Assembly (NCBI GenBank): GCA_963678065.2 | Contig: CAXXVZ010000005.1 | Coordinates: forward strand, 1,120,001-1,184,000 | DNA from: Treponemataceae bacterium | Lineage (GTDB): Bacteria; Spirochaetota; Spirochaetia; Treponematales; Rectinemataceae | Reading direction: 5' to 3' | Length of the DNA stretch: 64,000 nucleotides | Part shown: piece by piece, positions 1 through 64,000 of the stretch | How positions within the stretch are numbered: position 1 is the stretch's first letter | Layout: every line of letters begins with the position of its first letter | Position numbers and translations under genes: made by a program | The notes under the pieces: model-generated | What the model was told of the DNA's origin: nothing | Seen by the model: the letters and a program-made list of their open reading frames with translations, nothing else | Databases searched by the model: none

Positions 1-140
1 GGTTCAGGTCCGCTGTCAGAGATCGCTCACAAGGGTCACTGCTTCCCTTCCGGTTCGTATGATATATCGCCGTGTCCCTGCCCACAAGGGCAGGGAGGTA
101 GAAGTCCCGTCGCTTGTTATCCGAAATTCAGGTACACGTA

Positions 141-403
141 ATTAGCCACAATCGGGTCTGCCTTCCCCTTCGGCTCGATACACGAAATTCATAGGCATGG
201 AGTCAAGCATTCGGATGGGTGTCTTCCCATAGCCACGGGGCTGCGCGACTACTGTCGCGATGCCCCGCGGCAGTTCTTCAGCCGTACCATCAAAAACACC
301 GCGCAACAAAAAAGCAGTTCACGCTGATTCGGATCTTTTCTTGCCTCGGATACACAAAGGCCGCCCCAGCATACACTGAAGCGGCCTTTGTCTTTTTTTT
401 CTT
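141..403. repeat. Conserved structured non-coding region downstream of toxin/immunity pair, copy A (truncated at 141)
   Basis: Largely aligns with 9130-9381, 15452-15590 and reverse complement of ~38560-38779. Confidence 0.85.
354..400 (+). terminator. Intrinsic terminator-like hairpin
   Basis: 11-bp stem ACAAAGGCCGC/GCGGCCTTTGT followed by T8; repeated at 9333-9378. Confidence 0.65.
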
Positions 404-465
404 GCCTAACCTTAAAGTTGAGCTGCAACGCGACACGCGTTGTCAGCTCGAACTTGGCGTTAGGC
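404..465 (-). other. attC-like recombination site (62 bp)
   Basis: Minus strand GCCTAAC-GCCAA-GTTCGAGC-TGACAACGCG-TGT-CGCGTTGCA-GCTCAAC-TTTAAG-GTTAGGC: R''/5/L''...L'/6/R' layout with two extrahelical bases. Confidence 0.85.
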
Positions 466-494
466 TTAGGTATCAGACTCTAAAGGCGTGTCTA

Positions 495-1019
495 TCAATA
501 ATCCTTATAAATCACCTTCAGCATTTTCTTCTCTACATCAAACCAAAGCGAAACATAAGTCTCAGTGACATACGATTTCCCTGTTCCTTTCTCCTTAGCA
601 AAAAATGAGAGACTAAGCGGAAATTCAATGACTTCATGACTAAGGCCAACGATTTCATCATCAGTTGGAACAACGATATCATATAAGACTTGCCCTATAT
701 TCCCAAGAATCTTTTTCCCTGTAACAAGTCCCCAGATAGTACGTCTGCAACTATTTTCTGAATAAACATAATAGTATTCGACAACATTCTCTTCTTTTTT
801 TACATTTGGATTGTACAATTTTGTATCTCTGAATTTGACAGCGATATATGGTTCCCCGAACACCATTGGTATTTGATTAGTATCTTTAGCTCTCAATCCA
901 AAGTTCATTGGGAACTTGGGTAAATTATCAATTTCTTTGGGATTGAATTCCTGTGAATACACCACCCCCAGGGAAATTGAAATAAGTAGGACAATAAATG
1001 CTAAAAGAGTTCTTGCCAT
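495..1019 (-). CDS. Exported immunity protein for the NlpC/P60 tip
   Basis: Overlaps toxin 3' end, AT-rich, N-terminal signal peptide MARTLLAFIVLLISISLGVVYS. Confidence 0.75.
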   Translation of the reverse strand: MARTLLAFIVLLISISLGVVYSQEFNPKEIDNLPKFPMNFGLRAKDTNQIPMVFGEPYIAVKFRDTKLYNPNVKKEENVVEYYYVYSENSCRRTIWGLVTGKKILGNIGQVLYDIVVPTDDEIVGLSHEVIEFPLSLSFFAKEKGTGKSYVTETYVSLWFDVEKKMLKVIYKDY

Positions 1020-1570
1020 ATGATGTATCCTTGACTGGCTGGATTCCTATTACCGCTGAAGGGCGTATAAGTTTTATTGACTACCCCGGACTCAGCATTT
1101 GGCGCGGTCTGTCTCGGATCTTTATTGTGAATTGCTTCCCATGTCGTACCGGGAGCAGAGGCATCCACGATCTGTTTTGTTACTTCATCGCCTATCTGCC
1201 CTACGCCGTAGTTAACATGATCATTTGGCTTTTCATATGAGTAAAAATTCAAAACACCTGCATCACCTTGTCTGTTTGTATTTACATCCTTAAATTTTCC
1301 AACAAAATTCGAGTTTGCCATACCATTTGCAGTTAGGCGGTCAACGTCTGCTCCCATGGCCCTAAGTGAACCTATACCTACACCACTACAATCAGCTTTT
1401 GTTGTTGTGGTTCCCGAGCCATACTCTACGCCAACATATTCTCTAATCTTTTCCGCAAACTGCAAATTTAGGTCTGTGGGGCTTCTTAGTGAATTTGTAT
1501 CCCGATCATAGAATTCATCGCCGTACAGCTGAGCACCTTCAATCTCCCGCAACCCTGTCGGATCTGTGGA
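1001..1570 (-). pseudogene. Orphan Rhs C-terminal tip, NlpC/P60-like (papain-fold) peptidoglycan hydrolase
   Basis: Begins at TDPTGL; YVGVEYGSG...ADCSG (catalytic Cys) and DHV (His); no rhs core upstream. Confidence 0.75.
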
Positions 1571-1793
1571 CTTTACTGGATTCTCGCCCCGCTGTTTTTC
1601 TTCTCCACGAGCCACCTCCCCGGTTTCGGTTTTTTTGGTCTCAGCGAGCGAGGCATAGAGCAGATACAGCCACAGCGCCTCGGTGAAGGTCTGCAGCCAC
1701 CTCCGGAGAAACCCTTCCACTACGAGCAGTTCCACAGTCAGCTTGACGTGCTGCTGTGGCAGGAGAAGGGGCGCGCACCGCATGAAAGAGATT

Positions 1794-2795
1794 CTATCCT
1801 GGCCGACCTTCCGGGACAAGGCGGGCGAGCCTTTTGATATAGTCCCTGTCCACCTCCGCATAGATCGCCTGCTCCCTCGGGTGGTAGCGCCGATAGATCC
1901 GCTTAAGGTTCTCCGTCACGACGTGCGTGTACCGCGCCGTCGTCTCGACTCCTGCGTGACCCAAGAGTTCCTGGATCTGGCGCACGCTCACGCCGCGGCT
2001 TAAAAGATGGGTCGCGGTGGCATGCCGGACCGAGTGGGCCGACAGGGTCGGGTCGTCCATACCGAAGCGCCGCAGGAGGGTTCGGAAACGCTCACTCACA
2101 CTCGCTGGCCTCACATGGCTCCCTGTCCTCGGTCCGCAGGTCCCCGTGAATATCCAGGCCTGCGGATCATGGGCGCGGTTCCCGAGGTACAGAAGCAGCA
2201 CATCCCGCGCGACCTCCGAGATCGGCACGAGCCTGTCCTTGTCACCCTTGCCCCGCACGCGCATGATCCGGCGCTCGAAGTCCACGTCGCCCACCGTAAG
2301 GCCCGCAACTTCGCCCACACGAAGGCCAGCCGCGTACACGAGCTCGAAGAGCGCGCGATCCCGCAATCCCTGCGTCGTCGTCGTATCGAGCTCGTCAAGA
2401 AAGCGCTGCATCTCCGTTTCTGTGAACGCGCGGCGGCGTACAGACTCCGGGGGGAGCGGATCACCCAGTTGCCCGGCGGGGTTGTCGTCGATAAGCCCTG
2501 AGCGGTACAGACAGGCGTACAGAAGCCGTACCATCCCGAAGCGACTATTGACCGTCGTGTGCTTAAGCCGTTCTCCCGTCGTCTTCGACAGTCGCGCCGC
2601 GAGATCCTCGCGGTAGCCAAGGAGCTGCGCCGGCGTGACCTGACGTATATCGCCTATCGCGTGCTCTTCGGTCCAGCGGTAATACCCTATGATCGTAGCA
2701 CGCGCGTGGGCCATGTAGCACGCGCCGATCCGCCTGGCCACGAGGTCCTCGCTCACCAGGTGCAGTCCCAAAGCTTGTACGGCCTCGCCAGTCAC
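1794..2795 (-). CDS. XerD-like tyrosine recombinase, catalytic residues intact
   Basis: AGLRVGE, GKGDKDR, HSVRH, LLGH, TTARYTHV; N-terminal SAM-like domain. Confidence 0.93.
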   Translation of the reverse strand: MTGEAVQALGLHLVSEDLVARRIGACYMAHARATIIGYYRWTEEHAIGDIRQVTPAQLLGYREDLAARLSKTTGERLKHTTVNSRFGMVRLLYACLYRSGLIDDNPAGQLGDPLPPESVRRRAFTETEMQRFLDELDTTTTQGLRDRALFELVYAAGLRVGEVAGLTVGDVDFERRIMRVRGKGDKDRLVPISEVARDVLLLYLGNRAHDPQAWIFTGTCGPRTGSHVRPASVSERFRTLLRRFGMDDPTLSAHSVRHATATHLLSRGVSVRQIQELLGHAGVETTARYTHVVTENLKRIYRRYHPREQAIYAEVDRDYIKRLARLVPEGRPG

Positions 2796-3757
2796 GATCG
2801 GAACTCCCAGCTTCCGCGCGGGTGCGCCGCGTCCACCGCCGCGCGCAGGCTCTCCTTGCTCCGCCGCAGGTAGGTCTGTGTGCTGCCTAAGTTCCGAAAC
2901 CCGACCAAGATTTGCACGTGCCGAAGGTCGCAGCCTGACTCGACCAGGTGCGCCCCCAGGCTCGTCCGAAAGCCGTAGCTTGTGATCATCGGCAATCCCT
3001 CACTCGCACAGGTCTCGGCCAAAACCTCGTTGATCACCTGAGTCAGCCTCCCGTGCCCCGCGCCGAAGAGCGTGTGCGCATACCTCCGCTCGTACTCGTG
3101 AAACACAAGTTTCCGTCGCGGCAGATACTCCTTGAGCACCCCCGCCGCGTAGCTCGTCAGGAAGGCCGTCCGTCCCTGCCCCGAGCGCCCGCTCCGAACC
3201 CACACTGTCCGCTCGCGAAGATCAAGGTCAGCCGGTTCGAGCGCGGCCGCCTCACTCGCGTGCAAGCCCGCAGCGTACATGAGTTCCGCCGCCACGTGCA
3301 CCCGATAGGTCTTTACCACCTTCCACCACGGCCGCACCTCATCGAAGCGCGACAGGGCCGCAAGGAGTCTCGCCATCTCCTCGACCGTCAGCGCATTCTC
3401 CGACAGATGCTCTCCCACCCGCACCCGACGGATCTCGCGGAAGGGATTCGTCCGTATCGTCCCCGTCTTCACGAGGTAGTCGAAGAACCGCCTGGCCGCT
3501 TTCAGATGGTTGTTGATCGTCCCCGCGTTGTACGGCCGCCCTGTCGCTGCTGTCATCGTCGACAGCTTCACCTGGTAGCGCAGAGCCTCAGCAAGCCCTA
3601 CCTCCGCAACCTCGAGTTCCTCCGCTTCCAGCCATGAGCCGACGGTCCGCGCAAGCGTGCGTATCGACTCGTAACCCTGATCAGTTACCTTCGGCTGTTC
3701 TTCAGCGAGAAAGGCTTCGATCTGCGCCGAAAGCCGTACGGAGTATATGCCATCCAC
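2792..3757 (-). CDS. XerC-like tyrosine recombinase with degenerate active site (GTG start at 3757 chosen; ORF opens at 3826)
   Basis: Integrase-fold motifs but AGLHASE, SGRSG, YGFRT, LVGF; Tyr kept in TQTY. Confidence 0.88.
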   Translation of the reverse strand: MDGIYSVRLSAQIEAFLAEEQPKVTDQGYESIRTLARTVGSWLEAEELEVAEVGLAEALRYQVKLSTMTAATGRPYNAGTINNHLKAARRFFDYLVKTGTIRTNPFREIRRVRVGEHLSENALTVEEMARLLAALSRFDEVRPWWKVVKTYRVHVAAELMYAAGLHASEAAALEPADLDLRERTVWVRSGRSGQGRTAFLTSYAAGVLKEYLPRRKLVFHEYERRYAHTLFGAGHGRLTQVINEVLAETCASEGLPMITSYGFRTSLGAHLVESGCDLRHVQILVGFRNLGSTQTYLRRSKESLRAAVDAAHPRGSWEFRS

Positions 3758-3843
3758 GTTCGCCTCTCTTCCCCGCCGGAATTGCGCGACCAGATTGGTA
3801 ATTCCTTGTCGCGCCAGGGGCAACACTCGCTATCGGTAGTCAG

Positions 3844-3869
3844 TGCCCAGTTCTGCCCAGACTGACCAG
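3844..3869. repeat. Three short direct repeats TG(C/A)CCAG at 9-10 bp spacing
   Basis: tgcccag-ttc-tgcccag-ac-tgaccag just after the ATPase stop; also at 12605-12630. Confidence 0.5.
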
Positions 3870-4306
3870 ATTTATGCCGTTGATCCGGAGAGTCGTTCTG
3901 CCATCGCCTCAGGACTCGGAATCATCGACAGATCCACCGCCCCAATCTCCGCGTCCTCGCGAAGCCGGTAATAGGCTCGCGAGCGTTCCGAGCCCCCTCG
4001 CGCAATCGACACGTAGTCGTACTCGACGAGCTGCCGCAGACTCTGCTTGATCCATGTATGCCCCAGCCCGGTCAGCTCCCGTACCTGCCGCTGCGTGAAG
4101 CTCACCTCTTCAGCCCGTAAGTGCTGCGCTCTCGCCTCGCGGCCCACCCACGTACGCAACTCGCCGTACAGTGTGTAGCGTAATCTAGAAATACCCGAAA
4201 AGATCAAACTGGAATGGACAGAAAAATCGTCAGAATTCCCCATAAAAATCGTGGGGAGGAAGTGGCGATGAAAACCCTGTAGGATTTATCCAGCAGGGAG
4301 GAGGGA

Positions 4307-5779
4307 ATGCTCCACATGAACCAGATTGATCACGTCAAAGATTTGCAAAGGCAGGGCTATGGTCCCTGCGAGATCGCTGAACGGCTGGGAATCGATCGAA
4401 AAACAACAGCGAAGTATATGAAGCAGGAGGACTTCAACGCCTCTACCGAAGTGCCCCGCGAGCTTCCCTCGAAACTTGATCGATGGAAGCCAACCATCGA
4501 TCAATGGCTTGCCGAAGACCTGAAGATGCGTTTCAAGCAGCGCCATAGGGCCATGAGGATCCATACAAGGCTTCTGGAAGAACACCCCGACGACTACGAC
4601 TGCTCATATCCTTTGGTCCAGCGCTATGTCAAACGGCGGAAAGCGGCCAGGAAAGAAGCGGAGGGGTTTCTTGAGCTCGTCTGGTCGAAAGGCGAGGCGC
4701 AGGCCGATTTCGGAGAGGCAGAACTGATCGAGGCCGGCGTTCGAAGGACCGTCAAATACCTGACCTTGACCTTTCCCTTCAGCAATGCGGGCTTTACGCA
4801 GTGTTTCAGCGGCGAGACGGCCGAATGTGTTTCCCAGGGGCTCAAAGATATATTCAGCCACATAGGTGGCGTTCCCGCCAGGATCGTGTTCGACAACGCA
4901 ACGGGCGTAGGCAGACGGGTCCGCGACCGTGTCACCTTGAGCCAGCTTTTCCTTCGGTTCAAATGCCACTATGGCTTTGCGGTCAGCTTCTGCAACCCTG
5001 CTTCAGGCCATGAGAAAGGGAATGTCGAAAACAAGATCGGCTATGCGAGAAGGAACTTCTTCGTTCCTCTGCCGGTTGTGGACAGCCTCGAGTCTTGGAA
5101 CAAGGAATTGCTCGAAAAAGCGGCGAAAGATCATGACCGATCGCATTACAAGAAAAATCAGAATATTGCCGAGTTGTTCGAAGAGGAGCGGCAGTCTTTA
5201 GGGCTTTTGCCGGTGCGAAGCTTCATCGTCGAGCGTTTCGAGCGAGTATCCACGGATGGCTACGGAAAGTTCTGCATTGACGGAAAGCATTGGTATTCAA
5301 GCGCTCCCGAATGCGGGAACAGCGAAGTGACCGTAGGGCTCAAGGCGCATGAACTCGTCGTGTACCGCAGCGAAGGAACCCCGTTGTGTGTCCACCGAAG
5401 AGTCTATGGCGACGAGCGGAGCGACAGCTGCGATTACCGAACAAGCCTTGAAACCCTCATGAAGAAGCCTGGCGCATGGATCAATAGCGCCTTTAGGGCA
5501 GGCGTTGACGATACCATACGAGTCGCGATGGACGAACTCTCAAAGCCTGATCTGCGCAATGTGCTGAAAGTCCTGGTGAAAAGCAGTACGACCTTTGGGT
5601 TCGACGTCGCCATGACCTCGCTTGAGGAAGCGATTGCCCGAGGCCGGCTGGACAGTTTCAGCCTTAGCGCGGTTGCTTCCAGGGTCGCCTTTGATGGGCT
5701 TCACGGCATTCCCTCCGAGGGACCCGACCTCGGAGCCTACGATCGCGCCCTCATGAGCAACTCGGAGACCGTGTCATGA
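4307..5779 (+). CDS. istA: IS21 transposase IstA
   Basis: N-terminal HTH; QADFG, VFDNA, EKGNVE DDE motifs. Confidence 0.95.
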   Translation: MLHMNQIDHVKDLQRQGYGPCEIAERLGIDRKTTAKYMKQEDFNASTEVPRELPSKLDRWKPTIDQWLAEDLKMRFKQRHRAMRIHTRLLEEHPDDYDCSYPLVQRYVKRRKAARKEAEGFLELVWSKGEAQADFGEAELIEAGVRRTVKYLTLTFPFSNAGFTQCFSGETAECVSQGLKDIFSHIGGVPARIVFDNATGVGRRVRDRVTLSQLFLRFKCHYGFAVSFCNPASGHEKGNVENKIGYARRNFFVPLPVVDSLESWNKELLEKAAKDHDRSHYKKNQNIAELFEEERQSLGLLPVRSFIVERFERVSTDGYGKFCIDGKHWYSSAPECGNSEVTVGLKAHELVVYRSEGTPLCVHRRVYGDERSDSCDYRTSLETLMKKPGAWINSAFRAGVDDTIRVAMDELSKPDLRNVLKVLVKSSTTFGFDVAMTSLEEAIARGRLDSFSLSAVASRVAFDGLHGIPSEGPDLGAYDRALMSNSETVS

Positions 5780-6555
5780 GAAAAGCGCGTGTCAATCGTG
5801 CCGAACTGCGCAGCGAAATCTCCGTACTGCTGCGCAAGATGGCCTTCAGCCAGACCGCGGTAAAGATCTGCGAGGAAGAGGCCAAGGCACCCCAGGAAGA
5901 GTTTCTCCTGAAGATCCTGAAGCGAGAGATGGCTAACCGCGACGATGTCCGCAGGGCACGATTCCTTCATGAAGCGGCCTTCCCCGTCTACAAAACCTTC
6001 GAGGGCTTTGATTTCTCCTGCGTGAAGCTGCCGCCGGCGCTTTCGAAACAGGAAATGATGACCACCCAGTTCGTCGCCGAGAAGAAAAACTTGGTGCTTT
6101 ACGGCCCCGTTGGAACTGGAAAGACACATCTTGCCACAGCCCTTGGCGTCACCGCGTGCTCTCGCACCTTCCGTACCAGGTTCTTTACCGCTGCAGAGCT
6201 GGTGGTAAGGCTTTCCGAAGCCCTTAAGGAAGGCTCGCTTGAGCGGCTTGTTATGTCCATCGCTCGGGCTGATCTCTTGATCATAGACGAATGGGGCTAT
6301 GTCCCCGTCGACCGGCAAGGAGCCCAGCTCCTGTTCAGGATAATTTCCGATTCCTATGAGCGCCGAAGCGTTATTCTCACGACCAATCTTGAATTCTCCA
6401 AATGGGGGACAATCTTCACGGACGATCAGATGGCTGCCGCCATGATCGACAGGCTTGCCCACCATGGTCACATTATTCTCTTCGAAGGTGAAAGCTACCG
6501 GATGAAACACGCACTCATGCGGCAGAAAGGCCAGGCACAATTACCCACCGGCTGA
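5776..6555 (+). CDS. istB: IS21 helper ATPase IstB
   Basis: GPVGTGKT, LLIIDEWGY, TTNL, AMIDRL. Confidence 0.95.
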   Translation: MRKARVNRAELRSEISVLLRKMAFSQTAVKICEEEAKAPQEEFLLKILKREMANRDDVRRARFLHEAAFPVYKTFEGFDFSCVKLPPALSKQEMMTTQFVAEKKNLVLYGPVGTGKTHLATALGVTACSRTFRTRFFTAAELVVRLSEALKEGSLERLVMSIARADLLIIDEWGYVPVDRQGAQLLFRIISDSYERRSVILTTNLEFSKWGTIFTDDQMAAAMIDRLAHHGHIILFEGESYRMKHALMRQKGQAQLPTG

Positions 6556-8046
6556 TGGGTGTTTTTGTACGATTTTTTCGGGTATTTCGCCTTGACGAAA
6601 CACAGTACAGCCCCACCGCCCCCGCGGGTAGCTCCCGTACCGTCGAGCTCATCACCCCCTCCACCATGATCGTGTACGCTACCCGGTAGTCCTCCAGGTC
6701 GCAGCGGATGAAGCTCACTGCCCCCTCACGCTCCTCACGCTTCTGGTACTGCCTCAGAAAGCACACGCTCGCGATCAGATCCAGAAACCGGTCATGGTCG
6801 CGGCGGCTCCGCATGAGACTCGTCGGAAACCCCAGGTGCACCGCAAAGTCGTTCACGATCGCCACCTTCCGCACCAGCCGCTGCGCCGCCTGGTGCGCCC
6901 GTATGATCCGCTCCGTCTCTCCGCGCCCAGTCCGCAAGCGTTCCAGCGAATACTTCTGCCGCTGCGCCTCGTGGATCCGCGCAGTCTGGATCTTCGACTC
7001 GTCCGCGTTCACCACGAAGCACCGGCTCGCGTTCTCCGGATTCACCGCATGGCTCGTCCCCGACAGCACGCTCGACACCACCACCGGCGTCCTGACCACC
7101 CGGCTCTGCATCGTCCCCGTCTCCGGGTCCTTCATCGTCACCAGCCTCGACAGCTCCTTGCCCGACAGCATCTCCCGGATCTGGTGCTCCACCACCTCCC
7201 CGTGCACCGCTTCTCCCAGAATCAGAAACTTGTGGCTCAGGTCCTCGATGTAGTTCAGTGCCTGGTCCGACAGGCTCGTCACCGCCACCACCTCCTCGGG
7301 CGGCATAAGCTTCCGCACCGTCTCCACGAGATAGCTCTTTCCCGCCGCGGACTGCGACAGAATCAAGACCGAGATCGGATCGTCCAGCTTCCGGCTCGAC
7401 GCGCACAGGTACAGAAGCTGCTTATTCAGGTCCTCTCCCACGTAGCCCAACGCGCTGAGATCCTCCACGATCCGCTCAAACAGGCGCGGGTCGCGCAACA
7501 GCGACAGCCCCAGCTCGCGGTCGGCCGCGCTCATCGGGACGCCCGCCTTCGTATTTCCCCGCCGCAGGGCCTCGTCGCGCTCGCACTCGAGATTCTCAAG
7601 GATCAGCACGAGGTCCTTCTGTGCCCGCGCGAGCTCCCACCCGAAGCTCCGCGCCACCGCCTGCGCAAAGCCGCCCCTCGCCTTCGCCGCGTACAGGTCC
7701 ACCGTGTCGTAGTAGCTCATCATCCCTGCACTCGCCCGGATCGCCACCTTCAGGCTCGTCACAAACAGCTGCCTGACCCCGCCTATGCGGTACGTCATCG
7801 CCCCCACACGGAACACATGGAACAGCCCATCCCGCTCGACGTGCAGCTCCGGTCCATCCGTCTCGTCCATGAAGCCGGCCGCTTCGCCCGGTCTCGCCTC
7901 CTCCTCTGCTGCCCCTGCCGGGGGCGACTCCGGGGGAACTGCGTCACCTTCGGTGACGACCTTCCCCGCGGAGTTGGGGGGAAGAAACGCGGCCCCAGGA
8001 AGGGACTCATCAGCGACCGCGAGTACCCGCTCGCTCTGGTCTCCCC

Positions 8047-8331
8047 TCATACCGCACCACGCCGCCCGGAGCGCCGCTCCCGGTCAAAGCTCTTCTTCGC
8101 CTCGTGCACATAGCTGTTCACCTGCCCATACGCCGAGCGAAAGGCGTGCAGGTTCACCACCGCCCGCTTCCCCCAAAACTCACCCTGCGCCCGCCCAAGC
8201 CCCTCTCCCCGGAAGCTCATTCGACAGGCCAGCGATTCCGACACCGGAATGCAGCTCACCTCCTCCAGCGTACACCCTGCCATGATCAGATACGCCGCTT
8301 CGTACAGATCCGTTACCTCCGCAGTTTCCAT
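8047..8331 (-). CDS. Small protein (94 aa, DUF5659-like), possible directionality/DNA-binding factor
   Basis: AAGGAGG RBS before METAEVTDLYEAAYL; stop overlaps ATPase start; present in both units. Confidence 0.7.
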   Translation of the reverse strand: METAEVTDLYEAAYLIMAGCTLEEVSCIPVSESLACRMSFRGEGLGRAQGEFWGKRAVVNLHAFRSAYGQVNSYVHEAKKSFDRERRSGRRGAV

Positions 8332-8479
8332 CCCCCGCCTCCTTTTTGCGGGCAATCTCGTCATCTCCCTGTCCTGTATGCTATCCTGTCTTCGCGTCAT
8401 GACGAGGTTCCCTCGTTGTGTCCTCGCCCGTTTCCCCGAAGCATCCACCACGACCTCAGGGGAAACGGGCTCCTTTGTA

Positions 8480-8569
8480 CCTGACATAAAACCATGTCAA
8501 GTACTATTATTGGTTTTGAGTATTATACATCATGTATTATATCGTCAAGCGGTAGGGTATACTTTTTCT
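8480..8569. promoter_or_regulatory. Divergent promoter/operator region
   Basis: AT-rich; palindromes TGACAT-N6-ATGTCA and ATACAT-C-ATGTAT; TATACT 6 nt before XRE ATG; TTGACG...TATAAT on minus strand. Confidence 0.55.
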
Positions 8570-8977
8570 ATGCCACAGCGACCGAAATATATTCTGCCGG
8601 ATATCTCCGAATCCTCTCACAATGTCGGTCAAAATATTGCCGCACTGCGCAAAAAAAAAGGACTCAGCCAAAAAGAACTGGCTCTGAAAATCGGCATCAC
8701 CCAGGCCTTGCTTTCACACTATGAAACCGCCCGTCTGAGTATTCCCGTCGAGGTTGTCATTCAGATTTCCATTTCGTTGAACGTACACGCGGATGTGATA
8801 TTGGGAATCGGAGCATCGGCACCGCTCGACGATGACTCGCCAAGCCGCAGAATTGTGCAGCGGGCGAAACTGATCGAGCGTCTTCCCGCCTTCGACCAGA
8901 AAGCCCTGCTCAAAACCATCGACAATGCGTTGAAAGGCGCCGGCATCACAACGGAAGATCCAAAAGTCTCTCACTGA
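8570..8977 (+). CDS. XRE-family HTH transcriptional regulator
   Basis: IAALRKKKGLSQKELALKIGITQALLSHYE. Confidence 0.92.
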   Translation: MPQRPKYILPDISESSHNVGQNIAALRKKKGLSQKELALKIGITQALLSHYETARLSIPVEVVIQISISLNVHADVILGIGASAPLDDDSPSRRIVQRAKLIERLPAFDQKALLKTIDNALKGAGITTEDPKVSH

Positions 8978-9007
8978 CTGATGCTTCTGCTCCCTGCCCT
9001 CGACGAC

Positions 9008-9381
9008 GGCACCATCAAACACAGTCTCCCGACTGCGCCTAATTCTCGGTTGGCGGGTCGCGCCGCCTCACGCTGCGCGTGGAGTGGCGCTCCCCCAAAT
9101 CCGCTTTCGCGGACTTCGCCAACCTACGCATTAGCCACAATCGGGTCTGCCACTCCTTTCGGCTCGATACACGAAATTCACAAGTATGGAGTCACGCATT
9201 CGGATATTTGTCTTCCCATAGCCAAGGGGCTGCGCGTCGAAGACGCGATGCCACGCGGCAGTTCTTCAGCTTGCCATTCACGCCTTGAAACAGGCTCGCA
9301 GCCGAACTCGGATCTTTTCTTGCCTCGGATACACAAAGGCCGCCTCAGCATACACTGAAGCGGCCTTTGTCTTTTTTTCTT
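9008..9381. repeat. Conserved structured non-coding region, copy B (includes 100-bp GCCTAAT...ATTAGCC hairpin 9037-9136 and terminator 9333-9378)
   Basis: Four related copies in the window with stem-preserving substitutions. Confidence 0.85.
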
Positions 9382-9444
9382 GCCTAACCTTCCGCTTAAA
9401 CGGCGAGGGCTTTTGGCCCGAGTCCGGTTGAAGCCGCGTTAGGC
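9382..9444 (-). other. attC-like site (63 bp, slightly degenerate)
   Basis: Minus strand GCCTAAC-GCGG-CTTCAACC...GTTTAAG-CGGAAG-GTTAGGC; immunity stop codon TAA lies inside R''. Confidence 0.75.
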
Positions 9445-9708
9445 TTTGGGGTCAGGCCCCAAGGGGGCTTCTTTACGAAAAATGCTCAAATCCGACTTCA
9501 TTTGCCTAAGGAGAAAACTGCATGCCTCAGCCTCTGAGGAGAATTGCTTAATGTCTTTTTTTTGCCCTCGTTCAAAGAAGTATATCTCCCAACATCCACC
9601 TTCCTCGATTAGGCATGTTCGATCTTCGCGAAATAGCTTGTTGAATGAATACCACGAACTCGGTACATTCAGTTGGTTCAATTCTCGTTCGAGCTCTTTT
9701 ATATTCAT
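9439..9708 (-). CDS. Immunity protein for the TNT tip
   Basis: ATGA overlap with toxin stop; 89 aa; WEIYFFERG...FSSEAEAC. Confidence 0.75.
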   Translation of the reverse strand: MNIKELERELNQLNVPSSWYSFNKLFREDRTCLIEEGGCWEIYFFERGQKKDIKQFSSEAEACSFLLRQMKSDLSIFRKEAPLGPDPKA

Positions 9709-10331
9709 TTCAACACCTCGACCAATTTAGCATCGATAAGGCTTCCCAAAGTGCTACGGAACATGTATTGAATACCACCACCGGCACTTCCATAATATGG
9801 CCCGGCAATACCAGCTTTTACTTCTAGATCGATCTTCGATCTATATGCAGTGTATTCACCAGAGTTCCATGGGGGTAATGCTCTTTCTTCTTTTGGAGTC
9901 CCTATCGGAGAAGCATATGAACCACGTGGATTCCCATATCTATCAAACGTCGAACCTGCGGGTAGGGTTGTTTCCCATGAAGCGCCAAACAGAAAGCCAT
10001 CAAACAAAGGATAGCAGACGTCTTCGACCAATGCTGGCGGTGGCGGCAATATCCCGGCTGTATTTAGCCCACCATATAGCCCAGTTACAACTGCAACAGC
10101 GGCGGTGGCAATATTATTAGTTGCACTAGTTACTACGTTTTTAGCAAGCTTCGCAGCCGATTCAAGCGAATTTATTATATTGCTAACAACATTTTCAGCA
10201 TCCGGCGGATCGCTCGAAGGAACAATATTCCCGGTACCAAGTCCTGATATTAGGCTGCTATCGGACGTCTCGCCCGTTGATTCGAACCGTTTCAGATCCC
10301 CCATCCCTGCCAACCCCGTGGGATCCGTGAA
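9705..10331 (-). pseudogene. Orphan Rhs tip, TNT (DUF4237) NAD+ glycohydrolase domain
   Basis: Begins FTDPTGL; LPAGSTFDRYG...YASP.GTP.EERALPP...GGGIQY. Confidence 0.88.
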
Positions 10332-10554
10332 CTTTACTGGATTCTCGCCCCGCTGTTTTTCTTCTCCACGAGCCACCTCCCCGGTTTCGGTTTTTTTGGT
10401 CTCAGCGAGCGAGGCATAGAGCAGATACAGCCACAGCGCCTCGGTGAAGGTCTGCAGCCACCTCCGGAGAAACCCTTCCACTACGAGCAGTTCCACAGTC
10501 AGCTTGACGTGCTGCTGTGGCAGGAGAAGGGGCGCGCACCGCATGAAAGAGATT

Positions 10555-11556
10555 CTATCCTGGCCGACCTTCCGGGACAAGGCGGGCGAGCCTTTTGATA
10601 TAGTCCCTGTCCACCTCCGCATAGATCGCCTGCTCCCTCGGGTGGTAGCGCCGATAGATCCGCTTAAGGTTCTCCGTCACGACGTGCGTGTACCGCGCCG
10701 TCGTCTCGACTCCTGCGTGACCCAAGAGTTCCTGGATCTGGCGCACGCTCACGCCGCGGCTTAAAAGATGGGTCGCGGTGGCATGCCGGACCGAGTGGGC
10801 CGACAGGGTCGGGTCGTCCATACCGAAGCGCCGCAGGAGGGTTCGGAAACGCTCACTCACACTCGCTGGCCTCACATGGCTCCCTGTCCTCGGTCCGCAG
10901 GTCCCCGTGAATATCCAGGCCTGCGGATCATGGGCGCGGTTCCCGAGGTACAGAAGCAGCACATCCCGCGCGACCTCCGAGATCGGCACGAGCCTGTCCT
11001 TGTCACCCTTGCCCCGCACGCGCATGATCCGGCGCTCGAAGTCCACGTCGCCCACCGTAAGGCCCGCAACTTCGCCCACACGAAGGCCAGCCGCGTACAC
11101 GAGCTCGAAGAGCGCGCGATCCCGCAATCCCTGCGTCGTCGTCGTATCGAGCTCGTCAAGAAAGCGCTGCATCTCCGTTTCTGTGAACGCGCGGCGGCGT
11201 ACAGACTCCGGGGGGAGCGGATCACCCAGTTGCCCGGCGGGGTTGTCGTCGATAAGCCCTGAGCGGTACAGACAGGCGTACAGAAGCCGTACCATCCCGA
11301 AGCGACTATTGACCGTCGTGTGCTTAAGCCGTTCTCCCGTCGTCTTCGACAGTCGCGCCGCGAGATCCTCGCGGTAGCCAAGGAGCTGCGCCGGCGTGAC
11401 CTGACGTATATCGCCTATCGCGTGCTCTTCGGTCCAGCGGTAATACCCTATGATCGTAGCACGCGCGTGGGCCATGTAGCACGCGCCGATCCGCCTGGCC
11501 ACGAGGTCCTCGCTCACCAGGTGCAGTCCCAAAGCTTGTACGGCCTCGCCAGTCAC
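10555..11556 (-). CDS. XerD-like tyrosine recombinase, intact
   Basis: Same protein sequence as 1794-2795. Confidence 0.93.
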   Translation of the reverse strand: MTGEAVQALGLHLVSEDLVARRIGACYMAHARATIIGYYRWTEEHAIGDIRQVTPAQLLGYREDLAARLSKTTGERLKHTTVNSRFGMVRLLYACLYRSGLIDDNPAGQLGDPLPPESVRRRAFTETEMQRFLDELDTTTTQGLRDRALFELVYAAGLRVGEVAGLTVGDVDFERRIMRVRGKGDKDRLVPISEVARDVLLLYLGNRAHDPQAWIFTGTCGPRTGSHVRPASVSERFRTLLRRFGMDDPTLSAHSVRHATATHLLSRGVSVRQIQELLGHAGVETTARYTHVVTENLKRIYRRYHPREQAIYAEVDRDYIKRLARLVPEGRPG

Positions 11557-12518
11557 GATCGGAACTCCCAGCTTCCGCGCGGGTGCGCCGCGTCCACCGC
11601 CGCGCGCAGGCTCTCCTTGCTCCGCCGCAGGTAGGTCTGTGTGCTGCCTAAGTTCCGAAACCCGACCAAGATTTGCACGTGCCGAAGGTCGCAGCCTGAC
11701 TCGACCAGGTGCGCCCCCAGGCTCGTCCGAAAGCCGTAGCTCGTGATCATCGGCAATCCCTCACTCGCACAGGTCTCGGCCAAAACCTCGTTGATCACCT
11801 GAGTCAGCCTCCCGTGCCCCGCGCCGAAGAGCGTGTGCGCGTACCCCCGCTCGTAGCCCCTGAACACAACCTCACGCCGGCAGAGATACTCCTTGAGCAC
11901 CCCCGCCGCGTAGCTCGTCAGGAATGCCGTCCGCCCCTGCCCCGAGCGCCCGCTCCGAACCCACACCGTCCGCTCGCGAAGATCAAGGTCAGCCGGTTCG
12001 AGCGCAGCCGCCTCACTCGCGTGCAAGCCCGCAGCGTACATGAGTTCCGCCGCCACGTGCACCCGATAGGTCTTTACCACCTTCCACCACGGCCGCACCT
12101 CATCGAAGCGCGACAGGGCCGCAAGGAGTCTCGCCATCTCCTCGACCGTCAGCGCATTCTCCGACAGATGCTCTCCCACCCGCACCCGACGGATCTCGCG
12201 GAAGGGATTCGTCCGTATCGTCCCCGTCTTCACGAGGTAGTCGAAGAACCGCCTGGCCGCTTTCAGATGGTTGTTGATCGTCCCCGCGTTGTACGGCCGC
12301 CCTGTCGCTGCTGTCATCGTCGACAGCTTCACCTGGTAGCGCAGAGCCTCAGCAAGCCCTACCTCCGCAACCTCGAGTTCCTCCGCTTCCAGCCATGAGC
12401 CGACGGTCCGCGCAAGCGTGCGTATCGACTCGTAACCCTGATCAGTTACCTTCGGCTGTTCTTCAGCGAGAAAGGCTTCGATCTGCGCCGAAAGCCGTAC
12501 GGAGTATATGCCATCCAC
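11553..12518 (-). CDS. XerC-like recombinase with degenerate active site (ORF opens at 12587)
   Basis: Same substitutions as 2792-3757. Confidence 0.88.
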   Translation of the reverse strand: MDGIYSVRLSAQIEAFLAEEQPKVTDQGYESIRTLARTVGSWLEAEELEVAEVGLAEALRYQVKLSTMTAATGRPYNAGTINNHLKAARRFFDYLVKTGTIRTNPFREIRRVRVGEHLSENALTVEEMARLLAALSRFDEVRPWWKVVKTYRVHVAAELMYAAGLHASEAAALEPADLDLRERTVWVRSGRSGQGRTAFLTSYAAGVLKEYLCRREVVFRGYERGYAHTLFGAGHGRLTQVINEVLAETCASEGLPMITSYGFRTSLGAHLVESGCDLRHVQILVGFRNLGSTQTYLRRSKESLRAAVDAAHPRGSWEFRS

Positions 12519-12632
12519 GTTCGCCTCTCTTCCCCGCCGGAATTGCGCGACCAGATTGGTAATTCCTTGTCGCGCCAGGGGCAACACTCGCTATCGGTAG
12601 TCAGTGCCCAGTTCTGCCCAGACTGACCAGAT

Positions 12633-14372
12633 TTATGCCGTTGATCCGGAGAGTCGTTCTGCCATCGCCTCAGGACTCGGAATCATCGACAGATCCACCG
12701 CCCCAATCTCCGCGTCCTCGCGAAGCCGGTAATAGGCTCGCGAGCGTTCCGAGCCCCCTCGCGCAATCGACACGTAGTCGTACTCGACGAGCTGCCGCAG
12801 ACTCTGCTTGATCCATGTATGCCCCAGCCCGGTCAGCTCCCGTACCTGCCGCTGCGTGAAGCTCACCTCTTCAGCCCGTAAGTGCTGCGCTCTCGCCTCA
12901 CGGCCCACCCAGGTCCGAAGCTCGCCATACAGCCCCACCGCCCCCGCGGGTAGCTCCCGCACCGTGCTCGCAAGCACCCCCTCCACCATGATCGTGTACG
13001 CGATCCGGTAGTCCTCCAGGTCGCAGCGGATGAAGCTCACTGCCCCCTCACGCTCCTCGTGCTTCTGGTACTGCCTCAGAAAGCACACGCTCGCGATCAG
13101 GTCCAGAAACCGGTCGTGGTCCCGCCGGCTCCGCATGAGACTCGTCGGAAACCCCAGGTGCACCGCAAAGTCGTTCACGATCGCCACCTTCCGCACCAGC
13201 CGCTGCGCCGCCTGGTGCGCCCGTATGATCCGCTCCGTCTCTCCGCGGCCTGCCCGCAAGCGTTCCAGCGAATACTTCTGCCGCTGCGCCTCGTGGATCC
13301 GCGCAGTCTGACCTCTCGACTCGTCCGCGTTCACCACAAAGCACCGACTCGCGTTCTCCGGATTCACCGCGTGGCTCGTTCCCGACAGCACGCTCGACAC
13401 CACCACCGGCGTCCTGACCACCCGGCTCTGCATCGTCCCCGTCTCCGGGTCCTTCATCGTCACCAGCCTCGACAGCTCCTTGCCCGACAGCATCTCCCGG
13501 ATCTGGTGCTCCACCACCTCCCCGTGCACCGCTTCTCCCAGAATCAGAAACTTGTGGCTCAGGTCCTCGATGTAGTTCAGTGCCTGGTCCGACAGGCTCG
13601 TCACCGCCACCACCTCCTCGGGCGGCATAAGCTTCCGCACCGTCTCCACGAGATAGCTCTTTCCCGCCGCGGACTGCGACAGAATCAAGACCGAGATCGG
13701 ATCGTCCAGCTTCCGGCTCGACGCGCACAGGTACAGAAGCTGCTTATTCAGGTCCTCTCCCACGTAGCCCAACGCGCTGAGATCCTCCACGATCCGCTCA
13801 AACAGGCGCGGGTCGCGCAACAGCGACAGCCCCAGCTCGCGGTCGGCCGCGCTCATCGGGACGCCCGCCTTCGTATTTCCCCGCCGCAGGGCCTCGTCGC
13901 GCTCGCACTCGAGATTCTCAAGGATCAGCACGAGGTCCTTCTGTGCCCGCGCGAGCTCCCACCCGAAGCTCCGCGCCACCGCCTGCGCAAAGCCGCCCCT
14001 CGCCTTCGCCGCGTACAGGTCCACCGTGTCGTAGTAGCTCATCATCCCTGCACTCGCCCGGATCGCCACCTTCAGGCTCGTCACAAACAGCTGCCTGACC
14101 CCGCCTATGCGGTACGTCATCGCCCCCACACGGAACACATGGAACAGCCCATCCCGCTCGACGTGCAGCTCCGGTCCATCCGTCTCGTCCATGAAGCCGG
14201 CCGCTTCGCCCGGTCTCGGCTCCTCCTCTTTTGCCCCTGCCGGGGGCGACTCCGGGGGAACGTCGTCACCTTCGGTGACTGCGTTCCCCGCGGAGTGGGG
14301 GGGAAGAAACGCGGCCCCAGGAAGGGACTCATCAGCGACCGCGAGTACCCGCTCGCTCTGGTCTCCCCTCAT
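12633..14372 (-). CDS. AAA+/helicase-like ATPase with C-terminal winged HTH
   Basis: Walker A variant SQSAAGKS, LILGE, ENASR; resembles the C-terminal part of primase-annotated proteins found beside paired Xer genes; start uncertain. Confidence 0.78.
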   Translation of the reverse strand: MRGDQSERVLAVADESLPGAAFLPPHSAGNAVTEGDDVPPESPPAGAKEEEPRPGEAAGFMDETDGPELHVERDGLFHVFRVGAMTYRIGGVRQLFVTSLKVAIRASAGMMSYYDTVDLYAAKARGGFAQAVARSFGWELARAQKDLVLILENLECERDEALRRGNTKAGVPMSAADRELGLSLLRDPRLFERIVEDLSALGYVGEDLNKQLLYLCASSRKLDDPISVLILSQSAAGKSYLVETVRKLMPPEEVVAVTSLSDQALNYIEDLSHKFLILGEAVHGEVVEHQIREMLSGKELSRLVTMKDPETGTMQSRVVRTPVVVSSVLSGTSHAVNPENASRCFVVNADESRGQTARIHEAQRQKYSLERLRAGRGETERIIRAHQAAQRLVRKVAIVNDFAVHLGFPTSLMRSRRDHDRFLDLIASVCFLRQYQKHEEREGAVSFIRCDLEDYRIAYTIMVEGVLASTVRELPAGAVGLYGELRTWVGREARAQHLRAEEVSFTQRQVRELTGLGHTWIKQSLRQLVEYDYVSIARGGSERSRAYYRLREDAEIGAVDLSMIPSPEAMAERLSGSTA

Positions 14373-14653
14373 ACCGCACCACGCCGCCCGGAGCGCCGCT
14401 CCCGGTCAAAGCTCTTCTTCGCCTCATGCACATAGCTGTTCACCTGCCCATACGCCGAGCGAAACGCACTCAGGTTCACCACCGCCCGCTTCCCCCAAAA
14501 CTCACCCTGCGCCCGTCCAAGCCCCTCTCCCCGGAAGCTCATTCGACAGGCCAGCGATTCCGACACCGGAATGCACCGCACCTCCTCCAGCGTACACCCT
14601 GCCATGATCAGATACGCCGCTTCGTACAGATCCGTTACCTCCGCAGTTTCCAT
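14369..14653 (-). CDS. Small protein (DUF5659-like)
   Basis: Paralog of 8047-8331. Confidence 0.7.
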   Translation of the reverse strand: METAEVTDLYEAAYLIMAGCTLEEVRCIPVSESLACRMSFRGEGLGRAQGEFWGKRAVVNLSAFRSAYGQVNSYVHEAKKSFDRERRSGRRGAV

Positions 14654-14891
14654 CCCCCGCCTCCTTTTTGCGGGGAATCTCGTCATCGTCCTGTCCTGTA
14701 TGCTATCCTGTCTTTGCGTCATGACGAGGTTCCCTCGTTGTGTCCTCGCCCGTTTCCCCGAAGCATCCACCACGACCTCAGGGGAAACGGGCTCCTTTGT
14801 ACCTGACATACAACCATGTCAAGTACTATTATTGGTTTTGAGTATTATACATCATGTATTATATCGTCAAGCGGTAGGATATACTTTTTCT

Positions 14892-15299
14892 ATGCCACAG
14901 CGACCGAAATATATTCTGCCGGATATCTCCGAATCCTCTCACAATGTCGGTCAAAATATTGCCGCACTGCGCAAAAAAAAAGGACTCAGCCAAAAAGAAC
15001 TGGCTCTGAAAATCGGCATCACCCAGGCCTTGCTTTCACACTATGAAACCGCCCGTCTGAGTATTCCCGTCGAGGTTGTCATTCAGATTTCCATTTCGTT
15101 GAACGTACACGCGGATGTGATATTGGGAATCGGAGCATCGGCACCGCTCGACGATGACTCGCCAAGCCGCAGAATTGTACAGCGGGCGAAACTGATCGAA
15201 CGTCTTCCCGCCTTCGACCAGAAAGCCCTGCTCAAAACCATCGACAATGCGTTGAAAGGCGCCGGCATCACAACGGAAGATCCAAAAGTCTCTCACTGA
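14892..15299 (+). CDS. XRE-family HTH regulator
   Basis: Same protein sequence as 8570-8977. Confidence 0.92.
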   Translation: MPQRPKYILPDISESSHNVGQNIAALRKKKGLSQKELALKIGITQALLSHYETARLSIPVEVVIQISISLNVHADVILGIGASAPLDDDSPSRRIVQRAKLIERLPAFDQKALLKTIDNALKGAGITTEDPKVSH

Positions 15300-15329
15300 C
15301 TGATGCTTCTGCTCCCTGCCCTCGACGAT

Positions 15330-15590
15330 GGCACCATCAAACACAGTCGCCCGACTGCGCCTAATTCTCGGTTGGCGGGGAGCGCCGTCCCAAGCCGTGC
15401 TTGGGAGAGCGCTCCCCCAAATCCGCTTTCGCGGACTTCGCCAACCTACGCATTAGACGCTATCGGGTCTGCCTTCCCCTTCGGCTCAATACTCGAAATT
15501 CACAAGTATGGAGTCAAGCATGCGGATGGTTGTCTTCCCATAGCCAAGGGGCTGCGCGACTACTGTCGCGATGCCCCGCGGCAGCTCTTC
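15330..15590. repeat. Conserved structured non-coding region, copy C (100-bp hairpin 15359-15458; no terminator or attC)
   Basis: Aligns to 9008-9267. Confidence 0.85.
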
Positions 15591-15662
15591 TCACCCCAGA
15601 TTCCCACGATTCCATAGCCACCGTGACGAAGGTACGGCATGCAGGAGCATATAAATAAAAAC

Positions 15663-16262
15663 TCAACCAGTCAGTGTTTTTTCAAAATTTACACCAGTTA
15701 TTTTTTTCTTCTGAATAGCCTTTTTTAGTTTTTCACTTACATAAAGGCCAGACGTAATCTTCCAAAGACTGTGATGTGCAGGCTTATGGAAAACACTGAA
15801 TTTTTCAACCTTATCTATAGAAAAGCACGGTTTCATAATCCGATCGGTACCTCGGACATACATTGTTTTTTGCACATCGATAACATCAAGCATTTTTGAG
15901 AATCGTAAAATAAAGTATATGCGCTGTTCTCCCCCACCATTTATTTTTGCTCTTATCCAATTAATTCCTTCATTACCAGATAAGTTTTCTTCAATGACAA
16001 CCTTTAGCCTCTCAGAAAATAAGGGCCAAGCCAAACTATTCGGTAAATAGTCGATCCATAGTTCTTTGATTTCTGAAAGGTCAGAGGACCTAATAAGCCC
16101 ATCTCCCTCTTTCGTCAATTTCACCAATGAAAACTCAAATGGCATTTCAGAAACACCATCGATCTCTGAAATCAACTCATGTGCCAACCGAGTTCCTTCT
16201 GGTGCAAACGCACTTGCTACTGGCGTGGAATCTGCACCACCAAATAGATAGTAATTCATCAT
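15663..16262 (-). CDS. Immunity protein (Imm11/DUF1629-like) for the AHH tip
   Basis: ATGA overlap with rhs1 stop; LFSERLK..IE, LDVID, LYVSEKLKKAI...ITGVNF. Confidence 0.78.
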   Translation of the reverse strand: MMNYYLFGGADSTPVASAFAPEGTRLAHELISEIDGVSEMPFEFSLVKLTKEGDGLIRSSDLSEIKELWIDYLPNSLAWPLFSERLKVVIEENLSGNEGINWIRAKINGGGEQRIYFILRFSKMLDVIDVQKTMYVRGTDRIMKPCFSIDKVEKFSVFHKPAHHSLWKITSGLYVSEKLKKAIQKKKITGVNFEKTLTG

Positions 16263-19200
16263 TGCCACCAAGCTTTTCTTAACATCCCAGGGTTTTCTAT
16301 AACTGGAGTCTTTACATATTGGTTGAACAATTCAAGGAACTTTGCCTGACTAGTTCCGGCGCCAACCGCTGCATCTTGCATACCCTGTTGAACAAAATCA
16401 TGATAGGCATCTGGATGTCGGCCTAAATGAGGCATCAACTCTTTGTTCCATGCTTCATCCAGCTTCAGTCCAAATTTCTCTGCAATATCTTCCATTTGTT
16501 GGGTAAACTTAGAGTTTTTATTAGTTGCAAAGTGATGAAGTTGTTCTTCGTAAATTAAGCAATAATCATTCAATAAATTGGCAACATTATTTCCATATAG
16601 CAGTCTCAGTACAGAATCGCTAGCATTGTTCATCCCCTGCAGGAGAGAACCGACTGCTTTTGCTACATCTTCAATAACCTCCCTTCTTCCTTCTGCTCTT
16701 TCTGCTTTCTCAAATTCCTTGACCCTATTTTCAGAATCCCCACTCGAAGCACTCAATTTGCCATTATTATCAGATAAAATGTGCCCGCCATGGTGATCAT
16801 CATCTACTTCATGAGCTAGTCCCGAGGGATCTGTGAACGAGAGCGGATTGTTGCCACAGTAGACGAACCAGTTGCCCCCATCCCTGACCGGGTCCTCAGA
16901 GTAGAACCTCCCCGCCACACAATCATAGTACCGCGCATTGAAGTAGTACAGTCCCGTCGCGTCTCGCTCCTTCCCCGTGTACGACACATCCTGACTCCCG
17001 TCGTACCCGTTGTAGTTCGTCACCGTCGAGCCACCCCACACCGCATAGTCGATCTTCGCCTTCACCGTCCCCGCCGTGTCCGTGACTGCCCTCCGCGATC
17101 CCAGGTTGTCCTGCCACACGTACTCTAGCCGCTCCGTGTTCCCCACGTAGTCCTTCACGTACCGTCCGACTTCCATACCCCCAAGCCGCACGTTCACCTG
17201 CGCCGTCTTCCACGTGCTCCCCTCCATCCTCTCCTTCAGCAGTATCTCGTTCCCCTCGTACACGTACAGCGTCGTCGTCACCGCTCCCGTCGTCGACGTC
17301 TCATCTTTCCGATACCGCAGCCCGTCCGGGTAGTACCGATAGCTGTCCGTCTGCGTTCCACCTGCGTTCCTCGCCAGGTCTCCCATACCCTCCAGCCGCC
17401 CGTACACGTCCCACGTAAGGCTCGCGTACCGGTTCTGCACACCCGTCACCCACCCCCGACTCGCGTCGTCCGTCACGGCTTGCGAACTCGGATGCGTGAT
17501 GTTCCGTAGGAGCATGCTGTTCACTCCCGACACCGGCGCATAGCCATAGCTCGCCGGATCTGTCCCCGTCGACTGTGTCAGGTTCCCGATCGCGTCGTAG
17601 CCGTAGCTTGTTCCCCCTCCCGTCGACAGGCGGTTCATCCCGTCGTACCCGTAGCTCACCCCGTCCCGCCCCGTCACGTTCCCCATCCGATCGTACGTGT
17701 AGCTCCCGTCGCACAGGCTCCCCGGATTGTCCACCGAACTCATTCGCAGCCACGTGTCGTACCCGTACACCGCCGTTCCCCCCGACGTCCCGTACGATAC
17801 CGCCGTCCGTCCTCCCCAGAACGACAGTCCTGTCCGCCCTAGCAGGTTCGACGAACTGTCCGACACCGACAGCGTGTTCGTGTTCCCGCCATACCCTGTT
17901 CCGCCGAAGTACGGTGTCGCATAGTTCACGGCCTTCGCGTACCCACCAAACCCCGTCACCGTCACACTCGCCGGATTGTTCGCCAGGTCGTAGGTCCTCA
18001 CTACCGTCGCCGTCTTCGACCCCGCCTGAGTCGGGACGGTCCGACTCTCTTTGGCCGGTATCCCGTTCACCCCGTATTCCCACGCCACCGTCTGGCTCGG
18101 CGTCGATTCACCCCCTCGCTGCTCAGCCACCGTGGCCGGACCATACTGGCAGTACGCGCTTGTCACTACGAGCGTCGCGGGCTGCGGGCTCCTCGTCGAC
18201 GCTGTCGTCCTCGTCCGCTCCATCCCCGCCTTATTGTACGTGTAACTCACTGTGTCGCCGTTCAGCTCCGTCGCGACACGCACCCGTCCGTCCGGGTAGT
18301 ACGTGTTCGACTTACTCCCCCGCCCCATAGGGTAGCTTTCCGTCTGCAGCCGTCCCGCACGCGTGTACACGTACGTGTACGCTTCCCCGTTCGGCATCGT
18401 CTTCGACGTCACCTGTCCCGTAAAATTATAAGCGTACGACGTCGTCCGGCTGTTCCCTCCCCCGTTCGTCCCGTCCCACTGGATCTCCGAGCTTGTCCGT
18501 CCCAGCCAGTCTTTCTGCGTCCTCGTCCTCGTGTACGTCGACCCATCCCGGTACCTGTCCACCGTCACCGTGTTCTGGCTGTCGTCGTAGGCCGTCGCCA
18601 CCATCGTCACCTGTGAGCCGGAGCTCGGCCCCGACTGCACCTGCACAGGCCGCCCCAGCACATCGTAGCTGTAGCTCGTCACAAGTTGCGTCGAAAGACC
18701 TGCGTCCAGATACACCGTCTCGCTCTTCACGAGCGATGGCATCGCCATATCCCACGTCTTCACCACCTTCCCGATCGCCACCTCTCCTGACCCCGTGTAT
18801 GTCGCGTCCCTGCTCGCCGTATCCGGCTTGTACGGTATCTCCTGCAGAAGCCGTCCGTAGAAATCGTACCGCGATTCGGTGCGGAATCCTTTCCCGTCCG
18901 TCGCCGTCGACCACAGTCCATTCGTGTCCTGCCCATACTCGTACCGCCCGAGTGTCGTCTCTGTCCCGCTCACCACCCGTGACTTCTTCGTCACTCGTCC
19001 CAGTCCATCACACTCGAGCTTACTCGTCGCTGCGGGATACTTCGTCCCGTCGATTGCGGTCCCCTGTGAATCCGTGACGACCGTCCCTTCCTGCAGCCGT
19101 CGTCCCGCAAGGTCATAATCATACGTGGTGACGACACGATCATTCGTTCCGATGTTCGCCCCCAGCTCCTTCGTCTGTGTCGTCACGAACGAGCTCTTCC

Positions 19201-21805
19201 ACCCGCTCCCGTAGCTGAACGAGGTCGTCGTCGTACTTGAGTCCCCCCAGGGCTCCGTCACGCTCGCAAGCGTATTCGTCGAGCTGTTCCACGCACTCGT
19301 CACCGTCTTGGTGTTGGCCGTCCCGTTCGCATAGTATTCAAGATCTTTCGTCTCGAGCAGCTTCAGGTCTGATTGGTATTTCCGGTATGTCTTGAAGCAC
19401 GATCCTGAAGCCTGCTCGACCGCCTCTCCCGCTATGATCCCGAAGCCTTTCACCAGGTTGTCCGTGAAGTTGTTCGTCGATGTGTACGGATTGTCCCAGA
19501 AGGTGGTGTCAGACGTAAGCGTATTGAGGTAGGCCGTGTATGTACTTCCCGCAAGGCTGTTCTGCGTCCGCGTCCGCCGCCCATCGCTGTCGTACGAATG
19601 CGTCAGCGTGTACCGCGATGTACCGGAATCCCCGATGTAGACATATTCGTACTGCGTGCGATAGCTCCCAAGTAACGAGGAAGTCGGGGTGAATGAGCGC
19701 CCTGTTTTCGTATAGAAGTCACTTGAGTTCTTGTACGTGATATCCGTTCCCACGCCAAGGTATTCTCTGTCAGGCGCACTACCAGCATGGGAAAACTGTA
19801 CTTCGCGCTTTGTTATCGCCGTCTCACTACCACTAACCCGGTACGTCGCAATCGTCGTCTTCGACGGAAAGATATCCCACGCCGTTGGGCATCCTGTCGT
19901 CGAACGCTGATAATCCGAAGATGTGAACGCAGATTGTCCATACGTCGATTCATAGCTGTAATAGTCTTTCGCGTACTCCGTCGATCCGGACTGTTCCTTG
20001 CGGATGACGTTCGTCACCTTCGGTTTGTTTTCATAGTATCGATCCCAAAATTCATTTCTATCTCCTGGCGGATCGACGTCATTGGAATGATAGTACGTAT
20101 TATACCCATTCGGATGGAACGAAATCCCGAACGTATATTTCGAGTACCCTTTCCCCGGCGATTGCACTTCGATGTAGTCCCCTGTCACTCCCGAACTCAG
20201 CGAGTACCCGTAGGTCGTCGAACGCAACACCGTGCTGTACGTCGACTCGTTCGACAGGCTCGGCGTGAACGAGGTGATGGTCTGCGTGATCGGCACCGTT
20301 CCCAGTTCATCGATCGCAATGATCCGCCCCGACGAGTCGAGTGTCTTCCGCTGCAGAAACAGATCCCCCGGATTCAGCGTCGTCCCGTTCGTGGTCGACG
20401 ACAGGATGTACACGATCTTTGTCTGACCATTCGATCCCGCGTAGCTGTAAATCTTCACCGCACGTCCGTCCGTGTGGTCCATCAGCGTCAAGGTCGTCCC
20501 CGAGTAGCTGAACGTGACGCCGTTCACCAGGGACGGATCCCAGATCTTCGACACATACCCCGATCCCGTGAACTCTGCCTCTCGTCCGTCCGGATAGAAG
20601 AGCCGCGCAGACGTCGCCTTGTAGTTGTACCAATACGTCGTAATGGGATCATCGTCTCGCGGTTGGTATGTACTCCATGAAACCAATTCATATATGGTAA
20701 AGCGACCTGTGTACCCTACTTCCGGAATCCGTACCGTCAGGGTTGTACCGGATTTCCGTATGATGTACCGATCGGTTTGAATATCGGTATCCGATGCCCA
20801 GCTTCTCCAGCCATTCATCACATTTGACAAGTCAAAGACTGTCCCGTTGGGGATCATCAATTTCAACGTATCGTAGCTGCCATAGGTACAGAATGGTAAA
20901 TCGTAGCTCCACCCTTTCGCGTACTCATACGGGCTGTTGTTTTTGGGGCTGACACAGGTGATACCCGACGAATTTATACCACTCGTTAACGTTTGGACAT
21001 ACAATGAATATACGTAGTCCGAATTAAAACTCGACTCGAGACCGAATCCGATCCCCCGTGCGGGAATGTCCACCTCGGTGCTGTCCATGAGGAGCGTCCC
21101 GAAGTACGGGTCCACCCGCTCACTCCTCGATCCTCCCAAGCCCACGAGCGTTCCCGCTTCATTGACTCTGCTGAATGATAATCCAGTCTGATAATAGCTG
21201 AAGTGCTCGATGGATGCCGTAATGGTGTGCGTAACCATGTCCTGGCTCAGCTTCGGCACAACCTCCCACCGCTTCACGCTTTCATTGTACCAGAACACCT
21301 GGATCTGGCTCTCCGGCATCCCCTCTGGACAGGTGTACGGCAGCGTCAGCCTCGCAGGCTTCGTGAACCGCAGCTTCTCAGGCCCAAACTCCCACACCGG
21401 ACCCGTGATCCCCATCCCGTCGATCTGTCCGTTCCGCCCTGCCGCCGGTCCTCCTACCTGCCTCACCGTCATCGCCAGTCCCCGGTTCCCCAGTCCCTGC
21501 CCCGTCTTCGCAAACGTACTCGCCGCCACACGCCCGCCCGACTTCCCCGACTGCCTGACCGTCGCCACCGACAGGTCCACCGCCTCTGAATCGAACTCGA
21601 TCTGTCCCGCCCCCGTGCCGAAGCTGAACGTGTGCCGTCCCTTCACGAGCGGCGTGTACGAGTCCGTCCCGTCCGTTCCCCGTTCGATCCGGTACGCGCC
21701 TCCGGCAGTCGCCGCTTCCGGCGCCCGTGTCTGTGCCCATGCGCCCATGGCAGCGCAGGCGAACACGATGCAGGCTCTCAGCTTCTTCCTCGCGGGCTTG
21801 TTCAT
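16259..21805 (-). CDS. Rhs/YD-repeat polymorphic toxin 1: Sec signal, ZU5-like domain, Rhs core, AHH-type HNH nuclease tip
   Basis: YD repeats, YTGKERDATGLYYFNARYYD, NNPLSFTDPSG; tip LHHFAT...N...HLGRH...YH. Confidence 0.93.
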   Translation of the reverse strand: MNKPARKKLRACIVFACAAMGAWAQTRAPEAATAGGAYRIERGTDGTDSYTPLVKGRHTFSFGTGAGQIEFDSEAVDLSVATVRQSGKSGGRVAASTFAKTGQGLGNRGLAMTVRQVGGPAAGRNGQIDGMGITGPVWEFGPEKLRFTKPARLTLPYTCPEGMPESQIQVFWYNESVKRWEVVPKLSQDMVTHTITASIEHFSYYQTGLSFSRVNEAGTLVGLGGSRSERVDPYFGTLLMDSTEVDIPARGIGFGLESSFNSDYVYSLYVQTLTSGINSSGITCVSPKNNSPYEYAKGWSYDLPFCTYGSYDTLKLMIPNGTVFDLSNVMNGWRSWASDTDIQTDRYIIRKSGTTLTVRIPEVGYTGRFTIYELVSWSTYQPRDDDPITTYWYNYKATSARLFYPDGREAEFTGSGYVSKIWDPSLVNGVTFSYSGTTLTLMDHTDGRAVKIYSYAGSNGQTKIVYILSSTTNGTTLNPGDLFLQRKTLDSSGRIIAIDELGTVPITQTITSFTPSLSNESTYSTVLRSTTYGYSLSSGVTGDYIEVQSPGKGYSKYTFGISFHPNGYNTYYHSNDVDPPGDRNEFWDRYYENKPKVTNVIRKEQSGSTEYAKDYYSYESTYGQSAFTSSDYQRSTTGCPTAWDIFPSKTTIATYRVSGSETAITKREVQFSHAGSAPDREYLGVGTDITYKNSSDFYTKTGRSFTPTSSLLGSYRTQYEYVYIGDSGTSRYTLTHSYDSDGRRTRTQNSLAGSTYTAYLNTLTSDTTFWDNPYTSTNNFTDNLVKGFGIIAGEAVEQASGSCFKTYRKYQSDLKLLETKDLEYYANGTANTKTVTSAWNSSTNTLASVTEPWGDSSTTTTSFSYGSGWKSSFVTTQTKELGANIGTNDRVVTTYDYDLAGRRLQEGTVVTDSQGTAIDGTKYPAATSKLECDGLGRVTKKSRVVSGTETTLGRYEYGQDTNGLWSTATDGKGFRTESRYDFYGRLLQEIPYKPDTASRDATYTGSGEVAIGKVVKTWDMAMPSLVKSETVYLDAGLSTQLVTSYSYDVLGRPVQVQSGPSSGSQVTMVATAYDDSQNTVTVDRYRDGSTYTRTRTQKDWLGRTSSEIQWDGTNGGGNSRTTSYAYNFTGQVTSKTMPNGEAYTYVYTRAGRLQTESYPMGRGSKSNTYYPDGRVRVATELNGDTVSYTYNKAGMERTRTTASTRSPQPATLVVTSAYCQYGPATVAEQRGGESTPSQTVAWEYGVNGIPAKESRTVPTQAGSKTATVVRTYDLANNPASVTVTGFGGYAKAVNYATPYFGGTGYGGNTNTLSVSDSSSNLLGRTGLSFWGGRTAVSYGTSGGTAVYGYDTWLRMSSVDNPGSLCDGSYTYDRMGNVTGRDGVSYGYDGMNRLSTGGGTSYGYDAIGNLTQSTGTDPASYGYAPVSGVNSMLLRNITHPSSQAVTDDASRGWVTGVQNRYASLTWDVYGRLEGMGDLARNAGGTQTDSYRYYPDGLRYRKDETSTTGAVTTTLYVYEGNEILLKERMEGSTWKTAQVNVRLGGMEVGRYVKDYVGNTERLEYVWQDNLGSRRAVTDTAGTVKAKIDYAVWGGSTVTNYNGYDGSQDVSYTGKERDATGLYYFNARYYDCVAGRFYSEDPVRDGGNWFVYCGNNPLSFTDPSGLAHEVDDDHHGGHILSDNNGKLSASSGDSENRVKEFEKAERAEGRREVIEDVAKAVGSLLQGMNNASDSVLRLLYGNNVANLLNDYCLIYEEQLHHFATNKNSKFTQQMEDIAEKFGLKLDEAWNKELMPHLGRHPDAYHDFVQQGMQDAAVGAGTSQAKFLELFNQYVKTPVIENPGMLRKAWWQ

Positions 21806-21863
21806 ACCTTCTCTCCTTAGAGACTCTCTCGATGGGGGTGCTTGATTAGAATAATTATTATTG

Positions 21864-21891
21864 AGTATAAACCAACTTACTGGGCAGTCAA
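21864..21891 (-). promoter_or_regulatory. Sigma70-like promoter for rhs1
   Basis: TTGACT-16 nt-TATACT; AAGGAG before ATG. Confidence 0.6.
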
Positions 21892-21892
21892 G

Positions 21893-22594
21893 TCAGTTTT
21901 GTGTATCATCATTCGATTTTGTCAACACAAGCTCAATATCTGCACAGCGACGTTCGATATCCGGGTCATAGCGCAGTGACAAGTAGGCCTTGAGATGTGT
22001 GAACGCGTCCTGTGGTTTCTGGAGCTGGTACTGGTAGAGATCGGCCAGGAAGAGATGCACGTAGGGCTCGTTGTACCCACCGGAGAGCAGGGCCTGCAGT
22101 ATGGTGACAGCCCGTGCCGTGTCACCCATACGGAATGTCAGAACAGCGTCGAGATACCGTGCCGAGGGATCGTCAGGGATCAGGCGGAGCGCCCGGTCGA
22201 TGCAGGAGCGGGCGGACGACCAGTGGCGTTGCCCCAGTTCTGCCTCGGCCTCTGCGAGCACCTGTTCCGCCGAGATCATCTTCACATACAGGACAAACGT
22301 CGCATCCGAATAGTTCAGGGAGATATGAACATCTTCATGGTTGGTCTTATGGAACACCAGTTCATAGGTCCCGAATTCGAACTCCGGGATGGCGAATCGG
22401 CCATTGATATCCGTGCGCACCCGGATGGTTCCCGCGATGGAGATCTCCACATCGGCAACCGGTCGGTTGTCATGATCATAGACCATACCCAGCAAGGTCG
22501 GTGCCGATGGCGTGGACTCCATTTTCTGTTGTGTTGCGCACGATGCAAACGCGAGGACAACACCTATCCACAAAACTGCTTTCATATGATGCAT
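21893..22594 (-). CDS. Lipoprotein, carboxypeptidase-regulatory-like beta-sandwich plus TPR
   Basis: Lipobox LAFASC; GMVYD..NRPVADV...TDINGRF; helical TPR-like C-terminus. Confidence 0.75.
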   Translation of the reverse strand: MHHMKAVLWIGVVLAFASCATQQKMESTPSAPTLLGMVYDHDNRPVADVEISIAGTIRVRTDINGRFAIPEFEFGTYELVFHKTNHEDVHISLNYSDATFVLYVKMISAEQVLAEAEAELGQRHWSSARSCIDRALRLIPDDPSARYLDAVLTFRMGDTARAVTILQALLSGGYNEPYVHLFLADLYQYQLQKPQDAFTHLKAYLSLRYDPDIERRCADIELVLTKSNDDTQN

Positions 22595-22598
22595 GTAA

Positions 22599-23087
22599 TC
22601 ACCTCTTCAATACTCGTGTCCGCGTGCCCTGGATCTCGAGGATGCAGGAACCGTTGTCTGAACTCGTCAACCGAACGTCTCCTTCCGGGACTCCATCCGT
22701 TCGAGCTTTCAGTACGCCGCCAGTCCGTTCGTCCTTGAAAAAGAGTCGAGCTACCCCATCTGAATCTTCGACCGTCCCGACATACCGTAGCCACGGTGCG
22801 TCGATCACGGGCTGTGGCGCCACGGTGGTAGGCGGTTTCGTCAGGGGGGCACGAAGTTTGGGGGGATCCAGTTGTTTCGCAAATGCGTGCACAAGCATAC
22901 GAGGATCGGGCAGCGGTGGGGAGAGTGGGATAGTCGATACTGTTTCCGGTTGTGCCGTGGTTGTAGCCGCTCCTGCCTGTCGGCTCTGTGCGCGCGCCAT
23001 GTCGCGTATCCGCTCGGGCGCGAATATGAAGGCAAGGATGGAGAGCAGCAAGGCAAGGCTTCCTGCAATGATGCTATTTCGTTTCAT
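22599..23087 (-). CDS. T2SS-associated membrane protein (GspC/PilP-like)
   Basis: N-terminal TM, Pro-rich linker, LRYVGTV; operon position. Confidence 0.5.
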   Translation of the reverse strand: MKRNSIIAGSLALLLSILAFIFAPERIRDMARAQSRQAGAATTTAQPETVSTIPLSPPLPDPRMLVHAFAKQLDPPKLRAPLTKPPTTVAPQPVIDAPWLRYVGTVEDSDGVARLFFKDERTGGVLKARTDGVPEGDVRLTSSDNGSCILEIQGTRTRVLKR

Positions 23088-23583
23088 ACTTCATCCCGAT
23101 GACAGCATCAAGTGTACCACTCGTCGAAGCGACCAGTCGGACCGACTGTATGGAAAGACCATCCGGACGGTTCGAAAGATCAGAAAGGAATCCTAAGACC
23201 GCCACAGCGGGACCGGTAGCCTCACACTCGAGAAGTGGCTCTCCTTTATTCGTTACCGTCCGGAACCCGCGGAGGGCCATGCCCCGCTCGGCAGAAAGGG
23301 TCCGAACACGAAGCCCGATATCCGAAAAACGTAGGTCGGATTTTTCCGAGTGCACGGTCGGTGTGGAAGGGAGCAGTGCCGTCAATGCGGCAATCCGCTC
23401 CTGTATCCTGCGCATATCGTCGTCACGAGGTATCTGAAACGCCGCCATCATTCGGCTATAGCGCGCGATGGATGTTTCGATGTCAAAAACTCGTTCACCC
23501 GCGCGGACCAGCAGGATGGCTGCCAGCGTCATTCCAAGGATACGCACAGCGAGCAGGCCGATTCGTTTCTCATGTTCCTGCAT
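23074..23583 (-). CDS. GspM/PilO-like protein
   Basis: TM, coiled coil, ferredoxin-like tail (VLGFLSDL); follows GspL-like gene. Confidence 0.55.
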   Translation of the reverse strand: MQEHEKRIGLLAVRILGMTLAAILLVRAGERVFDIETSIARYSRMMAAFQIPRDDDMRRIQERIAALTALLPSTPTVHSEKSDLRFSDIGLRVRTLSAERGMALRGFRTVTNKGEPLLECEATGPAVAVLGFLSDLSNRPDGLSIQSVRLVASTSGTLDAVIGMKYETK

Positions 23584-24700
23584 GGGTGTATCTCCCGGAA
23601 ATCACGAATCGTTCCGATCGCGCGTCAAGCCGTGCGGATGAATGCAGGACCAGGTGCGAAAACTGTTTGGAACTCTCCAATGCTGCGAGAACCGAGAGTG
23701 AATCGATGCCTTCGGCCTCGAACCGGAACTCCGAACCGGTTACCTCCAGCGTGGTCATGCGGCAGTTCTCTCCAAAGGCCGGCGCAATCGCCGCGATGAG
23801 TTCATACGGAGATGGTTCAGCCGTTTTCCGCGTCTGCGCATAGCGGGATTCCAGTTCCTGCAATGCCGTGCGAGCGTGTTTCGCTCGATCCTGCGCCTGA
23901 CGAGCAAGTTCATACTGGCGTTTGCGTGCGTCGCGATCCTGCTGCCGTAACGCGCCATACCGCAGTACAGCCCCGATACACAAAGCGGCGCATACCCAGG
24001 GAATGGCCGCGACCATGATTCGCACGGCGGTTCGTGTCCGCGAAGGGGGTATCTGAAACACTGCCATGGCATTCGCGTCCCACGGTCGCATTCGGTCGGC
24101 AAGCAGGGAGACGGTGCAGGGGATGCGCGCCGACGCGACCAGATCCCGCATTCCGGACACTTCGGCGCGCATGTCATCGGCAAGGACTATCTGTATCGTC
24201 TCACATCCCTCGGACAGGTCCTCAAGCGCCTGTACCCCCCTCTTCCGATCCGGTTCTACAGGATAGGCGTGCAATGAGACGACACGTCCTGCTTCGAACA
24301 CGGCACCTTCGAACGAACGGAGTGACCAGAGCGCACAGAGGGTCCTTTTTCTGGTGGGACACACGCGAGCGAGGATCGAAGCCGACACGAGAAGGGGACG
24401 GTCCCCCGCCAGAGCCCGACAGGCATCGAGCTGCTCGCGTTTCATGACGACGACAGCCCGGCGCCGTTTGTCAAAACCCGGGAGCGAAGCATACACGGTA
24501 TCCTCGGGATCTCCGGGATAGAGCGCCCGCAGGCGATACTGCATCGTCAGGGCGAGCTCGTCGTCCCGTAAGGGAGGAAGATCCAGCAGCATGAGCTCGT
24601 ACTCGGATCCGGACAGCATGACGGCGTCACCGGATACCCTGCCCGGAGAGATAGCCAGGGGAGTCACCATGCCGCGTTCGTAGCACGAAAGTGTGTTCAC
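23570..24700 (-). CDS. GspL/PilN-like protein
   Basis: Cytoplasmic domain, TM, coiled coil, PilN-like tail (LESSKQFSHL). Confidence 0.65.
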   Translation of the reverse strand: MNTLSCYERGMVTPLAISPGRVSGDAVMLSGSEYELMLLDLPPLRDDELALTMQYRLRALYPGDPEDTVYASLPGFDKRRRAVVVMKREQLDACRALAGDRPLLVSASILARVCPTRKRTLCALWSLRSFEGAVFEAGRVVSLHAYPVEPDRKRGVQALEDLSEGCETIQIVLADDMRAEVSGMRDLVASARIPCTVSLLADRMRPWDANAMAVFQIPPSRTRTAVRIMVAAIPWVCAALCIGAVLRYGALRQQDRDARKRQYELARQAQDRAKHARTALQELESRYAQTRKTAEPSPYELIAAIAPAFGENCRMTTLEVTGSEFRFEAEGIDSLSVLAALESSKQFSHLVLHSSARLDARSERFVISGRYTHAGT

Positions 24701-25716
24701 GGTTCGAATCTCCGTTCAATCACGCGAAACTGCGGTTGTGCGTGCAAGCCATGCGAAAAGTCCGTTGGATTATATGGCAATCGGGCTACAATGAGGGTAC
24801 ACCGTTCATCCTGCAATGTCGCGGTCACGTCCCAGAAGGCGGTCGTGGTTCCGATGTACTGCAGTAGCGTGTGCCGTTCGGAAACTCCAAGCGCGGCCGC
24901 GATATCCGCTCGGGACATCTCGGCGTACCGGCGCAGTTCCAGCAATCGGGCGGTCTTCCGTGCCGGATTCTCAATGGCATACTCCGGATACGCCACAAGT
25001 TCCCCAAGAATGTACGGATCTACAAAGTGAATATTGAACCAGGGTTCGGTATTGATCACGGGAAATACGCGTGCAGCATCCTCGCCCAGATAGGTGGCAT
25101 ACTCCTCGTCAAGAAGGATCCTCTTTTCCGTCAGAAGGCTCTGTATCCTTGTGTGGAACGCTTGTGCTCCATACGCGGATCCCGAGAGCGACGCATACAA
25201 GGATCGAAGGACGAACTCATCGGTCAGATTTATGTTTGCCCATCCATACGTGGTGCAATACGGACGGGCTGACTCCCGAAAGAATGCCATGTACGGCTCA
25301 AGTGTGGGTGACAAGCCCGAATCGACCCGGAACTGCTGGAGTTCCGCTGCGGTGACCCCTGGCTTGAGCAAGGAGGAAAATGCAGTCTTCTCCAGAAGAT
25401 TTTTTCTGATATAGTTGAGATTCAACCGACTGGAGATATCGGTGATCTTCACGCGTATCCCGTCGTGTTCCCCTGTGGTGCAGTACTCCTGAACCGGATC
25501 TCCCGCCCAGTCAGACTCAGGCGTCGGGTCATCGGAAAGACGCGCGACAACGGTCATGGCTTCCGTGTAGAGTCGGGTTTTCCTCGCTTCCCGATCGGCG
25601 CTTCTGCGGACAGAAGAGCGTGACACCTCCAGGTAGCCTGATACCCCCATAAGGGCGGCCGCAAGGATCAGCAGCATCACCAGAACCCGTGGGGCTATCG
25701 ATCCGGAGCTGTCCAT
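24697..25716 (-). CDS. gspK: GspK-like minor pseudopilin
   Basis: N-terminal hydrophobic helix, ITDISSRLNLN, NINL, INT motifs. Confidence 0.7.
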   Translation of the reverse strand: MDSSGSIAPRVLVMLLILAAALMGVSGYLEVSRSSVRRSADREARKTRLYTEAMTVVARLSDDPTPESDWAGDPVQEYCTTGEHDGIRVKITDISSRLNLNYIRKNLLEKTAFSSLLKPGVTAAELQQFRVDSGLSPTLEPYMAFFRESARPYCTTYGWANINLTDEFVLRSLYASLSGSAYGAQAFHTRIQSLLTEKRILLDEEYATYLGEDAARVFPVINTEPWFNIHFVDPYILGELVAYPEYAIENPARKTARLLELRRYAEMSRADIAAALGVSERHTLLQYIGTTTAFWDVTATLQDERCTLIVARLPYNPTDFSHGLHAQPQFRVIERRFEP

Positions 25717-26261
25717 CAGTCATCCACCATCACCGGAATCGACCCGAACGATGCGATCGTACGATATTCCTTCCCCGCTATCCGGTACATCACCATCACG
25801 GCACGTATCCTTTGAGAGCTCTCGGGGAGCGGTTTCACCGATTCCAGCCGTACTCCATCGATCGTGACATGCTCGGACGAAGAGGCAATGGAAAGCGCAT
25901 CCCCTCCATTCGCCATTTCGAGAGTCAACGGCCCCGTCCCTTCATAGTATGGAAGCCGATAGACCCCATTCCCCGTTTCGAGGGTGACATCCCGAACCCA
26001 ATACGGGATGCGTATTCTGCCGACAAACCGACGCAGGGCGTCATCGGTTTGTACGAGTCGCGATGCGTATGATGCGGCGCGCCTGGTGGGTTCAGACGCG
26101 TGCAAGCCCGCCACCGTGACTGAATACGATGCCGCTCCGATGACCGCAAGAATGGCGAGGGCGGCGATAACCTCAAGGGTCGTCGAACCGTCTTCAGAAC
26201 GACTTTTCGTGTAGATCCCGGAGCACTGCCTCGTTGCGATCCTGCACCATGCGCTCAGCAT
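25716..26261 (-). CDS. Minor pseudopilin (GspJ-like); start uncertain
   Basis: G|STTLEVIAALAILAVIG type IV signal. Confidence 0.7.
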   Translation of the reverse strand: MLSAWCRIATRQCSGIYTKSRSEDGSTTLEVIAALAILAVIGAASYSVTVAGLHASEPTRRAASYASRLVQTDDALRRFVGRIRIPYWVRDVTLETGNGVYRLPYYEGTGPLTLEMANGGDALSIASSSEHVTIDGVRLESVKPLPESSQRIRAVMVMYRIAGKEYRTIASFGSIPVMVDD

Positions 26262-26415
26262 GCGCGCGAAGACGGATTGACGACTGTGACGCGATTCCGA
26301 TACCGGCGGCGATGGTTCCGGCGAGGAGGGCGGCGAGAAAAACCGTAACAATCGCGTCGACCAGCACATATCCGTCAGTCTTCCCAGGTCGTGATATCGG
26401 CGTTGATTCCGTCAC
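26194..26415 (-). CDS. Short minor pseudopilin (GspI-like); start uncertain
   Basis: G|YVLVDAIVTVFLAALLAG. Confidence 0.55.
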   Translation of the reverse strand: MTESTPISRPGKTDGYVLVDAIVTVFLAALLAGTIAAGIGIASQSSIRLRAHAERMVQDRNEAVLRDLHEKSF

Positions 26416-26830
26416 CGCCTTCTTTCCCGTCCGCTCCGAAACTTCGGAGACTGAATGGCTGGCTGTTTTTTCCGGGCATCTGGTATTCATAGGGATTCCC
26501 CCAGGGATCGCGTGGCGCTTTCTTGGTCAGATAGGGACCGCTCCATCCTGCAGGGACTGATTCGCCCGCGGGGCGCTCCCACAATGCTCCCAGCCCCTGA
26601 CTTTGGGTTGGATACTGTCCGCAATCGATGTAGTAGCCATCAAGCGCCAGCGAGAAGGTTTCCAGCTGGCTTCTGGCGGCGACAACCTTTGCCTTGTCGA
26701 GATAGCGGAATGCCATGAACCCTACGCTCGCGGTCAAAATGAGAATGATGCCAATCACCACAAGTGTTTCAACGAATGTCCAGCCGCCTTCGGGATGATC
26801 ATCGATGAAACGATTTTTTCTCCTAACCAT
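26375..26830 (-). CDS. gspG: T2SS major pseudopilin GspG
   Basis: G|WTFVETLVV; YPTQSQGLGAL, WSGPYL, DPWGNPYEY, SFGADGKEGG. Confidence 0.93.
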   Translation of the reverse strand: MVRRKNRFIDDHPEGGWTFVETLVVIGIILILTASVGFMAFRYLDKAKVVAARSQLETFSLALDGYYIDCGQYPTQSQGLGALWERPAGESVPAGWSGPYLTKKAPRDPWGNPYEYQMPGKNSQPFSLRSFGADGKEGGDGINADITTWED

Positions 26831-26853
26831 GAACAGACTCTCCTTACCGTAGC

Positions 26854-28062
26854 TCACTGCAGTACCGATCCATACAGAGAAAACAAGGGCACGATGAACG
26901 ACATGACCAGCCACAAGACAATTCCTCCCACCAGAACGATGAGCACCGGTTCCACGAGCGACATGGCCCGGTCGCTCATCCGATCGACGTCGGCCTGAAA
27001 GTAAATCCGGATCTGCGCGAAGACTGCGCGGGTATGACCGGACCGTTCCCCTGCGGCAACCCAGTGAGTAACATAGCGCGGGAGCTCATTCCGCCCCGAA
27101 CAGGCTCGGGACAAGGAGTCTCCCTTCATGATCGCGTCTTTGATAGCGATGACCGCTTCGCGATAAGCGGTATTGCCAATCACCGCCGACGCTTCTTCCA
27201 GGGCCCGTTCAAGGGGAATCCCTGCGGAAACCAGGATTTCCATGGCGAAGGCGAAGTTCATCGTTTCATAGGATTTCATGACGGTTCCGATTCCGGGAAT
27301 CCTGAGAATCGCACCGTCGACAAACCGAGCGAATGGTACCGTAGTTGCACGAATCCGCAGGCTGACCGGAATGCCGACAAGGAGCGCCGCAAGACCGATC
27401 GAAGACCACCGCAGGGTCGCCGCAATGCCGCGGGCATTCGTCTGCAGTTTCTGTGCGGCTTCTCCGCCGATTTGTTGAAAGATCTCGTACAAGCGCGGAA
27501 GAAGAAAGAAGGAGATACCGAGCAGCCCTCCCGCCGCGAGAACCAACACGAAGATCGGATACGTCAATGCGCCGACTATGTGATCCCGAATCTTTTTCCG
27601 TTGGGACAAGTATTCCGAAAGGCGGGGAAACATTTTTTCCACCGAACCCACCGTGTCCCCGACCGAGATCATCCCGCGATACATCGGCGGGAACGATTCG
27701 CCGCAGGATCGCATCGCGGATACAAAGCTTTCCCCCTTCTGGATCGGTTCCAGCAAGTCGGTAACCAGACGCGCAAGCTGCCCGGCTCCGACAATCCCCT
27801 TTTCCATCTCCAGCGCGTCTTTCAGGGTGAGACCTGAACTTAAGAGCATCGATGTCAGGTCCGTGAACTCTTGAATCGTCTCATGGGAATACCGACGGGT
27901 TCGGGTGGTCCTGATAGTACCTGCGGATACCTCGGATAGGGAAACAAGGAACCAGTCTCCGGTGGAGAAACTCCGCGCCGCTTCCTCGTCCGTTTCGGCA
28001 TTTCTGAGGATGCTTTTGCGCTGCCCCGAGGCATTCGTGACCACACATCGATAGGTAGGCAT
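26854..28062 (-). CDS. gspF: T2SS inner-membrane platform GspF/PilC
   Basis: Two T2SSF domains, ALTYP, GERSG, LVEP. Confidence 0.92.
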   Translation of the reverse strand: MPTYRCVVTNASGQRKSILRNAETDEEAARSFSTGDWFLVSLSEVSAGTIRTTRTRRYSHETIQEFTDLTSMLLSSGLTLKDALEMEKGIVGAGQLARLVTDLLEPIQKGESFVSAMRSCGESFPPMYRGMISVGDTVGSVEKMFPRLSEYLSQRKKIRDHIVGALTYPIFVLVLAAGGLLGISFFLLPRLYEIFQQIGGEAAQKLQTNARGIAATLRWSSIGLAALLVGIPVSLRIRATTVPFARFVDGAILRIPGIGTVMKSYETMNFAFAMEILVSAGIPLERALEEASAVIGNTAYREAVIAIKDAIMKGDSLSRACSGRNELPRYVTHWVAAGERSGHTRAVFAQIRIYFQADVDRMSDRAMSLVEPVLIVLVGGIVLWLVMSFIVPLFSLYGSVLQ

Positions 28063-29549
28063 CAGAGGCTCACTTCGTGCATCAGTTCATCGAGTGTCGT
28101 TGTGCCGTTTCGGACTTTCTCCACGCCATCGCGGGCAAGGACTGTACATCCATGCGTACGGACATGGGCCGAGATATCGGCCGCGGGCGCCCTCGCGGTA
28201 ATCAACTCTTCAAGGATCGGATCCATGGTAAAGATCTCGGACAGCACGGTTCTGCCCAGGTACCCGGTTCCTCCACAGCGGGAGCACCCCCGTGCATCCG
28301 CGACCGTGGTATCGTCGATGCCATACCGCGTGAGGATCCTCTGTTCCGCCTCTGTCGGAAGGCGATGAATCGCGCATGCCGGGCACAGTTTCCGTACGAG
28401 TCGCTGGGCTGTCGCTCCGCGAAGGACCGACGCGATGAGATAGGGCTCGATACCCATATTGGCGAGTCGGGATATGACCGCCACGCTGTCATTCGTATGC
28501 AGTGTCGACAACACGAGATGACCGGTCAGGGCAGCCCGGACCGCGAGCTCCGCTGTCGGCGAATCGCGGATTTCTCCAACCATGATGACATTGGGATCTT
28601 GCCGCAGCACGCGGCGAAGAATGGAATCAAATGACAGTCCGATCATGTCGTTGGTCTGGATTTGATTGACGCCATCGATGGTATATTCCACGGGATCTTC
28701 GATCGTGATGATTTTTAATCCCTCAGCGCAGATTTCCCGCACCATGGCGTTGAGCGTGGTGGTTTTTCCGCTTCCTGTCGGCCCTGTGACAAGAATGAGC
28801 CCATGCTGGATCGTCAAAAACTTTCGGAGCGTCGTGCAGTCGGACTCGGAAAATCCAAGCTGGTCCAGACCCAGCGGTTTTTTCTTTCGGTTGAACAATC
28901 GCAAGACAATCGATTCACCATGGATGGTTGGAATGATGGACACGCGCAGATCGACGGTATCATCCCCGATCTCGACCGTCATGCGGCCGTCTTGAGGAAG
29001 CCGCCGTTCCATGATGTTGAGGTTCGCCATAATCTTGATTCGGGACGCCACGGCAGGGAAACGACCCCGATCGAGAGTTTTGACCGTCTTCAATACCCCG
29101 TCGATGCGGTACCGGATCCGGATTCCCCCTTCCTGGGCTTCCATGTGGATATCGGAGGCCCCACACCGGATTCCTTCGATGCACAGGCTGTTGACCAGAT
29201 TCACGATCGGGGCATCGTTTGCGAGCCTGTCGAGCAGGAGCCGCTCGTCATCGCTGTCAGGATTTTTCGCGGATATCGAATCGGATTCTGAAGCCCGCGT
29301 ACCGAGGTGCGCGGCCAACTCCATCCGGTCTATCTCATGGAACCGGAGGGTCTTGCCATCGTGGAATTTTTGTAAGGATTCCCGAATCGACGGGGAGGTC
29401 GATTCGGTGACGCCGATATCGACAGCCTCCGGATCTTCGTTCAGCTTGAGTACACCGTGTGCTTCACAATACTCCTCGGGATATTGCTGTTTCCCCGCCG
29501 GGATCGGCGCGTAGGAAGCGATCGGGACCCGATCCGGGGCGACGGTCAT
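28062..29549 (-). CDS. gspE: T2SS ATPase GspE/PilB
   Basis: ASDIH, ERRLPQDGR, GPTGSGKTT, LRQDPN, CxxC pairs. Confidence 0.95.
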   Translation of the reverse strand: MTVAPDRVPIASYAPIPAGKQQYPEEYCEAHGVLKLNEDPEAVDIGVTESTSPSIRESLQKFHDGKTLRFHEIDRMELAAHLGTRASESDSISAKNPDSDDERLLLDRLANDAPIVNLVNSLCIEGIRCGASDIHMEAQEGGIRIRYRIDGVLKTVKTLDRGRFPAVASRIKIMANLNIMERRLPQDGRMTVEIGDDTVDLRVSIIPTIHGESIVLRLFNRKKKPLGLDQLGFSESDCTTLRKFLTIQHGLILVTGPTGSGKTTTLNAMVREICAEGLKIITIEDPVEYTIDGVNQIQTNDMIGLSFDSILRRVLRQDPNVIMVGEIRDSPTAELAVRAALTGHLVLSTLHTNDSVAVISRLANMGIEPYLIASVLRGATAQRLVRKLCPACAIHRLPTEAEQRILTRYGIDDTTVADARGCSRCGGTGYLGRTVLSEIFTMDPILEELITARAPAADISAHVRTHGCTVLARDGVEKVRNGTTTLDELMHEVSL

Positions 29550-31747
29550 CGGACAAATCCTTCCACGAACGAGCGATAATACGATTCCATGCGCCTGCCG
29601 GCAGTTCGCACATCGAGATCGTCGCCAAAGGTAACATGCGGAACGATATAGAGAACCATCTCCGTATTCTCTTCTGTCTCGGTGTGGCTGCGGAACAGAA
29701 GCCCCAATAGGGGAATATCGCCGAGGATCGGCACTTTGGAACTCGTGACATCCTTGCTCTTCTGAAGGAGTCCACCGATGATCACCGGTTTCCCCGACAT
29801 CGTCCTGACATTCGTCGTCACAACTTTCTCTGATGTCGGAGGCGGATTCCCTGTCGTGCTCGATGTGTCGGCCCCGCGTTTGGACACCGTCGCGTGGACT
29901 TGCATCGTCACCATCCCATCCCCGGAGACCCATCCATTGATACCGAGAATGAGTCCCGACGTTATTTCTCGCGTGACCCCAGTATATTTTTGTTTTCCGG
30001 TATCGGGGTCGATCTCGATTTCGCGGTATCGGAAGGTGTCGGTATTCTGGAACTTGGTTTCCTGCCCGGAAAGCCCATTCAGTGTCGTATCGGCGAAGAC
30101 ATTGGCGAGATTGTTCGAGAGGCTCGCATTCAGGCTGAGGGCGAATTGGTAGCCAAACTGGGCGACAACGTCAAACGACAATGACAGGAGTTTGGAAAGA
30201 TCTCCGGAAAAGGAAATTCCGGGAGTACTGGACGATGGCCCGAACTCGGCCTTCGATCGGGAAAAGTCCGATCCCTTGCCCTTTTGGTATTGGACGACAA
30301 GCAATTCATAGCGGATCTGCGGCTTTGGCCGGTCGATGAGTTCTATCTCGCGAAGGAATATCTTTCGTTTGTCCTCGGATCCGATATAAAAGAGTAAAGA
30401 GGGCGAACCACTTTCGACAATATCTTCCCTGACAACGGATGGGGGCAGGTTTTTCAAAAGCTCTTCTGTCTTGATGTATTTCAGGCGTACCGGATAGCCA
30501 TCCGTCTTCCGATCGGCAATGCCGATGAAAGAAGCTATATCCTGCCTGCCGGATTCCGATACAAGGGCGATAAACCCATTCCCGTCAGGAAGCAGCACCG
30601 GCGCGATCGGCAAAAGCTTGGGCGGGATGAGCGGGACGATATCCCGTGCCTTGAAGTATTTTATGTCGAATCGCTGGTAGGAAAGTCCATAGAGTGGACG
30701 ATCGACCTGTCGTATGAAACCGAGAATCGGGCCAAGTTCTTCATCGCTGCCGGTCAGAATGATGGAATTGGTCGTGCGGTCAAGACGAGCCATGGTGCCC
30801 GAACTCATATCCGTAGGCAGCAGGTTGAGTACATCCTGCGCCACAAGATAGGAGAGAGAGACGACAATCGATTGCCGGTACTTTCTGAGAATGTCCTTTT
30901 TCTGAACCTCGAAGAGGTAATACACGCCATCGGAAACCAGGTAGTCCGAATTCCCGTGCTCCAGAATGAGTCGGAGCAGCTGGTCGAAGCTCTTGTCCGA
31001 AAAATAGATATTCTCCACAACGAGATCGATCCGGTTCAGGAGGGCGTATTCTTTCCCGGCCTTTGCGAACAATTCTACGAGAACATCGAGGAATCGTCCT
31101 TTGTCGAGGTTGATGGCATACGTATCGCCAGTTCGGGTGATGCTTGGCTTCTTGGCAGCCGACGCATAGGGATCCATGGGATTGACCGGTATTCTGCGGA
31201 TATAAAAGAAGTTCCCGTCCGATTCGAGCCGATAGTCGGCCAGTTTCTTGGTGAGGACATCGAGTGCTTTTTCCGGAGTGAGGCTTTCCACGTTGACGGA
31301 CAAGGTCATCTGAGGGAGGGGATCGAACAGGATGGTCTTTCCGATGGCCCTCGCAAGAGCGCGCACAAGATACTGGATGTCGACATCATCCGCCTTGAGT
31401 ATGACCGTATTCTTGTTTTTATCGAAGGAACTCTGGATTTTCGTGACGTAACAGGTGTTCCCGGTTCGGGTATAGTACAGCTTGTAGGTTGCTAAAAACG
31501 ATGCGAGGGATTGCTCGAAGTCGGCTTCAGTGAAATAGAATGAAGCGGAACCGGTCACTGTTTCATCCGGTACGATCGATACGCCGGAGGCCTCGGACAG
31601 GACTAAAAGGATGTCGACGATGGGTTGGCTCTTGAACTCCATCCGCTTCATCCGTTGCGCCGAGGCACCGGGAACGAGAACACCACAGAACAGGACTATG
31701 ATCACGCAGAGCAATCCGGCGCTGCGTCTCGCGGTATTACGACGCAT
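29546..31747 (-). CDS. gspD: Secretin GspD
   Basis: Signal peptide, repeated N-domains, IGGLL, KVPILGDIPLLGLLFRS. Confidence 0.92.
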   Translation of the reverse strand: MRRNTARRSAGLLCVIIVLFCGVLVPGASAQRMKRMEFKSQPIVDILLVLSEASGVSIVPDETVTGSASFYFTEADFEQSLASFLATYKLYYTRTGNTCYVTKIQSSFDKNKNTVILKADDVDIQYLVRALARAIGKTILFDPLPQMTLSVNVESLTPEKALDVLTKKLADYRLESDGNFFYIRRIPVNPMDPYASAAKKPSITRTGDTYAINLDKGRFLDVLVELFAKAGKEYALLNRIDLVVENIYFSDKSFDQLLRLILEHGNSDYLVSDGVYYLFEVQKKDILRKYRQSIVVSLSYLVAQDVLNLLPTDMSSGTMARLDRTTNSIILTGSDEELGPILGFIRQVDRPLYGLSYQRFDIKYFKARDIVPLIPPKLLPIAPVLLPDGNGFIALVSESGRQDIASFIGIADRKTDGYPVRLKYIKTEELLKNLPPSVVREDIVESGSPSLLFYIGSEDKRKIFLREIELIDRPKPQIRYELLVVQYQKGKGSDFSRSKAEFGPSSSTPGISFSGDLSKLLSLSFDVVAQFGYQFALSLNASLSNNLANVFADTTLNGLSGQETKFQNTDTFRYREIEIDPDTGKQKYTGVTREITSGLILGINGWVSGDGMVTMQVHATVSKRGADTSSTTGNPPPTSEKVVTTNVRTMSGKPVIIGGLLQKSKDVTSSKVPILGDIPLLGLLFRSHTETEENTEMVLYIVPHVTFGDDLDVRTAGRRMESYYRSFVEGFVR

Positions 31748-32207
31748 TTCCGATAATCCTGAGAGCGGCGACACAGCATCCGCCCACCGTAAGAAACGGA
31801 GCGAAGGGAATCCTGTCGTCAGCGCCTTTGTGCATGATCATGCCGGACAGGCACGCGAACAAAAGCCCGCAGCAGGCCGCACAGGCACTAGCGACAAAAA
31901 AGTAGCGAGGCCCGGTATACATTCCGAGAAACGCCGCATATTTTACATCCCCGAATCCCATCCCGCCCGTCAGGTTCCGGATGATGAGAAACAAAAGGAA
32001 GGCTCCACACGCCGCGAGTCCTTCAGTAAACACATTCCCGGTATGAAGCACTCCATCGAGCGCCATGAGGGTAAACAGTCCTCCCAGCGAAAGAATGTCG
32101 GGAATTTTGAAGCTTTTGATGTCGGTGACCGTACACGGAAGGGCAAATGCGAGAAACACTGTCCCCCGTATGAGGTGGCTATACTCATTCACTGGCATGT
32201 GAAGCAT
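31737..32207 (-). CDS. gspO: Prepilin peptidase (A24, short form)
   Basis: TDIKSFKIPD, GMGFGDVK, IPFAPFL. Confidence 0.9.
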   Translation of the reverse strand: MLHMPVNEYSHLIRGTVFLAFALPCTVTDIKSFKIPDILSLGGLFTLMALDGVLHTGNVFTEGLAACGAFLLFLIIRNLTGGMGFGDVKYAAFLGMYTGPRYFFVASACAACCGLLFACLSGMIMHKGADDRIPFAPFLTVGGCCVAALRIIGNAS

Positions 32208-32293
32208 ATTCTATAGCGTCTCCGTACAAAGTCAAGGATTTATATCGAGCAAAATGCCGTTTCGACGAATGTGAAAAAATAATTTTTCTTTCC

Positions 32294-32324
32294 TTGACGA
32301 CTGTCTGGTATGTGAGTTTATACT
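32294..32324 (+). promoter_or_regulatory. Sigma70-like promoter for rhs2 (19-nt spacer)
   Basis: TTGACG-19 nt-TATACT; leader is an inverted copy of 21806-21872. Confidence 0.5.
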
Positions 32325-32382
32325 CAATAATAATTATTCTAATCAAGCACCCCCATCGAGAGAGTCTCTAAGGAGAGAAGGT

Positions 32383-35300
32383 ATGAACAAGCCCGCGAGG
32401 AAGAAGCTGAGAGCCTGCATCGTGCTCGCCTGCGCTGCCATGGGCGCATGGGCGCAGACACGGGCGCCGGAAGCGGCGACTGCCGGAGGCGCGTACCGGA
32501 TCGAGCGGGGAACGGACGGGACGGACTCGTACACGCCGCTCGTGAAGGGACGACACACGTTCAGCTTCGGCTCGGGGGCGGGACACATCGAGTTCGATTC
32601 GGACGCGGTGGACCTGTCGGTGGCGACGGTCAGGCAGGCAGGGAAGTCGGGGAAGTCCGTGGCGGCGAGCAGTTTTGCGAAGACGGGGCAGGGACTGGGG
32701 AACCGAGGACTGGCGATGACGGTGAGGCAGGTAGGAGGACCGGCGGCAGGGCGGAACGGACAGATCGACGGGATGGGGATCACGGGTCCGGTGTGGGAGT
32801 TTGGGCCTGAGAAGCTGCGGTTCACGAAGCCTGCGAGGCTGACGCTGCCGTACAGCTGTCCAGAGGGGATGCCGGAGAGCCAGATCCAGGTGTTCTGGTA
32901 CAATGAAAGCGTGAAGCGGTGGGAAGTTGTGCCGAAGCTGAGCCAGGACATGGTTACGCACACCATTACGGCGACTATAGACCACTTCAGCAGCTATACG
33001 ACGGGTATATCGTCGAACCGAAAGGATGAAGCGGGAACGCTTGCGGGACTCGGAGGATCGAGGAGTGAGCGGGTGGACCCGTACTTCGGGACGCTCCTCA
33101 TGGACAGCACAGAGGTGGACATCGCCGCCCGAGGGATCGGCTTCGGCCTTCAATCGAGTTTCAACTCGGATTATTTGTACTCGCAGTATGTGTCGACGCT
33201 CAGCGGAAGTTTCACGAGTTCGGGCAACCTCTGTGTGAGCCCGAATAACAGCTCATACATATATGCATCTGGGTGGAGTTACCTTCTCCCGTTCTGCAAC
33301 TATGGAACCTATGGTGTGCTGACCCTGACCGTTCCCGGCGGGTCGGTGTTCGACCTCACATCTGTATTGAACCAGTTCGGGACGATGACCGCGAACGCGG
33401 AAACGACGATCGACCGTTATGTGGTCACCAAATCGGGAACGACGCTGACGGTGCGCATCCCCGAGACAGGGTTCTCGGGCCGGTTCACGATCTTCGAACA
33501 TGCGTGGTCGGATAGATCGTATCCGCCGGGAGACGATCCAGTTATCACCTATTATTACGAGGTCAAGGCGACCTCTGCGCGGCTCTTCTATCCGGACGGA
33601 CGAGAGGCAGAGTTCACGGGATCGGGGTATGTGTCGAAGATCTGGGATCCGTCCCTGGTGAACGGCGTCACGTTCAGCTACTCGGGGACGACGCTGACGC
33701 AGCTTGACCACACGGATGGTCGGTCGGTGAAGATCTATTCGTATGCGGGATCAAGCGGGCAGACACGAATAGTGTATATCCTGTCGTCGAGCACGGGAAG
33801 GACGACGCTGAATCCGGGGGATCTGTTCCTGCAGCGGAAGACACTCGACTCGTCAGGTAGAGTGATTTCAATCGACGAACTGGGAACGGTGCCGATCACA
33901 CAGACCATCACATCGTTCACGCCGAGCCTGTCGAACGAGTCGACGTACAGCACGGTGCTGCGCTCGACAACATATGGATACTCTGTAGGATTAGGCGGGG
34001 TTGACTATATTGAGATGCAATCGCCGGGGAAAGGGTACTCGAAATATACGTTCGGTGTGTCGTTCCATCCGTATGGGTATTGCACCTATTCCAATCTGTA
34101 CACCTACAACGATAATGATCCTCCTGGGGAGCCACATTGGATCACGGTCGGGGCAAACTACCGCTATTATCAAAATAAACCCAAGGTGTGCACTGTTATA
34201 CGGAAAGAACAGTCCGGTTCGACAGAGTATGCAAAGGATTATTATACCTACGAATCCGGAGGCGGAAAGACGGCATTCACGTCATCAGACTGGGAGAGTT
34301 CAACCACGACATGGCCTGATCCATGGGATATCTACCCATCGAAGACGACGATCGCGACAGTCCGTGTGGCCGGGAGTGAGACGGCACTCGTCAAAAAAGA
34401 ACTATTTTTTTCCCATACAGGGGATCTCCCAAATAAGACATATTTGGGCGTGGGAACGGATATCACGTACAAGAACTCAAGTGACTTCTATACGAAAACA
34501 GGGCGCTCATTCACCCCGACTTCCTCGTTACTTGGGAGCTATCGCACGCAGTACGAATATGTCTACATCGGGGATTCCGGTACATCGCGGTACACGCTGA
34601 CGCATTCGTACGACAGCGATGGGCGGCGGACGCGGACGCAGAACAGCCTTGCGGGAAGTACATACACGGCCTACCTCAATACGCTTACGTCTGACACCAC
34701 CTTCTGGGACAATCCGTACACATCGACGAACAACTTCACGGACAACCTGGTGAAAGGCTTCGGGATCATAGCGGGAGAGGCGGTCGAGCAGGCTTCAGGA
34801 TCGTGCTTCAAGACATACCGGAAATACCAATCAGACCTGAAGCTGCTCGAGACGAAAGATCTTGAATACTATGCGAACGGGACGGCCAACACCAAGACGG
34901 TGACGAGTGCGTGGAACAGCTCGACGAATACGCTTGCGAGCGTGACGGAGCCCTGGGGGGACTCAAGTACGACGACGACCTCGTTCAGCTACGGGAGCGG
35001 GTGGAAGAGCTCGTTCGTGACGACACAGACGAAGGAGCTGGGGGCGAACATCGGAACGAATGATCGTGTCGTCACCACGTATGATTATGACCTTGCGGGA
35101 CGACGGCTGCAGGAAGGGACGGTCGTCACGGATTCACAGGGGACCGCAATCGACGGGACGAAGTATCCCGCAGCGACGAGTAAGCTCGAGTGTGATGGAC
35201 TGGGACGAGTGACGAAGAAGTCACGGGTGGTGAGCGGGACAGAGACGACACTCGGGCGGTACGAGTATGGGCAGGACACGAATGGACTGTGGTCGACGGC

Positions 35301-38001
35301 GACGGACGGGAAAGGATTCCGCACCGAATCGCGGTACGATTTCTACGGACGGCTTCTGCAGGAGATACCGTACAAGCCGGATACGGCGAGCAGGGACGCG
35401 ACATACACGGGGTCAGGAGAGGTGGCGATCGGGAAGGTGGTGAAGACGTGGGATATGGCGATGCCATCGCTCGTGAAGAGCGAGACGGTGTATCTGGACG
35501 CAGGTCTTTCGACGCAACTTGTGACGAGCTACAGCTACGATGTGCTGGGGCGGCCTGTGCAGGTGCAGTCGGGGCCGAGCTCCGGCTCACAGGTGACGAT
35601 GGTGGCGACGGCCTACGACGACAGCCAGAACACGGTGACGGTGGACAGGTACCGGGATGGGTCGACGTACACGAGGACGAGGACGCAGAAAGACTGGCTG
35701 GGACGGACAAGCTCGGAGATCCAGTGGGACGGGACGAACGGGGGAGGGAACAGCCGGACGACGTCGTACGCTTATAATTTTACGGGACAGGTGACGTCGA
35801 AGACGATGCCGAACGGGGAAGCGTACACGTACGTGTACACGCGTGCGGGACGGCTGCAGACGGAAAGCTACCCTATGGGGCGGGGGAGTAAGTCGAACAC
35901 GTACTACCCGGACGGACGGGTGCGTGTCGCGACGGAGCTGAACGGCGACACAGTGAGTTACACGTACAATAAGGCGGGGATGGAGCGGACGAGGACGACA
36001 GCGTCGACGAGGAGCCCGCAGCCCGCGACGCTCGTAGTGACAAGCGCGTACTGCCAGTATGGTCCGGCCACGGTGGCTGAGCAGCGAGGGGGTGAATCGA
36101 CGCCGAGCCAGACGGTGGCGTGGGAATACGGGGTGAACGGGATACCGGCCAAAGAGAGTCGGACCGTCCCGACTCAGGCGGGGTCGAAGACGGCGACGGT
36201 AGTGAGGACCTACGACCTGGCGAACAATCCGGCGAGTGTGACGGTGACGGGGTTTGGTGGGTACGCGAAGGCCGTGAACTATGCGACACCGTACTTCGGC
36301 GGAACAGGATATGGCGGGAACACGAACACGCTGTCGGTGTCGGACAGTTCGTCGAACCTGCTAGGGCGGACAGGACTGTCGTTCTGGGGAGGACGGACGG
36401 CGGTATCGTACGGGACGTCGGGGGGAACGGCGGTGTACGGGTACGACACGTGGCTGCGAATGAGTTCGGTGGACAATCCGGGGAGCCTGTGCGACGGGAG
36501 CTACACGTACGATCGGACGGGGAACGTGACGGGGCGGGACGGGGTGAGCTACGGGTACGACGGGATGAACCGCCTGTCGACGGGAGGGGGAACAAGCTAC
36601 GGCTACGACGCGATCGGGAACCTGACACAGTCGACGGGGACAGATCCGGCGAGCTATGGCTATGCGCCGGTGTCGGGAGTGAACAGCATGCTCCTACGGA
36701 ACATCACGCATCCGAGTTCGCAAGCCGTGACGGACGACGCGAGTCGGGGGTGGGTGACGGGTGTGCAGAACCGATACGCGAGCCTTACGTGGGACGTGTA
36801 CGGGCGGCTGGAGGGTATGGGAGACCTGGCGAGGAACGCAGGTGGAACGCAGACGGACAGCTATCGGTACTACCCGGACGGGCTGCGGTATCGGAAAGAT
36901 GAGACGTCGACGACGGGAGCGGTGACGACGACGCTGTACGTGTACGAGGGGAACGAGATACTGCTGAAGGAGAGGATGGAGGGGAGCACGTGGAAGACGG
37001 CGCAGGTGAACGTGCGGCTTGGGGGTATGGAAGTCGGACGGTACGTGAAGGACTACGTGGGGAACACGGAGCGGCTAGAGTACGTATGGCAGGACAACCT
37101 GGGATCGCGGAGGGCAGTCACGGACACGGCGGGGACGGTGAAGGCGAAGATCGACTATGCGGTGTGGGGTGGCTCGACGGTGACGAACTACAACGGGTAC
37201 GACGGGAGTCAGGATGTGTCGTACACGGGGAAGGAGCGAGACGCGACGGGACTGTACTACTTCAATGCGCGGTACTATGATTGTGTGGCGGGGAGGTTCT
37301 ACTCTGAGGACCCGGTCAGGGATGGGGGCAACTGGTTCGTCTACTGTGGCAACAATCCGCTCTCGGCCACGGATCCCACCGGATTACGAGAAGTTGAAGA
37401 GACAGTCGATAGTGGGGTCTATGAACAGAAGGATCGAAGAGAAGCACCGGAAAGAAATTCAGGGTCATCTTTATTTGGCAAGATAAAAAGCTATTTACCT
37501 GGAGACTATTGGGCATCGAAGGGGTATGACACATGGTCTTCGGGTGGAGGCTTTTGGAAAGGTCTAGGCTATTTTGGACTAGCCGCCTGTAATGATGCAA
37601 CATTTTTGATGTTAGGTCAGATAGGGGGTGTAGCACTAAACAAGCTAGGCGGACTATTTATAAAAAGTGCCGCTGGGGAGGGGGCAATAGAGCTGCCTAC
37701 TGCTCTTCAGGGAGGTGCGGCAACAACTGACGTTTATTTTGGGACAAGACATGGCCAACGTGTATACGCTGGAATCACCAATGATCTTGCACGTCGGCAA
37801 GGTGAACATGAAAGCCGATTTATCCTTGAGCGCATAACTCAATCACCGGTGACTAGAGGTGAAGCGAGGGCTATTGAGCAGTCTTTGATCAGCCAGAATC
37901 CGGGCTTCGAGAATGTAATAAATAGTATTAGCCCGAAGCATTCCTGGTATCAGCAAGCTGTTGATTGGGGTAGTGCTTGGCTGAAAGCCAATGGGTATTA
38001 A
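32383..38001 (+). CDS. Rhs polymorphic toxin 2 with GIY-YIG-like nuclease tip
   Basis: Paralog of rhs1; NNPLSATDPTG; tip VY...VYAGITNDLARRQGEH...EARAIEQ...N. Confidence 0.92.
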   Translation: MNKPARKKLRACIVLACAAMGAWAQTRAPEAATAGGAYRIERGTDGTDSYTPLVKGRHTFSFGSGAGHIEFDSDAVDLSVATVRQAGKSGKSVAASSFAKTGQGLGNRGLAMTVRQVGGPAAGRNGQIDGMGITGPVWEFGPEKLRFTKPARLTLPYSCPEGMPESQIQVFWYNESVKRWEVVPKLSQDMVTHTITATIDHFSSYTTGISSNRKDEAGTLAGLGGSRSERVDPYFGTLLMDSTEVDIAARGIGFGLQSSFNSDYLYSQYVSTLSGSFTSSGNLCVSPNNSSYIYASGWSYLLPFCNYGTYGVLTLTVPGGSVFDLTSVLNQFGTMTANAETTIDRYVVTKSGTTLTVRIPETGFSGRFTIFEHAWSDRSYPPGDDPVITYYYEVKATSARLFYPDGREAEFTGSGYVSKIWDPSLVNGVTFSYSGTTLTQLDHTDGRSVKIYSYAGSSGQTRIVYILSSSTGRTTLNPGDLFLQRKTLDSSGRVISIDELGTVPITQTITSFTPSLSNESTYSTVLRSTTYGYSVGLGGVDYIEMQSPGKGYSKYTFGVSFHPYGYCTYSNLYTYNDNDPPGEPHWITVGANYRYYQNKPKVCTVIRKEQSGSTEYAKDYYTYESGGGKTAFTSSDWESSTTTWPDPWDIYPSKTTIATVRVAGSETALVKKELFFSHTGDLPNKTYLGVGTDITYKNSSDFYTKTGRSFTPTSSLLGSYRTQYEYVYIGDSGTSRYTLTHSYDSDGRRTRTQNSLAGSTYTAYLNTLTSDTTFWDNPYTSTNNFTDNLVKGFGIIAGEAVEQASGSCFKTYRKYQSDLKLLETKDLEYYANGTANTKTVTSAWNSSTNTLASVTEPWGDSSTTTTSFSYGSGWKSSFVTTQTKELGANIGTNDRVVTTYDYDLAGRRLQEGTVVTDSQGTAIDGTKYPAATSKLECDGLGRVTKKSRVVSGTETTLGRYEYGQDTNGLWSTATDGKGFRTESRYDFYGRLLQEIPYKPDTASRDATYTGSGEVAIGKVVKTWDMAMPSLVKSETVYLDAGLSTQLVTSYSYDVLGRPVQVQSGPSSGSQVTMVATAYDDSQNTVTVDRYRDGSTYTRTRTQKDWLGRTSSEIQWDGTNGGGNSRTTSYAYNFTGQVTSKTMPNGEAYTYVYTRAGRLQTESYPMGRGSKSNTYYPDGRVRVATELNGDTVSYTYNKAGMERTRTTASTRSPQPATLVVTSAYCQYGPATVAEQRGGESTPSQTVAWEYGVNGIPAKESRTVPTQAGSKTATVVRTYDLANNPASVTVTGFGGYAKAVNYATPYFGGTGYGGNTNTLSVSDSSSNLLGRTGLSFWGGRTAVSYGTSGGTAVYGYDTWLRMSSVDNPGSLCDGSYTYDRTGNVTGRDGVSYGYDGMNRLSTGGGTSYGYDAIGNLTQSTGTDPASYGYAPVSGVNSMLLRNITHPSSQAVTDDASRGWVTGVQNRYASLTWDVYGRLEGMGDLARNAGGTQTDSYRYYPDGLRYRKDETSTTGAVTTTLYVYEGNEILLKERMEGSTWKTAQVNVRLGGMEVGRYVKDYVGNTERLEYVWQDNLGSRRAVTDTAGTVKAKIDYAVWGGSTVTNYNGYDGSQDVSYTGKERDATGLYYFNARYYDCVAGRFYSEDPVRDGGNWFVYCGNNPLSATDPTGLREVEETVDSGVYEQKDRREAPERNSGSSLFGKIKSYLPGDYWASKGYDTWSSGGGFWKGLGYFGLAACNDATFLMLGQIGGVALNKLGGLFIKSAAGEGAIELPTALQGGAATTDVYFGTRHGQRVYAGITNDLARRQGEHESRFILERITQSPVTRGEARAIEQSLISQNPGFENVINSISPKHSWYQQAVDWGSAWLKANGY

Positions 38002-38002
38002 T

Positions 38003-38470
38003 ATGAACTTGAGAATTTTGAAAGGTACTAATCGGTCACCTGCTATTGGCGACTGCTTCACTATGATGCCGCCTGATGGTCAGTTTTTATTTGGCCGGGT
38101 TATTGAAATAGATGCCAACCCACTCGGATTAGGTGGTGGTATTCTAATCTACATTTACAATGGGCGATCCGAATCAAAACAAGTGCTACCAGATATGACG
38201 GTAAGCAATCTTTTGTTGCCTCCGATTATCACCAATAAGCAGCCTTGGATAAAAGGCTATTTTGAATTCTTGGGAAACGTTTCTTTAGGCCCTAAAGACA
38301 GGCTCGCTGTTCATTGTTTCAAAGATTCCCGCGGGTGGTATTTTAATGAGAGAGGAACCCGTTTGCAGGTTAAAACTGAACCAGTTGGAGAATGGGGGCT
38401 ACATAGTTATCGCACGATTGATGACGCTATATCAAATGCCCTTGGTATTCCACAGTCGCAAGAAAAATGA
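38003..38470 (+). CDS. Immunity protein (Imm26-like)
   Basis: Directly after toxin; IGDCF...DGQFLFGRVI, W..GYFEFLG. Confidence 0.8.
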   Translation: MNLRILKGTNRSPAIGDCFTMMPPDGQFLFGRVIEIDANPLGLGGGILIYIYNGRSESKQVLPDMTVSNLLLPPIITNKQPWIKGYFEFLGNVSLGPKDRLAVHCFKDSRGWYFNERGTRLQVKTEPVGEWGLHSYRTIDDAISNALGIPQSQEK

Positions 38471-38530
38471 GCCTAATGTATAGTTCAAGCTGACAACCCT
38501 ACGGGTTGCAGCTTAACTAGGTTATTAGGC
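38471..38530 (+). other. attC-like site (60 bp) with AAT/ATT core variant
   Basis: GCCTAAT-GTATA-GTTCAAGC-TGACAACCC-TAC-GGGTTGCA-GCTTAAC-TAGGTT-ATTAGGC, directly after the stop codon. Confidence 0.82.
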
Positions 38531-38559
38531 TAATCGAAGAACGTTAGCCGCCTTAGCCT

Positions 38560-38899
38560 TGTGCTGGGACGGCTTTTGTGCATCCGAGGCAAGAAAAAAT
38601 CCGAGTTATGCTGCGAGCCTGTTTCAGGGCGCGAATGGCAAAAAGAGCTGCCGCGGAGCATCGCGTCTTCGACGCGCAGCCCCGTGGCTAGGGGAAGACA
38701 CCCATCTGAATGCTTGACTCCATGCTTATGAATTTCGAGTATCGAGCCGAAGGGGAAGGCAGACCCGATTGCGCCTAATGCGTAGGGTGGCGAAGTCCGC
38801 GGAAGCGGATTTGGGGGAGCGCCACTCCACGCGCAGCGTGAGGTGGCACGACCCGCCAACCGAGAATTAGGCGCAGTCGGGCGACTGTGTTTGATGGTG
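38560..38899. repeat. Conserved structured non-coding region, copy D (inverted; 100-bp hairpin 38773-38872)
   Basis: Reverse complement aligns with 9010-9350. Confidence 0.85.
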
Positions 38900-38993
38900 T
38901 TAAGGGGTTTTGATAGTTTCCGCTGTGACGTAGACCCCGCAGCGTGAGTCACGAGCGGAGAGACCCTCTGCATGGGGGAATATGTACAGCACG

Positions 38994-39251
38994 CTATTTA
39001 TACGCGTCTTTGCGATCACGAACTCGAATTATTTCAATAACCAAACGCCGATCGACGATGTTGTAGACGACACAATACTCGCCGACAATGCGGTAGGTGT
39101 TTTCGGTATCAGTGAGCTTTCGGACGCCATTGGGACGCGGCTCCGAGGCCAAGCTTTCCACGGCGAGGATGATCTTCGAGATGATCGGCTTGGGAAGCTT
39201 TTTGAGCTTCCTGGCGGCCGACGACTTCCACTCGATGTTATACGAGGCCAC
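38994..39251 (-). CDS. RelE/ParE-family toxin, possibly degenerate
   Basis: YNIEWKSSAARKLKKL...PRPNGVRKL...YRIVGEYCVVY. Confidence 0.8.
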   Translation of the reverse strand: MASYNIEWKSSAARKLKKLPKPIISKIILAVESLASEPRPNGVRKLTDTENTYRIVGEYCVVYNIVDRRLVIEIIRVRDRKDAYK

Positions 39252-39435
39252 CGGCTTTGAGCCCCGCCAGCAAATCCGTGTGAGACACGGTCTCTTCGGC
39301 GCGGCGCTCGGCAACGGCCGCGAGGTCGGAGAGGTCCTCGAGGAGTTCGGTATAGGCATCGAGGGGAAGTATGACGGCGGTTTTCTGGCCCTTGGCGTCG
39401 GTGATGTATTGGGGATTGCTGATGGCAGCATCCAT
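39238..39435 (-). CDS. Antitoxin (RelB-like)
   Basis: QYITDAKGQKTAVILP...LLEDLSD; overlaps toxin start; RBS GGAGG. Confidence 0.8.
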   Translation of the reverse strand: MDAAISNPQYITDAKGQKTAVILPLDAYTELLEDLSDLAAVAERRAEETVSHTDLLAGLKAGGLV

Positions 39436-39507
39436 ATTGCCCTCCTATAAAACATCAATCCTACGATTGACTCCAGATCAATAGTTTTTGGCTCGGCAAT
39501 GCCGAGA

Positions 39508-40359
39508 TTACGTACTCAGTTCGGTGGCCGTAGTTCGCATGGATTTCGATACGCTCTCCAGCTTCCTGTCGGTCATTAATCCAACATTGAACTCTTCTCC
39601 CCTCGTCAACATGGACCACACAATCTTCGACAGCTTCCGTGCCGTCGCAATAATCGTTTTCCCTGTGCCCTTCATCCTCTTCATCGACTCATACCCTTCC
39701 ATCAGTCGCCACGATGGAGTTCTTCGACTTCGCCTCATCCCTATGACCACCTGCACAAGCGCAGTCCTCAATTCTTCCGATCCACGCTTCGTTATCCTTC
39801 CGTAGTGTTCCGTCTGATTCGAACACTGCACCCACGGCGCTAATCCAGCATACGATGCGTACTTCTTATAACTCGAAAATCGCCCTATCTCGTCCATATA
39901 CGCCCGGATCGCCCATGCCGTTATCGACCCACATCCAGGTATCGTCTCTAGAAGTTCAACCATCTTGTCATTCACCATGAGCTTCTCGATCTCAACCTCG
40001 ATCGTCTTGACGTTCTCCGTAAGCCGATCTATCGTCTCAAACAGCGGTTGGACTACGAGTCCGCTTCCCGCTCCTGCGAGGTGTCCAGTATCGTCTGGCG
40101 CCCTCACGAGGGTGCTCCGGACTTTCAATAGCCGCCTGAGCTGCTCGCTCGTTTCTGAACACAGGTTCGCTTCGGGCAGGATATCCTTCGACAAAAACTC
40201 TGCGATCGTCGCGGCGTCATGGGTATCCGTCTTCTTCACGGATTCAGTGATCACCTTGAACTTCATCGTGTTGATCACCACCACCGGATACCCCTTCATC
40301 TCCACTCGATGCTTGAAGTACCTCGTGTTCCCCGTCGATTCCCCTTGCGTTTGTCTCAT
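39508..40359 (-). pseudogene. IS110-family transposase remnant
   Basis: KKTDTHDA, IPGCG, YAGLAP..S, ITKRG; N-terminal and central segments missing. Confidence 0.85.
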
Positions 40360-40443
40360 ACAAACGTCTCATAGTGAAAATCGGGACACGTGCGCCGGTT
40401 GTCCGGTAGCAGTGTATTTTACTGTCTCATAAAGAATTAATTC

Positions 40444-40517
40444 TGGGCCCTGCTGGACTTGAACCAGCGACCGACGGATTATGAGTCCGCAGCTCTAACC
40501 AACTGAGCTAAGGGCCC
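40444..40517 (-). tRNA. tRNA-Ile2 (CAT anticodon, lysidine type)
   Basis: GGGCCCTTAGCTCAGTTGGTTAGAGC...CT-CAT-AA...GGTTCAAGTCC...GGGCCCA; body resembles ileX rather than Met tRNAs; no encoded CCA. Confidence 0.9.
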
Positions 40518-40641
40518 GAAAGGCGTTTCCATAAATACACAAGAGGTGGAAAAAGTCAACGGAGGCAGTGAATCCGGACGAGCCAAGTCCGGATCAGGGC
40601 CTGACCGCGGGCTCCCGCAGGCCCGCGGCCAATCAGCCGCA

Positions 40642-41130
40642 CTATTTCGCGGCGGCGAAAGCTTCTTTGTTCCTGATGATGTACTTTTCGTGAAAATCCG
40701 CATGCCCGCGATACAGCTCGACGACATCGGAAAGTTTCATGGGGCCCCTCTGCGGGTGGACGATTCCCGAGGCTTCCCACTCGGCATCGGAAAGATTCCG
40801 CAGGCTGCCCGCGATGAAGGCGCGGAGACCTTTGGCGATCTGGAGACATTTTTTGCCGTCATCGAGGCTGTATTTCAGTTTGCTGCGCCATGCTTCCTGG
40901 TCCCACACAGGGACAGTGATGCCGGATTCCGCCACGGCTCCACGGACCCGGAATACGAGATTGGAATCCGCGTCAAGAAGGTGGACAAGATGCTCATTGA
41001 TCGACCAGGCGCTATCCACGGCAGGAACAAAGGAAAGCTCGGCGTCAGAAATGTTAGAAACCAGGGCTTCGATTCGGAAATACGCATTCTCGAAAGCATC
41101 CACAAGGGACATTTTTTCGGCATAGGTCAT
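40642..41130 (-). CDS. DinB/YfiT-family protein
   Basis: WSINEHLVHLLDAD; H...H near C-terminus. Confidence 0.85.
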   Translation of the reverse strand: MTYAEKMSLVDAFENAYFRIEALVSNISDAELSFVPAVDSAWSINEHLVHLLDADSNLVFRVRGAVAESGITVPVWDQEAWRSKLKYSLDDGKKCLQIAKGLRAFIAGSLRNLSDAEWEASGIVHPQRGPMKLSDVVELYRGHADFHEKYIIRNKEAFAAAK

Positions 41131-41307
41131 GTGTTTCCTCCCGGAAGATATGTTGATCGTATAATAAAGCGCCCCGTCGGATTTGGATACCCTGGCGGGG
41201 CGCTCTCGTTGCCTATCGGAAAAGATCCTTTGAGCCGAAAGTCCGGTTTCGTTCCCTGCTGACTATCGGTCGGGAGCCTGGTTTCAGACTCCGCTTCGGG
41301 TTTCTCT

Positions 41308-42147
41308 TCAGGCTCCGACGGCCACCTTCTTCACGGCGCCTGTGATGTCGCTCTGGATCAGCTTGTAGCACTTTGCGGGACACTTCTCGATGCAGAGACC
41401 GCAGCTCGTGCACTTCGAATAGTCGGTGACGGGGATGCCGTTCACCATGCTTATGCACTTTTCCGGGCACTGCTTGACGCAGATCTCGCACTTGATGCAG
41501 CCGACGGAGCAGCTCTTCTTGACGTTGGGTTTGATCACGTTGCGGTTGGAGCAGAGGACGACAGAGCCCTTCCGATCGCGCGGAATCATGGTGAAGAGTT
41601 TCTGCGGGCACTCTTCGGCGCACATGCCGCACCCGGTGCAGTTGTCGTAGTTTACGTGAGGCAGGCCGTTCTCGCCCATGGAGAGAGCGTCGAACTTGCA
41701 CACGGCCACACAGTCGCCGAAGCCCTGGCAGCCCCAGGCGCAGTGCTTGACGCCGCCCGCAGAGAGCTTGGCGCCACGGCAAGTCTTGACGCCGACGTAT
41801 TCGCCCTTGTCGGGAGCCCTGTCTTTGCTGCCCTGACAGGTGAGAACCGAGACAACCGGAATCGATACGGCGCTGACGCCGACGATCTTCGCGATGGCTT
41901 CCGCAGCGCCGGAACCGCCGGGGGCGCACTTGTTGGGCGGAGCCTTGCCGGCGGCCACAGCCTCGGCGTAGCCGTCGCAGCCGGGATAGCCGCAGCCACC
42001 GCAGTTGACGCCGGGCAGGGCGGCGCGCACCTCGTCGATCTTGGGATCGCGAAGCACCTTGAACTTTTCCCCGAAGAAACCGAGCGACGTGCCGAGCACG
42101 AAGGCAAGGACGGCCGAGAAGACGAGGGTGATCAGAATGATGGTCAT
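41308..42147 (-). CDS. rnfB: Rnf complex subunit B
   Basis: LPGVNCGGCGYPGC and multiple 4Fe-4S motifs. Confidence 0.95.
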   Translation of the reverse strand: MTIILITLVFSAVLAFVLGTSLGFFGEKFKVLRDPKIDEVRAALPGVNCGGCGYPGCDGYAEAVAAGKAPPNKCAPGGSGAAEAIAKIVGVSAVSIPVVSVLTCQGSKDRAPDKGEYVGVKTCRGAKLSAGGVKHCAWGCQGFGDCVAVCKFDALSMGENGLPHVNYDNCTGCGMCAEECPQKLFTMIPRDRKGSVVLCSNRNVIKPNVKKSCSVGCIKCEICVKQCPEKCISMVNGIPVTDYSKCTSCGLCIEKCPAKCYKLIQSDITGAVKKVAVGA

Positions 42148-42162
42148 GGTCTTTTCCTTACC

Positions 42163-42738
42163 TTATTTCATCAGGCCCGAGAAGCCCATGAAGGCCATGG
42201 CGATGAGGCTCGTCGTGGCGAACAGGATCGGCGTTCCCTGAAGGAACTTCGGAATGGGGCTCGTCTTGATGCGCTCGCGGATGCCGGCTAGGAGGACCAT
42301 CGCGAGGAGGTACCCGATGGAGACGGCGATCGCGTACACGATCGACTCGATGAAGGTGAACTTGTTGGAGATGTTCTCGAAGGTGACCGCGAGGATGGCA
42401 CAGTTGGTCGTGATGAGGGGGAGATAGATGCCCATCGCCGCGTAGAGACCCGGAACGTTCTTCTTAAGGTAGAACTCGACGAGTTGGACCAGGGAGGCGA
42501 TGACGAGGATGAAGACAAGGATCTGCAGGAACCCAAGGTTGAGGGGCACGAGGATGAAGTGGTAGATGGGCCAGGTCGCCGCGGTCGCGAGGACGGTCAC
42601 GAAGGTGACCGCAAAGCCCATACCTACGGACTGGCCGACATCGCTCGTCATTCCGATGTAAGAACACAGGGCGATGAAGCGCATGAGGACGATATTGTTT
42701 ATCAGAAGGGCGATTATGAAAATTCTGATGAGGTTCAT
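42163..42738 (-). CDS. rnfA: Rnf subunit A
   Basis: NNIVL, GIYLPLITTNCAIL. Confidence 0.95.
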   Translation of the reverse strand: MNLIRIFIIALLINNIVLMRFIALCSYIGMTSDVGQSVGMGFAVTFVTVLATAATWPIYHFILVPLNLGFLQILVFILVIASLVQLVEFYLKKNVPGLYAAMGIYLPLITTNCAILAVTFENISNKFTFIESIVYAIAVSIGYLLAMVLLAGIRERIKTSPIPKFLQGTPILFATTSLIAMAFMGFSGLMK

Positions 42739-43370
42739 GCCGCTTTCTCCTTGGATACGGCCGTGGCGGCCGGTTTGGCCGTGACGCCCTTCAGCCAAAG
42801 GTTAAACGAAATGAAAAGGGCGAAGACGAGGAATCCGCCGGGCGGAAGGATGAAAAAAAGGATGGGCTGGAAAGATTCAGGCATGATCTGTATGCCTGCG
42901 ACCGTTCCGTTGCCGAGAAGTTCCCGGATGGCGGCTATGCCCATGAGGACCCACGTATAACCGAGACCCATTCCGAAAGAATCAAATATCGCCGGCAGGA
43001 CTTTCTCCTTGGAAGCGAAGGCCTCGACGCGGCCCATGATGATGCAGTTGACGACGATGAGAGGGATGAAGACGCCCATGCTCTTGGAGAGTTCCGGGAA
43101 ATAGGCCTTCATGACGAAATCCACCATCGTGGTGAATGCGGCGATGATGATGATGAAGATGGGCATCCGGGCCTGGTTCGGAATCACCTTCCGGAAAAGG
43201 GAGATGAAAATCTCCGAAAAAAGGAGCACGAAGGTCATCGCGAGGCCCATTCCGATACCGTTCGAGACGTTCGTCGTGACGGCGAGGGCGGAACAGAGGC
43301 CGATCATCAGCATGAGCAGGGGATTTTCCGAAACCAGCCCCGCCATGAATATTTTCAAGAGTCGCTTCAT
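42735..43370 (-). CDS. rnfE: Rnf subunit E
   Basis: ENP...GLCSALAVT, FIPLIVVNCIIMGR. Confidence 0.95.
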   Translation of the reverse strand: MKRLLKIFMAGLVSENPLLMLMIGLCSALAVTTNVSNGIGMGLAMTFVLLFSEIFISLFRKVIPNQARMPIFIIIIAAFTTMVDFVMKAYFPELSKSMGVFIPLIVVNCIIMGRVEAFASKEKVLPAIFDSFGMGLGYTWVLMGIAAIRELLGNGTVAGIQIMPESFQPILFFILPPGGFLVFALFISFNLWLKGVTAKPAATAVSKEKAA

Positions 43371-43371
43371 T

Positions 43372-44049
43372 TCATTTTCCTCCCGCGGGTTTGGCTATCG
43401 TCGGAGTACCGGATGCCGTGCCGGCAGCCTGCGCGCCTGCAGCCAGACCGCCGGAAGCCGCCAAGGCCGTGTCGAGCCAAGCGGCGGCAGCGTCGCCGGC
43501 TGTCTTGACGAGCTTGGTGAGCGCCTTGCTGGTTATCGTCGACGCGGTGATCGCAACGACGTCCTTCTTGACCTCGAAGGGGTCGGAGAGCGCCTTTCCG
43601 GTGAACTGTCCGGGGAAGGTTTTCTTGGCCGATTTGTCGACGAAGTAGCTTGGGTTGACGGCGTTGGCGCCGAGCCCTGGCGTGTCCTTGGTATCGAGGA
43701 TGCGGGCCCCGGAGAGCGTCTTGTCCGCCTTGATGCCGACGAGGACGGAGGCGTCGCCGCCATAGCTGGGCCCGCGGGCTTTCACCGCCGCGCCGATCAC
43801 GGTGCCCGCCTTCTTGACGGAGTAGGCCGCGTCGAACTTGATGTTCGGGTCAGGCGAGGTCATGGAAGCGGTGATGTCCTCGAAGGTTTCGGCGTCGGGG
43901 AAGAGCCCTTTGAGGGAGTCCTGGAGCTGAAGGGCGGCCTGAGCGTCGATCTTCTCCGATGTCACCGAATAGACGACGGCGAGCGCAACGCAGGCCGCCG
44001 CCGCGAAAATGGCCAGGATGAGGCCGAGTCGTACAATACCTTTCATCAT
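43372..44049 (-). CDS. rnfG: Rnf subunit G
   Basis: DTPGLG, ITASTITS FMN-binding motif. Confidence 0.92.
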   Translation of the reverse strand: MMKGIVRLGLILAIFAAAACVALAVVYSVTSEKIDAQAALQLQDSLKGLFPDAETFEDITASMTSPDPNIKFDAAYSVKKAGTVIGAAVKARGPSYGGDASVLVGIKADKTLSGARILDTKDTPGLGANAVNPSYFVDKSAKKTFPGQFTGKALSDPFEVKKDVVAITASTITSKALTKLVKTAGDAAAAWLDTALAASGGLAAGAQAAGTASGTPTIAKPAGGK

Positions 44050-45065
44050 TTGACGGCCTCCGCGGCGGCCTTCGCTGCCGGTTTTTGGGGAGCCGGCGGA
44101 ACGAACCCGTATTTCCTGACGCGCATCTTGTTGAGGAAGGGGACTACCATGTTCATGATGAGGATGGCGTAGGTCACTCCCTCGGGGAAGGCGCCGAACT
44201 TGCGGATCACGGCGATAAGCAGCCCGATCGCGATACCGAAGATAAGTTTTCCCTGCGGTGTCATCGGGCTCGAGGAATAGTCGGTGGCCATGAAGAAAGC
44301 GCCGAAGACCACACCGCCTGTCAGAACGGAGAAGAGCGGGTCCATGCCGAGGAGGAAAGAAAAAAGCGCGGTCGACAGGATGACGCTGACAGGGATGATG
44401 AACTGGATGACGCCGATCGCGATCAGGAAGAGCCCACCGATCAGGATGAGGAGGATGGAACTCTCACCCAGGGATCCCGAGCGGTTGCCGAGGAAGAGCT
44501 GCCAGTACATGGCGCCCACGTCCTTGGCTCCGAGTCCTGCGGCGACATCGGCGATGCTCGCTCCCTGTTTTACCAGGTTGAGGGGGGTCGCCATGGTCAC
44601 CGCGTCGGTGACGACGGCGAGGGACTGTGGCCGCATCCAGGTGGTGACCGCCGCCGGGAAGCTCATGAGCATGAAGGCGCGTCCGGAGAGGGCGGGGTTG
44701 AAGGGATTGGCCCCGATTCCGCCGAAGAACTCCTTCGCGACGACGATTGCGAAGATTGCGCCCAAAGCTCCCATCCAGAGCGGAGTCGTCGGAGGAAGCA
44801 CGAGGGCGAGAAGAAGTCCGGTCACCACCGCGGAGAGGTCGGAAACCGTCGTAGTGGCCTTGACGGCCTTGCGGAACACGAACTCAGCGGCAACGGCGGA
44901 AGCCACGCAGACGAGCACGAGGCCGAGGGCTGAAAGGCCATAGAGGTATATTCCATATCCCGTGGCAGGTACGAGGGCGATGACGACCGAGAGCATGATA
45001 CGGTTGGTCGCGATCGGCGAGAACGCGTGAGGGCTGGAGGAGAGGAGCATGCCTTTACCGGGCAT
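44046..45065 (-). CDS. rnfD: Rnf subunit D
   Basis: SSPH, FGGIGANPFNPA, TMATPL, FMATDY. Confidence 0.95.
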   Translation of the reverse strand: MPGKGMLLSSSPHAFSPIATNRIMLSVVIALVPATGYGIYLYGLSALGLVLVCVASAVAAEFVFRKAVKATTTVSDLSAVVTGLLLALVLPPTTPLWMGALGAIFAIVVAKEFFGGIGANPFNPALSGRAFMLMSFPAAVTTWMRPQSLAVVTDAVTMATPLNLVKQGASIADVAAGLGAKDVGAMYWQLFLGNRSGSLGESSILLILIGGLFLIAIGVIQFIIPVSVILSTALFSFLLGMDPLFSVLTGGVVFGAFFMATDYSSSPMTPQGKLIFGIAIGLLIAVIRKFGAFPEGVTYAILIMNMVVPFLNKMRVRKYGFVPPAPQKPAAKAAAEAVK

Positions 45066-46410
45066 TCTGGGCCTCCTTTTGTTTGATTGTCCTGAGGATC
45101 TGCTTGCCGACGCGGAAGCGCTGGACGAGTTGGCGGTGTGCGGGACAGACGAAGGAGCAGGTGCCACACTCGATGCAGTCGAGCAGTCCGATCTTCTCGG
45201 CTTCGGCATAGTTGCCGGACTCGATCGCTACGGCGAGGAGGGCGGGCGAGAGGCGGCAGGCGCAGGCGCGCATACAGCGACCGCAGCGGATGCAGGGCTG
45301 TTCCTCGTAGTAGGCGCCCTCGGCGGCGTTCATGAACAAGACGCCGGAGGTGTTCTTCTGCACGGGAATCGCGTGGGTGGAGACGGCGACGCCCATCATG
45401 GGACCGCCGAAGATGATGCGGCGCACGGCATCCTCGCCGATCTTGACGACGCCGGAGGCCACGATGTCGGAGACGAGAGTTCCGATGGGTGCGACGACGT
45501 TTTTAGGCTCGGTGCAGGCGCCGCCGGAGATGGTGAGTCCGCGCTCGATGAGGGGCTTTCCGTCCCTGAACGCGTCGACGAGGGCGCAGAGGGTCCCGAT
45601 GTTCTGGACGACGCAGCCGACGTCCATGGGGAGGCCGCCGGAGGGGACTTCGCGGCCGGTCAGGGCCGTGATAAGCATCTTTTCTCCGCCCTGGGGGTAT
45701 TTGGTCTTGAGAAGCCGGACTTTGATGTCCAAGCCGCGCCTACTCTCAGAGACCGCCTTCTCGAGGAGGGGGATGGCGTGGAGCTTGTTCTCCTCGATGG
45801 CGATGATGCCTTTGGGCGCGCCAACGATTTTCATCGTGATCGCGACGCCTTCGACGACATCGGCGGGCCGCTCCATGAGAGTCCGTTCATCGATGGTGAG
45901 GTAGGGCTCGCACTCGGCGCCGTTGGCGATGACGGTGCTGATGGGCTTGGGAGGTGCCAGCTTGACGGCCGCGGGGAATCCCGCGCCGCCCATGCCGACA
46001 ATGCCGGCGGCCCTGACGCGGGCGAGAGCCACTTCCTTCGTGCAGGAAAAGGCGTCAAGGGCAGGCATGAAGTCGATGGCATCGGCGCCTTCGGCATCGG
46101 CGGGAAGCCGCTCGATGACGATGCAGGTGCCGTCGATATTGTTGCTCTGGATTCTCGGCTCGATCTTTTTGACCACGCCCGCGATGGAGGCATGGACGGG
46201 AACCGTCATTCGCCCCTCGGCGTCGGCGATTTTCTGGCCGCGCTTGACAATGTCGCCAACCTTGACGAGTGGCTGGAGAGGGGCGCCGAAATGCTGGTTG
46301 ACGGGGATTACGACCTGCTGGATGTCCTGAATGTACTCTACCGGCAGACTACTTGTACGGTCCTTGTGCTCGGGCGGATGTGCGCCGCCCCTGAACGTCT
46401 TTGCTGGCAT
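45055..46410 (-). CDS. rnfC: Rnf subunit C
   Basis: GIVGMGGAGFP, NGAECEPYL, two 4Fe-4S motifs. Confidence 0.95.
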   Translation of the reverse strand: MPAKTFRGGAHPPEHKDRTSSLPVEYIQDIQQVVIPVNQHFGAPLQPLVKVGDIVKRGQKIADAEGRMTVPVHASIAGVVKKIEPRIQSNNIDGTCIVIERLPADAEGADAIDFMPALDAFSCTKEVALARVRAAGIVGMGGAGFPAAVKLAPPKPISTVIANGAECEPYLTIDERTLMERPADVVEGVAITMKIVGAPKGIIAIEENKLHAIPLLEKAVSESRRGLDIKVRLLKTKYPQGGEKMLITALTGREVPSGGLPMDVGCVVQNIGTLCALVDAFRDGKPLIERGLTISGGACTEPKNVVAPIGTLVSDIVASGVVKIGEDAVRRIIFGGPMMGVAVSTHAIPVQKNTSGVLFMNAAEGAYYEEQPCIRCGRCMRACACRLSPALLAVAIESGNYAEAEKIGLLDCIECGTCSFVCPAHRQLVQRFRVGKQILRTIKQKEAQNAR

Positions 46411-46582
46411 GGCGAAAAGGGTCTCCTTTGCCTCAGGTGAACAGTATTCCGGGATCATAGCATGATCCGGAGTCCTGGCGCATACGTGAAGTGATGTGGA
46501 ATCGACACATCCTAGCCGCTTTTCAAACACCGGTCAAGGAAAAAGAAAAATAAATCTATATCCTGTAATTAAATCGATATTT

Positions 46583-47692
46583 CTATATCCATTTCTTTTT
46601 CCTGAAATAGAACAATTCCCCGACCGCGACGAGGGCCATGGCTCCGAGAATGACCGGATATCCCCATGTTTTTTCCAGCTCAGGCATGAATTTGAAGTTC
46701 ATTCCATAAACGCCGGCAATAAACGTGAGGGGGATGAATATCGTCGAGATGATCGTCAGGACCTTCATGACCTCGCCCATGCGGTTGTTCACGGAAGAAA
46801 GATAGATATCGACGAGGCCAGCCGTGTATTCGCGGTAGGTTTCGAGAGCTTCTATGCTCTGCACCGTGTTTTCGTGGAGATCGCGCAGATACGGGGAGAG
46901 CTCGGCTCCGATCTGTTCCGTGTCGAGCCGCATCAGAGTGCTCACCATGTCCCGGACAGGCCAGACGGTCCTGCGCATACGGAGAAATTCGGCCTTTATT
47001 TCCTGGAGCCCGACCATGAACTGTCGGGATTCGGCGGCCTCCGTAGCCATGGTCTCGTATGTTTCGAGCCGGTCTCCGAGGTTCTCGAGCACGACAAAGT
47101 AATTGTCGACGATGAGGTCGAGAAGCGCGTACATGAGATAATCGGCGCCTTTCTGTCGGAGGCGTCCGAGACCCGAAACGATGCGGTCGCGCACCTGTTT
47201 GAAGCAGTCACCCGGTCTTTCCTGAATGGTGACGACCGTGTTCCCTTTCAGGATAAAGCTGACCTGCTCGTAGTCGATCTCCCCGGCATCCTGGAGGGTC
47301 AGCATCTTGATGATTATGAAAACATGATCGGAAAATGTCTCGATCTTGGGGCGGTGTTTTGTGTTGAGAATGTCTTCGATGACAAGGGGATGGATGCCGA
47401 GGTACCCGCAGATGGACTCGACCGCTCCGCCGGAAAGTCCGTTGATGTTGATCCAGTTGATCCTGTCCGCGCTGAGCAAGTCTATGAGAATGGGGGCAGC
47501 CACGGGGCACTCCATGCGCCAGGACTGCTGATCGTACGAATAGAGAGAAAGAGTCGCTCTCGTGGGTTCGGTATCCCCGATATAGACGGCGGAGCCCGGA
47601 GGCAGTCCGGCCGTTTCGTCGGAAACGCCAACGAAGGGGACGACGCGATTCCGTTTGGGCAGGGCTGCGTGCTGTCTTTTCTTGCGCCTCAT
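46583..47692 (-). CDS. corA: Mg/Co transporter CorA
   Basis: YGMNF..MPEL. Confidence 0.95.
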   Translation of the reverse strand: MRRKKRQHAALPKRNRVVPFVGVSDETAGLPPGSAVYIGDTEPTRATLSLYSYDQQSWRMECPVAAPILIDLLSADRINWININGLSGGAVESICGYLGIHPLVIEDILNTKHRPKIETFSDHVFIIIKMLTLQDAGEIDYEQVSFILKGNTVVTIQERPGDCFKQVRDRIVSGLGRLRQKGADYLMYALLDLIVDNYFVVLENLGDRLETYETMATEAAESRQFMVGLQEIKAEFLRMRRTVWPVRDMVSTLMRLDTEQIGAELSPYLRDLHENTVQSIEALETYREYTAGLVDIYLSSVNNRMGEVMKVLTIISTIFIPLTFIAGVYGMNFKFMPELEKTWGYPVILGAMALVAVGELFYFRKKKWI

Positions 47693-47853
47693 GGACACCT
47701 CCCGCGTCGCTGCCCGACACTGAGCATCGATGGAGGGATTGTACAGGCTGCACTACAAAAAAGAAACCTTCCCGCCGGATTGCGCCGGGGAAAGGTTTCT
47801 TTCAGGAATCGGTGTCCAGAAGCCGACATTCGCGGCGTGCCTGGACACGTGCT

Positions 47854-48573
47854 CTAGACGCGGCCCCGGAACATGACGCGGACCTGCTTGTAGAGTCCCT
47901 CGCCCTCGCTCTTTGTCTCGATATCGACGATATCGTTGAGCGTCGTGTGGATGATGCGCCTCTCGAAGGGGTTCATGGGTTCGAGGAGCACCGAACGGCT
48001 CGTGCGGCGGACCTGTTCGGCCGACTCGTAGGCGATGCGGACAAGGGCCTCCTCGCGGCGGATGCGGTAGTTTTCGGAATCCAGGATGATCCGCATGTCC
48101 TCGCGGCCGAGGCGGCCCACGTAGACATTGGCCAGAAGCTGGAGAGCGTCGAGGTTCTTGCCCTTCTTGCCGATGATGATCGACGCGTGCTCGCTCTCGA
48201 TCCGGATCCCGAGTTTCTTCTCTTCCCGGAAAAGTACGGCGACCTGGCAATCATAGCCCATTCCCAGAATGATCTTGCGGGTGAACTCGAGAATCTTTTC
48301 CTCGAACTCGTCGGCCGGCATAGGATCGGCGACGGGCGCCCTCGGCCTTTCCGGAACTTCACGCGAGCCCTGCCAGTCATCCGCGGATTTCACGGCGGCG
48401 GGAGCGGGGACGTCCTGGGTATGGACGCGGATTTTTACCCGTCCTTTCTTGAAAATGCCGCCTGCCTGGGATTCGAGGATTTCGACATCGAAGCCATCCC
48501 GCTCAAGGCCGAGCTGTTCAGCCGCCGCATCGATGGCTTCCTTCTCGGTCCTCCCTTCAAACTCGTACATCAT
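47854..48573 (-). CDS. jag: Jag/EloR (KhpB) RNA-binding protein
   Basis: Jag_N, KH (IIGKKG) and R3H (RRIIH) domains. Confidence 0.95.
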   Translation of the reverse strand: MMYEFEGRTEKEAIDAAAEQLGLERDGFDVEILESQAGGIFKKGRVKIRVHTQDVPAPAAVKSADDWQGSREVPERPRAPVADPMPADEFEEKILEFTRKIILGMGYDCQVAVLFREEKKLGIRIESEHASIIIGKKGKNLDALQLLANVYVGRLGREDMRIILDSENYRIRREEALVRIAYESAEQVRRTSRSVLLEPMNPFERRIIHTTLNDIVDIETKSEGEGLYKQVRVMFRGRV

Positions 48574-48602
48574 ATGATTTTTCTCCTAACTAGAGAGGGT
48601 TT

Positions 48603-50465
48603 TCATTTTGCGCGCACCGTGGCCTTGACCTTGGCTTTTCGTTTCTTGAGCATGTCGTTGATGACGATCTGCTGGCCTATGGTGATGACGTTGCTGATGA
48701 TCCAGTAGATGAGCAGGCCGGAAGGCACGTCGTAGAGTATGAAGAAGAACATGATCGGCATACCGTACATCATGAACTTCATCTGGCTCGCGTTCTGGCC
48801 CGTCGTCGGGGTCTGGGTAAACTTGCCGTAGAGGAGCTGACTCGCGACGTAAATGATGGGGAGGGCGCGGAGGTCGTTCCATCCGAGTATGGGCAGTCTG
48901 AAGGCGCCGAAGTTGACCACGCTTTCGGGCATGGAAAGATCATTGATCCACCCCGCGATGAAGCTCGCGCCGCGGAGATCGAAGTGGTTGTTGAAGAGGT
49001 TGTACATCGCGATGAAGAGGGGGAACTGGATGAGCATCGGCAGGCAGCCGGACATCGGGTTGTACTTCTCGCGCTTGTAGAACTCCGCCATCTCCTGGTT
49101 GAGTTTCTGGGGGTTGTTCTTGTACTTGGCCTGGAGTTCGGCCATCTGGGGCTGAAGCTCCTGCATTCGCGCGGAGCCGATCGAGCCCTGTCTGGTGAGC
49201 GGGAACATGAGGGCTTTCACGAGAATGGTCGTCAGTATGATGGCGATTCCGTAGTTCGGGATCAGCTTGTAGAAGACATTCAGGAAGAACTTGAGGATGG
49301 TTTCAAGCCAGCCAAGGATATTCGAGGTCTCCATGGCATCCTCGAGTCTGAGTCCGACGCGACCGAAGGCGTTGCGGTCCGCATAGTCGTATTTGGCGAG
49401 AGTGGACGACGATTTAGGTCCAAAATAGAAGTAATAGGCATCGGTCTGCGCGCTCGCCTTGATGGCAGGGCGGGAGATGGACAGCATATTGGTCTGCTTG
49501 ATTTCCGGATCGGTTCCCTGGAAAAAAGTCGTCCCGAAGGAAGGAAGCTCGGGAATTGTAATGAACGTAAAGTACTTTCCGGAAATCGCCGCCCACGAGG
49601 CCTGTTCCTTGGGGCTCGTGGCTACGCCGGGCTTGGCGGCCTCGAGTTTCTTCTTGCCGCCCGTCTCTATTATAAATTTACGGAAATCGGCGTTCTTGGA
49701 GAGATGATCGAAGCGCGGACCGATCTGGGGGCCTATGCTGACCGTGTAGGCGAACCCGTTCTGGTCCAGGGGGATGTACTCATTCCGGGAGTTCTCGAGC
49801 GTGACAGCCATGCCGAACATGTACTCGTTGTCGCGGAAGGAAAAGGCCTTCCGGTAGGTGAACGGCACTTTTTCAGCTGAGCCGGGTACCGAGGCGTAGA
49901 GGGTTCTGGAGAACTCGATCATCTTTTTTTCGGAGTCGAGCCAGGTGGCCTTCATGAGGTCGCGGGAAGGCGCTGTCCCATAGGGCCCGAACGCGACGGA
50001 TATTCCGTTTGAGCCCGTAGATCCCTTTACGATGAGGTCGACGAAATCGTTGTGGTCCTTGTGCTTTTTCAGCTTGAGAGAAACCAGTTCGCCTCCCGCA
50101 TTGCTCAGCACAGCCTCATAGAGATCCGTCGATACGGTAAATGTGGACTCGGCGAGCGGAACCGGTATCTCCGCGACGGCGGACACCCCGGATGAGGCGT
50201 TCTTTTTGCCATCCTTCGCGGGGGCGACCGGAGCGGCAGCGGCGGGCCCGGCGGAGACCGGGGAGATAGTCTGGGCCGCAACGCCGGGCTGTGTGGCAGT
50301 CGGGCTCGTGGGCGCTGTGGCGGAGGGAGAAACCGCAGAGGCCGGAGCGGGAGGAAAAAACGTGTTCTGGAGCATGAAACCGACCGTCACGATGACGACG
50401 GAAAGGACGACAGCGACGATTGTGCGCTTGTTGTCTTCTTTGGATCCTGAATCAAATATACTCAT
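48603..50465 (-). CDS. yidC: Membrane insertase YidC
   Basis: [23 protein letters not shown]. Confidence 0.95.
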
Positions 50466-50683
50466 GGTACTGGGTCAAAGCCTCCCGGACTGTATGGATG
50501 ACATCGTAGTATGCGCCTTACGGAAAGCCAGCCCCCCTTCAAGGGACCATATTTGGAGATGGCCTCGTAAGCATATGCGGAACATGTGGGATGGAAACGG
50601 CAGGATGGCGGAAAGAAGGGAGATATACAGAGTCTGTATATCTTTATGAGGAAGAGAAATGGCAGAGAAAGCAGCCGCTTCAT
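50462..50683 (-). CDS. yidD: Membrane insertion efficiency factor YidD
   Basis: CRFHPTCS...RILRCHP. Confidence 0.95.
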
Positions 50684-51039
50684 GCTGGTTTTTCGAGAAG
50701 CCCGGCCTGACGGAGAAGACGACGAAGCTGAGCGTTCCGTTCCTCGAAGGTGTCGGTGCCCGGATACAGGACAACTGCGACATCGAAGCCGGATTTCAGA
50801 TTTGTCTTGCCAAGACGCCAGGCTTCCCGCACAAGGCGGCGGGCCAGGTTCCGCGAGACGGCTGAGGGGAAGGACCGTACGGGAACGAATACAGCCCGGC
50901 TTACCTCCAGGGCATTCGGCATCACATGCAGCCGCATGCCCTTGCAGGAATACCGGGCTCCCGCTCCGAAAACACGATCTATCTCCGTCCGCTTGCGGAC
51001 TCGCTCGGCTTTGGAAAATCCCGCATTTGGGATATTCAT
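50680..51039 (-). CDS. rnpA: RNase P protein
   Basis: [13 protein letters not shown]; synteny. Confidence 0.9.
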
Positions 51040-51062
51040 CTCTCCCCGGACGGGGGCTTTCC

Positions 51063-51218
51063 TCAGTACGGCTTCTTCTCGTCGGAGGTGGTCAGCTTGA
51101 GCCGACCCTTGGCGCGGCGCCTCTTGAGGACAAGCCGGCCGCCCTTGGTCTTCATTCGGGCGCGGAAACCGAACTTGCGCGTCCTTTTTGTCTTGCTGGG
51201 CTGGTAGGTGCGCTTCAT
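51063..51218 (-). CDS. rpmH: 50S ribosomal protein L34
   Basis: MKRTYQPS...GFRARM. Confidence 0.97.
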
Positions 51219-51338
51219 GGCAATGGACTCCTTGATATGGCTAACGGCGCACACAAGCGCCGAAGGTTTCGATACGTAGGCGGGGGATTATAAATTTTCG
51301 GAGCCTCTTCGTCAATGCGTTGGAAAGTCGGGCCAGAT

Positions 51339-51878
51339 TCAGCCGCCTGATCCGGAATCGACAAGCTTTTTCAGTCCGGAAAACATGGATTTGACTTCTG
51401 GATCGACAGAGGGTTCGGCAAAAAGATTCTGTCCGTCTCCTCCGGAATCATCTTTGCTCCCATCGTCCGCCGCTTGGACGTTTATTCTTTGAACACTCTC
51501 CCCGCCTCCGGTCTTCGAAGGTGAACCCGTGACATCTTCGTGGACACTGTCCGCGGTCTTGAAGGCAGCCTGTTTTCCGTCCCTGGCGAGGCGGAAGACG
51601 ATAGACCTGAGCTTCAACTCGGGGTAAGAGCGCTTGACAGCCTCAAGGATGCCGGCCTGCCTGAACTGCAGCAGCTGAATCCAGCCCGGGTGTTCGACTT
51701 CGACGTAGAGAATACCCTTTACGACGTCGTCGGGTCGGGAGTGAGCTGCATAGCGCTCGCCGGCTATGTTCCGCCACGATGCGTAGAGTTCGGCGAACCG
51801 TCCCCCTTCGGCAAACCTCTCCTTGTCAAAAAAGGCGGAGAGAAGAGTCGATGCGTCCTTATACGGAGAGCTGGCCAT
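51339..51878 (-). CDS. dciA: DciA/DUF721-family protein
   Basis: W..IAG...AHSRP...L.VEVEHPGW.Q.L; follows recF. Confidence 0.82.
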   Translation of the reverse strand: MASSPYKDASTLLSAFFDKERFAEGGRFAELYASWRNIAGERYAAHSRPDDVVKGILYVEVEHPGWIQLLQFRQAGILEAVKRSYPELKLRSIVFRLARDGKQAAFKTADSVHEDVTGSPSKTGGGESVQRINVQAADDGSKDDSGGDGQNLFAEPSVDPEVKSMFSGLKKLVDSGSGG

Positions 51879-52938
51879 GTTCCACCTTGTACACGAGAGT
51901 ATCGGATCCGCCGTAGTCGCGCCAGGGCTCGCCCGGCAGGAAGGTGAAGAAGGCCTGGGCAGAGGGTGGCAGAAGGGCGAAAAAGCGCCGTCGCTTGGCC
52001 GGATCGAGCTCGAGCATGACGTCGTCCAGAAGAAGGATGGGAAGTCTGCCGGTCATGCGGGTGTAATACTCGGCCTGGACTATGCGCAGGGTCAGGGACA
52101 GAAGACGCAGCTGTCCCGTCGAGGCTGTCGAGGCGTAGTCACTCTCCCGATCGCGGAAGGACCATCTGTCCCGGTGAGGGCCTGATAGACTCGTCTTCAT
52201 GGCAAGCTCCTCGCGCCGCTTTCCCGCAAGCCTCTCAACGATCGCCTCGACGTCCATATCCTCAGACCAACTGGGACGGTATTGCAGCCCCACGGGCGAA
52301 CCGCGCAGGGAAACCGACTCGTATCGCGAGGAAAAACCCTCTGACAGGTCGAGCGCAAGGCGCTGCCGGGATTCCCGGAGAAGTATCCCTCGGGCCGCAA
52401 GCTGAAAATCCAGAGCATCCAGGATGTCTGCCCTGCCCTCCTTGAGCGCCGAATTTCTCTGTTTCAGTATGCGTTTGTAGTCGCGAAGAGTGTCAATGTA
52501 GTCGGCAGAAACCAGTCCGGCTGTCTGATCGAAGAAAAATCTTCGTCTTTCCGGTTCTCCCGCGGCAAAGGAAAAATCCTCGTGGCAGAACACGACGGAG
52601 GGGCTGCGCTCGACGAGAGCCTTCCTGTCCCTTACCGGTTTTCCGTTTACCCTTATTTCCTTCGTTTTTCCGTTCCAGACTACACGGGTTTCATCAGAAA
52701 ACGCGTCTCCGCCGCCGGACATCGAAGACAGGGCAAAGCCTTCTTCCCCTGAGCGCGCTGCCTCCGAATCCGATGTTCCGCGGAACGAAGAGCCATAGGA
52801 GAGGTAATAAAGGGCTTCGAGAAAATTGGTTTTCCCCTGGCCGTTCTCTCCTATCAAAAAAACACGCCCGCACTCCGTTCTGATCTCGCCGTCGGCGAGA
52901 TTCCTGAAGGAATGCAGGCGCACTGATGCAAAGGACAT
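51859..52938 (-). CDS. recF: RecF
   Basis: GENGQGKTN, GPHRD, STGQ, LLLDD. Confidence 0.95.
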   Translation of the reverse strand: MSFASVRLHSFRNLADGEIRTECGRVFLIGENGQGKTNFLEALYYLSYGSSFRGTSDSEAARSGEEGFALSSMSGGGDAFSDETRVVWNGKTKEIRVNGKPVRDRKALVERSPSVVFCHEDFSFAAGEPERRRFFFDQTAGLVSADYIDTLRDYKRILKQRNSALKEGRADILDALDFQLAARGILLRESRQRLALDLSEGFSSRYESVSLRGSPVGLQYRPSWSEDMDVEAIVERLAGKRREELAMKTSLSGPHRDRWSFRDRESDYASTASTGQLRLLSLTLRIVQAEYYTRMTGRLPILLLDDVMLELDPAKRRRFFALLPPSAQAFFTFLPGEPWRDYGGSDTLVYKVEHGQLSV

Positions 52939-52947
52939 TTCCAGGTT

Positions 52948-54051
52948 CTAGTCCAGCTGCATCGGCATGACGATGTGGAAGTAATCGGCAGGCGGTTCGG
53001 GACTCAGCGTGATGGCGCGGGTCGGCTCGGTGAACTCGATGGCAATGTCCTCCGAACGCATGACTTTCAGCGGATCTTCGAGATATTTGTAGTTCAGGGC
53101 GATGGTTACGTCTTCCCCATCGTAACGGCATGGAACTTCCTCGCGGGCGGTACCTATCTCGCTCTCCTCAGTGGAAAGGACGAGGGTTCCGCCAGACAGA
53201 CTGAAGAAGGTCCTGCGGGACTTCTGCTCGACAAGGATAGACACGCGTTTCAGAGCTTCGACGAGCTCGTTCCGCCTGATGACGACCTTGATCTTCTGCT
53301 GCGCGGGAATGACCTTCTGGTAGTTGGGAAACTGTCCCTCGATGAGAACCGAGGATATCTTGTACGTTCCGAACTTGAAGAAGATGCTCTTGTCCGTGAC
53401 GGCTATCTCGATAATGCCTTCGTCGGAAGCTCTTTTGTTGACGAGAGAAAGAACCTTGGGAGGTATGATTATCCCCTTGAAATCAGGGATGAGGGCGTCG
53501 ATCATCTTTTTTGCGAAACCGAGGCGCCGTCCATCCGTAGCCACCATGACAAGGCCGCCCGCCACCTTTTCCATGAACACACCGTTCATGAAATAGCGCG
53601 TCTCATCGTCGGACACGGCAAACCAGGTCTGGGAAATCATTTCCTTGAAATCTTTTACTGGGATGCTGAAAAAGGCGTTTTCGGGAGCTTCGGGCAGTTC
53701 CGGGAACTTCTCGCTCGATATCGTCTTGAGCTGGAAGCGTATCTTCCTGGATGAGGGTCTCACGGTGACTTTGGATTCGTCGTGTTCGATGGAGATGTCG
53801 CCTTCGGGGATCGAGGAAAGAATTCCGGAGAGCTTGTCGCAGAATACCGTGGCGGAACCTGGCTCGACGGTATCCACGGGAATATGAGTTTCAAAGCTGA
53901 CCTTTATATCTGTCGCCTTTATGCACAGCGATGAGCCGGTAGCCTCTAGATAGACATTGGACATTATGGAAAGGGCATTCCTCGAGGCTATGATTTCCTG
54001 CGCGAAGGAAATCTCACGTGCAAAGGAATTTTTGTCACAGGTGAATTTCAT
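52948..54051 (-). CDS. dnaN: DNA polymerase III beta clamp
   Basis: ATDGRRL, IEGQFPNY, VMPM. Confidence 0.97.
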   Translation of the reverse strand: MKFTCDKNSFAREISFAQEIIASRNALSIMSNVYLEATGSSLCIKATDIKVSFETHIPVDTVEPGSATVFCDKLSGILSSIPEGDISIEHDESKVTVRPSSRKIRFQLKTISSEKFPELPEAPENAFFSIPVKDFKEMISQTWFAVSDDETRYFMNGVFMEKVAGGLVMVATDGRRLGFAKKMIDALIPDFKGIIIPPKVLSLVNKRASDEGIIEIAVTDKSIFFKFGTYKISSVLIEGQFPNYQKVIPAQQKIKVVIRRNELVEALKRVSILVEQKSRRTFFSLSGGTLVLSTEESEIGTAREEVPCRYDGEDVTIALNYKYLEDPLKVMRSEDIAIEFTEPTRAITLSPEPPADYFHIVMPMQLD

Positions 54052-54099
54052 CACGACCTCCCGACAGGTGATATTCTAGCAGAAAACAGACTCTCTTGA

Positions 54100-54296
54100 T
54101 ACTCATTTATTTGTAATATAAGACAGTAATAATAGGAATAAGGGCTGTTCATATGTTGATAACCCACATAAATAGCTGCTTTAGAATGAATTACCCCTTG
54201 TGGAAAACTTGTGTCAGCCTGTGCGAGCTTATGCACATGCGACACTGTTCTGGATCGATGAAGATGATATGCACAGAATGAATCCTCTATGTCCAC
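54100..54296. promoter_or_regulatory. oriC unwinding region between dnaA and dnaN
   Basis: AT-rich tract, trio-like TAA TAA TAG GAA TAA, GGGC, tandem DnaA-box-like TGTTCATAT/TGTTGATAA; further boxes at 54199, 54229, 54288. Confidence 0.8.
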
Positions 54297-54299
54297 AGG

Positions 54300-55850
54300 C
54301 TATTTGTAACTCAGATCCTTGATGGAGCGAATAAGGGATTGGATCGATGAATCCATGTTCGGGTCGAGCTTGAGGCGCTCCTCTATTTTCTGGCAGCCAT
54401 GCATGACGGTCGTGTGGTCGCGCCCGCCGAATTCGAGCCCTATCTCGGTGGTGGAGTACTCGGTCATCTCCCGCGTGATGTACATGGCGAGCTGTCGGGG
54501 GAGGACAATATTTTTCGTGCGTTTTTTTCCTTTGATGTCGGCGTAGGAGAGTTTGAAGTAATCGGCGACCACACGGATGATGGAGTCGATCGTGACATTT
54601 CCCTGCTTTGACTGGGAGAATACATCCTTGAGCTGGTTCTGAGCTATTTCGAGGGTGATGTTTTTGTGGACGAGGTCGGCGTAGGCGACGAGTTTGGTCA
54701 ATGCCGCTTCAAGGTCGCGGACATTGGTGGATATGTTTTTAGCTATGACCTCGATGACCTCATCGGGGACAGTGGTCGAGAAAGAGGCGACTTTTTTCTT
54801 GAGGATGGCGCAGCGGGTTTCGAAGTCCGGCGGCTGGAGGTCGACGTTGAGTCCTCGCTCGAAGCGGGAGCGCAAGCGATCCGAGAGGTTTTTTAACTCC
54901 GATACCGGACGGTCGCAGGTGAAGACCATCTGCTTGTTGCCATCGTACAAGGCGTTGAATGTGTGGAAGAGCTCTTCCTGGACTCCTGGCTTGTTCTGGA
55001 GAAAGTGAATGTCATCGACGAGGAGGACGTCGACATAACGGTACTTGTTCTTGAAGGAGTGCGTCGACTTGTCGTGGATGGTCTGGATGAATTCGTTGGT
55101 GAACTCTTCGGCCGTGATACAGATGATCCTGGCCTTGGAATTGCTCGACCAGACACGGTTGCCGATCGACTGCATGAGATGCGTTTTTCCGAGCCCTACC
55201 CCTCCGTAGATGAGAAATGGATTGTAGGAAGTTCCGGGGTTGGCTGCGATGGCCAGGGCTGCGTTGGCAGCGAAGCTGTTGTTGTCGCCGACGACGAAGT
55301 TTTCGAAAACGTAATCCTGCCTGAGCTGGTGGTGGCGGTCGCGCTGTGGGGCCGCCGGGACCGAATTCCGGGAAGGAGCGTATTTTCCACTCGGTTCCTG
55401 CGGATTCGACTCCCTCTCCTCTCTTGCCTGACTGCTCTCGGAAAGGCGGCGAAGGATCTGGATGGGATCGGGCTCGCGTCCTGCTGCCGGAGCGGGTCCG
55501 GGAGCAGGGTTTTCCGCTCCGGGCTGGGCTTCCCCGGCAGATAACCGTTCTGCGGGGGCCGCAGCCGTGCTCGCTGTCCGGGTCTGGGAAGAAGAGGGGT
55601 TTTCAGGTTTGACAATTTCGTACTCGAGTTTTATTTCCTGTCCCGACAACTCGAAGAGCTTGTCCTCCATGAATAGCTGGTATTTTTTGGAGAACTGGTC
55701 GCGGTAAAACTTGGACGGAACCTTTATCGTAATGGAGGAATCCGTGGAACATGAGTACTTTATATTGAACCAGAGTCCGAATTCGTGTTCACCGAGTTCG
55801 GCCTGAGCCTGATTCATCGCTTCGTCCCAAAAAAGGCTGTAGTCCCACAT
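54300..55850 (-). CDS. dnaA: Replication initiator DnaA
   Basis: YNPFLIYGGVGLGKTHL, RLRSRF, GGRDHTTV. Confidence 0.98.
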   Translation of the reverse strand: MWDYSLFWDEAMNQAQAELGEHEFGLWFNIKYSCSTDSSITIKVPSKFYRDQFSKKYQLFMEDKLFELSGQEIKLEYEIVKPENPSSSQTRTASTAAAPAERLSAGEAQPGAENPAPGPAPAAGREPDPIQILRRLSESSQAREERESNPQEPSGKYAPSRNSVPAAPQRDRHHQLRQDYVFENFVVGDNNSFAANAALAIAANPGTSYNPFLIYGGVGLGKTHLMQSIGNRVWSSNSKARIICITAEEFTNEFIQTIHDKSTHSFKNKYRYVDVLLVDDIHFLQNKPGVQEELFHTFNALYDGNKQMVFTCDRPVSELKNLSDRLRSRFERGLNVDLQPPDFETRCAILKKKVASFSTTVPDEVIEVIAKNISTNVRDLEAALTKLVAYADLVHKNITLEIAQNQLKDVFSQSKQGNVTIDSIIRVVADYFKLSYADIKGKKRTKNIVLPRQLAMYITREMTEYSTTEIGLEFGGRDHTTVMHGCQKIEERLKLDPNMDSSIQSLIRSIKDLSYK

Positions 55851-55879
55851 ATTCAGGTAAATCTCCTTGCGATACAGGC

Positions 55880-58160
<2,281 letters not shown>

Positions 58161-58173
58161 GGATTAAGCGACC

Positions 58174-60795
<2,622 letters not shown>

Positions 60796-60851
60796 GTCTA
60801 TTGACGATTTGCAGGCGAGTTCATGCCTTGAGCTCGCCGTGGGTCATTCGT

Positions 60852-60867
60852 TGTTTCACGTGAAACA
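60852..60867. promoter_or_regulatory. parS site
   Basis: Perfect palindrome TGTTTCACGTGAAACA. Confidence 0.92.
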
Positions 60868-60986
60868 AAAAGGGGCTGCCGGAGTTGGCAGTCCGTTTTA
60901 TTTAAATGCGAGCGACCTTGTTCGTTGCTTGGGACCCTTAGGGACCGATGGGTTGGCTTTAGCAGAAACGGATGTTTCAGAGTGGA

Positions 60987-61002
60987 TGTTTCACGTGAAA
61001 CA
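60987..61002. promoter_or_regulatory. parS site
   Basis: Perfect palindrome TGTTTCACGTGAAACA. Confidence 0.92.
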
Positions 61003-61133
61003 AATCTTTGTCACAGCCGGATGAACTGTGCCCTTCCCTCTCTGGGTATGTGTGTTCGAACCATCGTGTCCTGAGATCCGCATGAGACCTCACCCTCACC
61101 CTGCGGGCCGACGCAAAGTGTTGTTTATTGGAT

Positions 61134-62219
61134 TCAGTAGCTTCGATGGGTTGCGTACCCAGCCAATTCCGTGAGCAGAGAGTAAGACTCGGGGTTGAGG
61201 CTTGAATTGCCTGCGAGCGACTCGATGAGATGATCGGCCTCGCCGCAGAGAAGTTCTGTCCTCTTGTTCATTTCTTCTTTTATTCCCAAATCGATTATTC
61301 TCGAGCGCACGTACTCGATGTCCGTGGACGTGCAGAGCTGGTTGCCGAAGATCGCGGAGAGTGTCTGCCGCTCTGCAGGGTCCGATTTTTGCATGAGCTC
61401 AATGTAGTAGAGGGTTTTTTTCCCCTCGCGGATATCGGAGCCCACGGGCTTTCCTAACTCGCACTCGGTGGCAAACAGTCCGAGCTCGTCGTCCCGGATC
61501 TGGAATACTATGCCGATTCGCTCGCCTATTGCCTCGAGGATGCCGATTGACTCTGGGCGTGAGGCCAATATGGCTCCGGCGGCAAGGGGCATGGAAAAAG
61601 TGTAGCGCGCAGTCTTGTGACGATACATCCGTATAATATCTTCCGTGCTTGGAAACTGTGGTGTGAGCCCCCACTCGACGTCCTTCATCTGAGCGAGTCC
61701 GACCATGGCGAGCTCTCTGGAGCAGTAGGCTCCGAGAGAGGATGGGGCGCCGAATCGAGCGGATGAGGCTGTTGTCGCCCTGGAGAGGGCTTCGTGACCG
61801 AGGAAGAAGCAGATGTCGCCGGCGCAGACGCCGAGAGCTTCCCCTGCCCGCCCTGATTCCCGGGAACCGAGCGCCGCGCATTCTTCCATATACTGCATGT
61901 GGATAGTGGGCATGCCTCGTCGCGTCGTGTCTCGATCCATGATGTCGTCGTGGATGAGGAGGCCCGATTGAAACAGCTCCATCGCGCAGGCCGCATCAAC
62001 GATTTCCGGTGCCGCGCAGGAGGAAAAGAGGCTGTGTCCCAGGAAGACGAGTGCGCCGCGTATCATTTTGCCCGAGACGGAGAATTCCAGAATGCGCTCC
62101 ATGACGGAATGGGCAGAAGACGCGGCCGGTTCCAGGCTGGCTGTGTATTCGGCGGCGAGTCCGGCAAGGTGTTCGCCGATGTCTGAACGTTTTTGGGTCA
62201 GATAGGTCTTTATGTCCAT
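61134..62219 (-). CDS. Polyprenyl diphosphate synthase
   Basis: GKMIRG, LIHDDIMD...RRG, FQIRDD, DIREGK. Confidence 0.92.
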   Translation of the reverse strand: MDIKTYLTQKRSDIGEHLAGLAAEYTASLEPAASSAHSVMERILEFSVSGKMIRGALVFLGHSLFSSCAAPEIVDAACAMELFQSGLLIHDDIMDRDTTRRGMPTIHMQYMEECAALGSRESGRAGEALGVCAGDICFFLGHEALSRATTASSARFGAPSSLGAYCSRELAMVGLAQMKDVEWGLTPQFPSTEDIIRMYRHKTARYTFSMPLAAGAILASRPESIGILEAIGERIGIVFQIRDDELGLFATECELGKPVGSDIREGKKTLYYIELMQKSDPAERQTLSAIFGNQLCTSTDIEYVRSRIIDLGIKEEMNKRTELLCGEADHLIESLAGNSSLNPESYSLLTELAGYATHRSY

Positions 62220-62366
62220 GCGGGCAGGATATACCGTAATGAGGTGGCCGGCAAAGCCATTCTCCATCAAGCCGCCGTTTGCATCGTGAATTGGTGGAAT
62301 GTTCAAAATCTTCCAGTATATTAGCTTATCGGAGAGAATTTTTTGAGGTTACAAGGAGAAGGACAG

Positions 62367-62840
62367 ATGCAAAAAATCACACCATTCCTGTGGTTCGATG
62401 GCAATGCGGAGGAGGCGATGAATTTTTATACCTCCATTTTTAGGAACTCAAAGATCGGAAGCATCTCGCGCTACGGAGAAGGTGGCCCTGGACCGAAGGG
62501 AACGGTAATGTCCGCGACATTCCAGCTCGATGGTCAGGAATTCATGGCGCTGAATGGTGGTCCGGTATTCACCTTCTCGCCAGCCATATCGTTCTTTGTG
62601 AACTGTGAGACGCAGGAAGAAGTAGATGTGCTGTGGGAGAAACTCTCCGAGGGCGGAGAAAAACAAAGATGTGGCTGGCTCAAAGACAAATATGGTGTGT
62701 CCTGGCAGATCATACCCTCCGCTTTAGGCGAGCTGCTGAACGACAAGGATGCCGGGAAGTCGGAAAAAGTGATGACAGCCATGCTTCAGATGGACAAAAT
62801 CGACATTGAAAAATTGAAGCAGGCGGCATATGGGCATTAA
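62367..62840 (+). CDS. VOC/PhnB-like (3-dmu-9_3-mt) protein
   Basis: MQKITPFLWFD, CGWLKDKYGVSWQI. Confidence 0.92.
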   Translation: MQKITPFLWFDGNAEEAMNFYTSIFRNSKIGSISRYGEGGPGPKGTVMSATFQLDGQEFMALNGGPVFTFSPAISFFVNCETQEEVDVLWEKLSEGGEKQRCGWLKDKYGVSWQIIPSALGELLNDKDAGKSEKVMTAMLQMDKIDIEKLKQAAYGH

Positions 62841-62926
62841 TATAAAGTTATAGTTTTGATGTGGAAGCAGGCTTCCTGCCTCGCAGCACGCTGTGGGTTG
62901 TTGATCGGACCTCGAGGCGCAGAGAG

Positions 62927-64000
62927 TCAATGCTGGAGTTTCAGGCTGCGGTAGTCGAATCGTTTTCCTTCCCGGACTATGGCGGAAACGAAGGAAGCGA
63001 GCTTGGCGTTTCCGATGATGTCGCCGAAGTTGCCCGAGTCGATTGCCGCCACCAGTGTTTCGTCCACCCACTCGACAGGCAGGTTTTTGTGGCGCCGGTA
63101 TCGCGTCTTGATATCCGCGAGCCAGGCCTCGTAGAGCCGCATGGCTTTAGAAAGAGGCCTCGTATCGACAGGTGAAGGACGAGCGGAATAGAGCATGAGC
63201 ATGTCGGCGAAGAGAATGTGGATGCCGTCGCAGAGACTGGTCATGGGCGCCCAGGCAGAGTGGGGAAGAAGCCAGGGAAGAGCCTGATTCTCCAGCATGG
63301 CTGCCGCTTTCTCCTCGAGGGCGCGGGAAAACTCCCGGCGGGGAGCCCCTGATGGGCGGTTTTCCCGATACATCTCCTCATAGAGCGGGCAGAGATCGGG
63401 GTAGTGTTCCGCTATGGCGGAGAGATAGAGATCCTTCTGGCGACCCGGTCGCAGCGTGAGGCCACCCGGCATGAGGGCGTCGGCGCCCGCCTCGCGAGCG
63501 GCGGAGAAGAGACGGGCCATTGATTCCTCGAGGTCCGAGATGCCCGGCAGAAGGGGCATGGCGAGGATGACAACCTTGCAGCCGGCCTGGCTGAAGGCCT
63601 TGGCCATGGCCATGCGCTCGGAGGGCGGCGGTGCTCCCGGCTCGAAGCGGGCCGCGATTGCAGCGTCCATCGTCGTGATAGTCGTCATGAGGATGAAGCC
63701 AGAATTCTTGTTAATTTGTTTCCAGATATCGAGATCACGCAATGCAAGGGTGGATTTGGTGAGGACGGCCGCCGCGAGGATGGGGTTCTGGGCCACGAGT
63801 TCGGCCGAACGGCGCGTGATCCCGAGGGATTCTTCGCAGGGCTGGTAAGGGTCGGTGGTCCCCGAGCCGAAGGAGACGATGCCTTTCTCCCGCGCGCGGG
63901 GGACCTCGGTCTCGAGAAGGGACAGAAGGTTGGAACGGTAGAGGATATCGCGCGCGAAGTCGCCCTCTACAAAGTACTTTTCGGCGCGGCCGTCGCAGTA
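62927..64000 (-). CDS. Radical SAM protein (SplB/Rv2578c-like), 5' end outside window
   Basis: Frame open to window edge: YCDGR..., TDPYQPCE, LTKS, EPGAPPPSER. Confidence 0.85.
   Translation of the reverse strand, partial: YCDGRAEKYFVEGDFARDILYRSNLLSLLETEVPRAREKGIVSFGSGTTDPYQPCEESLGITRRSAELVAQNPILAAAVLTKSTLALRDLDIWKQINKNSGFILMTTITTMDAAIAARFEPGAPPPSERMAMAKAFSQAGCKVVILAMPLLPGISDLEESMARLFSAAREAGADALMPGGLTLRPGRQKDLYLSAIAEHYPDLCPLYEEMYRENRPSGAPRREFSRALEEKAAAMLENQALPWLLPHSAWAPMTSLCDGIHILFADMLMLYSARPSPVDTRPLSKAMRLYEAWLADIKTRYRRHKNLPVEWVDETLVAAIDSGNFGDIIGNAKLASFVSAIVREGKRFDYRSLKLQH

Follow-up and report, generated by a model that had tools for sequence, protein, structure and literature searches.

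An attC-type hairpin at the edge of mobile units that carry Rhs toxin tips in a spirochaete

What does a hairpin with the architecture of an integron attC site do behind a toxin-immunity pair, which stretch of DNA does it delimit, and which enzyme could recombine it? These questions are raised by positions 404-465 of the window, the whole 64,000-nucleotide stretch analysed here (C5:1120001-1184000). A preliminary description had seen there a textbook attC hairpin in the orientation of the immunity gene, and had proposed that tip and immunity genes are loaded onto a backbone as gene cassettes. The site and its neighbours are as follows.

404 to 465, minus strand: attC site A1, recognised by geometry, fold, strict scan and covariance model
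465 to 459, 453 to 446, 423 to 417 and 410 to 404, minus strand: boxes R'', L'', L' and R' of A1
450 and 443, minus strand: extra bases of A1, the extra C and the second one
between 410 and 409, minus strand: expected crossover G|TT of A1
495 to 1019, minus strand: putative immunity gene 1 (174 aa, 36% GC), its role assigned by position
329 to 399, no strand assigned: block D4, a terminator-like hairpin with a T run on the plus strand (z -7)
141 to 279, no strand assigned: block D3, with copies at 9130, 15452, about 38630 and C5:1118407

On the minus strand, A1 reads R'' GCCTAAC, a 5-nt spacer, L'' GTT[C]GAGC, 22 nt, L' GCTCAAC, a 6-nt spacer and R' GTTAGGC. This is the attC pattern R''(RYYYAAC)-5-L''...L'-5/6-R'(GTTRRRY), and the geometry, extra C and orientation described earlier hold. 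The R box pairs completely. Unpaired are the C at site position 16 and the A at position 23, the arrangement of G16/T23 on the bottom strand of attCaadA7 (PMC5027507, accessible part). Together with these extrahelical bases (16 and 23/24), the site has the unpaired central spacer and the short terminal structure of attC. Its folding z-scores were -5.9/-6.6, and none of 200 shuffles was equally stable.

A strict scan for the 5/6 geometry returned two sites in the 5.27-Mb genome, A1 and 38471-38530, and one site in one shuffled genome. A covariance model trained on 15 array sites only (eight class 1/2 and seven host-array attC) placed A1 at the top of 11 window matches (34.0 bits, E 8.5e-7), with 34 bits on the minus strand versus 13.6 on the plus strand. 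The next two matches were 38471-38530 (29.0 bits) and 9382-9444 (21.9 bits), and all three lie on the same strand as their immunity gene. Furthermore, the L box and inner stem of A1 match spirochaete integron array sites. Judged by these sequence features, 404-465 is a genuine integron-type attC, and the earlier textbook label stands.

Two other functions were rejected: that of a plain terminator, as bulges and spacer are conserved and a separate terminator-like hairpin adjoins, and that of an RNA motif, as the 12 element sites compared below showed zero one-sided G-U changes. Rfam found only a tRNA in the window. The adjoining hairpin, in D4, is absent from the list of a simple terminator scan. 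D4 matches 9308-9378 (71 nt at 99% identity) and also holds the edge of a decayed, opposite-facing attC homologue. D3 at 141-279 starts at an ATTAG core, here without the hairpin B listed below. Immunity gene 1 had no family match, and its stop codon lies 29 nt before R'' of A1. With dnaA at 54300-55901 of the window, the bottom strand of A1 would be on the leading-strand template if the origin is at dnaA; this is the low-excision orientation noted for chromosomal integrons (PMC8946536, accessible part).

Further hairpins in the window are these.

9382 to 9444, minus strand: attC site A2, decayed (21.9 bits)
38471 to 38530, plus strand: attC site A3, directly after the Imm26 stop (29.0 bits)
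9037 to 9136, plus strand: hairpin B, with attC 5/6 geometry in the direction of the HTH gene
15359 to 15458, plus strand: second copy of hairpin B
38773 to 38872, minus strand: third copy of hairpin B

In A2, the spacer between R'' and L'' has 4 nt, one L position is mismatched, z is -1.4/-1.8, and R'' contains the immunity stop codon. The A2 type is intact in two related loci (L061 and L096). An intact form is also indicated in a groundwater run, by variant letters and a loose end in two contigs, and at the intact A2-type site of this groundwater population different sequence is joined at R'', not R'. The core of A3 is a compensated AAT/ATT. Hairpin B has an ATT core and an L without extra base, and backbone similarity beyond its third copy ends at 38899. 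Among 401 phylum genomes, the A1/A3-type pattern was found in its own genome only, and viral contigs gave no match.

The genes around these sites are listed next.

40444 to 40517, minus strand: tRNA gene, 42 nt of it duplicated at C5:1117930
1001 to 1582, minus strand: orphan Rhs tip 1 of no known family, starting at the NPxxxxDPxG remnant 1582-1553
1794 to 2795, minus strand: Int2, XerC/D-like tyrosine recombinase (copy 10555-11556)
2792 to 3826, minus strand: Int1, XerC/D-like (copy 11553-12587)
4172 to 6604, plus strand: IS21 element interrupting the ATPase gene of the first-listed unit (pieces 3872-4171 and 6606-8050)
8047 to 8487, minus strand: conserved 146-aa ORF (copy 14369-14809)
8570 to 8977, plus strand: XRE-type HTH regulator, start estimated (copy ends 15299)
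9439 to 10310, minus strand: orphan tip 2 (TNT-family domain) with putative immunity
9439 to 9708, minus strand: putative immunity gene 2 (89 aa)
12633 to 14372, minus strand: P-loop ATPase of the PF27228 family, intact, 579 aa
15663 to 21805, minus strand: full-length Rhs1 (AHH nuclease tip) with Imm11
32383 to 38470, plus strand: full-length Rhs2 with Imm26 (37991-38470)

The 42-nt tRNA duplication bounds a 42.5-kb island containing the Rhs genes, the units, A1-A3 and hairpin B. Downstream of Rhs1-Imm11 lie two tandem units, 97-99% identical, in the order HTH, 146-aa ORF, PF27228 P-loop protein, Int1, Int2, Rhs remnant (30 nt), tip, immunity, attC and hairpin-rich spacer. The family lead for the 146-aa ORF, DUF5659, is weak. 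Relatives of the ATPase have longer frames, and Toprim occurs in some clusters of the family, so that PF27228 and these clusters would point to a helicase or primase role; the ATPase profile had no match among PDB sequences, weak matches only in PHROG and no relative in viral contigs. Immunity 2 had no homologue in 300 other genomes. Three of the five immunity genes in the island are followed by attC and two are not; after Imm11, there is neither attC nor D4. Three of the five pairs have a Pfam toxin or immunity family typical of Rhs C-terminal displacement systems.

The fifth pair, an Amidase_6 tip with a 136-aa partner, is an orphan left of the window (L001 17860-19500), has neither backbone nor attC, and lies next to a partial D3 copy. 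The two inverted full-length Rhs genes (16259-38001) flank a type II secretion/pilus cluster (GspD/E/F/G, A24 peptidase), possibly a dedicated export route, and their cores are near-identical over about 2.7 kb and diverged over about 1.5 kb. Between the truncated third boundary and the tRNA, at 38994-40359, lie a ParE-family ORF and an IS110 transposase fragment.

Does A1 close a small gene cassette? Tip, immunity gene and attC would then make up a standard integron cassette that the backbone receives from cassette pools. Immunity stop codons in or abutting R'' (A2, A3 and L016), the low GC of the cargo and the resumption of identity at R' are in line with this. However, a gene cassette is expected to begin with a core complementary to its own R''. 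The tips of both units join the backbone at the Rhs NPxxxxDPxG microhomology, a junction shared with L027, L037 and L038, and neither 300-nt tip junction contains a GTTRRRY/ATTRRRY core; at tip 1, identity to the other unit stops at 1550. The 7-mer complementary to R'' of A1 first recurs 8,923 nt upstream, in site A2 of the previous unit. Of 13 sites examined, A1, L016, L024, L036 and L096 have the matching 7-mer at a distance of 8.0-9.0 kb upstream, and A3 has one 4.5 kb away, inside Rhs2; for seven, none occurs within the available sequence. Tip plus immunity thus amounts to no more than half a cassette, and it is the whole unit that would formally qualify as one. Moreover, the Rhs gene before A3 is full-length, at 1,872 aa, none of the R-box comparisons points to hybrid boxes, and many sites face the other way. 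Host arrays have no Rhs core either, as a genome-wide tblastn gave only the two full Rhs genes. Loading from cassette pools is largely refuted and, in our judgement, very improbable.

The best reading of the sequence is that A1 edges a whole mobile unit of 6-9 kb. Co-oriented att sites with matching cores bound a whole unit from 9382 to 404 and in L016, L024, L036 and L096, while the first unit, after Imm11, is without such a pair. The 404 and 9382 loci pass from unrelated to 99% identical within about 10 nt containing G|TT, and identity resumes at AAG-GTTAGGC, as reported before, and spans about 80 bp. Inside, A1 belongs to the A3/L016 type, yet the block attached at its R' is 99% identical to the one downstream of A2. 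This mismatch of interior and flank is the best sign of one crossover, probably at G|TT. The contigs of four sequencing runs, which lose rare forms, contain no joint at G|TT.

The first unit probably did not enter at an A-type site, because no TTAGGC+D4 start follows Imm11; flanking variants point to hairpin B or D3 as its entry instead. Both window units start with ATTAG-CCACAA, whereas ATTAG-ACGCTA stands in the resident copy and in the one left of the window, a sorting expected from unit insertion at the B core. In L024, identity between units begins at the first base of the hairpin. In L027, the tip is duplicated from the DPxG motif onward, and no hairpin was detected.

Such tip duplication also suits a passive role of the hairpins, captured once from integron arrays and persisting as insulators between convergent genes, while homologous recombination, or illegitimate recombination helped by homology, exchanges tips and units. 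Relics would look much like this: decay has affected many copies (A2, the homologue at the edge of D4), no site follows Imm11 or the amidase pair, and hairpin interiors vary across the whole intergenic region. However, the breakpoint between A1 and A2 falls within about 10 nt, which is short of the length requirement for RecA-type exchange, and A1 has a separate terminator-like hairpin beside it. Across divergent lineages, furthermore, both bulges and the unpaired spacer are kept and covariation is two-sided only (see below), and we regard passive carriage as improbable.

How general is the arrangement? Genome searches for the backbone gave 8 of 301 genomes at order level and 18 of 401 at phylum level, counting the host's own, and locus searches gave 31 + 79 loci; named records are mostly Spirochaetota. 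A locus search with a single Int2 sequence gave no matches. Sites resembling attC recur after tip/immunity pairs in these related elements, bearing out an expectation of the preliminary description. Under relaxed rules, attC-like hairpins occur in 15 of 23 hand-picked complete cargo intervals versus 4 of 460 shuffles, leaving 8 of 23 without a full site. Hairpins with both R and L boxes numbered 23 in 154,654 bp of cargo flank (19 of 64 intervals), none in 322,872 bp of backbone and one in 463,962 bp of shuffled sequence. L boxes with the position-16 extra base occur 30 times in 1.17 Mb of element loci and not at all in one shuffle, and all 30 also have the position-23 base. By script labels, seven of them face the immunity direction and 23 the HTH direction, the latter including A3 because its locus is inverted. 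Convergent site pairs are present in L016, L061, L093 and L096, with remains of one in L120. At L096 1-260, three closely spaced attC-like hairpins stand in tandem without ORFs between them.

A second hairpin family lacks the L bulge and keeps the 5/6 geometry. In 20 further loci, model R1 found no sites. A heuristic picked out ATT hairpins lacking the bulge in L181, L183 and L184, and its four weaker matches (L178, L180 twice, L184) were regarded as chance. In 10 loci of a distant one-recombinase clade, neither model R1 nor the heuristic found attC-like sites. Small toxin-antitoxin-like pairs occur in L016, L024, L038, L055, L066 and L096 (Gp49/HTH and BrnT confirmed by Pfam), often between hairpin and HTH gene or behind Int2.

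Across 12 element sites, changes were two-sided in 16 of 20 pairs and one-sided in none, a count inflated by kinship and by the choice of the 12; covariation is in Watson-Crick pairs only, and 92.9% of cells pair, a value reached by 0 of 500 shuffles. In the scan's best register, the cores of the R box were GTT in 5, ATT in 6, CTT in 6, TTT in 11 and other in 2 cases, where CTT/TTT calls depend on register and several rows are close kin; CTT/TTT cores recur across several loci. We further compared 20 element sites with 56 array sites, six host matches without AA/TT ends having been dropped. Element sites are shorter (median 64 nt versus 114-123 nt) and have an ATT core in 8 of 20 cases versus 0 of 56; host-array sites have medians of 118-123 nt and are almost all GTT. 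Of the 20 element sites, 15 have an R box that pairs throughout, a count that takes in tandem copies and close kin and was favoured by discovery through paired R boxes, versus 5 of 56 array sites. Complete pairing would be expected if every R'' goes together with the beginning of the unit to which it belongs.

Which enzyme could act on such sites? No IntI is encoded in the window, where the two recombinases reach 88 and 50 bits against TIGR02249, below its cut-off of 265. The earlier statement that IntI is absent thus stands for the window and not for the genome, since IntI lies on another contig (C3:97196-98137, 450.6 bits) with its own array of long GTT sites. In a complete integron, intI, attI and Pc stand beside the sites; no intI adjoins A1-A3. 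IntI is present in four of five other genomes with such sites and absent from one, and two of five genomes chosen without an EHB-type site also have it, so the association between IntI and the sites is weak.

In Int2, the catalytic residues are intact. Int1 of the window (2792-3826 and 11553-12587) has its catalytic R/K/H/H replaced in an open frame, and both catalytic His are lost, again in open frames, in 17 of 32 other homologue clusters; a subclade with a partner predicted to be catalytically dead thus exists beside intact Int2. A quick Int1 tree groups the window with L060. Int1 is catalytically intact in 66 of 69 rows from loci, and universal one-strand catalysis was rejected on that count.

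The pair encoded by the unit could use the folded single-stranded hairpins as its att sites, so that IntI is not needed; the ATPase would supply single strands or replicative resolution, and the sites would have drifted to private cores (ATT, CTT, TTT) and to forms without extra base. Speaking for Int1/Int2 are the private cores, the hairpins without bulge and the confinement to two-recombinase elements, together with the ATTAG-flank sorting, the start of identity at the hairpin in L024 and the loss of Int1 His, which fits one-strand exchange. However, neither Int1 nor Int2 has the IntI insertion, yet both extra bases are conserved, about a third of the complete intervals lack a full site, and dead Int1 does not track with site type. 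Self-sufficient action of this pair at A1 is the main rival reading, although we consider it unlikely. Likewise doubtful is the broader claim that Rhs-tip elements of Spirochaetota recombine attC-type hairpins with private cores by their own XerC/D-like pair and without IntI.

The conserved extra bases, which are read by IntI (PMC5027507 and PMC7439510, accessible parts), argue instead for IntI in trans. Our leading, still tentative reading is that integron-derived sites became fixed at the unit boundary and serve the host IntI as the 3' point of exchange or excision. An attC descended from spirochaete integrons would have become a fixed boundary part of a tandemly arrayed mobile unit. A new tip and immunity pair would form its 5' joint through the NPxxxxDPxG microhomology and its 3' joint at the att hairpin. 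The folded bottom strands would most likely be bound in trans by integron integrase, and exchange of attC with attC between like-cored sites could excise, duplicate or re-join whole units, while sites with an ATT or CTT core would be barred from crossing with the GTT attI of the host. That recombination occurs, by which enzyme, and that the core insulates are all points that we infer. According to the accessible part of PMC5027507, the AAC triplet matters as micro-homology and not per se, and extra bases are dispensable for the recombination of some attC sites, which leaves room for IntI to act between like cores; large recombination losses followed changes of the triplet in the accessible part of PMC7439510. 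Against host IntI, no recombination product or circle was seen in contigs at A1, site lengths and cores are unlike those of the host array, and full sites are missing from the intervals counted above. The joint at R'' in the groundwater population, the absent TTAGGC+D4 start of the first unit and the weak association with IntI weigh on the same side.

With integron attC, including isolated attC, the element sites share the R/L boxes, the 5/6 spacer, the G16/T23 bases and the strand asymmetry, as well as a stop codon in or beside R'' and an IntI elsewhere in the genome. Unlike integron attC, they stand in no cassette array and close a 6-9 kb recombinase-bearing unit; their R boxes are self-complementary, with ATT/CTT cores, and they face either way, sometimes with two of them converging on a terminator-like hairpin between them. 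For attC sites that stand alone, with no integrase nearby, the terms CALIN and SALIN are used, a CALIN being a cluster of at least two attC in the same orientation and without intI; A1 and A2 share their orientation and lie 9 kb apart. Paired tyrosine recombinases also recall CTXphi, with its XerC/D-dependent integration, folded single-stranded site and catalysis by one partner, and Tn554, a two-recombinase element; here, unlike in these, the recombinases are element-encoded, the hairpin is of attC type and the cargo is an Rhs tip.

The island has the layout of a displacement array, with a variable tip that starts at DPxG and an immunity gene next to it. In Rhs C-terminal displacement, tips likewise join at DPxG and orphan pairs lie downstream of a full Rhs gene (PMC5361080 and PMC3482391, accessible parts). 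Unlike in those arrays, each orphan here sits on a recombinase/ATPase backbone with an att-type 3' boundary. For Vibrio effector-immunity pairs, no evidence existed for integrase-driven insertion (PMC5361080, accessible part). According to the accessible part of PMC3482391, XerC/D genes lie beside polyimmunity loci; integrons go unmentioned there. The likeness to rAID arrays drawn earlier survives as a resemblance and not as membership. In rAID-1 of Bacteroidales, one 5' XerD-family recombinase, required to be more than 44% identical to that of B. fragilis 9343, stands beside low-GC conflict genes: orphan immunity genes in a row, all facing one way, with integron-like sequences between them (bioRxiv 10.1101/471110, accessible part). 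Here, mostly in Spirochaetota, two recombinases, an ATPase and an HTH gene repeat with every toxin-immunity pair, and no run of co-oriented low-GC orphan immunity genes follows a single recombinase. The literature searched, with few subscription journals covered, contained no description of attC or integrons at Rhs or polymorphic-toxin loci, nor of this backbone. Mobile Rhs-tip units whose boundaries include integron-type sites thus appear to be new, whereas attC and the joining of tips at DPxG were already known.

In Rhs and effector-immunity arrays, the 3' joint of new tips is usually ascribed to illegitimate recombination; these elements would offer a defined and assayable site at that joint. 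As natural attC variants with compensated ATT/CTT cores, they could also test in nature the claim that AAC acts as micro-homology. If the element's own recombinases act, attC-type single-strand recombination would not be confined to IntI, and the element would be an integron-like machine for shuffling toxins and a living link between Xer and integron chemistry.

Host arrays contain further recombinase-bearing DNA. A 2.6-kb unit (XerD-like recombinase and 631-aa ORF) occurs three times on the IntI contig, at G000:C3:2358870-2361491, 851758-854370 and 864303-866929. Each copy begins with G|TTGCAC, preceded either by an attC or by a match to the sequence immediately behind intI, and ends in its own hairpin before GTT, as another giant cassette. 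Judging by translation, two similar ORFs (G000:C3:118675-120139 and C5:773391-774858) resemble group II intron reverse transcriptases; both adjoin attC sites with altered left arms, as is the case for attC-targeting introns.

Follow-up and report, generated by a model that had tools for sequence, protein, structure and literature searches.

It has long been an open question how toxins of the Rhs and CdiA types come by unrelated C-terminal tips. The question arises at a locus of a Treponemataceae bacterium (contig CAXXVZ010000005.1, positions 1,120,001 to 1,184,000; this stretch of 64,000 nucleotides is called the window), in which an intact rhs gene is followed, on the minus strand, by further tips separated by similar gene blocks. 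A first-pass annotation had proposed that each unit of tip, immunity gene and backbone is a mobile circle that fuses a new tip in frame to the Rhs core. The tip order on which this proposal relied (AHH on rhs1, then an orphan TNT tip, then an orphan NlpC/P60 tip) and the register were confirmed (Table 1). All junctions share one codon position in the NP-x4-DPxG motif, with N codons at positions 16849, 10343 and 1582; the first two set the length of unit 1 at 6,506 bp, and the core/tip junction of rhs1 falls at about 16838/16837. The backbones are near-identical, as had been claimed, with 98.9% identity over 2,623 nt and 96.8% over 2,667 nt. The orphan tips indeed carry no upstream rhs-core homology: only 17/60 nt upstream of NP are identical, which is the level of chance, whereas the rhs1 and rhs2 cores are identical at 60/60 nt. 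Taken together, these features and the comparisons described below lead us to propose, with a probability of about 0.8, that each unit is a site-specific integrative element for which the boundary between toxin core and tip serves as attachment site.

Table 1. Features of the array and its surroundings (window positions).
Feature	Position	Strand	Remarks
Gene-less mini-element	1-403	-	Left-end piece and family-type right end; runs on to orphan tip 4
attC-like hairpin	404-465	-	Hairpin scan
Putative immunity gene of tip 3, 174 aa	495-1019	-	Position only
Orphan tip 3, NlpC/P60-like	1001-1582	-	Via homologues
Backbone 2	1571-9267	-	XRE 8570-8977 (+), small ORF 8047-8487, split ATPase, recombinases 2792-3826 and 1794-2795
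IS21 (istA/istB)	4172-6604	+	Inserted in ATPase of backbone 2
attC-like hairpin	9382-9444	-	Detected by looser scan only
Putative immunity gene of tip 2, 89 aa	9439-9708	-	Stop codon within attC-like site
Orphan tip 2, TNT family (PF14021)	9705-10343	-	Family match
Backbone 1 right end	10332-10554	-	Terminates in E-N-P-V-K codons; contains in-frame leader ORF
Tyrosine recombinase B (second)	10555-11556	-	Six of six catalytic residues intact
Tyrosine recombinase A (first)	11553-12587	-	Catalytically degenerate in this lineage
MCM-like AAA+ ATPase	12633-14372	-	Homologous to C-terminal half of CHC2/Toprim primase-helicases, without primase domain
Small conserved ORF	14369-14809	-	No family match
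XRE/Cro repressor, divergent	14892-15299	+	Family match
Backbone left end, conserved non-coding	15300-15590		Recurs after rhs2 immunity gene; partly after tip-3 and tip-4 immunity genes
Imm11 immunity gene of AHH tip	15663-16271	-	Family match
rhs1	16259-21805	-	Signal-peptide-like N-terminus (by eye), YD/Rhs core, AHH nuclease tip; Rhs_assc_core and AHH matches
Type II secretion gene cluster	21893-32207	-	Between rhs1 and rhs2; candidate export route
rhs2	32383-38001	+	Core 90.7% identical; different tip joined at same codon
Imm26, attC-like hairpin (38471-38530), backbone left-end remnant	37991-38899	+	Without backbone genes

The backbone comprises an XRE gene, a small ORF, an MCM-like ATPase and two tyrosine recombinases, A and B. 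The ATPase is a 579-aa protein that aligns with the C-terminal half only of primase-MCM helicase (Prim-Hel) proteins, and the top matches of a fold search were all MCM; none of the ORFs scanned matched a primase or SymE, and an Rfam scan yielded tRNA only. Recombinase A reads H-R-Y-R-F-Y at its six catalytic positions, four catalytic residues being lost in the window lineage. Across the family, the catalytic residues are intact in 35/37 sequences of recombinase A and 36/38 of recombinase B; a family-wide pair of one dead and one live recombinase was rejected on account of the intact A enzymes. The cutting enzyme in the window lineage is probably recombinase B, and A would then be a partner that does not catalyse. 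The ATPase gene of backbone 2 is split by IS21, of which an identical copy is present elsewhere on contig C5, and the second unit consequently measures 8,761 bp. Because recombinase A is degenerate and backbone 2 is broken, the copy in the window may be frozen.

The layout first described for the array stands, with these two defects, a fourth tip and the leader ORF ahead of each orphan as additions. Orphan tip 4 (Amidase_6) begins about 74 nt before window base 1 (D codon at C5:1119926), behind the gene-less spacer, and the right end preceding it resembles those of other loci (score 44, versus at most 8 for shuffles). The predicted re-arming series of TNT then NlpC/P60 must be extended accordingly. 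Tip 3 itself has no direct Pfam match; however, among 34 homologues scanned, 14 passed the NLPC_P60 cut-off and 24 reached E<=0.05, with invariant Cys and His. Its predicted fold has a pLDDT of 30, a profile search matched no solved structure, and the atlas leads were all below 0.9.

Would backbones in relatives also end at DPxG codons? Their failure to do so had been named in advance as grounds for rejecting the mobile-circle proposal. For this test, 35 recombinase-B ends with at least 200 nt of downstream sequence were collected, from loci that are not independent of one another (six come from a single lineage), and the motif was sought within 260 nt. The outcome favoured the proposal: the motif was found at 23/35 ends, at +127 to +168 nt after the second recombinase, versus 2.3% of random windows, and was absent within this distance from the other 12. 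The 23 motif-positive ends carry 21 distinct tips; when these and the three tips of the window were compared all against all, only three pairs proved related, and weakly. Conservation extends to the DNA: on the tip side, synonymous codons are fixed, with Gly encoded by GGG in 19/23 (background 0.19) and Leu by TTG in 18/20 (background 0.20), the bias of the Asp codon at the site being non-significant (p=0.09). The suggested search for the same backbone with different tips was also fruitful, as four loci (L063-L066) differ by 0-1 nt over 900 nt of recombinase B and bear four tips. Judged from the junctions, look-alike sites are hit as well: in L044 the in-frame join lies at a YHHTDHEGS motif of similar DNA about 100 codons upstream, and L033 shares its end with L034 but runs into non-toxin DNA. 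Five loci (L099, L103, L091, L086 and L026) keep core fragments because they are joined elsewhere in the core, and no tip was seen in L088 and L105.

Natural alleles were found in a distant E. coli relative, which has a single XerC and a primase-fused helicase. In two strains with empty alleles, the tip is fused to the core; three strains with filled alleles have that same tip, with its immunity gene, after the end of the backbone, the join being at the first D-P-I-G codon, and their core bears a different in-frame tip. The flanks are 99.2-99.9% identical, with 12 consecutive mismatches directly upstream of the join. The pair carries no direction of change, and its two empty strains were chosen by annotation. 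The attachment core is fixed in the window family, and empty and filled alleles come from this distant relative only.

Of 85 loci, 4 are contigs of unit length (7,995-9,777 bp) whose ends overlap exactly, and two more come close to this; circular contigs and deposited circles may stem from loops in the assembly or from homologous recombination. For the window itself, neither the circle joint nor the core-to-orphan joint is listed in four runs; these are represented by contigs, which lose rare forms. Nor is the depth of the AHH unit raised. A 9442-16923 joint, with a side of 21 nt in one run, was taken as chance.

These comparisons demonstrate, at the level of sequence, the anatomy of the unit, a junction fixed across many lineages, site conservation in the DNA, cargo exchange on near-identical backbones and distant empty and filled alleles. 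We propose that a unit consists of tip, immunity gene, left end, XRE, small ORF, MCM-like helicase, two tyrosine recombinases and right end, and that in the free circle the right end would adjoin the element's own tip. Upon integration into rhs, crossover would take place just ahead of the DPxG Asp codon, no more than a few bases from it. The core would thereby gain the incoming tip in frame, and the former tip, together with its immunity gene, would end up as an orphan beyond the right end. With each further integration the array would grow, the newest tip coming first, and decay would yield gene-less mini-elements. The element's own A and B enzymes are the candidate catalysts, the helicase may serve replication or Holliday-junction processing, the XRE protein may control the element, and excision would re-arm rhs. 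The idea of a mobile circle that fuses a new tip in frame has strong comparative support in the 23/35 junctions, the tip exchange, the E. coli alleles and the unit-length circular contigs.

The same observations bear on other readings. A cargo-less insertion element might happen to target DPxG codons and knock the tip off, with tips coming by homologous recombination and arrays and circles arising from recombination between backbones. Backbone copies of 97-99% identity are good RecA substrates, a deposited 8,758-bp circular "plasmid" is the same as the unit in the middle of a tandem array, and some relatives do retain core fragments. However, rhs1 is intact, and its low-GC tip and immunity gene (0.39 versus 0.59-0.62) lie directly before the left end, as do the tip and immunity gene of L040; moreover, no orphan of the window has more than 12 nt in common with a core when the two are aligned in register, and the filled E. 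coli alleles have a different tip on the core, which makes this reading unlikely. We give slightly less credit still to a main role in element maintenance, in which the right-end leader ORF would let orphan tips work inside the cell as toxin-antitoxin modules, as described for orphan rhs tips in Salmonella (PMC7043789), and swapping would be a by-product. Each orphan tip of the window is indeed preceded, at the backbone end, by an ORF in frame with it that is 69 or 93 codons long, and open frames of 47-74 codons occur in 4/23 relatives, but in 19/23 an in-frame stop lies within 18 codons upstream of the motif, and maintenance gives no reason for the fixed position of the site between core and tip.

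That the tandem array is an assembly artefact could be suspected from its long near-identical repeats and from a genome assembly of 5 contigs whose estimated contamination is 6.7%. Three genes nevertheless show 22, 12 and 10 differing nt between the two backbone copies, and the IS sets the copies further apart. In addition, the depth of the backbone contig was 61, versus 31.6 and 32.3 for the tip contigs, in run X1, which may be the source of the assembly, and 48.9 versus 22.6 and 23.8 in run X3; this roughly twofold depth supports two backbone copies. Tandem arrays also recur in L038, L042, L048 and L097 and in complete E. coli genomes. An artefact is therefore largely refuted, and we hold it to be very improbable.

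Integrative elements at the core/tip boundary, the reading that we prefer, would offer an answer to how unrelated tips are acquired: named enzymes, a defined site only a few bases long and alleles, both empty and filled, in natural E. coli strains, which together make the question directly testable. A wider proposal, on which we are less confident although we favour it, is that these elements form a widespread, undescribed class carrying polymorphic-toxin warheads from spirochaetes to E. coli, in which the recombinase of each lineage reads the DNA of a conserved pre-tip motif and installs the tip by integration, and which corresponds to the episomal tip pool predicted in 2009; the cargo may load in a second tier via integron-type attC sites. 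The proposed site motifs are DPxG in the window family, D-P-I-G in enterobacterial rhs, LYYYGARY in L099 and L103, AAGKG in G280 (which has a fused 937-aa primase and helicase frame) and, apparently, VENN in CdiA. If true, the common and unexplained block of XRE, primase-helicase and "XerC" beside rhs and cdiA would be a vehicle for interbacterial weapons and a source of recombinases making in-frame protein fusions.

Several known systems resemble these units in part. The intact catalytic residues of recombinase B are as in tyrosine-recombinase integrative elements, and the five backbone genes of the unit include no relaxase, conjugation or packaging gene as in ICEs, IMEs or phage satellites; no relatives were found in viral contigs. 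In integrons, the newest cassette goes to the expressed position, a placement shared by our model; attC-like sites also follow three immunity genes here, and an IntI is encoded elsewhere in the genome. However, these sites lie away from the tip junctions, which are not attC/attI, each cassette has its own recombinases and helicase, and the two recombinases score 48 and 88 bits against the IntI profile TIGR02249 (cut-off 265). As the bases at the junction fail to match the attC inverse core, the idea that the tip junction came from an integron was discarded. Shufflons (Rci/pilV) use a tyrosine recombinase to alter a protein C-terminus by inverting resident segments, and some integrative elements regenerate the gene they enter by supplying a replacement 3' end of the same sequence; here, by contrast, all four array junctions are direct, with no inverted sites around invertible segments, and foreign, unrelated C-termini would be integrated. 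In the rAID of Bacteroidales, a tyrosine recombinase is suspected of accumulating toxin-system cassettes, in arrays that gather immunity genes.

Similarly, XerC/D lies beside polyimmunity loci, where a tyrosine recombinase was suspected of piling up toxin-system cassettes (Zhang 2012, PMC3482391); as described, those arrays gather immunity genes, whereas the units of the window would fuse toxin tips in frame to a delivery protein. The gene neighbourhood itself is already known: Kawano 2007 (PMC1891008) described SymE/cHTH/Prim-Hel neighbourhoods next to RHS genes and haemagglutinin genes, purely as neighbourhoods of genes, in a main text that contains neither "xer" nor "recombinase" (0 occurrences). 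The backbone belongs to the same family, with an MCM-like AAA+ helicase (28-37% match), a divergent Cro/cI-type XRE regulator and adjacent rhs or cdiA genes, but the window lineage has two recombinases and is devoid of a primase domain and of an annotated SymE. No description of the mechanism was found in the main texts searched, few of them from subscription journals; Additional File 1 of Zhang 2012 may list such neighbourhoods. A further precedent is Rhs C-terminal displacement, in which displaced orphan rhs-CT/rhsI pairs lie downstream of an intact rhs and a circular intermediate was proposed (Jackson 2009, PMC2935791; Poole 2011, PMC3150448); in its treatment of the model, Jackson 2009 predicted an episomal tip pool, gave no integrase and left circle formation as a question. 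Arrays of tip and immunity pairs after an intact rhs are common to both; however, in place of the variable-length core fragments of the homology-driven orphan model, the orphans of the window are joined without core at a fixed junction, and each unit brings its own recombinases.

On the minus strand, ORFs and family matches give the order rhs1, Imm11, backbone 1, TNT tip with an 89-aa ORF, backbone 2, and tip 3 with a 174-aa ORF, in agreement with the module order of the first-pass annotation (rhs1 core, AHH, TNT and NlpC/P60 with backbones between). Tip 3 is NlpC/P60-like as judged through its homologues (66 found), 14 of the 34 scanned passing the Pfam cut-off. As that annotation had also described, the two backbones (XRE, small ORF, MCM-like ATPase, tyrosine recombinases A and B) are nearly identical (96.8-98.9%), the junctions fall at the same NP-x4-DPxG codon, and the orphan tips lack upstream core homology: 17 of 60 bases upstream of NP are identical to the core, and the longest in-register run shared by core and orphan junctions is 12 nt. 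A six-frame scan of the genome found the motif at one other rhs-related place, rhs2, and in two further matches devoid of rhs-like context. GC content is 0.39-0.47 for the cargo, versus 0.62.

Coordinates of the array and related features (window positions unless a contig or locus is named)
Feature	Position	Strand	Remark
rhs1	16259-21805	minus	matches Rhs_assc_core, AHH
rhs2	32383-38001		core 90.7% identical to rhs1; different tip joined at same codon
NP-x4-DPxG motif starts	16849, 10343, 1582		identical register
Right end (recombinase B side of the backbone)	10332-10622		encodes in-frame leader with hydrophobic stretch
rhs1/rhs2 inverted repeats	16838-21805; 32383-37365		91% identical; at least the last 279 core bases are the same
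Type II secretion (T2SS) cluster	21893-32207		between rhs1 and rhs2
tRNA-Met 3'-end repeat, 42 nt	40444-40517; C5:1117930-1117971		second copy about 2 kb ahead of window base 1 on the same contig (C5)
attC-like hairpin	9382-9444		directly after tip 2 immunity gene
attC-like hairpin	404-465		directly after tip 3 immunity gene
attC-like hairpin	38471-38530		directly after rhs2 immunity gene
IntI and one distant attC-like site	C3 about 97000-98140 and 116550-116673
Related locus L016 (G280:C58)	614-17400		8.4-kb unit, duplicated at 99.99%
Enterobacter plasmid locus L110	17068-41355		three tandem backbones after cdiA, with DinJ/RelE

The array could have been a misassembled repeat, as the first-pass annotation had considered; contig depth on the backbone is about 2x in sequencing runs X1 and X3, which argues against a misassembly. 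The backbone 2 ATPase is split by an IS21 element, and the spacing (8,761 - 6,322 = 2,433 + 6) implies that 6 bp of the target were duplicated. Just ahead of window base 1 there is a fourth tip (Amidase_6), followed by an ORF of its own. The gene-less spacer preceding it ends in 130 nt that match right ends found in related elements (score 44, against no more than 8 for shuffles) and do not match the genome's own backbone end (score 4); from this sequence the spacer is read as a decayed earlier unit. rhs2 is adjoined by a left-end (XRE-side) remnant only. The rhs genes flanking the T2SS cluster are inverted and signal-peptide-like, and recombination between them would flip the cluster and trade tips. 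A T2SS-like cluster also lies upstream of the backbone of related locus L021; Rhs export via T2SS would be unusual. The tRNA-Met repeats bracket about 42 kb, probably a genomic island, in which both rhs genes lie together with the T2SS cluster, an IS110 transposase and a ParE toxin; no integrase belonging to the island was seen.

We examined 85 related loci: 79 metagenome loci (from the best 80 of 285 matches), five from another search, and L019. Recombinase B was complete in 41, and at least 200 nt followed it in 35. As anticipated for backbones elsewhere, the motif lay +127 to +168 nt after recombinase B in 23/35 (random windows, 2.3%), before 21 distinct tips and after 20 distinct right ends, with an in-frame stop at most 18 codons upstream in 19. 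Over the 21 distinct junctions and the two in the window, Gly was GGG in 19/23 (background 0.19) and Leu TTG in 18/20 (background 0.20), Asp codon bias being not significant; six loci are one lineage, so that p-values overstate the significance. Four contigs of that lineage, differing by 0-1 nt over 900 nt of recombinase B, have four different tips between them. Among the 12 loci lacking the motif in range, L097 and L081 have it farther out. Of the other ten, L092 has DPDG at +220 with a different prefix, the L034-type end of L033 runs on into a look-alike non-toxin site, L044 is joined at a look-alike site within a YHHTDHEGS motif, L099 and L103 are joined at LYYYGARY, L091, L086 and L026 retain longer core pieces, and no tip was seen after the backbone end in L088 and L105. 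L040 has core, tip and backbone laid out as at rhs1. Sequence comparison indicates that the fixed junction is a family property. Four single-unit contigs overlap exactly at their termini and two more almost do, an appearance that assembly loops can also produce. In L044 a leader (EAL-x-x-Y-x-LY) that looks similar to that of the right end follows position 8463. In the L016 unit, which also has ParA, a primase-fused helicase and a toxin-antitoxin pair, tips are joined at an AAGKG motif; the duplication of this unit may be an assembly artefact.

The predicted ATPase structure (pLDDT 68.5) matches MCM helicases (E about 1e-8), and the protein corresponds to the C-terminal half of CHC2/Toprim primase proteins of Enterobacter, Ralstonia, Leptospira and others (tblastn, 28-37%). 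Of 8,000 candidates scored, 804 are relatives of the ATPase at E<=1e-20, and 8/301 genomes of the order contain it. The six catalytic positions of tyrosine recombinases are R-K-H-R-H-Y. All are intact in recombinase B; in recombinase A they are H-R-Y-R-F-Y here and R-R-Y-R-F-Y in the closest relative, to which it is 73% identical, and 35/37 family A proteins are intact. The substitutions common to these two sequences suggest that recombinase A has been kept as a non-catalytic partner and is not a product of recent decay.

The attC-like sites were recognised by attC hairpin anatomy; at tip 2 the immunity gene's stop codon lies within the attC-like box. A stricter scan, which missed the tip 2 site, found sites in 6/31 zones upstream of XRE (45 kb) versus one in 477 kb elsewhere. 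The genome encodes IntI (450 bits, cut-off 265), and integron chemistry may serve to load cargo.

Of 5,426 E. coli genomes, 54 carry a distant relative (SymE, XRE, primase-helicase, one XerC) at >=80% coverage. Five strains were inspected at the ansP-pptA rhs locus. The tip is fused to the core in JNE151685 and A34, which were chosen for an annotated RHS gene spanning the tip; in SCU-113, HD12481 and S10 that tip and its immunity gene lie behind the backbone end. Identity starts at the first D-P-I-G codon and flanks are 99.2-99.9% identical over 2-13 kb, a comparison that carries no direction. In SCU-113 the core runs into another tip after 15 shared bases. In EC554 and 23CRST046 about 50 kb separate the backbone match from the last tip, which suggests long arrays or a large insertion. 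Two deposited circles consist of such units, 8,758 bp from Shigella, equal to a tandem array's middle unit, and 11,289 bp from Lonsdalea. Orphans of the Enterobacter plasmid start at VVENN, behind a non-CdiA leader.

We propose an element made up of tip, immunity gene and backbone, with a hybrid site at either end. Since the two backbones are alike to 10331/1570 and the two cores to 16838, crossover would fall within about six bases ahead of the Asp codon. Integration would arm rhs with a new tip, the old immunity gene being kept, and excision would undo it. The exchange would have to tolerate little homology, because core and element do not agree in the bases between the arms; the helicase may help complete it. 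The first-pass annotation had seen the unit as a mobile tip-swapping circle: the junction fixed across relatives favours this, whereas the degenerate recombinase A, the broken copy 2 and the lack of any listed circle or empty-site joint in the contigs of four runs speak against present activity. Taken together, the tip units are real and general, and a site-specific warhead-swapping element is very likely (probability about 0.8).

A primase-MCM/cHTH/SymE block has been drawn beside RHS and haemagglutinin genes, the drawing containing no recombinase (Kawano 2007, PMC1891008), and XerC/D was noted beside polyimmunity loci (Zhang 2012, PMC3482391). Some cdi orphans have been noted to have no upstream homology, and modules to span VENN to VENN, in a study whose main text does not contain the word "recombinase" (Poole 2011, PMC3150448); orphans are expressed internally (Stårsta 2020, PMC7043789). 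Searches of the open-access literature turned up no description of tip exchange driven by a recombinase. The parts and the outcome are already known, and the mechanism is apparently new.

Follow-up and report, generated by a model that had tools for sequence, protein, structure and literature searches.

The stretch of DNA analysed herein (the window, 64,000 nucleotides from a Treponemataceae bacterium) harbors two divergent Rhs toxin genes, rhs1 and rhs2, and a minus-strand array of toxin tips, immunity genes and recombinase-bearing units that begins with rhs1 (Table 1). The array runs from the rhs1 core joined to tip 1 (AHH), through Imm11, a cargo repeat and the body of unit 1, to an element end joined to tip 2 (TNT family), which is followed by an immunity gene, a second copy of the element, an end joined to tip 3 with its immunity gene and, finally, a recombinase-less end (mini-end) joined to tip 4 (Amidase_6) with its immunity gene. 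The mini-end runs on to the left of the window, where it reaches a fifth junction; beyond this lie tip 4 and the fourth putative immunity gene. Each unit is ordered as tip, immunity gene, cargo, XRE regulator, small ORF, Rep/helicase-like gene, int2, int1 and end, and the tandem elements are fused in frame at Rhs NP....DPxG codons without a core stub. The DPxG motif is presumably that of the Rhs aspartyl autoprotease, and the junction places its Asp on the incoming tip.

Searching the genome itself with tblastn returned just two element copies and two Rhs cores. Self-BLAST pairs the rhs genes (16817-21889 vs 37386-32299) as well as the units (10311-12932 vs 1550-4171); rhs1 and rhs2 are near-identical over the 2947 bases that lead to the junction, as are the unit ends over 2.6 kb. 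Across the junctions the GC content drops from ~0.61 in the core and element body to 0.41-0.48 in the tips. Cargo repeats with 83-99% identity follow each immunity gene, and rhs2 has its own tip, Imm26 and a cargo repeat of the full-element type, without an element body. Of the element genes, the 579-aa protein shows similarity to the C-terminal part of CHC2/Toprim primase proteins (PF27228 on Atlas clusters), and the product of the 146-aa ORF is a candidate directionality or replication accessory factor.

Between the divergent rhs genes lies a type II secretion/pilus cluster (21893-32207; secretin, ATPase, GspF, GspG and prepilin peptidase), which is a possible export route; the N-termini of both rhs1 and rhs2 resemble Sec signal peptides. 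Past rhs2 we observed a ParE toxin-antitoxin pair, an IS110 remnant and a tRNA (38982-40500), and an Rfam scan of window positions 1-40500 gave one tRNA and nothing else. The rhs-secretion block may be an island beside the dnaA/gyrB origin region.

Table 1 Features of the rhs loci and the tandem array (window positions)
Feature	Position	Strand	Remarks
rhs1, 1848 aa, Rhs core and tip 1 (AHH nuclease)	16259..21805	-	TIGR03696, PF14412
Junction rhs1 core|tip 1 (attL-like, unit 1)	16827..16852	-	core arm AACAAT-CC, 7-mer GCTCTCG (16844-16838), tip arm TTCACAGATCC
Immunity gene 1 (Imm11)	15663..16271	-	
attC-like hairpin, 100 bp, end of non-coding cargo repeat	15359..15458	-	ATTAGGC variant; z -6.5
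XRE/HTH_3 regulator, unit 1	14892..15299	+	
Conserved ORF, 146 aa	14369..14809	-	without Pfam family
Rep/helicase-like protein, 579 aa	12633..14372	-	
int2	11553..12587	-	tyrosine-recombinase fold, intact ORF
int1	10555..11556	-	tyrosine recombinase
Promoter-like TTGTCC-17-TAGAAT	10552..10580	-	at int1 stop, pointing into displaced tip
Junction unit 1 end|tip 2 (attR-like)	10321..10346	-	element arm GAGAAT-CC, 7-mer AGTAAAG (10338-10332), tip arm TTCACGGATCC
Tip 2 (TNT-family domain)	9705..10331	-	without Rhs stub
Putative immunity gene 2	9439..9708	-	by position and GC; no Pfam match
attC-like site over Imm2 stop (GCCTAAC...GTTAGGC)	9382..9444	-	weak fold; z -1.6
Unit 2 body	1794..8977	-	97-99% identical to unit 1; HTH (+), 146-aa ORF, Rep/helicase-like gene, int2 (2792-3826), int1 (1794-2795)
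IS21 (istA/istB)	4172..6605	+	splits Rep/helicase-like gene of unit 2
Junction unit 2 end|tip 3 (attR-like)	1560..1585	-	GAGAAT-CC AGTAAAG, tip arm TCCACAGATCC
Tip 3 and putative immunity gene 3	495..1570	-	tip 1570-1001, immunity gene 1019-495
attC-like site after Imm3, canonical, 62 bp	404..465	-	z -6.4
Start of recombinase-less element end (mini-end)	1..140	-	
rhs2, 1872 aa	32383..38001	+	3' part of core near-identical to rhs1, tip differs
Junction rhs2 core|tip	37351..37376	+	AACAAT-CC GCTCTCG, tip arm GCCACGGATCC
Imm26, attC-like site, cargo repeat, larger attC-like site	37991..38899	+	then no element body
attC-like site after Imm26	38471-38530	+	
Larger attC-like site in cargo repeat of rhs2	38773-38872	+	

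Junctions at the Rhs NP....DPxG codons

The original prediction had placed a candidate attachment (att) site with almost no core homology inside the Rhs autoprotease codons, and the sequences and coordinates that it gave for four junctions are all correct. Its observation that identity in both paralog pairs breaks within 1 nt of the same G was likewise reproduced, with the first tip-side mismatch at +1 in the rhs pair and +2 in the unit pair, and exact identity leftward from this G over 279 and 1410 bases, respectively. A fifth junction, absent from the prediction, lies in the same array just left of the window (G000:C5:1119941, minus strand) and reads GAGAGA CC TCTATCC|TTCAC GGATCC, with GACC and not ATCC as its left arm. 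The junction at 1571/0 is not an assembly artefact, since a contig from a second study bridges it (run X9, 708-2168). When contigs of four of the ten listed runs were compared with window positions 1-20000, no excision or circle joint and no empty site were seen among the matches listed; because rare variants tend to be lost from assembled contigs, a circle joint could well exist without showing in this comparison. One groundwater run showed a different tip start beside position 16827. The four junctions mark the borders of what are probably small mobile elements, lying in frame inside Rhs toxin genes.

We compared 13 stub-less element ends, three from the array itself (units 1 and 2 and the mini-end) and ten from spirochaete genomes and metagenomes elsewhere, including the orphan end L169, whose own element is off the contig and whose on-contig int genes belong to another clade (that of the AAGKG motif, see below). 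Three ends were excluded as ambiguous (L101 with TC for CC; L097 and L011 with a few Rhs-like bases before Pro), and in L094 and L095 the sequence ends before the junction. Rhs codons before Pro are found in none of the 13 ends, so that a fixed insertion point common to relatives, the mark of a site-specific integrative element, is seen throughout. At -6 to -4 GAG is invariant, as is CC (both 13/13), and in-frame stops often lie just upstream; core arms read AAC-AAT-CC, AAC-GAC-CC or ATG-AAC-CC. Breakpoints scattered over other genomes would have spoken against an att site and were not seen, as 10/10 elements with downstream sequence in the two nearest int1 sub-clades end at the same codons, on the Rhs Pro codon and without a stub, ~120-300 bases after int1.

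On the tip side, fully degenerate codon use, which would point to a constraint on the protein only, was not seen either. The junctions were set against control Rhs NP..DP sites, in which T at position 3 of the 7-mer is forced by the selection rule. The tip arm CACRGATCC is present at 13/17 junctions and 5/67 controls, among Thr codons ACR accounts for 14/14 at the junctions vs 8/16 in the controls (p=0.003), and GAT among the Asp codons for 14/14 vs 11/16, although p-values overstate here because the 17 junctions are mutually related and differ from the controls in wobble GC (63% vs 43%). An att site within the autoprotease codons is thus supported by both the fixed stub-less ends and the synonymous constraint.

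The predicted form of that site fared less well. Its ATCC left arm occurs in 2/13 element ends, where the consensus is instead GAG-A-N-A-CC, and the pattern ATCC-N12-RGAT is found at 11 places in the window (18 strand matches vs 5.95 expected), 7 of which are not junctions. The full inverted repeat is present at 4/17 stub-less junctions vs 9/67 controls (p=0.29, subject to the same kinship), and the site is asymmetric, its arms not being inverted repeats. Nor did we find support for the idea that the element end mimics the core motif (ENPVK versus NNPLS), since the element arm differs from the core arm; the Rhs-codon look of the seven bases after CC likely reflects sharing with rhs targets, because these bases read P-[LVM]-x in 13/13 non-coding ends. 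Judged from the aligned junctions, the site reads better as an arm ending in CC, a variable 7-bp segment and YYCACRGATCC. A refined pattern has four matches vs 0.05 expected, a figure that is no independent test as the pattern was drawn from the same junctions.

An explanation without any att site can be built on the published Rhs model (Jackson et al. 2009, PMC2935791), in which homologous recombination of a circular intermediate supplies a new tip while the previous one is moved downstream. Tip replacement via a circle and tandem tip-immunity arrays are common to that model and our array. However, displacement needs core homology and the accessible part of the paper notes no integrase, whereas here the breakpoint is fixed, every unit has recombinases and the core fragment of variable length expected before orphan tips is lacking in 13/13 ends. 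Were host homologous or microhomology-driven recombination to swap the tips nonetheless, the motif would be a protein constraint of the autoprotease, and it is true that the tip arm is coding too and that in many relatives the tip is preceded by 20-330 aa of Rhs sequence. Several of these "stubs", though, start sharply at one clade-specific motif, and this reading accounts neither for 13 ends without an Rhs codon before Pro, nor for GAG and CC being invariant in non-coding DNA, nor for the bias at synonymous positions; we regard it as very improbable.

The prediction had further likened two crossovers, G|TT, to integron recombination, while allowing for chance. Integron attC and attI are short recombination sites with little homology, and the genome encodes an IntI above cut-off (G000:C3:97196) with attC-like sites at C3:111959 and 116550. 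In the window, attC-like hairpins lie directly 3' of three immunity genes and larger variants end the cargo repeat (Table 1). A host integron integrase might on these grounds have made the junctions at G|TT secondary sites, but G|TT is rare (2/17 junctions vs 10/67 controls), GTTRRRY is absent, the tips do not start with the TTAGGC of their attC, and single-strand folding gave no hairpin at the junctions (z -0.76 to +1.29). We therefore rejected IntI as the junction maker, which is hardly credible on these data. A simple scanner found attC-like sites in 5/126 element loci and 2/150 other loci, so they are no general feature of the elements. Some hairpins have an ATTAGGC/GCCTAAT variant core, and others follow immunity genes in relatives (L169:1093, L093:3711, L212:165). 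Four dispersed 135-bp GCCTAAC...GTTAGGC repeats with attC-like ends also occur on other parts of the contig (G000:C5:773133, 828717, 843176 and 913201). Speculatively, excision between two attC-like sites would pair an element with the tip that it displaced.

Recombinases, the variable 7-bp segment and a proposed mechanism

The catalytic set R-K-H-R-H-Y of int1 is intact (PF00589, E 2e-40), as it is in every complete copy aligned. In contrast to the expected R-K-H-R-H/W-Y, both window copies of int2 have H-R-Y-R-F-Y, with four residues lost, and int2 is here likely an inactive, non-catalytic partner. It has lost K, H and H in the sister locus L089 and is catalytically intact in most relatives; besides the window and L089, only two members of another clade have a degenerate int2, and its role is therefore not uniform. 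As candidate assignments for int1, we rejected an IntI (TIGR02249, 88 bits vs a cut-off of 265) and host XerCD acting at dif (188/335 and 185/330 bits vs cut-offs; arms not inverted repeats).

We consider it very probable that toxin tips are swapped site-specifically at these Rhs codons. In the mechanism that we propose, the element would excise as a circle whose attP is the element end joined to its own tip. This end|tip site would recombine with a core|tip site via the element's own tyrosine recombinase, with int1 as the catalyst of strand exchange, and integration would fuse the new tip, including the DPxG Asp, in frame to the core, whilst pushing the old tip and its immunity gene behind the inserted element. 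Repeated rounds of insertion would build the tandem array. A promoter-like TTG..-17-TA...T at the int1 stop, found in 10/10 elements checked (window included), points outward and would keep the displaced immunity gene expressed. An open frame also starts at an ATG within int1 and extends through the element end to the displaced tip (9705-10622 and 1001-1861, minus strand), but this 94-codon leader may be chance because most relatives have stops there.

Three 7-mers occur in the one array, namely GCTCTCG in both rhs genes, AGTAAAG in both full elements and TCTATCC in the mini-end. The first two differ at 5/7 positions, so the complete elements match neither rhs target; those of the mini-end and the rhs genes both encode P-L-S and differ at third positions only. 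The right border of the 7-mer is fixed by the window, in whose two paralog pairs it stays with the left partner. Its left border would be fixed by identities that begin at CC in two other genomes: in L010, which is a complete insertion, the sequence common to attL and attR is exactly CCGGTGAACT, and in G280 the core (L217) and the element end (L169) are identical over 27 bases from CC onwards. In these two, the only other pairable genomes, core and end have the same 7-mer; in G187 the only rhs found differs from the element end in its 7-mer and sits on another contig. The reading frame is preserved with either 7-mer, the first base of each being the wobble position of the Pro codon.

Seven bases is a normal overlap length for tyrosine recombinases. 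On balance we lean towards reading the 7-mer as a strand-exchange overlap that tolerates mismatches, because three 7-mers occur in the array and the two complete elements agree with neither rhs gene. Cuts would fall after CC and before base 8, flanking the overlap; mismatches would be tolerated like CTnDOT coupling sequences, and replication would leave either partner's 7-mer at either junction. For comparison, the overlap of IntDOT is 7 bp long and includes a variable 5-bp coupling sequence (PMC2817482). Against a tolerant overlap stand the identical 7-mers of L010 and G280, which strict homology also predicts, and homologous recombination at the shared cargo repeat could have produced the mismatch in the array afterwards.

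These two points belong to an alternative with the same element and site but an overlap that requires homology, the unlike 7-mers having come later through circles entering by homologous recombination via the cargo repeat. The cargo repeats after each immunity gene would provide for this, and the outermost pair, rhs core and mini-end, agrees in P-L-S. Yet the only complete elements are precisely those that match neither rhs target, and the rhs2 tip is followed by cargo of the full-element type; we think this alternative unlikely. Somewhat less likely still is a single strand-pair exchange by int1 at the border between 7-mer and tip, resolved by replication or host enzymes, in which the 7-mer stays with the left partner and no overlap homology is needed. 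Integrons and Xer-exploiting phages offer analogies, the loss of R, K, H and H from int2 (K, H and H in L089) and the Rep/helicase-like protein of the element would fit, and the 7-mer always follows the left partner in the window. On the other side, single-strand folding of the site gave no structure, most relatives have two intact recombinases, and such an exchange leaves unexplained both the Rhs-like 7-mers of the non-coding ends and the start of identity at CC in L010 and G280. A tolerant overlap remains our preferred reading of the 7-mer.

Relatives, known systems and implications

Matches to the Rep/helicase-like protein were found in 5/69 genomes of the family, 8/401 of the order and 28/401 of the phylum (the own genome included in each), and in 37/72,556 plasmid records. 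The int1 protein alone recovered no related loci from genome contigs, and the Rep/helicase-like protein none from viral contigs. The same gene order was found in other genome and metagenome loci, and a quick version of an int1 tree placed the window together with L089, next to a clade of ten rows. In some relatives the element includes a ParA-like gene (L010:6353-7117), and the right ends of L010, L093, L107, L113 and L171 share TCTTTGAC and CACGCAC motifs, which are kept in the mini-end and absent from the full units.

Tip cassettes of other clades start elsewhere. Those of the sister clade L266, L267, L268 and L269-L271 (G933, G895, G986) start at YYxNARWYD codons of the Rhs core, and others at DGxxWY (L272, L277, L278) or F.GKE (L105). 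A 9.3-kb element of G933 occurs at the YYxNAR site with two different Rhs-like left flanks and two different displaced tips, its own tip being the same in both places. In L169 (G280), a related element with a degenerate int2 lies in tandem at an AAGKG motif inside a toxin tip (614-628, 8997-9017, 17380-17400), a target outside the Rhs core. An Enterobacter plasmid (NZ_CP074172.1, L289) carries tandem copies of a more distant, 7.7-kb single-XerC relative (XRE-primase-XerC-TA). They interrupt cdiA at the VENN motif, where a 13-bp direct repeat is found at 8231-8243, 15916-15928 and 23601-23613; the end of this element supplies an in-frame leader for the displaced tip that resembles a signal peptide. 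We tentatively suggest, as a reading about which we are close to undecided, that the window represents one clade of a wide undescribed family that exchanges polymorphic-toxin tips and carries XRE, primase/helicase and one or two XerC-like recombinases. The att site of each clade would be a motif of the carrier protein (Rhs NP..DPxG, YYxNAR or DGxxWY; CdiA VENN), the window clade would have a mismatched 7-bp overlap and one dead recombinase, and the attC-like sites in its cargo could let host IntI re-pair elements with displaced tips.

Members of the Tn554 family have two tandem tyrosine recombinases and repeat-less asymmetric ends with a 6-7 bp end segment from the target, and insert into one coding motif, with radC as target and a TnpC protein. 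The two tandem recombinases, the asymmetric ends and the insertion into one coding motif are shared by the elements described here, whose 7-mer would correspond to the end segment, and which differ in targeting rhs and not radC, in lacking a recognised TnpC, in their Rep/helicase-like gene and in restoring an in-frame fusion. RIT elements have three tandem recombinases and terminal inverted repeats, and this class was rejected as there are two recombinases, a third large gene that is no recombinase and no terminal inverted repeat. CTnDOT/IntDOT has a 7-bp overlap, to which the 7-mer after CC would correspond; it varies from site to site beside a conserved dinucleotide and tolerates heterology (PMC2817482, which also mentions Tn916 coupling sequences). 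However, CTnDOT encodes a single integrase, its core arms are inverted and it has conjugation genes (PMC2817482), whereas the elements here encode two short recombinases, have arms that are not symmetric and insert into a toxin gene, and domain annotation of their genes gave no conjugation module of the CTnDOT/Tn916 kind. The elements would work much as IntDOT or Tn554 do, but belong to neither family, nor to the integrons, the Xer-exploiting elements or the RIT elements.

Integrase or XerC/D-like genes have been noted beside orphan toxin-immunity pairs, Rhs/CDI and poly-immunity loci, and site-specific recombination has been suggested for cdi loci; the accessible parts of these papers define no element, attachment site or crossover (PMC5727410, PMC4927057, PMC3482391). 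Searches of the open literature returned no description of an Rhs attachment site of this kind, and subscription papers or supplements beyond it (such as Additional File 1 of PMC3482391, on XerC/D neighbours) could hold one. What appears new is a candidate attachment site with a corrected consensus, belonging to a variant of site-specific integrative elements.

Ever since the displacement model of 2009, which invoked homologous recombination, it has been an open question how new tips reach Rhs/CDI genes, and later papers report integrases nearby and no site. Toxin swapping, commonly ascribed to homologous recombination, becomes testable with small plasmids now that the 26-bp site is defined, two recombinases are named and a circular form is predicted. 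Domain-shuffling tools could profit from a recombinase able to join reading frames at a protein motif where homology is slight. If true, the "orphan" tip arrays would be traces left by elements that reward their host with a new weapon and preserve its old immunity.

What the first reader, a model, noticed from the sequence alone, without database searches (positions are those of the whole stretch)
11553..12518. Paired recombinases: one intact, one with systematically replaced catalytic residues
The upstream paralog has Arg-I to His (GLHASE), no Lys in the GKG hairpin (SGRSG), HxxR to YGFR and His-III to Phe (LVGF), but keeps the Tyr, full length and translational coupling, in both units. Inference: a binding-only partner. 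A heterotetramer with a single active pair would perform only one strand exchange, which is how attC recombination works and would fit the lack of overlap homology at the junctions.
Basis: partly seen in the sequence, partly recalled or inferred. Interest (0 to 1): 0.78.

Follow-up and report, generated by a model that had tools for sequence, protein, structure and literature searches.

The report
Toxin-tip-swapping element with crippled recombinase partner
Two neighbouring DNA-cutting enzyme genes, one intact and one with four of its six catalytic residues changed yet still conserved, sit in a mobile element whose end abuts the point where bacterial Rhs toxins carry interchangeable killing tips, so the element likely swaps those tips using the altered enzyme mainly as a helper.

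Summary
The substitutions are real in both copies (H166, R191, Y261, R264, F287, Y296; partner intact). They mark a derived clade of 18 proteins. The other 47 family members are canonical or nearly so, and 72 of 89 tandem pairs in related loci have two intact enzymes. The altered gene is under purifying selection like its partner (dN/dS 0.16-0.24 vs 0.17-0.23), so it is not decaying. Arg-I and the Tyr nucleophile vary within the clade (4 and 2 of 18), which favours loss of cutting. But each window change is one that Cre tolerates singly, except Lys-to-Arg, so 'slow' is not excluded. The pair belongs to an undescribed family of integrative elements ending at the codons of the Rhs cleavage motif; 36 of 53 scorable relatives are followed by an Rhs-type tip, and the window array reads as serial tip displacement. 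The attC idea fails: no integron insertion, no hairpin, overlaps differ by only 1-2 of 6 bases, and an element with two intact enzymes also has a mismatched overlap. The closer model is XerC/XerD at the CTX and VGJ phages. Activity was not shown.

The parts
11553..12518 (-). Recombinase A* (altered partner), 321 aa: H166 / R191 / Y261 / R264 / F287 / Y296
   Evidence: AlphaFold model pLDDT 83, Xer fold
10555..11556 (-). Recombinase B, 333 aa, canonical R-K-H-R-H-Y; start overlaps the A* stop (GTGA)
10311..10343 (-). Right junction of element 1 (inferred attR): element end joined to the N-P-x4-D-P-x-G codons of a displaced tip; crossover inferred near base 12/13 counted from 10343
10344..10544 (-). 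Short leader reading frame at the element's right end, in frame with the displaced tip; homologous frame in L065
9705..10325 (-). Orphan Rhs tip with a TNT-family domain
   Evidence: PF14021
9439..9708 (-). Likely immunity gene of that tip (by position; no Pfam, NCBIfam or PHROG hit)
12633..14372 (-). P-loop ATPase, replication/primase-associated type (ESM Atlas PF27228 clusters, score 0.99)
   Evidence: conserved upstream of A in most related loci
14369..14809 (-). Small conserved ORF (about 100 aa in relatives); no family hit; excisionase-like role is a guess
14892..15299 (+). XRE-family HTH repressor, divergent
15300..15620 (.). Structured intergenic segment downstream of the immunity gene (DNA fold z -4.75; no Rfam hit); full or partial copies near 9010-9350, 141-399 and 38562-38899
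15663..16271 (-). Imm11 immunity gene of the tip now on Rhs1
16259..21805 (-). Full-length Rhs gene (Rhs1) with AHH nuclease tip; the target gene
16817..16849 (-). Core-tip junction of Rhs1 (inferred attL)
2792..3757 (-). Second copy of A* (98% aa; differences clustered in one patch)
1794..2795 (-). Second copy of B (identical)
1550..1582 (-). Right junction of element 2 (inferred attR)
495..1564 (-). Second orphan tip (1001-1564) and its likely immunity gene (495-1019); no Pfam hit
3872..8977 (-). Rest of element 2: ATPase interrupted by an IS21 (about 4172-6604), small ORF 8047-8487, HTH 8570-8977 (+)
32383..38470 (+). Second Rhs gene (Rhs2; core identical to Rhs1 over 2.9 kb, different tip) with Imm26; junction 37354-37386; no element behind it

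Best explanation
The altered recombinase is a conserved partner that likely no longer cuts DNA efficiently and likely works beside its intact neighbour in a two-enzyme integrase, which is predicted to insert the element at the codons of the Rhs toxin cleavage motif, putting its own toxin tip and immunity gene onto the host Rhs core and pushing the old tip downstream. Shown: the substitutions, their clade-wide conservation, purifying selection, the intact partner, the gene order, and the position of the element end at the Rhs motif. Inferred: an A*/B complex in which each subunit binds one arm of a roughly 32-bp site (N-P-x-x codons, 6-bp middle, D-P-x-G-L codons); B exchanges one pair of strands near base 12/13; replication resolves the junction, as for XerC with a structural XerD at the CTX and VGJ phages. 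Because the two arms must follow protein codons and the middle bases vary, the second exchange was probably often blocked already in the ancestral two-active-enzyme elements, which would have let one lineage lose A's catalysis while keeping A as an arm-binding subunit.
For: Clade of 18: Lys position Arg 17 / Lys 1; His-II Tyr 17 / Asp 1; His-III Phe 12 / Leu 5 / Tyr 1; Arg-I Arg 14 / His 3 / Cys 1; Tyr 16 / Phe 2; 47 canonical relatives show one departure in all (6 of 36 vs 1 of 94 at Arg-I plus Tyr, Fisher p 0.002, kin not independent). The departures fall on separate branches. dN/dS A* 0.16-0.24, B 0.17-0.23 among window, L065, L066. B relatives canonical in 117 of 120. Intact two-domain Xer fold predicted. 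Nine of 147 wider relatives are fusions of two recombinases. An Rhs cleavage motif lies within 560 nt after B in 36 of 53 scorable pairs, against 2.4% of random genome windows and 2 of 72 upstream controls. Three comparisons with identical left flanks stay identical to base 12-13 and then diverge. Cre: only Tyr and Lys are strictly required, and no K201 substitution recombined in vitro (PMC2943603). XerD is only structural in CTX integration (PMC3442271).
Against: In Cre, R173H is robustly active, W315F near wild type in vivo, His289 tolerates Tyr (about 7% of natural enzymes have it) and K201R keeps weak in vivo activity, so the window set could be a slow enzyme; P0018 keeps Arg, Lys, Arg and Tyr. 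Most of the family works with two intact enzymes (72 of 89 pairs). No excised circle or empty site was listed in four runs (contigs only). The crossover estimate rests on three comparisons; L078a/b stay identical to base 23, and the Rhs1/Rhs2 identity could come from gene conversion. The dyad at the proposed centre is weak (0.37-0.45 vs medians 0.24-0.26). 17 scorable pairs have no Rhs motif within 560 nt. dN/dS rests on three independent sequences with dS 0.8-1.1.
Confidence: 0.55

Rival explanations
1. A* is a slowed but working catalyst: the substitutions tune down one of the two strand exchanges (for example to bias towards integration), and both subunits still cut.
For: Each window change matches a substitution that Cre tolerates singly; R173H and W315F/Y accumulate Holliday junctions (PMC2943603). 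Arg-II and Glu169 are invariant in 18 of 18, Tyr is kept in 16 of 18 and Arg-I in 14 of 18; Arg191 and Tyr261 are nearly fixed rather than random.
Against: No K201 substitution gave in vitro recombination in Cre, and four changes would compound. Two members lack the Tyr, one has Cys at Arg-I and one has Asp at His-II, which is inactive in Cre. Arg-I is no more conserved than an average column in the clade (62% of columns match or exceed it).
Confidence: 0.25
2. A* has become a separate accessory factor (directionality factor, arm-site binder or regulator), and B recombines as a homotetramer.
For: 21 of 121 columns conserved in canonical A are fixed at a new residue in the clade, several next to the Tyr in the C-terminal helices; B of this clade has a GKGDKDR hairpin where most other B have GKFDRDR.
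Against: The site arms are only weakly symmetric, which suits two different binders; 82 of 121 conserved columns are kept; fusions exist in the wider family.
Confidence: 0.12
3. A* donates its Tyr in trans to B's active site, as Flp subunits do.
For: Tyr296 is kept in the window while the pocket residues are changed; trans donation is known for Flp (PMC2943603).
Confidence: 0.04
4. A* is a decaying pseudogene of a dead or non-autonomous element, and tips were shuffled by homologous recombination.
For: The window copies lack the ParA gene of relatives, one ATPase carries an IS21, no excision was seen, and L119 shows a frame break in an A*-like gene.
Against: dN/dS about 0.2 over dS about 1; full length across 50-80% identity; the same element end is joined to different tips.
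Confidence: 0.04

Closest known systems
XerC/XerD at CTX and VGJ phage integration (IMEX; PMC3442271, passages read)
   Same: Two related tyrosine recombinases; one pair of strand exchanges; the second enzyme only structural; mismatch in the overlap; resolution thought to be by replication; tandem insertions.
   Different: There the enzymes are the host's and both are catalytically intact, and the target is dif. Here both are element-encoded, one is genetically altered, and the target is coding sequence of an Rhs gene. No fold-back attP was found.
Rhs C-terminal displacement (Jackson et al. 2009, PMC2935791, passages read)
   Same: Full Rhs gene followed by a string of orphan tip-immunity pairs in one orientation; circular intermediate proposed.
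   Different: [quoted passage not shown] Here the orphans carry almost no core sequence and each follows a recombinase-pair element or an element-type end.
Tn554 TnpA/TnpB tandems and RIT trios (PMC3414803, PMC8138268, passages read)
   Same: Adjacent, overlapping tyrosine recombinase genes on a mobile element; in Tn554 both are required.
   Different: Two genes of about 320-335 aa each, no long TnpB-type extension, no third recombinase, a replication-type ATPase and repressor, and an Rhs target. Those papers report potential catalytic motifs in all partners.
Integron IntI / attC
   Same: Serial same-direction cassette array next to a tyrosine recombinase; single exchange (recalled, not read here).
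   Different: No IntI insertion, no attC-like hairpin at the junctions, score far below the integron cut-off, and the recombinase genes travel with each unit.
XerC/D-adjacent polyimmunity loci and rAID arrays (PMC3482391 passage; rAID recalled)
   Same: Xer-like recombinase beside antagonism genes, suggested to accumulate them.
   Different: Those collect immunity genes behind one recombinase; here whole tip-immunity pairs are joined at the Rhs cleavage codons.

Membership tests
Tyrosine recombinase superfamily (A*) | Core-binding plus catalytic domain fold | tested here: met
   PF00589 74.9 bits over cut-off 27.1; model matches XerA, IntI4, Tn1549 Int
Tyrosine recombinase superfamily (A*) | R-K-H-R-H/W-Y catalytic set | tested here: not met
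   H-R-Y-R-F-Y in the window
Tyrosine recombinase superfamily (A*) | Forms a 3'-phosphotyrosine intermediate | not testable with these tools
   needs a cleavage assay
Integron IntI/attC | IntI-specific insertion between patch III and box II (feature recalled) | tested here: not met
   30 residues from LF to His-II, as in canonical A; no long gap against XerD; TIGR02249 48.6 bits vs cut-off 265
Integron IntI/attC | Single-stranded hairpin recombination site | tested here: not met
   16 of 17 junction regions (140 nt) fold no better than shuffles; window z +0.6 and +0.9; L073 is the exception; no Rfam hit in 1-40000
Chromosomal XerC/XerD | Reaches the XerC or XerD equivalog cut-off | tested here: not met
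   A* 125 and B 185-188 bits vs about 330-335; other Xer-like genes lie elsewhere in the genome
IMEX (CTX/VGJ type) | Uses host XerCD at dif | tested here: not met
   own recombinase pair; end lies in Rhs coding sequence
IMEX (CTX/VGJ type) | One strand exchange resolved by replication | tested here: inconclusive
   the middle 6 bases differ between junctions with identical left flanks in 3 comparisons, which fits but does not prove it
RIT elements | Three adjacent recombinase genes | tested here: not met
   two in the window and in nearly all loci; L036 has more
Tn554-like | Long (over 600 aa) partner and TnpC | tested here: not met
   321 and 333 aa; TnpC itself was not searched for
Integrative element | Defined ends with related junction sequences | tested here: met
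   fixed right end at the Rhs motif in 36 of 53 pairs; L007 left and right junctions share 23 bases
Integrative element | Excised circle or empty site observed | tested here: inconclusive
   none listed in 4 runs of assembled contigs, which drop rare forms

The most novel reading that the evidence does not exclude
This is an undescribed family of integrative elements built to re-arm Rhs toxins by site-specific recombination at the cleavage-motif codons, and in this clade one of its two recombinases has become an obligate pseudo-enzyme, so that insertion is a one-exchange, nearly one-way ratchet that stacks tip-immunity pairs behind the Rhs core.
Probability: 0.4. Interest if true: 0.85.

Novelty: new variant of a known kind. 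Interest (0 to 1): 0.7.

Why it matters
How Rhs genes gain new toxin tips has been open since C-terminal displacement was described; the published model invokes homologous recombination and notes that no integrase was known (PMC2935791). This family supplies a candidate enzyme pair and a candidate site of about 32 bp, so the question becomes testable on plasmids with a harmless reporter. The altered clade adds a natural experiment: sister elements with two intact enzymes and with one intact plus one altered enzyme can be compared to ask whether a natural tyrosine pseudo-recombinase can serve as an obligate structural subunit, something I found reported only for XerD mutants at CTX. It also warns that motif loss alone does not prove inactivity, since these are the very substitutions Cre tolerates.

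Tried and rejected
Excision: four runs (X1, X4, X5, X6 of 18 listed) were laid on 9350-18000; the joints listed are explained by the second unit and by Rhs2, element depth is about twice tip depth as expected for two copies, and no circle or empty site was listed; all are contigs and 101 loose ends were not shown. No RNA holder listed. More DNA of the altered clade: none in viral contigs, plasmids at E 1e-25, or 401 order-level and 69 family-level genomes beyond distant matches of 32-49% identity, so dN/dS uses only the window, L065 and L066; L119 was left out because its A gene is split and truncated. attC-type hairpin and integron membership: rejected. The idea that mismatched overlaps mark the altered clade: rejected by L011 (1 of 6 matches with two intact enzymes), although L007 and L078a/b match fully. 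A perfect 9-bp inverted repeat at the L007 junction does not generalise. tRNA at the array end: none. Literature: ten searches listed no paper describing recombinase-pair elements at Rhs junctions; most listed papers were seen as listings only, and subscription papers and supplements were not seen. Earlier scan notes: nothing by place or sequence.

Full report
Observation. Window 11553-12518 (-) encodes a 321-aa tyrosine recombinase, here called A*. Its six catalytic positions read His166, Arg191, Tyr261, Arg264, Phe287, Tyr296, with the same codons in the second copy at 2792-3757. The next gene, B (10555-11556), is canonical and overlaps the A* stop in GTGA. An AlphaFold model of A* (pLDDT 83) has the complete two-domain fold and matches XerA, IntI4 and Tn1549 Int.

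Is the change systematic? A homologue search gave a close group (50-81% identity) and a wider family. In the close group of 18, window included, the Lys position is Arg in 17, His-II is Tyr in 17, His-III is Phe, Leu or Tyr in all 18, and Arg-II is invariant. Arg-I is Arg in 14, His in 3 and Cys in 1; the Tyr is Phe in 2. The 47 wider members are canonical except for one Trp at Arg-I. A FastTree tree of 78 selected proteins makes the 16 altered sequences included one clade (support 1.00), with canonical sequences as sister and basal branches, so the state is derived; the B proteins closest to the window form a matching clade. In 142 fetched loci I found 89 tandem pairs: 72 with two canonical enzymes, 2 altered A plus canonical B (L065, L066), 2 with His-II to Tyr in B, 11 with truncated B, and 2 in a locus with more recombinases. 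B relatives are canonical in 117 of 120. Pairing of altered A with intact B is seen directly in the window, L065 and L066; for five more it is inferred from equal contig lengths.

Selection. Nei-Gojobori dN/dS among window, L065 and L066 is 0.16-0.24 for A* and 0.17-0.23 for B, with overlapping bootstrap ranges and dS 0.8-1.1. A* is therefore maintained. Of 121 columns at least 90% conserved in canonical A, the clade keeps 82, fixes a new residue at 21 and relaxes 18, Arg-I among them.

Dead or slow? In Cre (PMC2943603; abstract, sections 19, 20 and 22, and passages read) only the Tyr and the Lys are strictly required. Against a working site: the Lys is gone in 17 of 18, four changes would compound, and Arg-I and Tyr have been lost on separate branches (6 of 36 vs 1 of 94). 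I put no or negligible cutting by A* at about two in three and slowed cutting at one in four. That paper also notes that enzymes lacking Arg-I may be an inactive group that kept Arg-II and Tyr, so altered recombinases as such are not new.

Context. The pair ends a module: divergent XRE repressor, small ORF, replication-type ATPase, A, B. The order recurs in most related loci, whose named records are largely Spirochaetia; four relatives read in detail (L066, L007, L078, L106) also carry ParA before the ATPase and some carry toxin-antitoxin cargo; the window copies lack ParA. On the minus strand the window reads: Rhs1 core, AHH tip, Imm11, element 1, TNT-family tip and likely immunity gene, element 2 (IS21 in its ATPase), third tip and immunity gene, and just left of the window a fourth, amidase-like tip behind an element-type end. 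Every element end joins the codons N-P-x4-D-P-x-G. Among related pairs 36 have this motif within 560 nt after B, 17 with enough sequence do not, and 36 are truncated and were not scored; chance rates are 2.4% in random windows and 2 of 72 upstream. Some subfamilies join further up in the core. In a groundwater run of another study the Rhs core continues into a tip unlike either window tip at the same motif (X6, loose end at 16827, one contig).

The site. Counting from the Asn codon, junctions with identical left flanks stay identical to base 12 or 13 and then differ at 13, 14 or 18: element 1 vs 2, Rhs1 vs Rhs2, L076 vs L078. The L076/L078 case is the best, because an unusual K-P-Y-N stretch follows the element end across three tips. 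This puts the crossover near base 12/13 and makes bases 13-18 the likely overlap. In the window these differ by 1, 2 and 2 bases between successive junctions. Among elements with two intact enzymes, L007 and L078a/b match fully but L011 matches at 1 of 6. Mismatch is thus modest here and not confined to the altered clade. Dyad symmetry around base 16.5 is weak. Junction regions do not form hairpins (16 of 17), A* has no IntI insertion, and the integron model scores 48.6 against 265: not attC recombination.

Mechanism. Most likely (0.55) an element-encoded XerC/XerD-like pair binds a site written in Rhs codons, B makes one strand exchange and replication finishes it, with A* holding the other arm. 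The precedent is CTX and VGJ integration, where XerC exchanges one pair of strands, XerD is structural and the overlap is mismatched beside the XerD cut (PMC3442271, passages). Nine fusions of two recombinases among 147 wider relatives, six with His-II changed in one half, support a two-subunit complex. The complex itself could not be modelled. No excised form was listed in assembled contigs, so present activity is unknown. How an element picks up a new tip is unexplained; the structured segment behind four immunity genes (z -4.75) is a candidate second site or a scar.

Known and new. Jackson et al. 2009 (PMC2935791, passages) explain orphan tips by homologous recombination and state that no integrase was known with Rhs. 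Zhang et al. 2012 (PMC3482391, passages of the first 300,000 characters) mention XerC/D only beside polyimmunity loci. Two surveys of tyrosine recombinases (PMC3414803, PMC8138268; passages) give Tn554 tandems, RIT trios and BIM; the second has no mention of Rhs. Ten searches listed no description of this family; subscription journals and supplements were not seen, and I recall, without a call to show it, single XerC-like genes with primases beside Rhs fragments in proteobacterial annotations, so part of this may be in print. Verdict: real and conserved; first reading partly supported; new variant of known kinds; interest 0.70, carried as much by the Rhs-targeting element as by the altered subunit.

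Noticed in passing
window 10344-10544 (-); L065, L080, L086, L106, L008, L015: The element's right end holds a short hydrophobic reading frame in frame with the displaced tip (39% identity to L065, E 7e-9; weaker to L080, L086). It could let a displaced tip be expressed with a new leader. Other subfamilies, L066 included, have a stop just upstream.
   Followed up: partly
window 15300-15620, 9010-9350, 141-399, 38562-38899; L001 12407-12457: Strongly folding segment of about 300 bp downstream of immunity genes, also behind Rhs2 where no element follows; no Rfam hit; partial copies in L067 and L075.
   Followed up: partly
window 14369-14372 vs L066 3647-4405, L007, L078, L106: Both window elements lack the ParA gene that these relatives carry between the small ORF and the ATPase.
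   Followed up: partly
window 11742-12006 vs second copy: The two A* copies differ in a tight patch while 1.4 kb next to the junction, including B, is identical: a mosaic from recombination with a diverged relative. Run X4 shows only the second allele.
   Followed up: partly
window 16817-21889 and 32299-37386: Two Rhs genes in inverted orientation, identical over 2.9 kb of core but with different tips, flank a type II secretion gene cluster.
   Followed up: no
L001 13282-13944 (window -56 and left): The last orphan tip (amidase-like) follows an element-type end whose first 24 junction bases equal those of L065, with no recombinase genes before it: probably the scar of another, deleted element.
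   Followed up: partly
P0328, P0349, P0360, P0366, P0369, P0373, P0374, P0375, P0379: Fusions of two tyrosine recombinases (620-790 aa); six have His-II replaced in one half. Genomic context not seen.
   Followed up: no
run X5, window 16307-16798: A contig at depth 293 carries the AHH tip without differences but leaves the window sequence at 16798, so the same tip sits in another context in that sample.
   Followed up: no
L014, L074, L078, L080, L095: Tandem arrays of elements with two intact recombinases, in L074, L078, L080 and L095 with an Rhs-type tip after the element end; L078 carries a ParE-type gene and L066 a BrnT/BrnA pair as cargo.
   Followed up: partly
window 4172-6604: IS21-family element (IstB hit, 34-bp inverted ends) inside the ATPase gene of element 2.
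   Followed up: no

Follow-up and report, generated by a model that had tools for sequence, protein, structure and literature searches.

The window analysed here is a stretch of 64,000 nucleotides from a genome of a Treponemataceae bacterium, and the feature under study closes a toxin-immunity unit within it. An Rhs polymorphic toxin gene of 1872 aa (32383..38001, + strand) is overlapped at its end by an Imm26 immunity gene (37991..38470, +; Pfam PF15428, E 2e-12), the stop codon of which abuts an attC-type site with a T:A crossover pair (38471..38530, +), identified by sequence, fold and alignment. The initial annotation had placed this site directly 3' of an Imm26-like stop; the stop is the TGA at 38468-38470, and the coordinates given for the site are exact. 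The toxin gene resembles the second Rhs gene of the window (16259-21805) only up to 37386, at the DPTGL motif. Behind the site lies a non-coding flank (38531..38770, +), which by sequence comparison is related to the flanks behind two canonical attC sites and is unlike the flank common to the A-type junctions described below. Rfam, promoter and terminator consensus scans of this flank gave no match.

The toxin island and its other sites

The site belongs to an island of 42 kb. At one end is a tRNA with a CAT anticodon (40444..40517, -), 42 bp of which recur 2.07 kb to the left of the window and mark the other end. Inside are two full Rhs genes, together with a type II secretion-like cluster and two modules arranged in tandem. 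The cluster (21893-32207: secretin, ATPase, F, G and prepilin peptidase) lies between the two divergent Rhs genes, and it is possible that it provides a delivery route replacing type VI secretion. Each module consists, in order, of a small divergent gene, a primase-family ATPase, a XerD-like pair, a toxin tip, a partner gene, an attC and a non-coding flank. The XerD-like pair (1794..3826, -; second copy 10555-12587) comprises XerC/D-like tyrosine recombinases, not integron integrases. The orphan toxin tips (1001-1861 and 9705-10622) share, as their N-terminal fusion partner, one identical non-Rhs sequence of about 90 aa, which overlaps the end of xerD, and only about 11 codons are similar to the end of the Rhs core; the layout of locus L079 is alike. 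An IS21-family element (4307-6555) interrupts the ATPase of the first module, and the right end of the island (38982-40359) carries a ParE-like toxin preceded by a small ORF, and a fragment of the IS110 family.

In gene order and tandem repetition, these modules are like the Toprim/CHC2 primase, XerC, toxin tip and immunity modules found beside CdiA or Rhs. The Enterobacter example differs in having one recombinase and no attC-like hairpin in our scan. Tandem HTH/CHC2-primase/XerC/toxin-tip modules were also seen behind a CdiA-like gene in L106 (NZ_CP074172.1), with direct repeats in the spacer; our literature search found no paper on such modules. The module XerD was not found at E 1e-70 in 68 genomes of the family or at 1e-45 in plasmids, and the module ATPase had no match in viral contigs.

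The attC sites within both tandem modules are canonical. One of them is a sister of our site, assigned by fold and comparison (404..465, -; AAC/GTT), and is preceded by an orphan toxin tip with its partner gene. The other (9382..9444, -; AAC/GTT) follows a TNT-domain toxin tip and partner gene, and has a mismatched L box and a weak fold (z -1.4). A pattern search further revealed an attI-like site with A for G before TT (117..147, +), and a further A|TT copy is found 1.7 kb outside the window on its left side (G000:C5:1118383, where G000 is the window genome). Both are on the same strand as the site at 38471-38530, 38 and 40 kb away from it. Three 100-bp hairpins complete the set: C (9034..9137) and D (15356..15459) at module junctions, and E (38771..38875). 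The initial annotation had described the 100-bp hairpins as closed by AAT/ATT, and this holds for all three; their L stems, unlike those of attC sites, have no extrahelical base. The attI-like sites and the hairpins share a common right flank from ATTAG onward while their left sides differ, which is the footprint expected from crossover at A|TT. As a side observation, the XerD/primase toxin modules may use the attI-like sites and bulge-less hairpins at their junctions for attachment.

Fold and core of the site at 38471..38530

The site is composed of R'' (38471-38477), a 5-nt spacer, L'' (38483-38490, with an extrahelical base at 38486), a second extrahelical base at 38493, L' (38511-38517), a 6-nt spacer and R' (38524-38530). 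R' reads ATTAGGC and is complementary to R'', and the crossover is predicted between 38524 and 38525. Both strands fold into a hairpin. The bottom strand has a folding energy of -16.7 kcal/mol (z -6.5), and none of 200 shuffles folded as well; the top strand reaches -17.1 kcal/mol, compared with a published mean difference of 2.1 in favour of the bottom strand (PMC5027507). The hairpin has a paired R box of 7 bp, a paired L box and unpaired central spacers of 5 and 6 nt. Its bottom-strand extrahelical bases are G and T, opposite 38486 and 38493, both on the arm where an attC on the + strand should have them. With its R and L boxes, these spacers and bases, a length of 60 nt and the gene stop at R'', the site is like the short Treponema-type attC (59-base element).

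It departs from a canonical attC in the first base of the conserved triplet, which is A:T. The core is AAT/ATT with pairing kept, instead of AAC/GTT, so the site is not a canonical member; we nevertheless predict that it works like an attC. The initial annotation spoke of both core triplets being changed. The AAT/ATT core with its retained pairing is real, whereas only one base pair differs: T38477 pairs with A38524 where a canonical site has C:G. The compensatory changes that it had listed relative to the 404-465 site were borne out by site comparison and alignment. Contigs of two public runs, one of which is possibly the source of the assembly itself, carry the site with 0 differences, which makes an assembly error unlikely, and we rejected it as the source of the core.

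The site also resembles a SALIN, a single attC without integrase (bioRxiv 10.1101/2022.09.11.507474), in being an attC far from intI and behind a gene. SALINs are described there as inserted at 5'-GWT-3' genome sites with a target-derived R'; unlike these, our site has a perfect TTAGGC in R' with A as its base, so a genomic GWT sequence is not the source of R', and the search for a cassette start in front of Imm26 found none. A cassette start (TTRRRY) that holds across loci was found neither before Imm26 nor at DPTGL, and the nearest A-type sites on the same strand lie 23 to 40 kb upstream. A crossover inside the DPTGL codons was considered, as the base before TT equals the attC key in 3 of 3 window units, yet it was rejected: L053 has T there together with an A-type site, and the flank 3' of R' is not an old toxin tip. 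No recombination joint or loose end at the crossover was listed in the contigs of 4 runs, contigs being prone to drop rare variants. No RNA holder was listed.

Recurrence of AAT/ATT sites

The initial annotation had proposed counting AAT/ATT against AAC/GTT sites, and had named uniqueness to this genome, together with inertness in assays, as the result that would speak against it. It was found that the variant is not unique. There are 16 distinct AAT/ATT sites, namely the one in the window and 15 others in six other genomes (G069 with four, and G070, G474, G480, G487 and G521) and six metagenome contigs (L048, L050/L053, L061, L070, L073 and L074). At 12 of the 16 the site lies at toxin-tip/immunity-like pairs or Rhs repeats, and in G487 it stands behind a full Rhs; the loci of the remaining four (L061, L074, G480 and G069 C353) are incomplete or without assigned context. 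The immunity genes score above the Pfam cut-off at three sites (Imm26, Imm40 and Imm63) and below it at two. Since these sites are kin, the counts do not represent independent events.

The sites were collected in several scans. With AAT fixed, the metagenome scan yielded 27 loci (18 GTT and 9 ATT); seven of the nine, representing six distinct sites, are close relatives of 38471-38530, and two were left out, L049 folding in another context and L071 showing no fold. With ATT fixed, the genome scan yielded 23 loci (15 AAC and 8 AAT), of which two of the eight fold as attC (L078 and L079) and six were dropped for want of an attC fold. A covariance model of 10 sites gave matches in 6 of 68 genomes of the family, with 0 AAT/ATT; in 12 genomes around G069 it matched five, and AAT/ATT sites appeared in G069 (four), G070, G474 and G480. 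With both bases left free in 171 genomes of the window's order, the 140 matches listed out of 152 contained 135 AAC/GTT, 2 AAT/GTT, 0 AAC/ATT and 3 AAT/ATT, as counted by eye from the result tables, and the three are those of the window, G487 and G521. Another scan with both bases free gave 5 AAT/ATT and 1 AAC/GTT. In viral contigs all 29 loci were AAC/GTT, and the AAT/ATT pattern had 0 matches. A narrow pattern had no match in 400 other genomes of the phylum, and we judge it too strict because a wider pattern matched some of the same genomes. L078 comes from a record titled Borreliella garinii; this is a cave MAG of 3.4 Mb that shares its family with a Spirochaetales MAG, and the label looks wrong.

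When 10 sites were aligned, 93.9% of cells were paired and 6 pairs had changed on both sides, and 0 and 4 of 500 shuffles, respectively, scored as high. The constancy of the first extrahelical base and of the spacer lengths in pattern-found sites is no evidence, because the search patterns fixed them. The second extrahelical base, which the metagenome and genome patterns did not require, is kept in 10 of 10 aligned sites. At least six different L-box pairs occur, and two of the 16 sites have a 4-nt spacer. R' contains TTAGGC in 15 of 16 sites and is variable in the resident array (C3); this near-constancy hints at little traffic. Only in G521 do two such sites follow one another on a contig, within one Rhs array, and their cores are mixed, AAT/ATT followed by AAC/GTT, which leaves no observed example of an array made up of matching A sites. 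Behind four AAT/ATT sites there is a unit of about 60 bp between two TTAGGC motifs, with a reversed attC L stem and a damaged R box (L122:1286-1352, L124:1427-1497, L050:1828-1896 and L120); it is absent in L119, behind the G474 site. The link between attC and toxins occurs with G as the key too, since G027 (L108:1501-1560), one of the six family genomes matched by the covariance model, carries a lone canonical attC, its R boxes perfect, downstream of a toxin-like gene pair.

Integrases, the one-base rule and competing explanations

The window genome possesses a true integron on another contig, with an IntI of 450 bits, an attI that reads G|TT, and no fewer than 9 AAC/GTT sites. Its intI is transcribed toward the array, as in the Treponema integron (PMC3607928). 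In a genome-wide scan with any first base, AAT/ATT was seen only at 38471-38530 among the 10 sites listed. IntI above the cut-off was found in G000, G070, G480 and G487; G474 and G521 yielded none, and G069 yielded pieces only. The attI beside intI is G|TT in all five genomes where it was recognised (G000, G069, G070, G027 and G475). These five argue against an integron lineage with an A-carrying attI; none was recognised in G480 and G487. The XerD-like pair of the island scores 88 and 50 bits against TIGR02249, for which the cut-off is 265, and its alignment has gaps where the IntI-specific insertion would be.

The GTT triplet has been regarded as the sole invariant of integron sites. According to PMC2811028, all integrons characterised until then show GTT, and the question posed there is why it is invariant though the enzyme does not require it. 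IntI1 requires the same first triplet base in both partners, not G specifically: in Table 4 of that paper, wild-type IntI1 recombines ATT x ATT at 1 and ATT x GTT at 3e-3 of wild type, and a G1-to-A1 attC is cleaved by the wild-type enzyme in vitro. The compensated substitution in our site is the same as that in the engineered attC-aadA7-ATT and attI1-ATT, which recombine with an ATT partner at the wild-type rate (Frumerie et al., PMC2811028). Those mutants are laboratory constructs acted on by IntI1, unlike the AAT/ATT sites, which are a natural, recurring class; a concerted triplet change was deemed unlikely in nature by the authors. The natural class thus bears on why GTT is invariant. One genome holding G-type sites, A-type sites and one integrase allows a direct test, and the finding connects attC sites with Rhs toxin-immunity units as well. 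AAC/GTT and GWT have been taken as the rule (PMC4889954; bioRxiv 10.1101/2022.09.11.507474), and searches that fix AAC/GTT would miss AAT/ATT sites. Our literature search, judged by title and the start of the abstract and covering neither most subscription journals nor supplementary attC lists, found no paper describing AAT/ATT sites or a link between attC and Rhs toxin-immunity units.

The reading we lean towards, with a little less than even confidence, is that this attC fold with a T:A crossover pair, recurring mostly behind Rhs toxin/immunity units, is a working substrate of an ordinary IntI that would recombine only with A-type partners. It builds on the fold, the recurrence, the context, the G at the resident attI and the A-type sites of the island, and it borrows the one-base rule from the published IntI1 data; we infer from these continued recombination, with IntI as the actor and a benefit to the unit. 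Integron strand exchange reads one base, so that the T:A swap would serve as a key, one that excludes the G-carrying resident attI and array about 300-fold. Given the G of this attI and array and the lack of the IntI insertion in the XerD-like pair, our prediction is that the site is shielded from the resident integron. The toxin-immunity pair would be spared disturbance by the main integron, with exchange with A-type sites left open. Candidate partners in the window genome would be the two attI-like A|TT sites and the three AAT/ATT hairpins of the same island. It has been reported that attC sites without extrahelical bases still recombine, on both strands (PMC5027507). A-type partner sites were found in the window island only. 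The attI-like site was found in one of five carrier genomes searched, the window genome, with a pattern built from its own sites and with several of the genomes fragmented. Also speaking against this reading are the lack of a listed joint at the crossover, the mixed cores of G521, the near-constant R', the carriers in which IntI was not found or only in pieces, the two sites with a 4-nt spacer and the dissimilar flank behind our site.

The absence of an A partner from four of the five genomes also fits an explanation that we consider possible though unlikely, in which toxin-immunity units domesticated an attC at their 3' end, and T:A arose once and spread by homologous recombination through the Rhs repeats, the stem being kept as an RNA or DNA hairpin that never recombines. 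The pair could have arisen by two C-to-T changes, or by one change copied across the hairpin, template switching at quasi-palindromes being a known process. Such a passenger would account for the near-invariant R', the flanks that are not cassette-like, the mixed cores in G521, and the further hairpins and terminator-like stems that follow many sites. One run with different sequence after DPTGL (loose end at 37386) suggests tip exchange at the Rhs core. However, compensation is not needed for a lock, since a mismatched core blocks recombination harder (6e-6 versus 2.2e-3; PMC2811028). Both bulges persist over six L-box types, which we would regard as needless for an RNA stem, and A-type junctions are present in the window island.

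The initial annotation preferred a recombinase with non-canonical specificity to decay. Decay is indeed contradicted by the 15 other sites and the retained fold; the new specificity does not follow, since wild-type IntI1 handles ATT (PMC2811028), the XerD-like pair lacks the IntI insertion and a true IntI exists elsewhere in the genome. Because wild-type IntI1 recombines ATT x ATT normally, only a matching partner is needed, and no new enzyme. An AAT/ATT specificity peculiar to the XerD-like pair, with action on both 38471-38530 and the 100-bp hairpins, is improbable in our estimate, even though A-type junctions lie at module ends and related modules stand beside AAT/ATT sites in G070 and G474. 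The IntI insertion, absent from the pair, reads the extrahelical bases, and our site keeps these. Moreover, each XerD module contains a canonical attC, the related module beside CdiA on an Enterobacter plasmid shows no attC-like hairpin in the scan, and G487 carries its site behind a full Rhs. The connection between the AAT/ATT core and the 100-bp hairpins drawn in the initial annotation holds in the window genome and not elsewhere: the hairpin motif matches 5 of 127 loci, all in the window genome, and is missing from the loci of other genomes, which led us to reject the hairpins as a general partner of AAT/ATT sites. It is plausible that the XerD pair acts on the bulge-less hairpins themselves. 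Lastly, private decay of one attC in the window genome is refuted as stated, for although decaying array sites often show a single change (the 18 AAT/GTT and 15 AAC/ATT loci), there are 15 more compensated sites in a narrow context, and no folded double change was seen among the proteobacterial matches of the ATT-fixed genome scan.

The keyed-substrate reading that we lean towards could be extended to a second, A-keyed cassette channel in spirochaete toxin islands running on an ordinary integrase, to which we assign a low probability. The attI-like A|TT sites, the bulge-less hairpins and the AAT/ATT attC would then recombine among themselves and ignore the G-keyed array, and the sites at 117-147 and 38471 would bound a giant cassette of 38 kb that includes the two Rhs toxins along with the type II secretion-like cluster. 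Under the same extension, the AAG/CTT core found in G069 would be a possible third key. This attC-like hairpin (L133:2122-2193, -; G069 C353) is perfectly paired with z -5.1, and sites related to it, with mismatched cores, are present in G069 C464 and C481.
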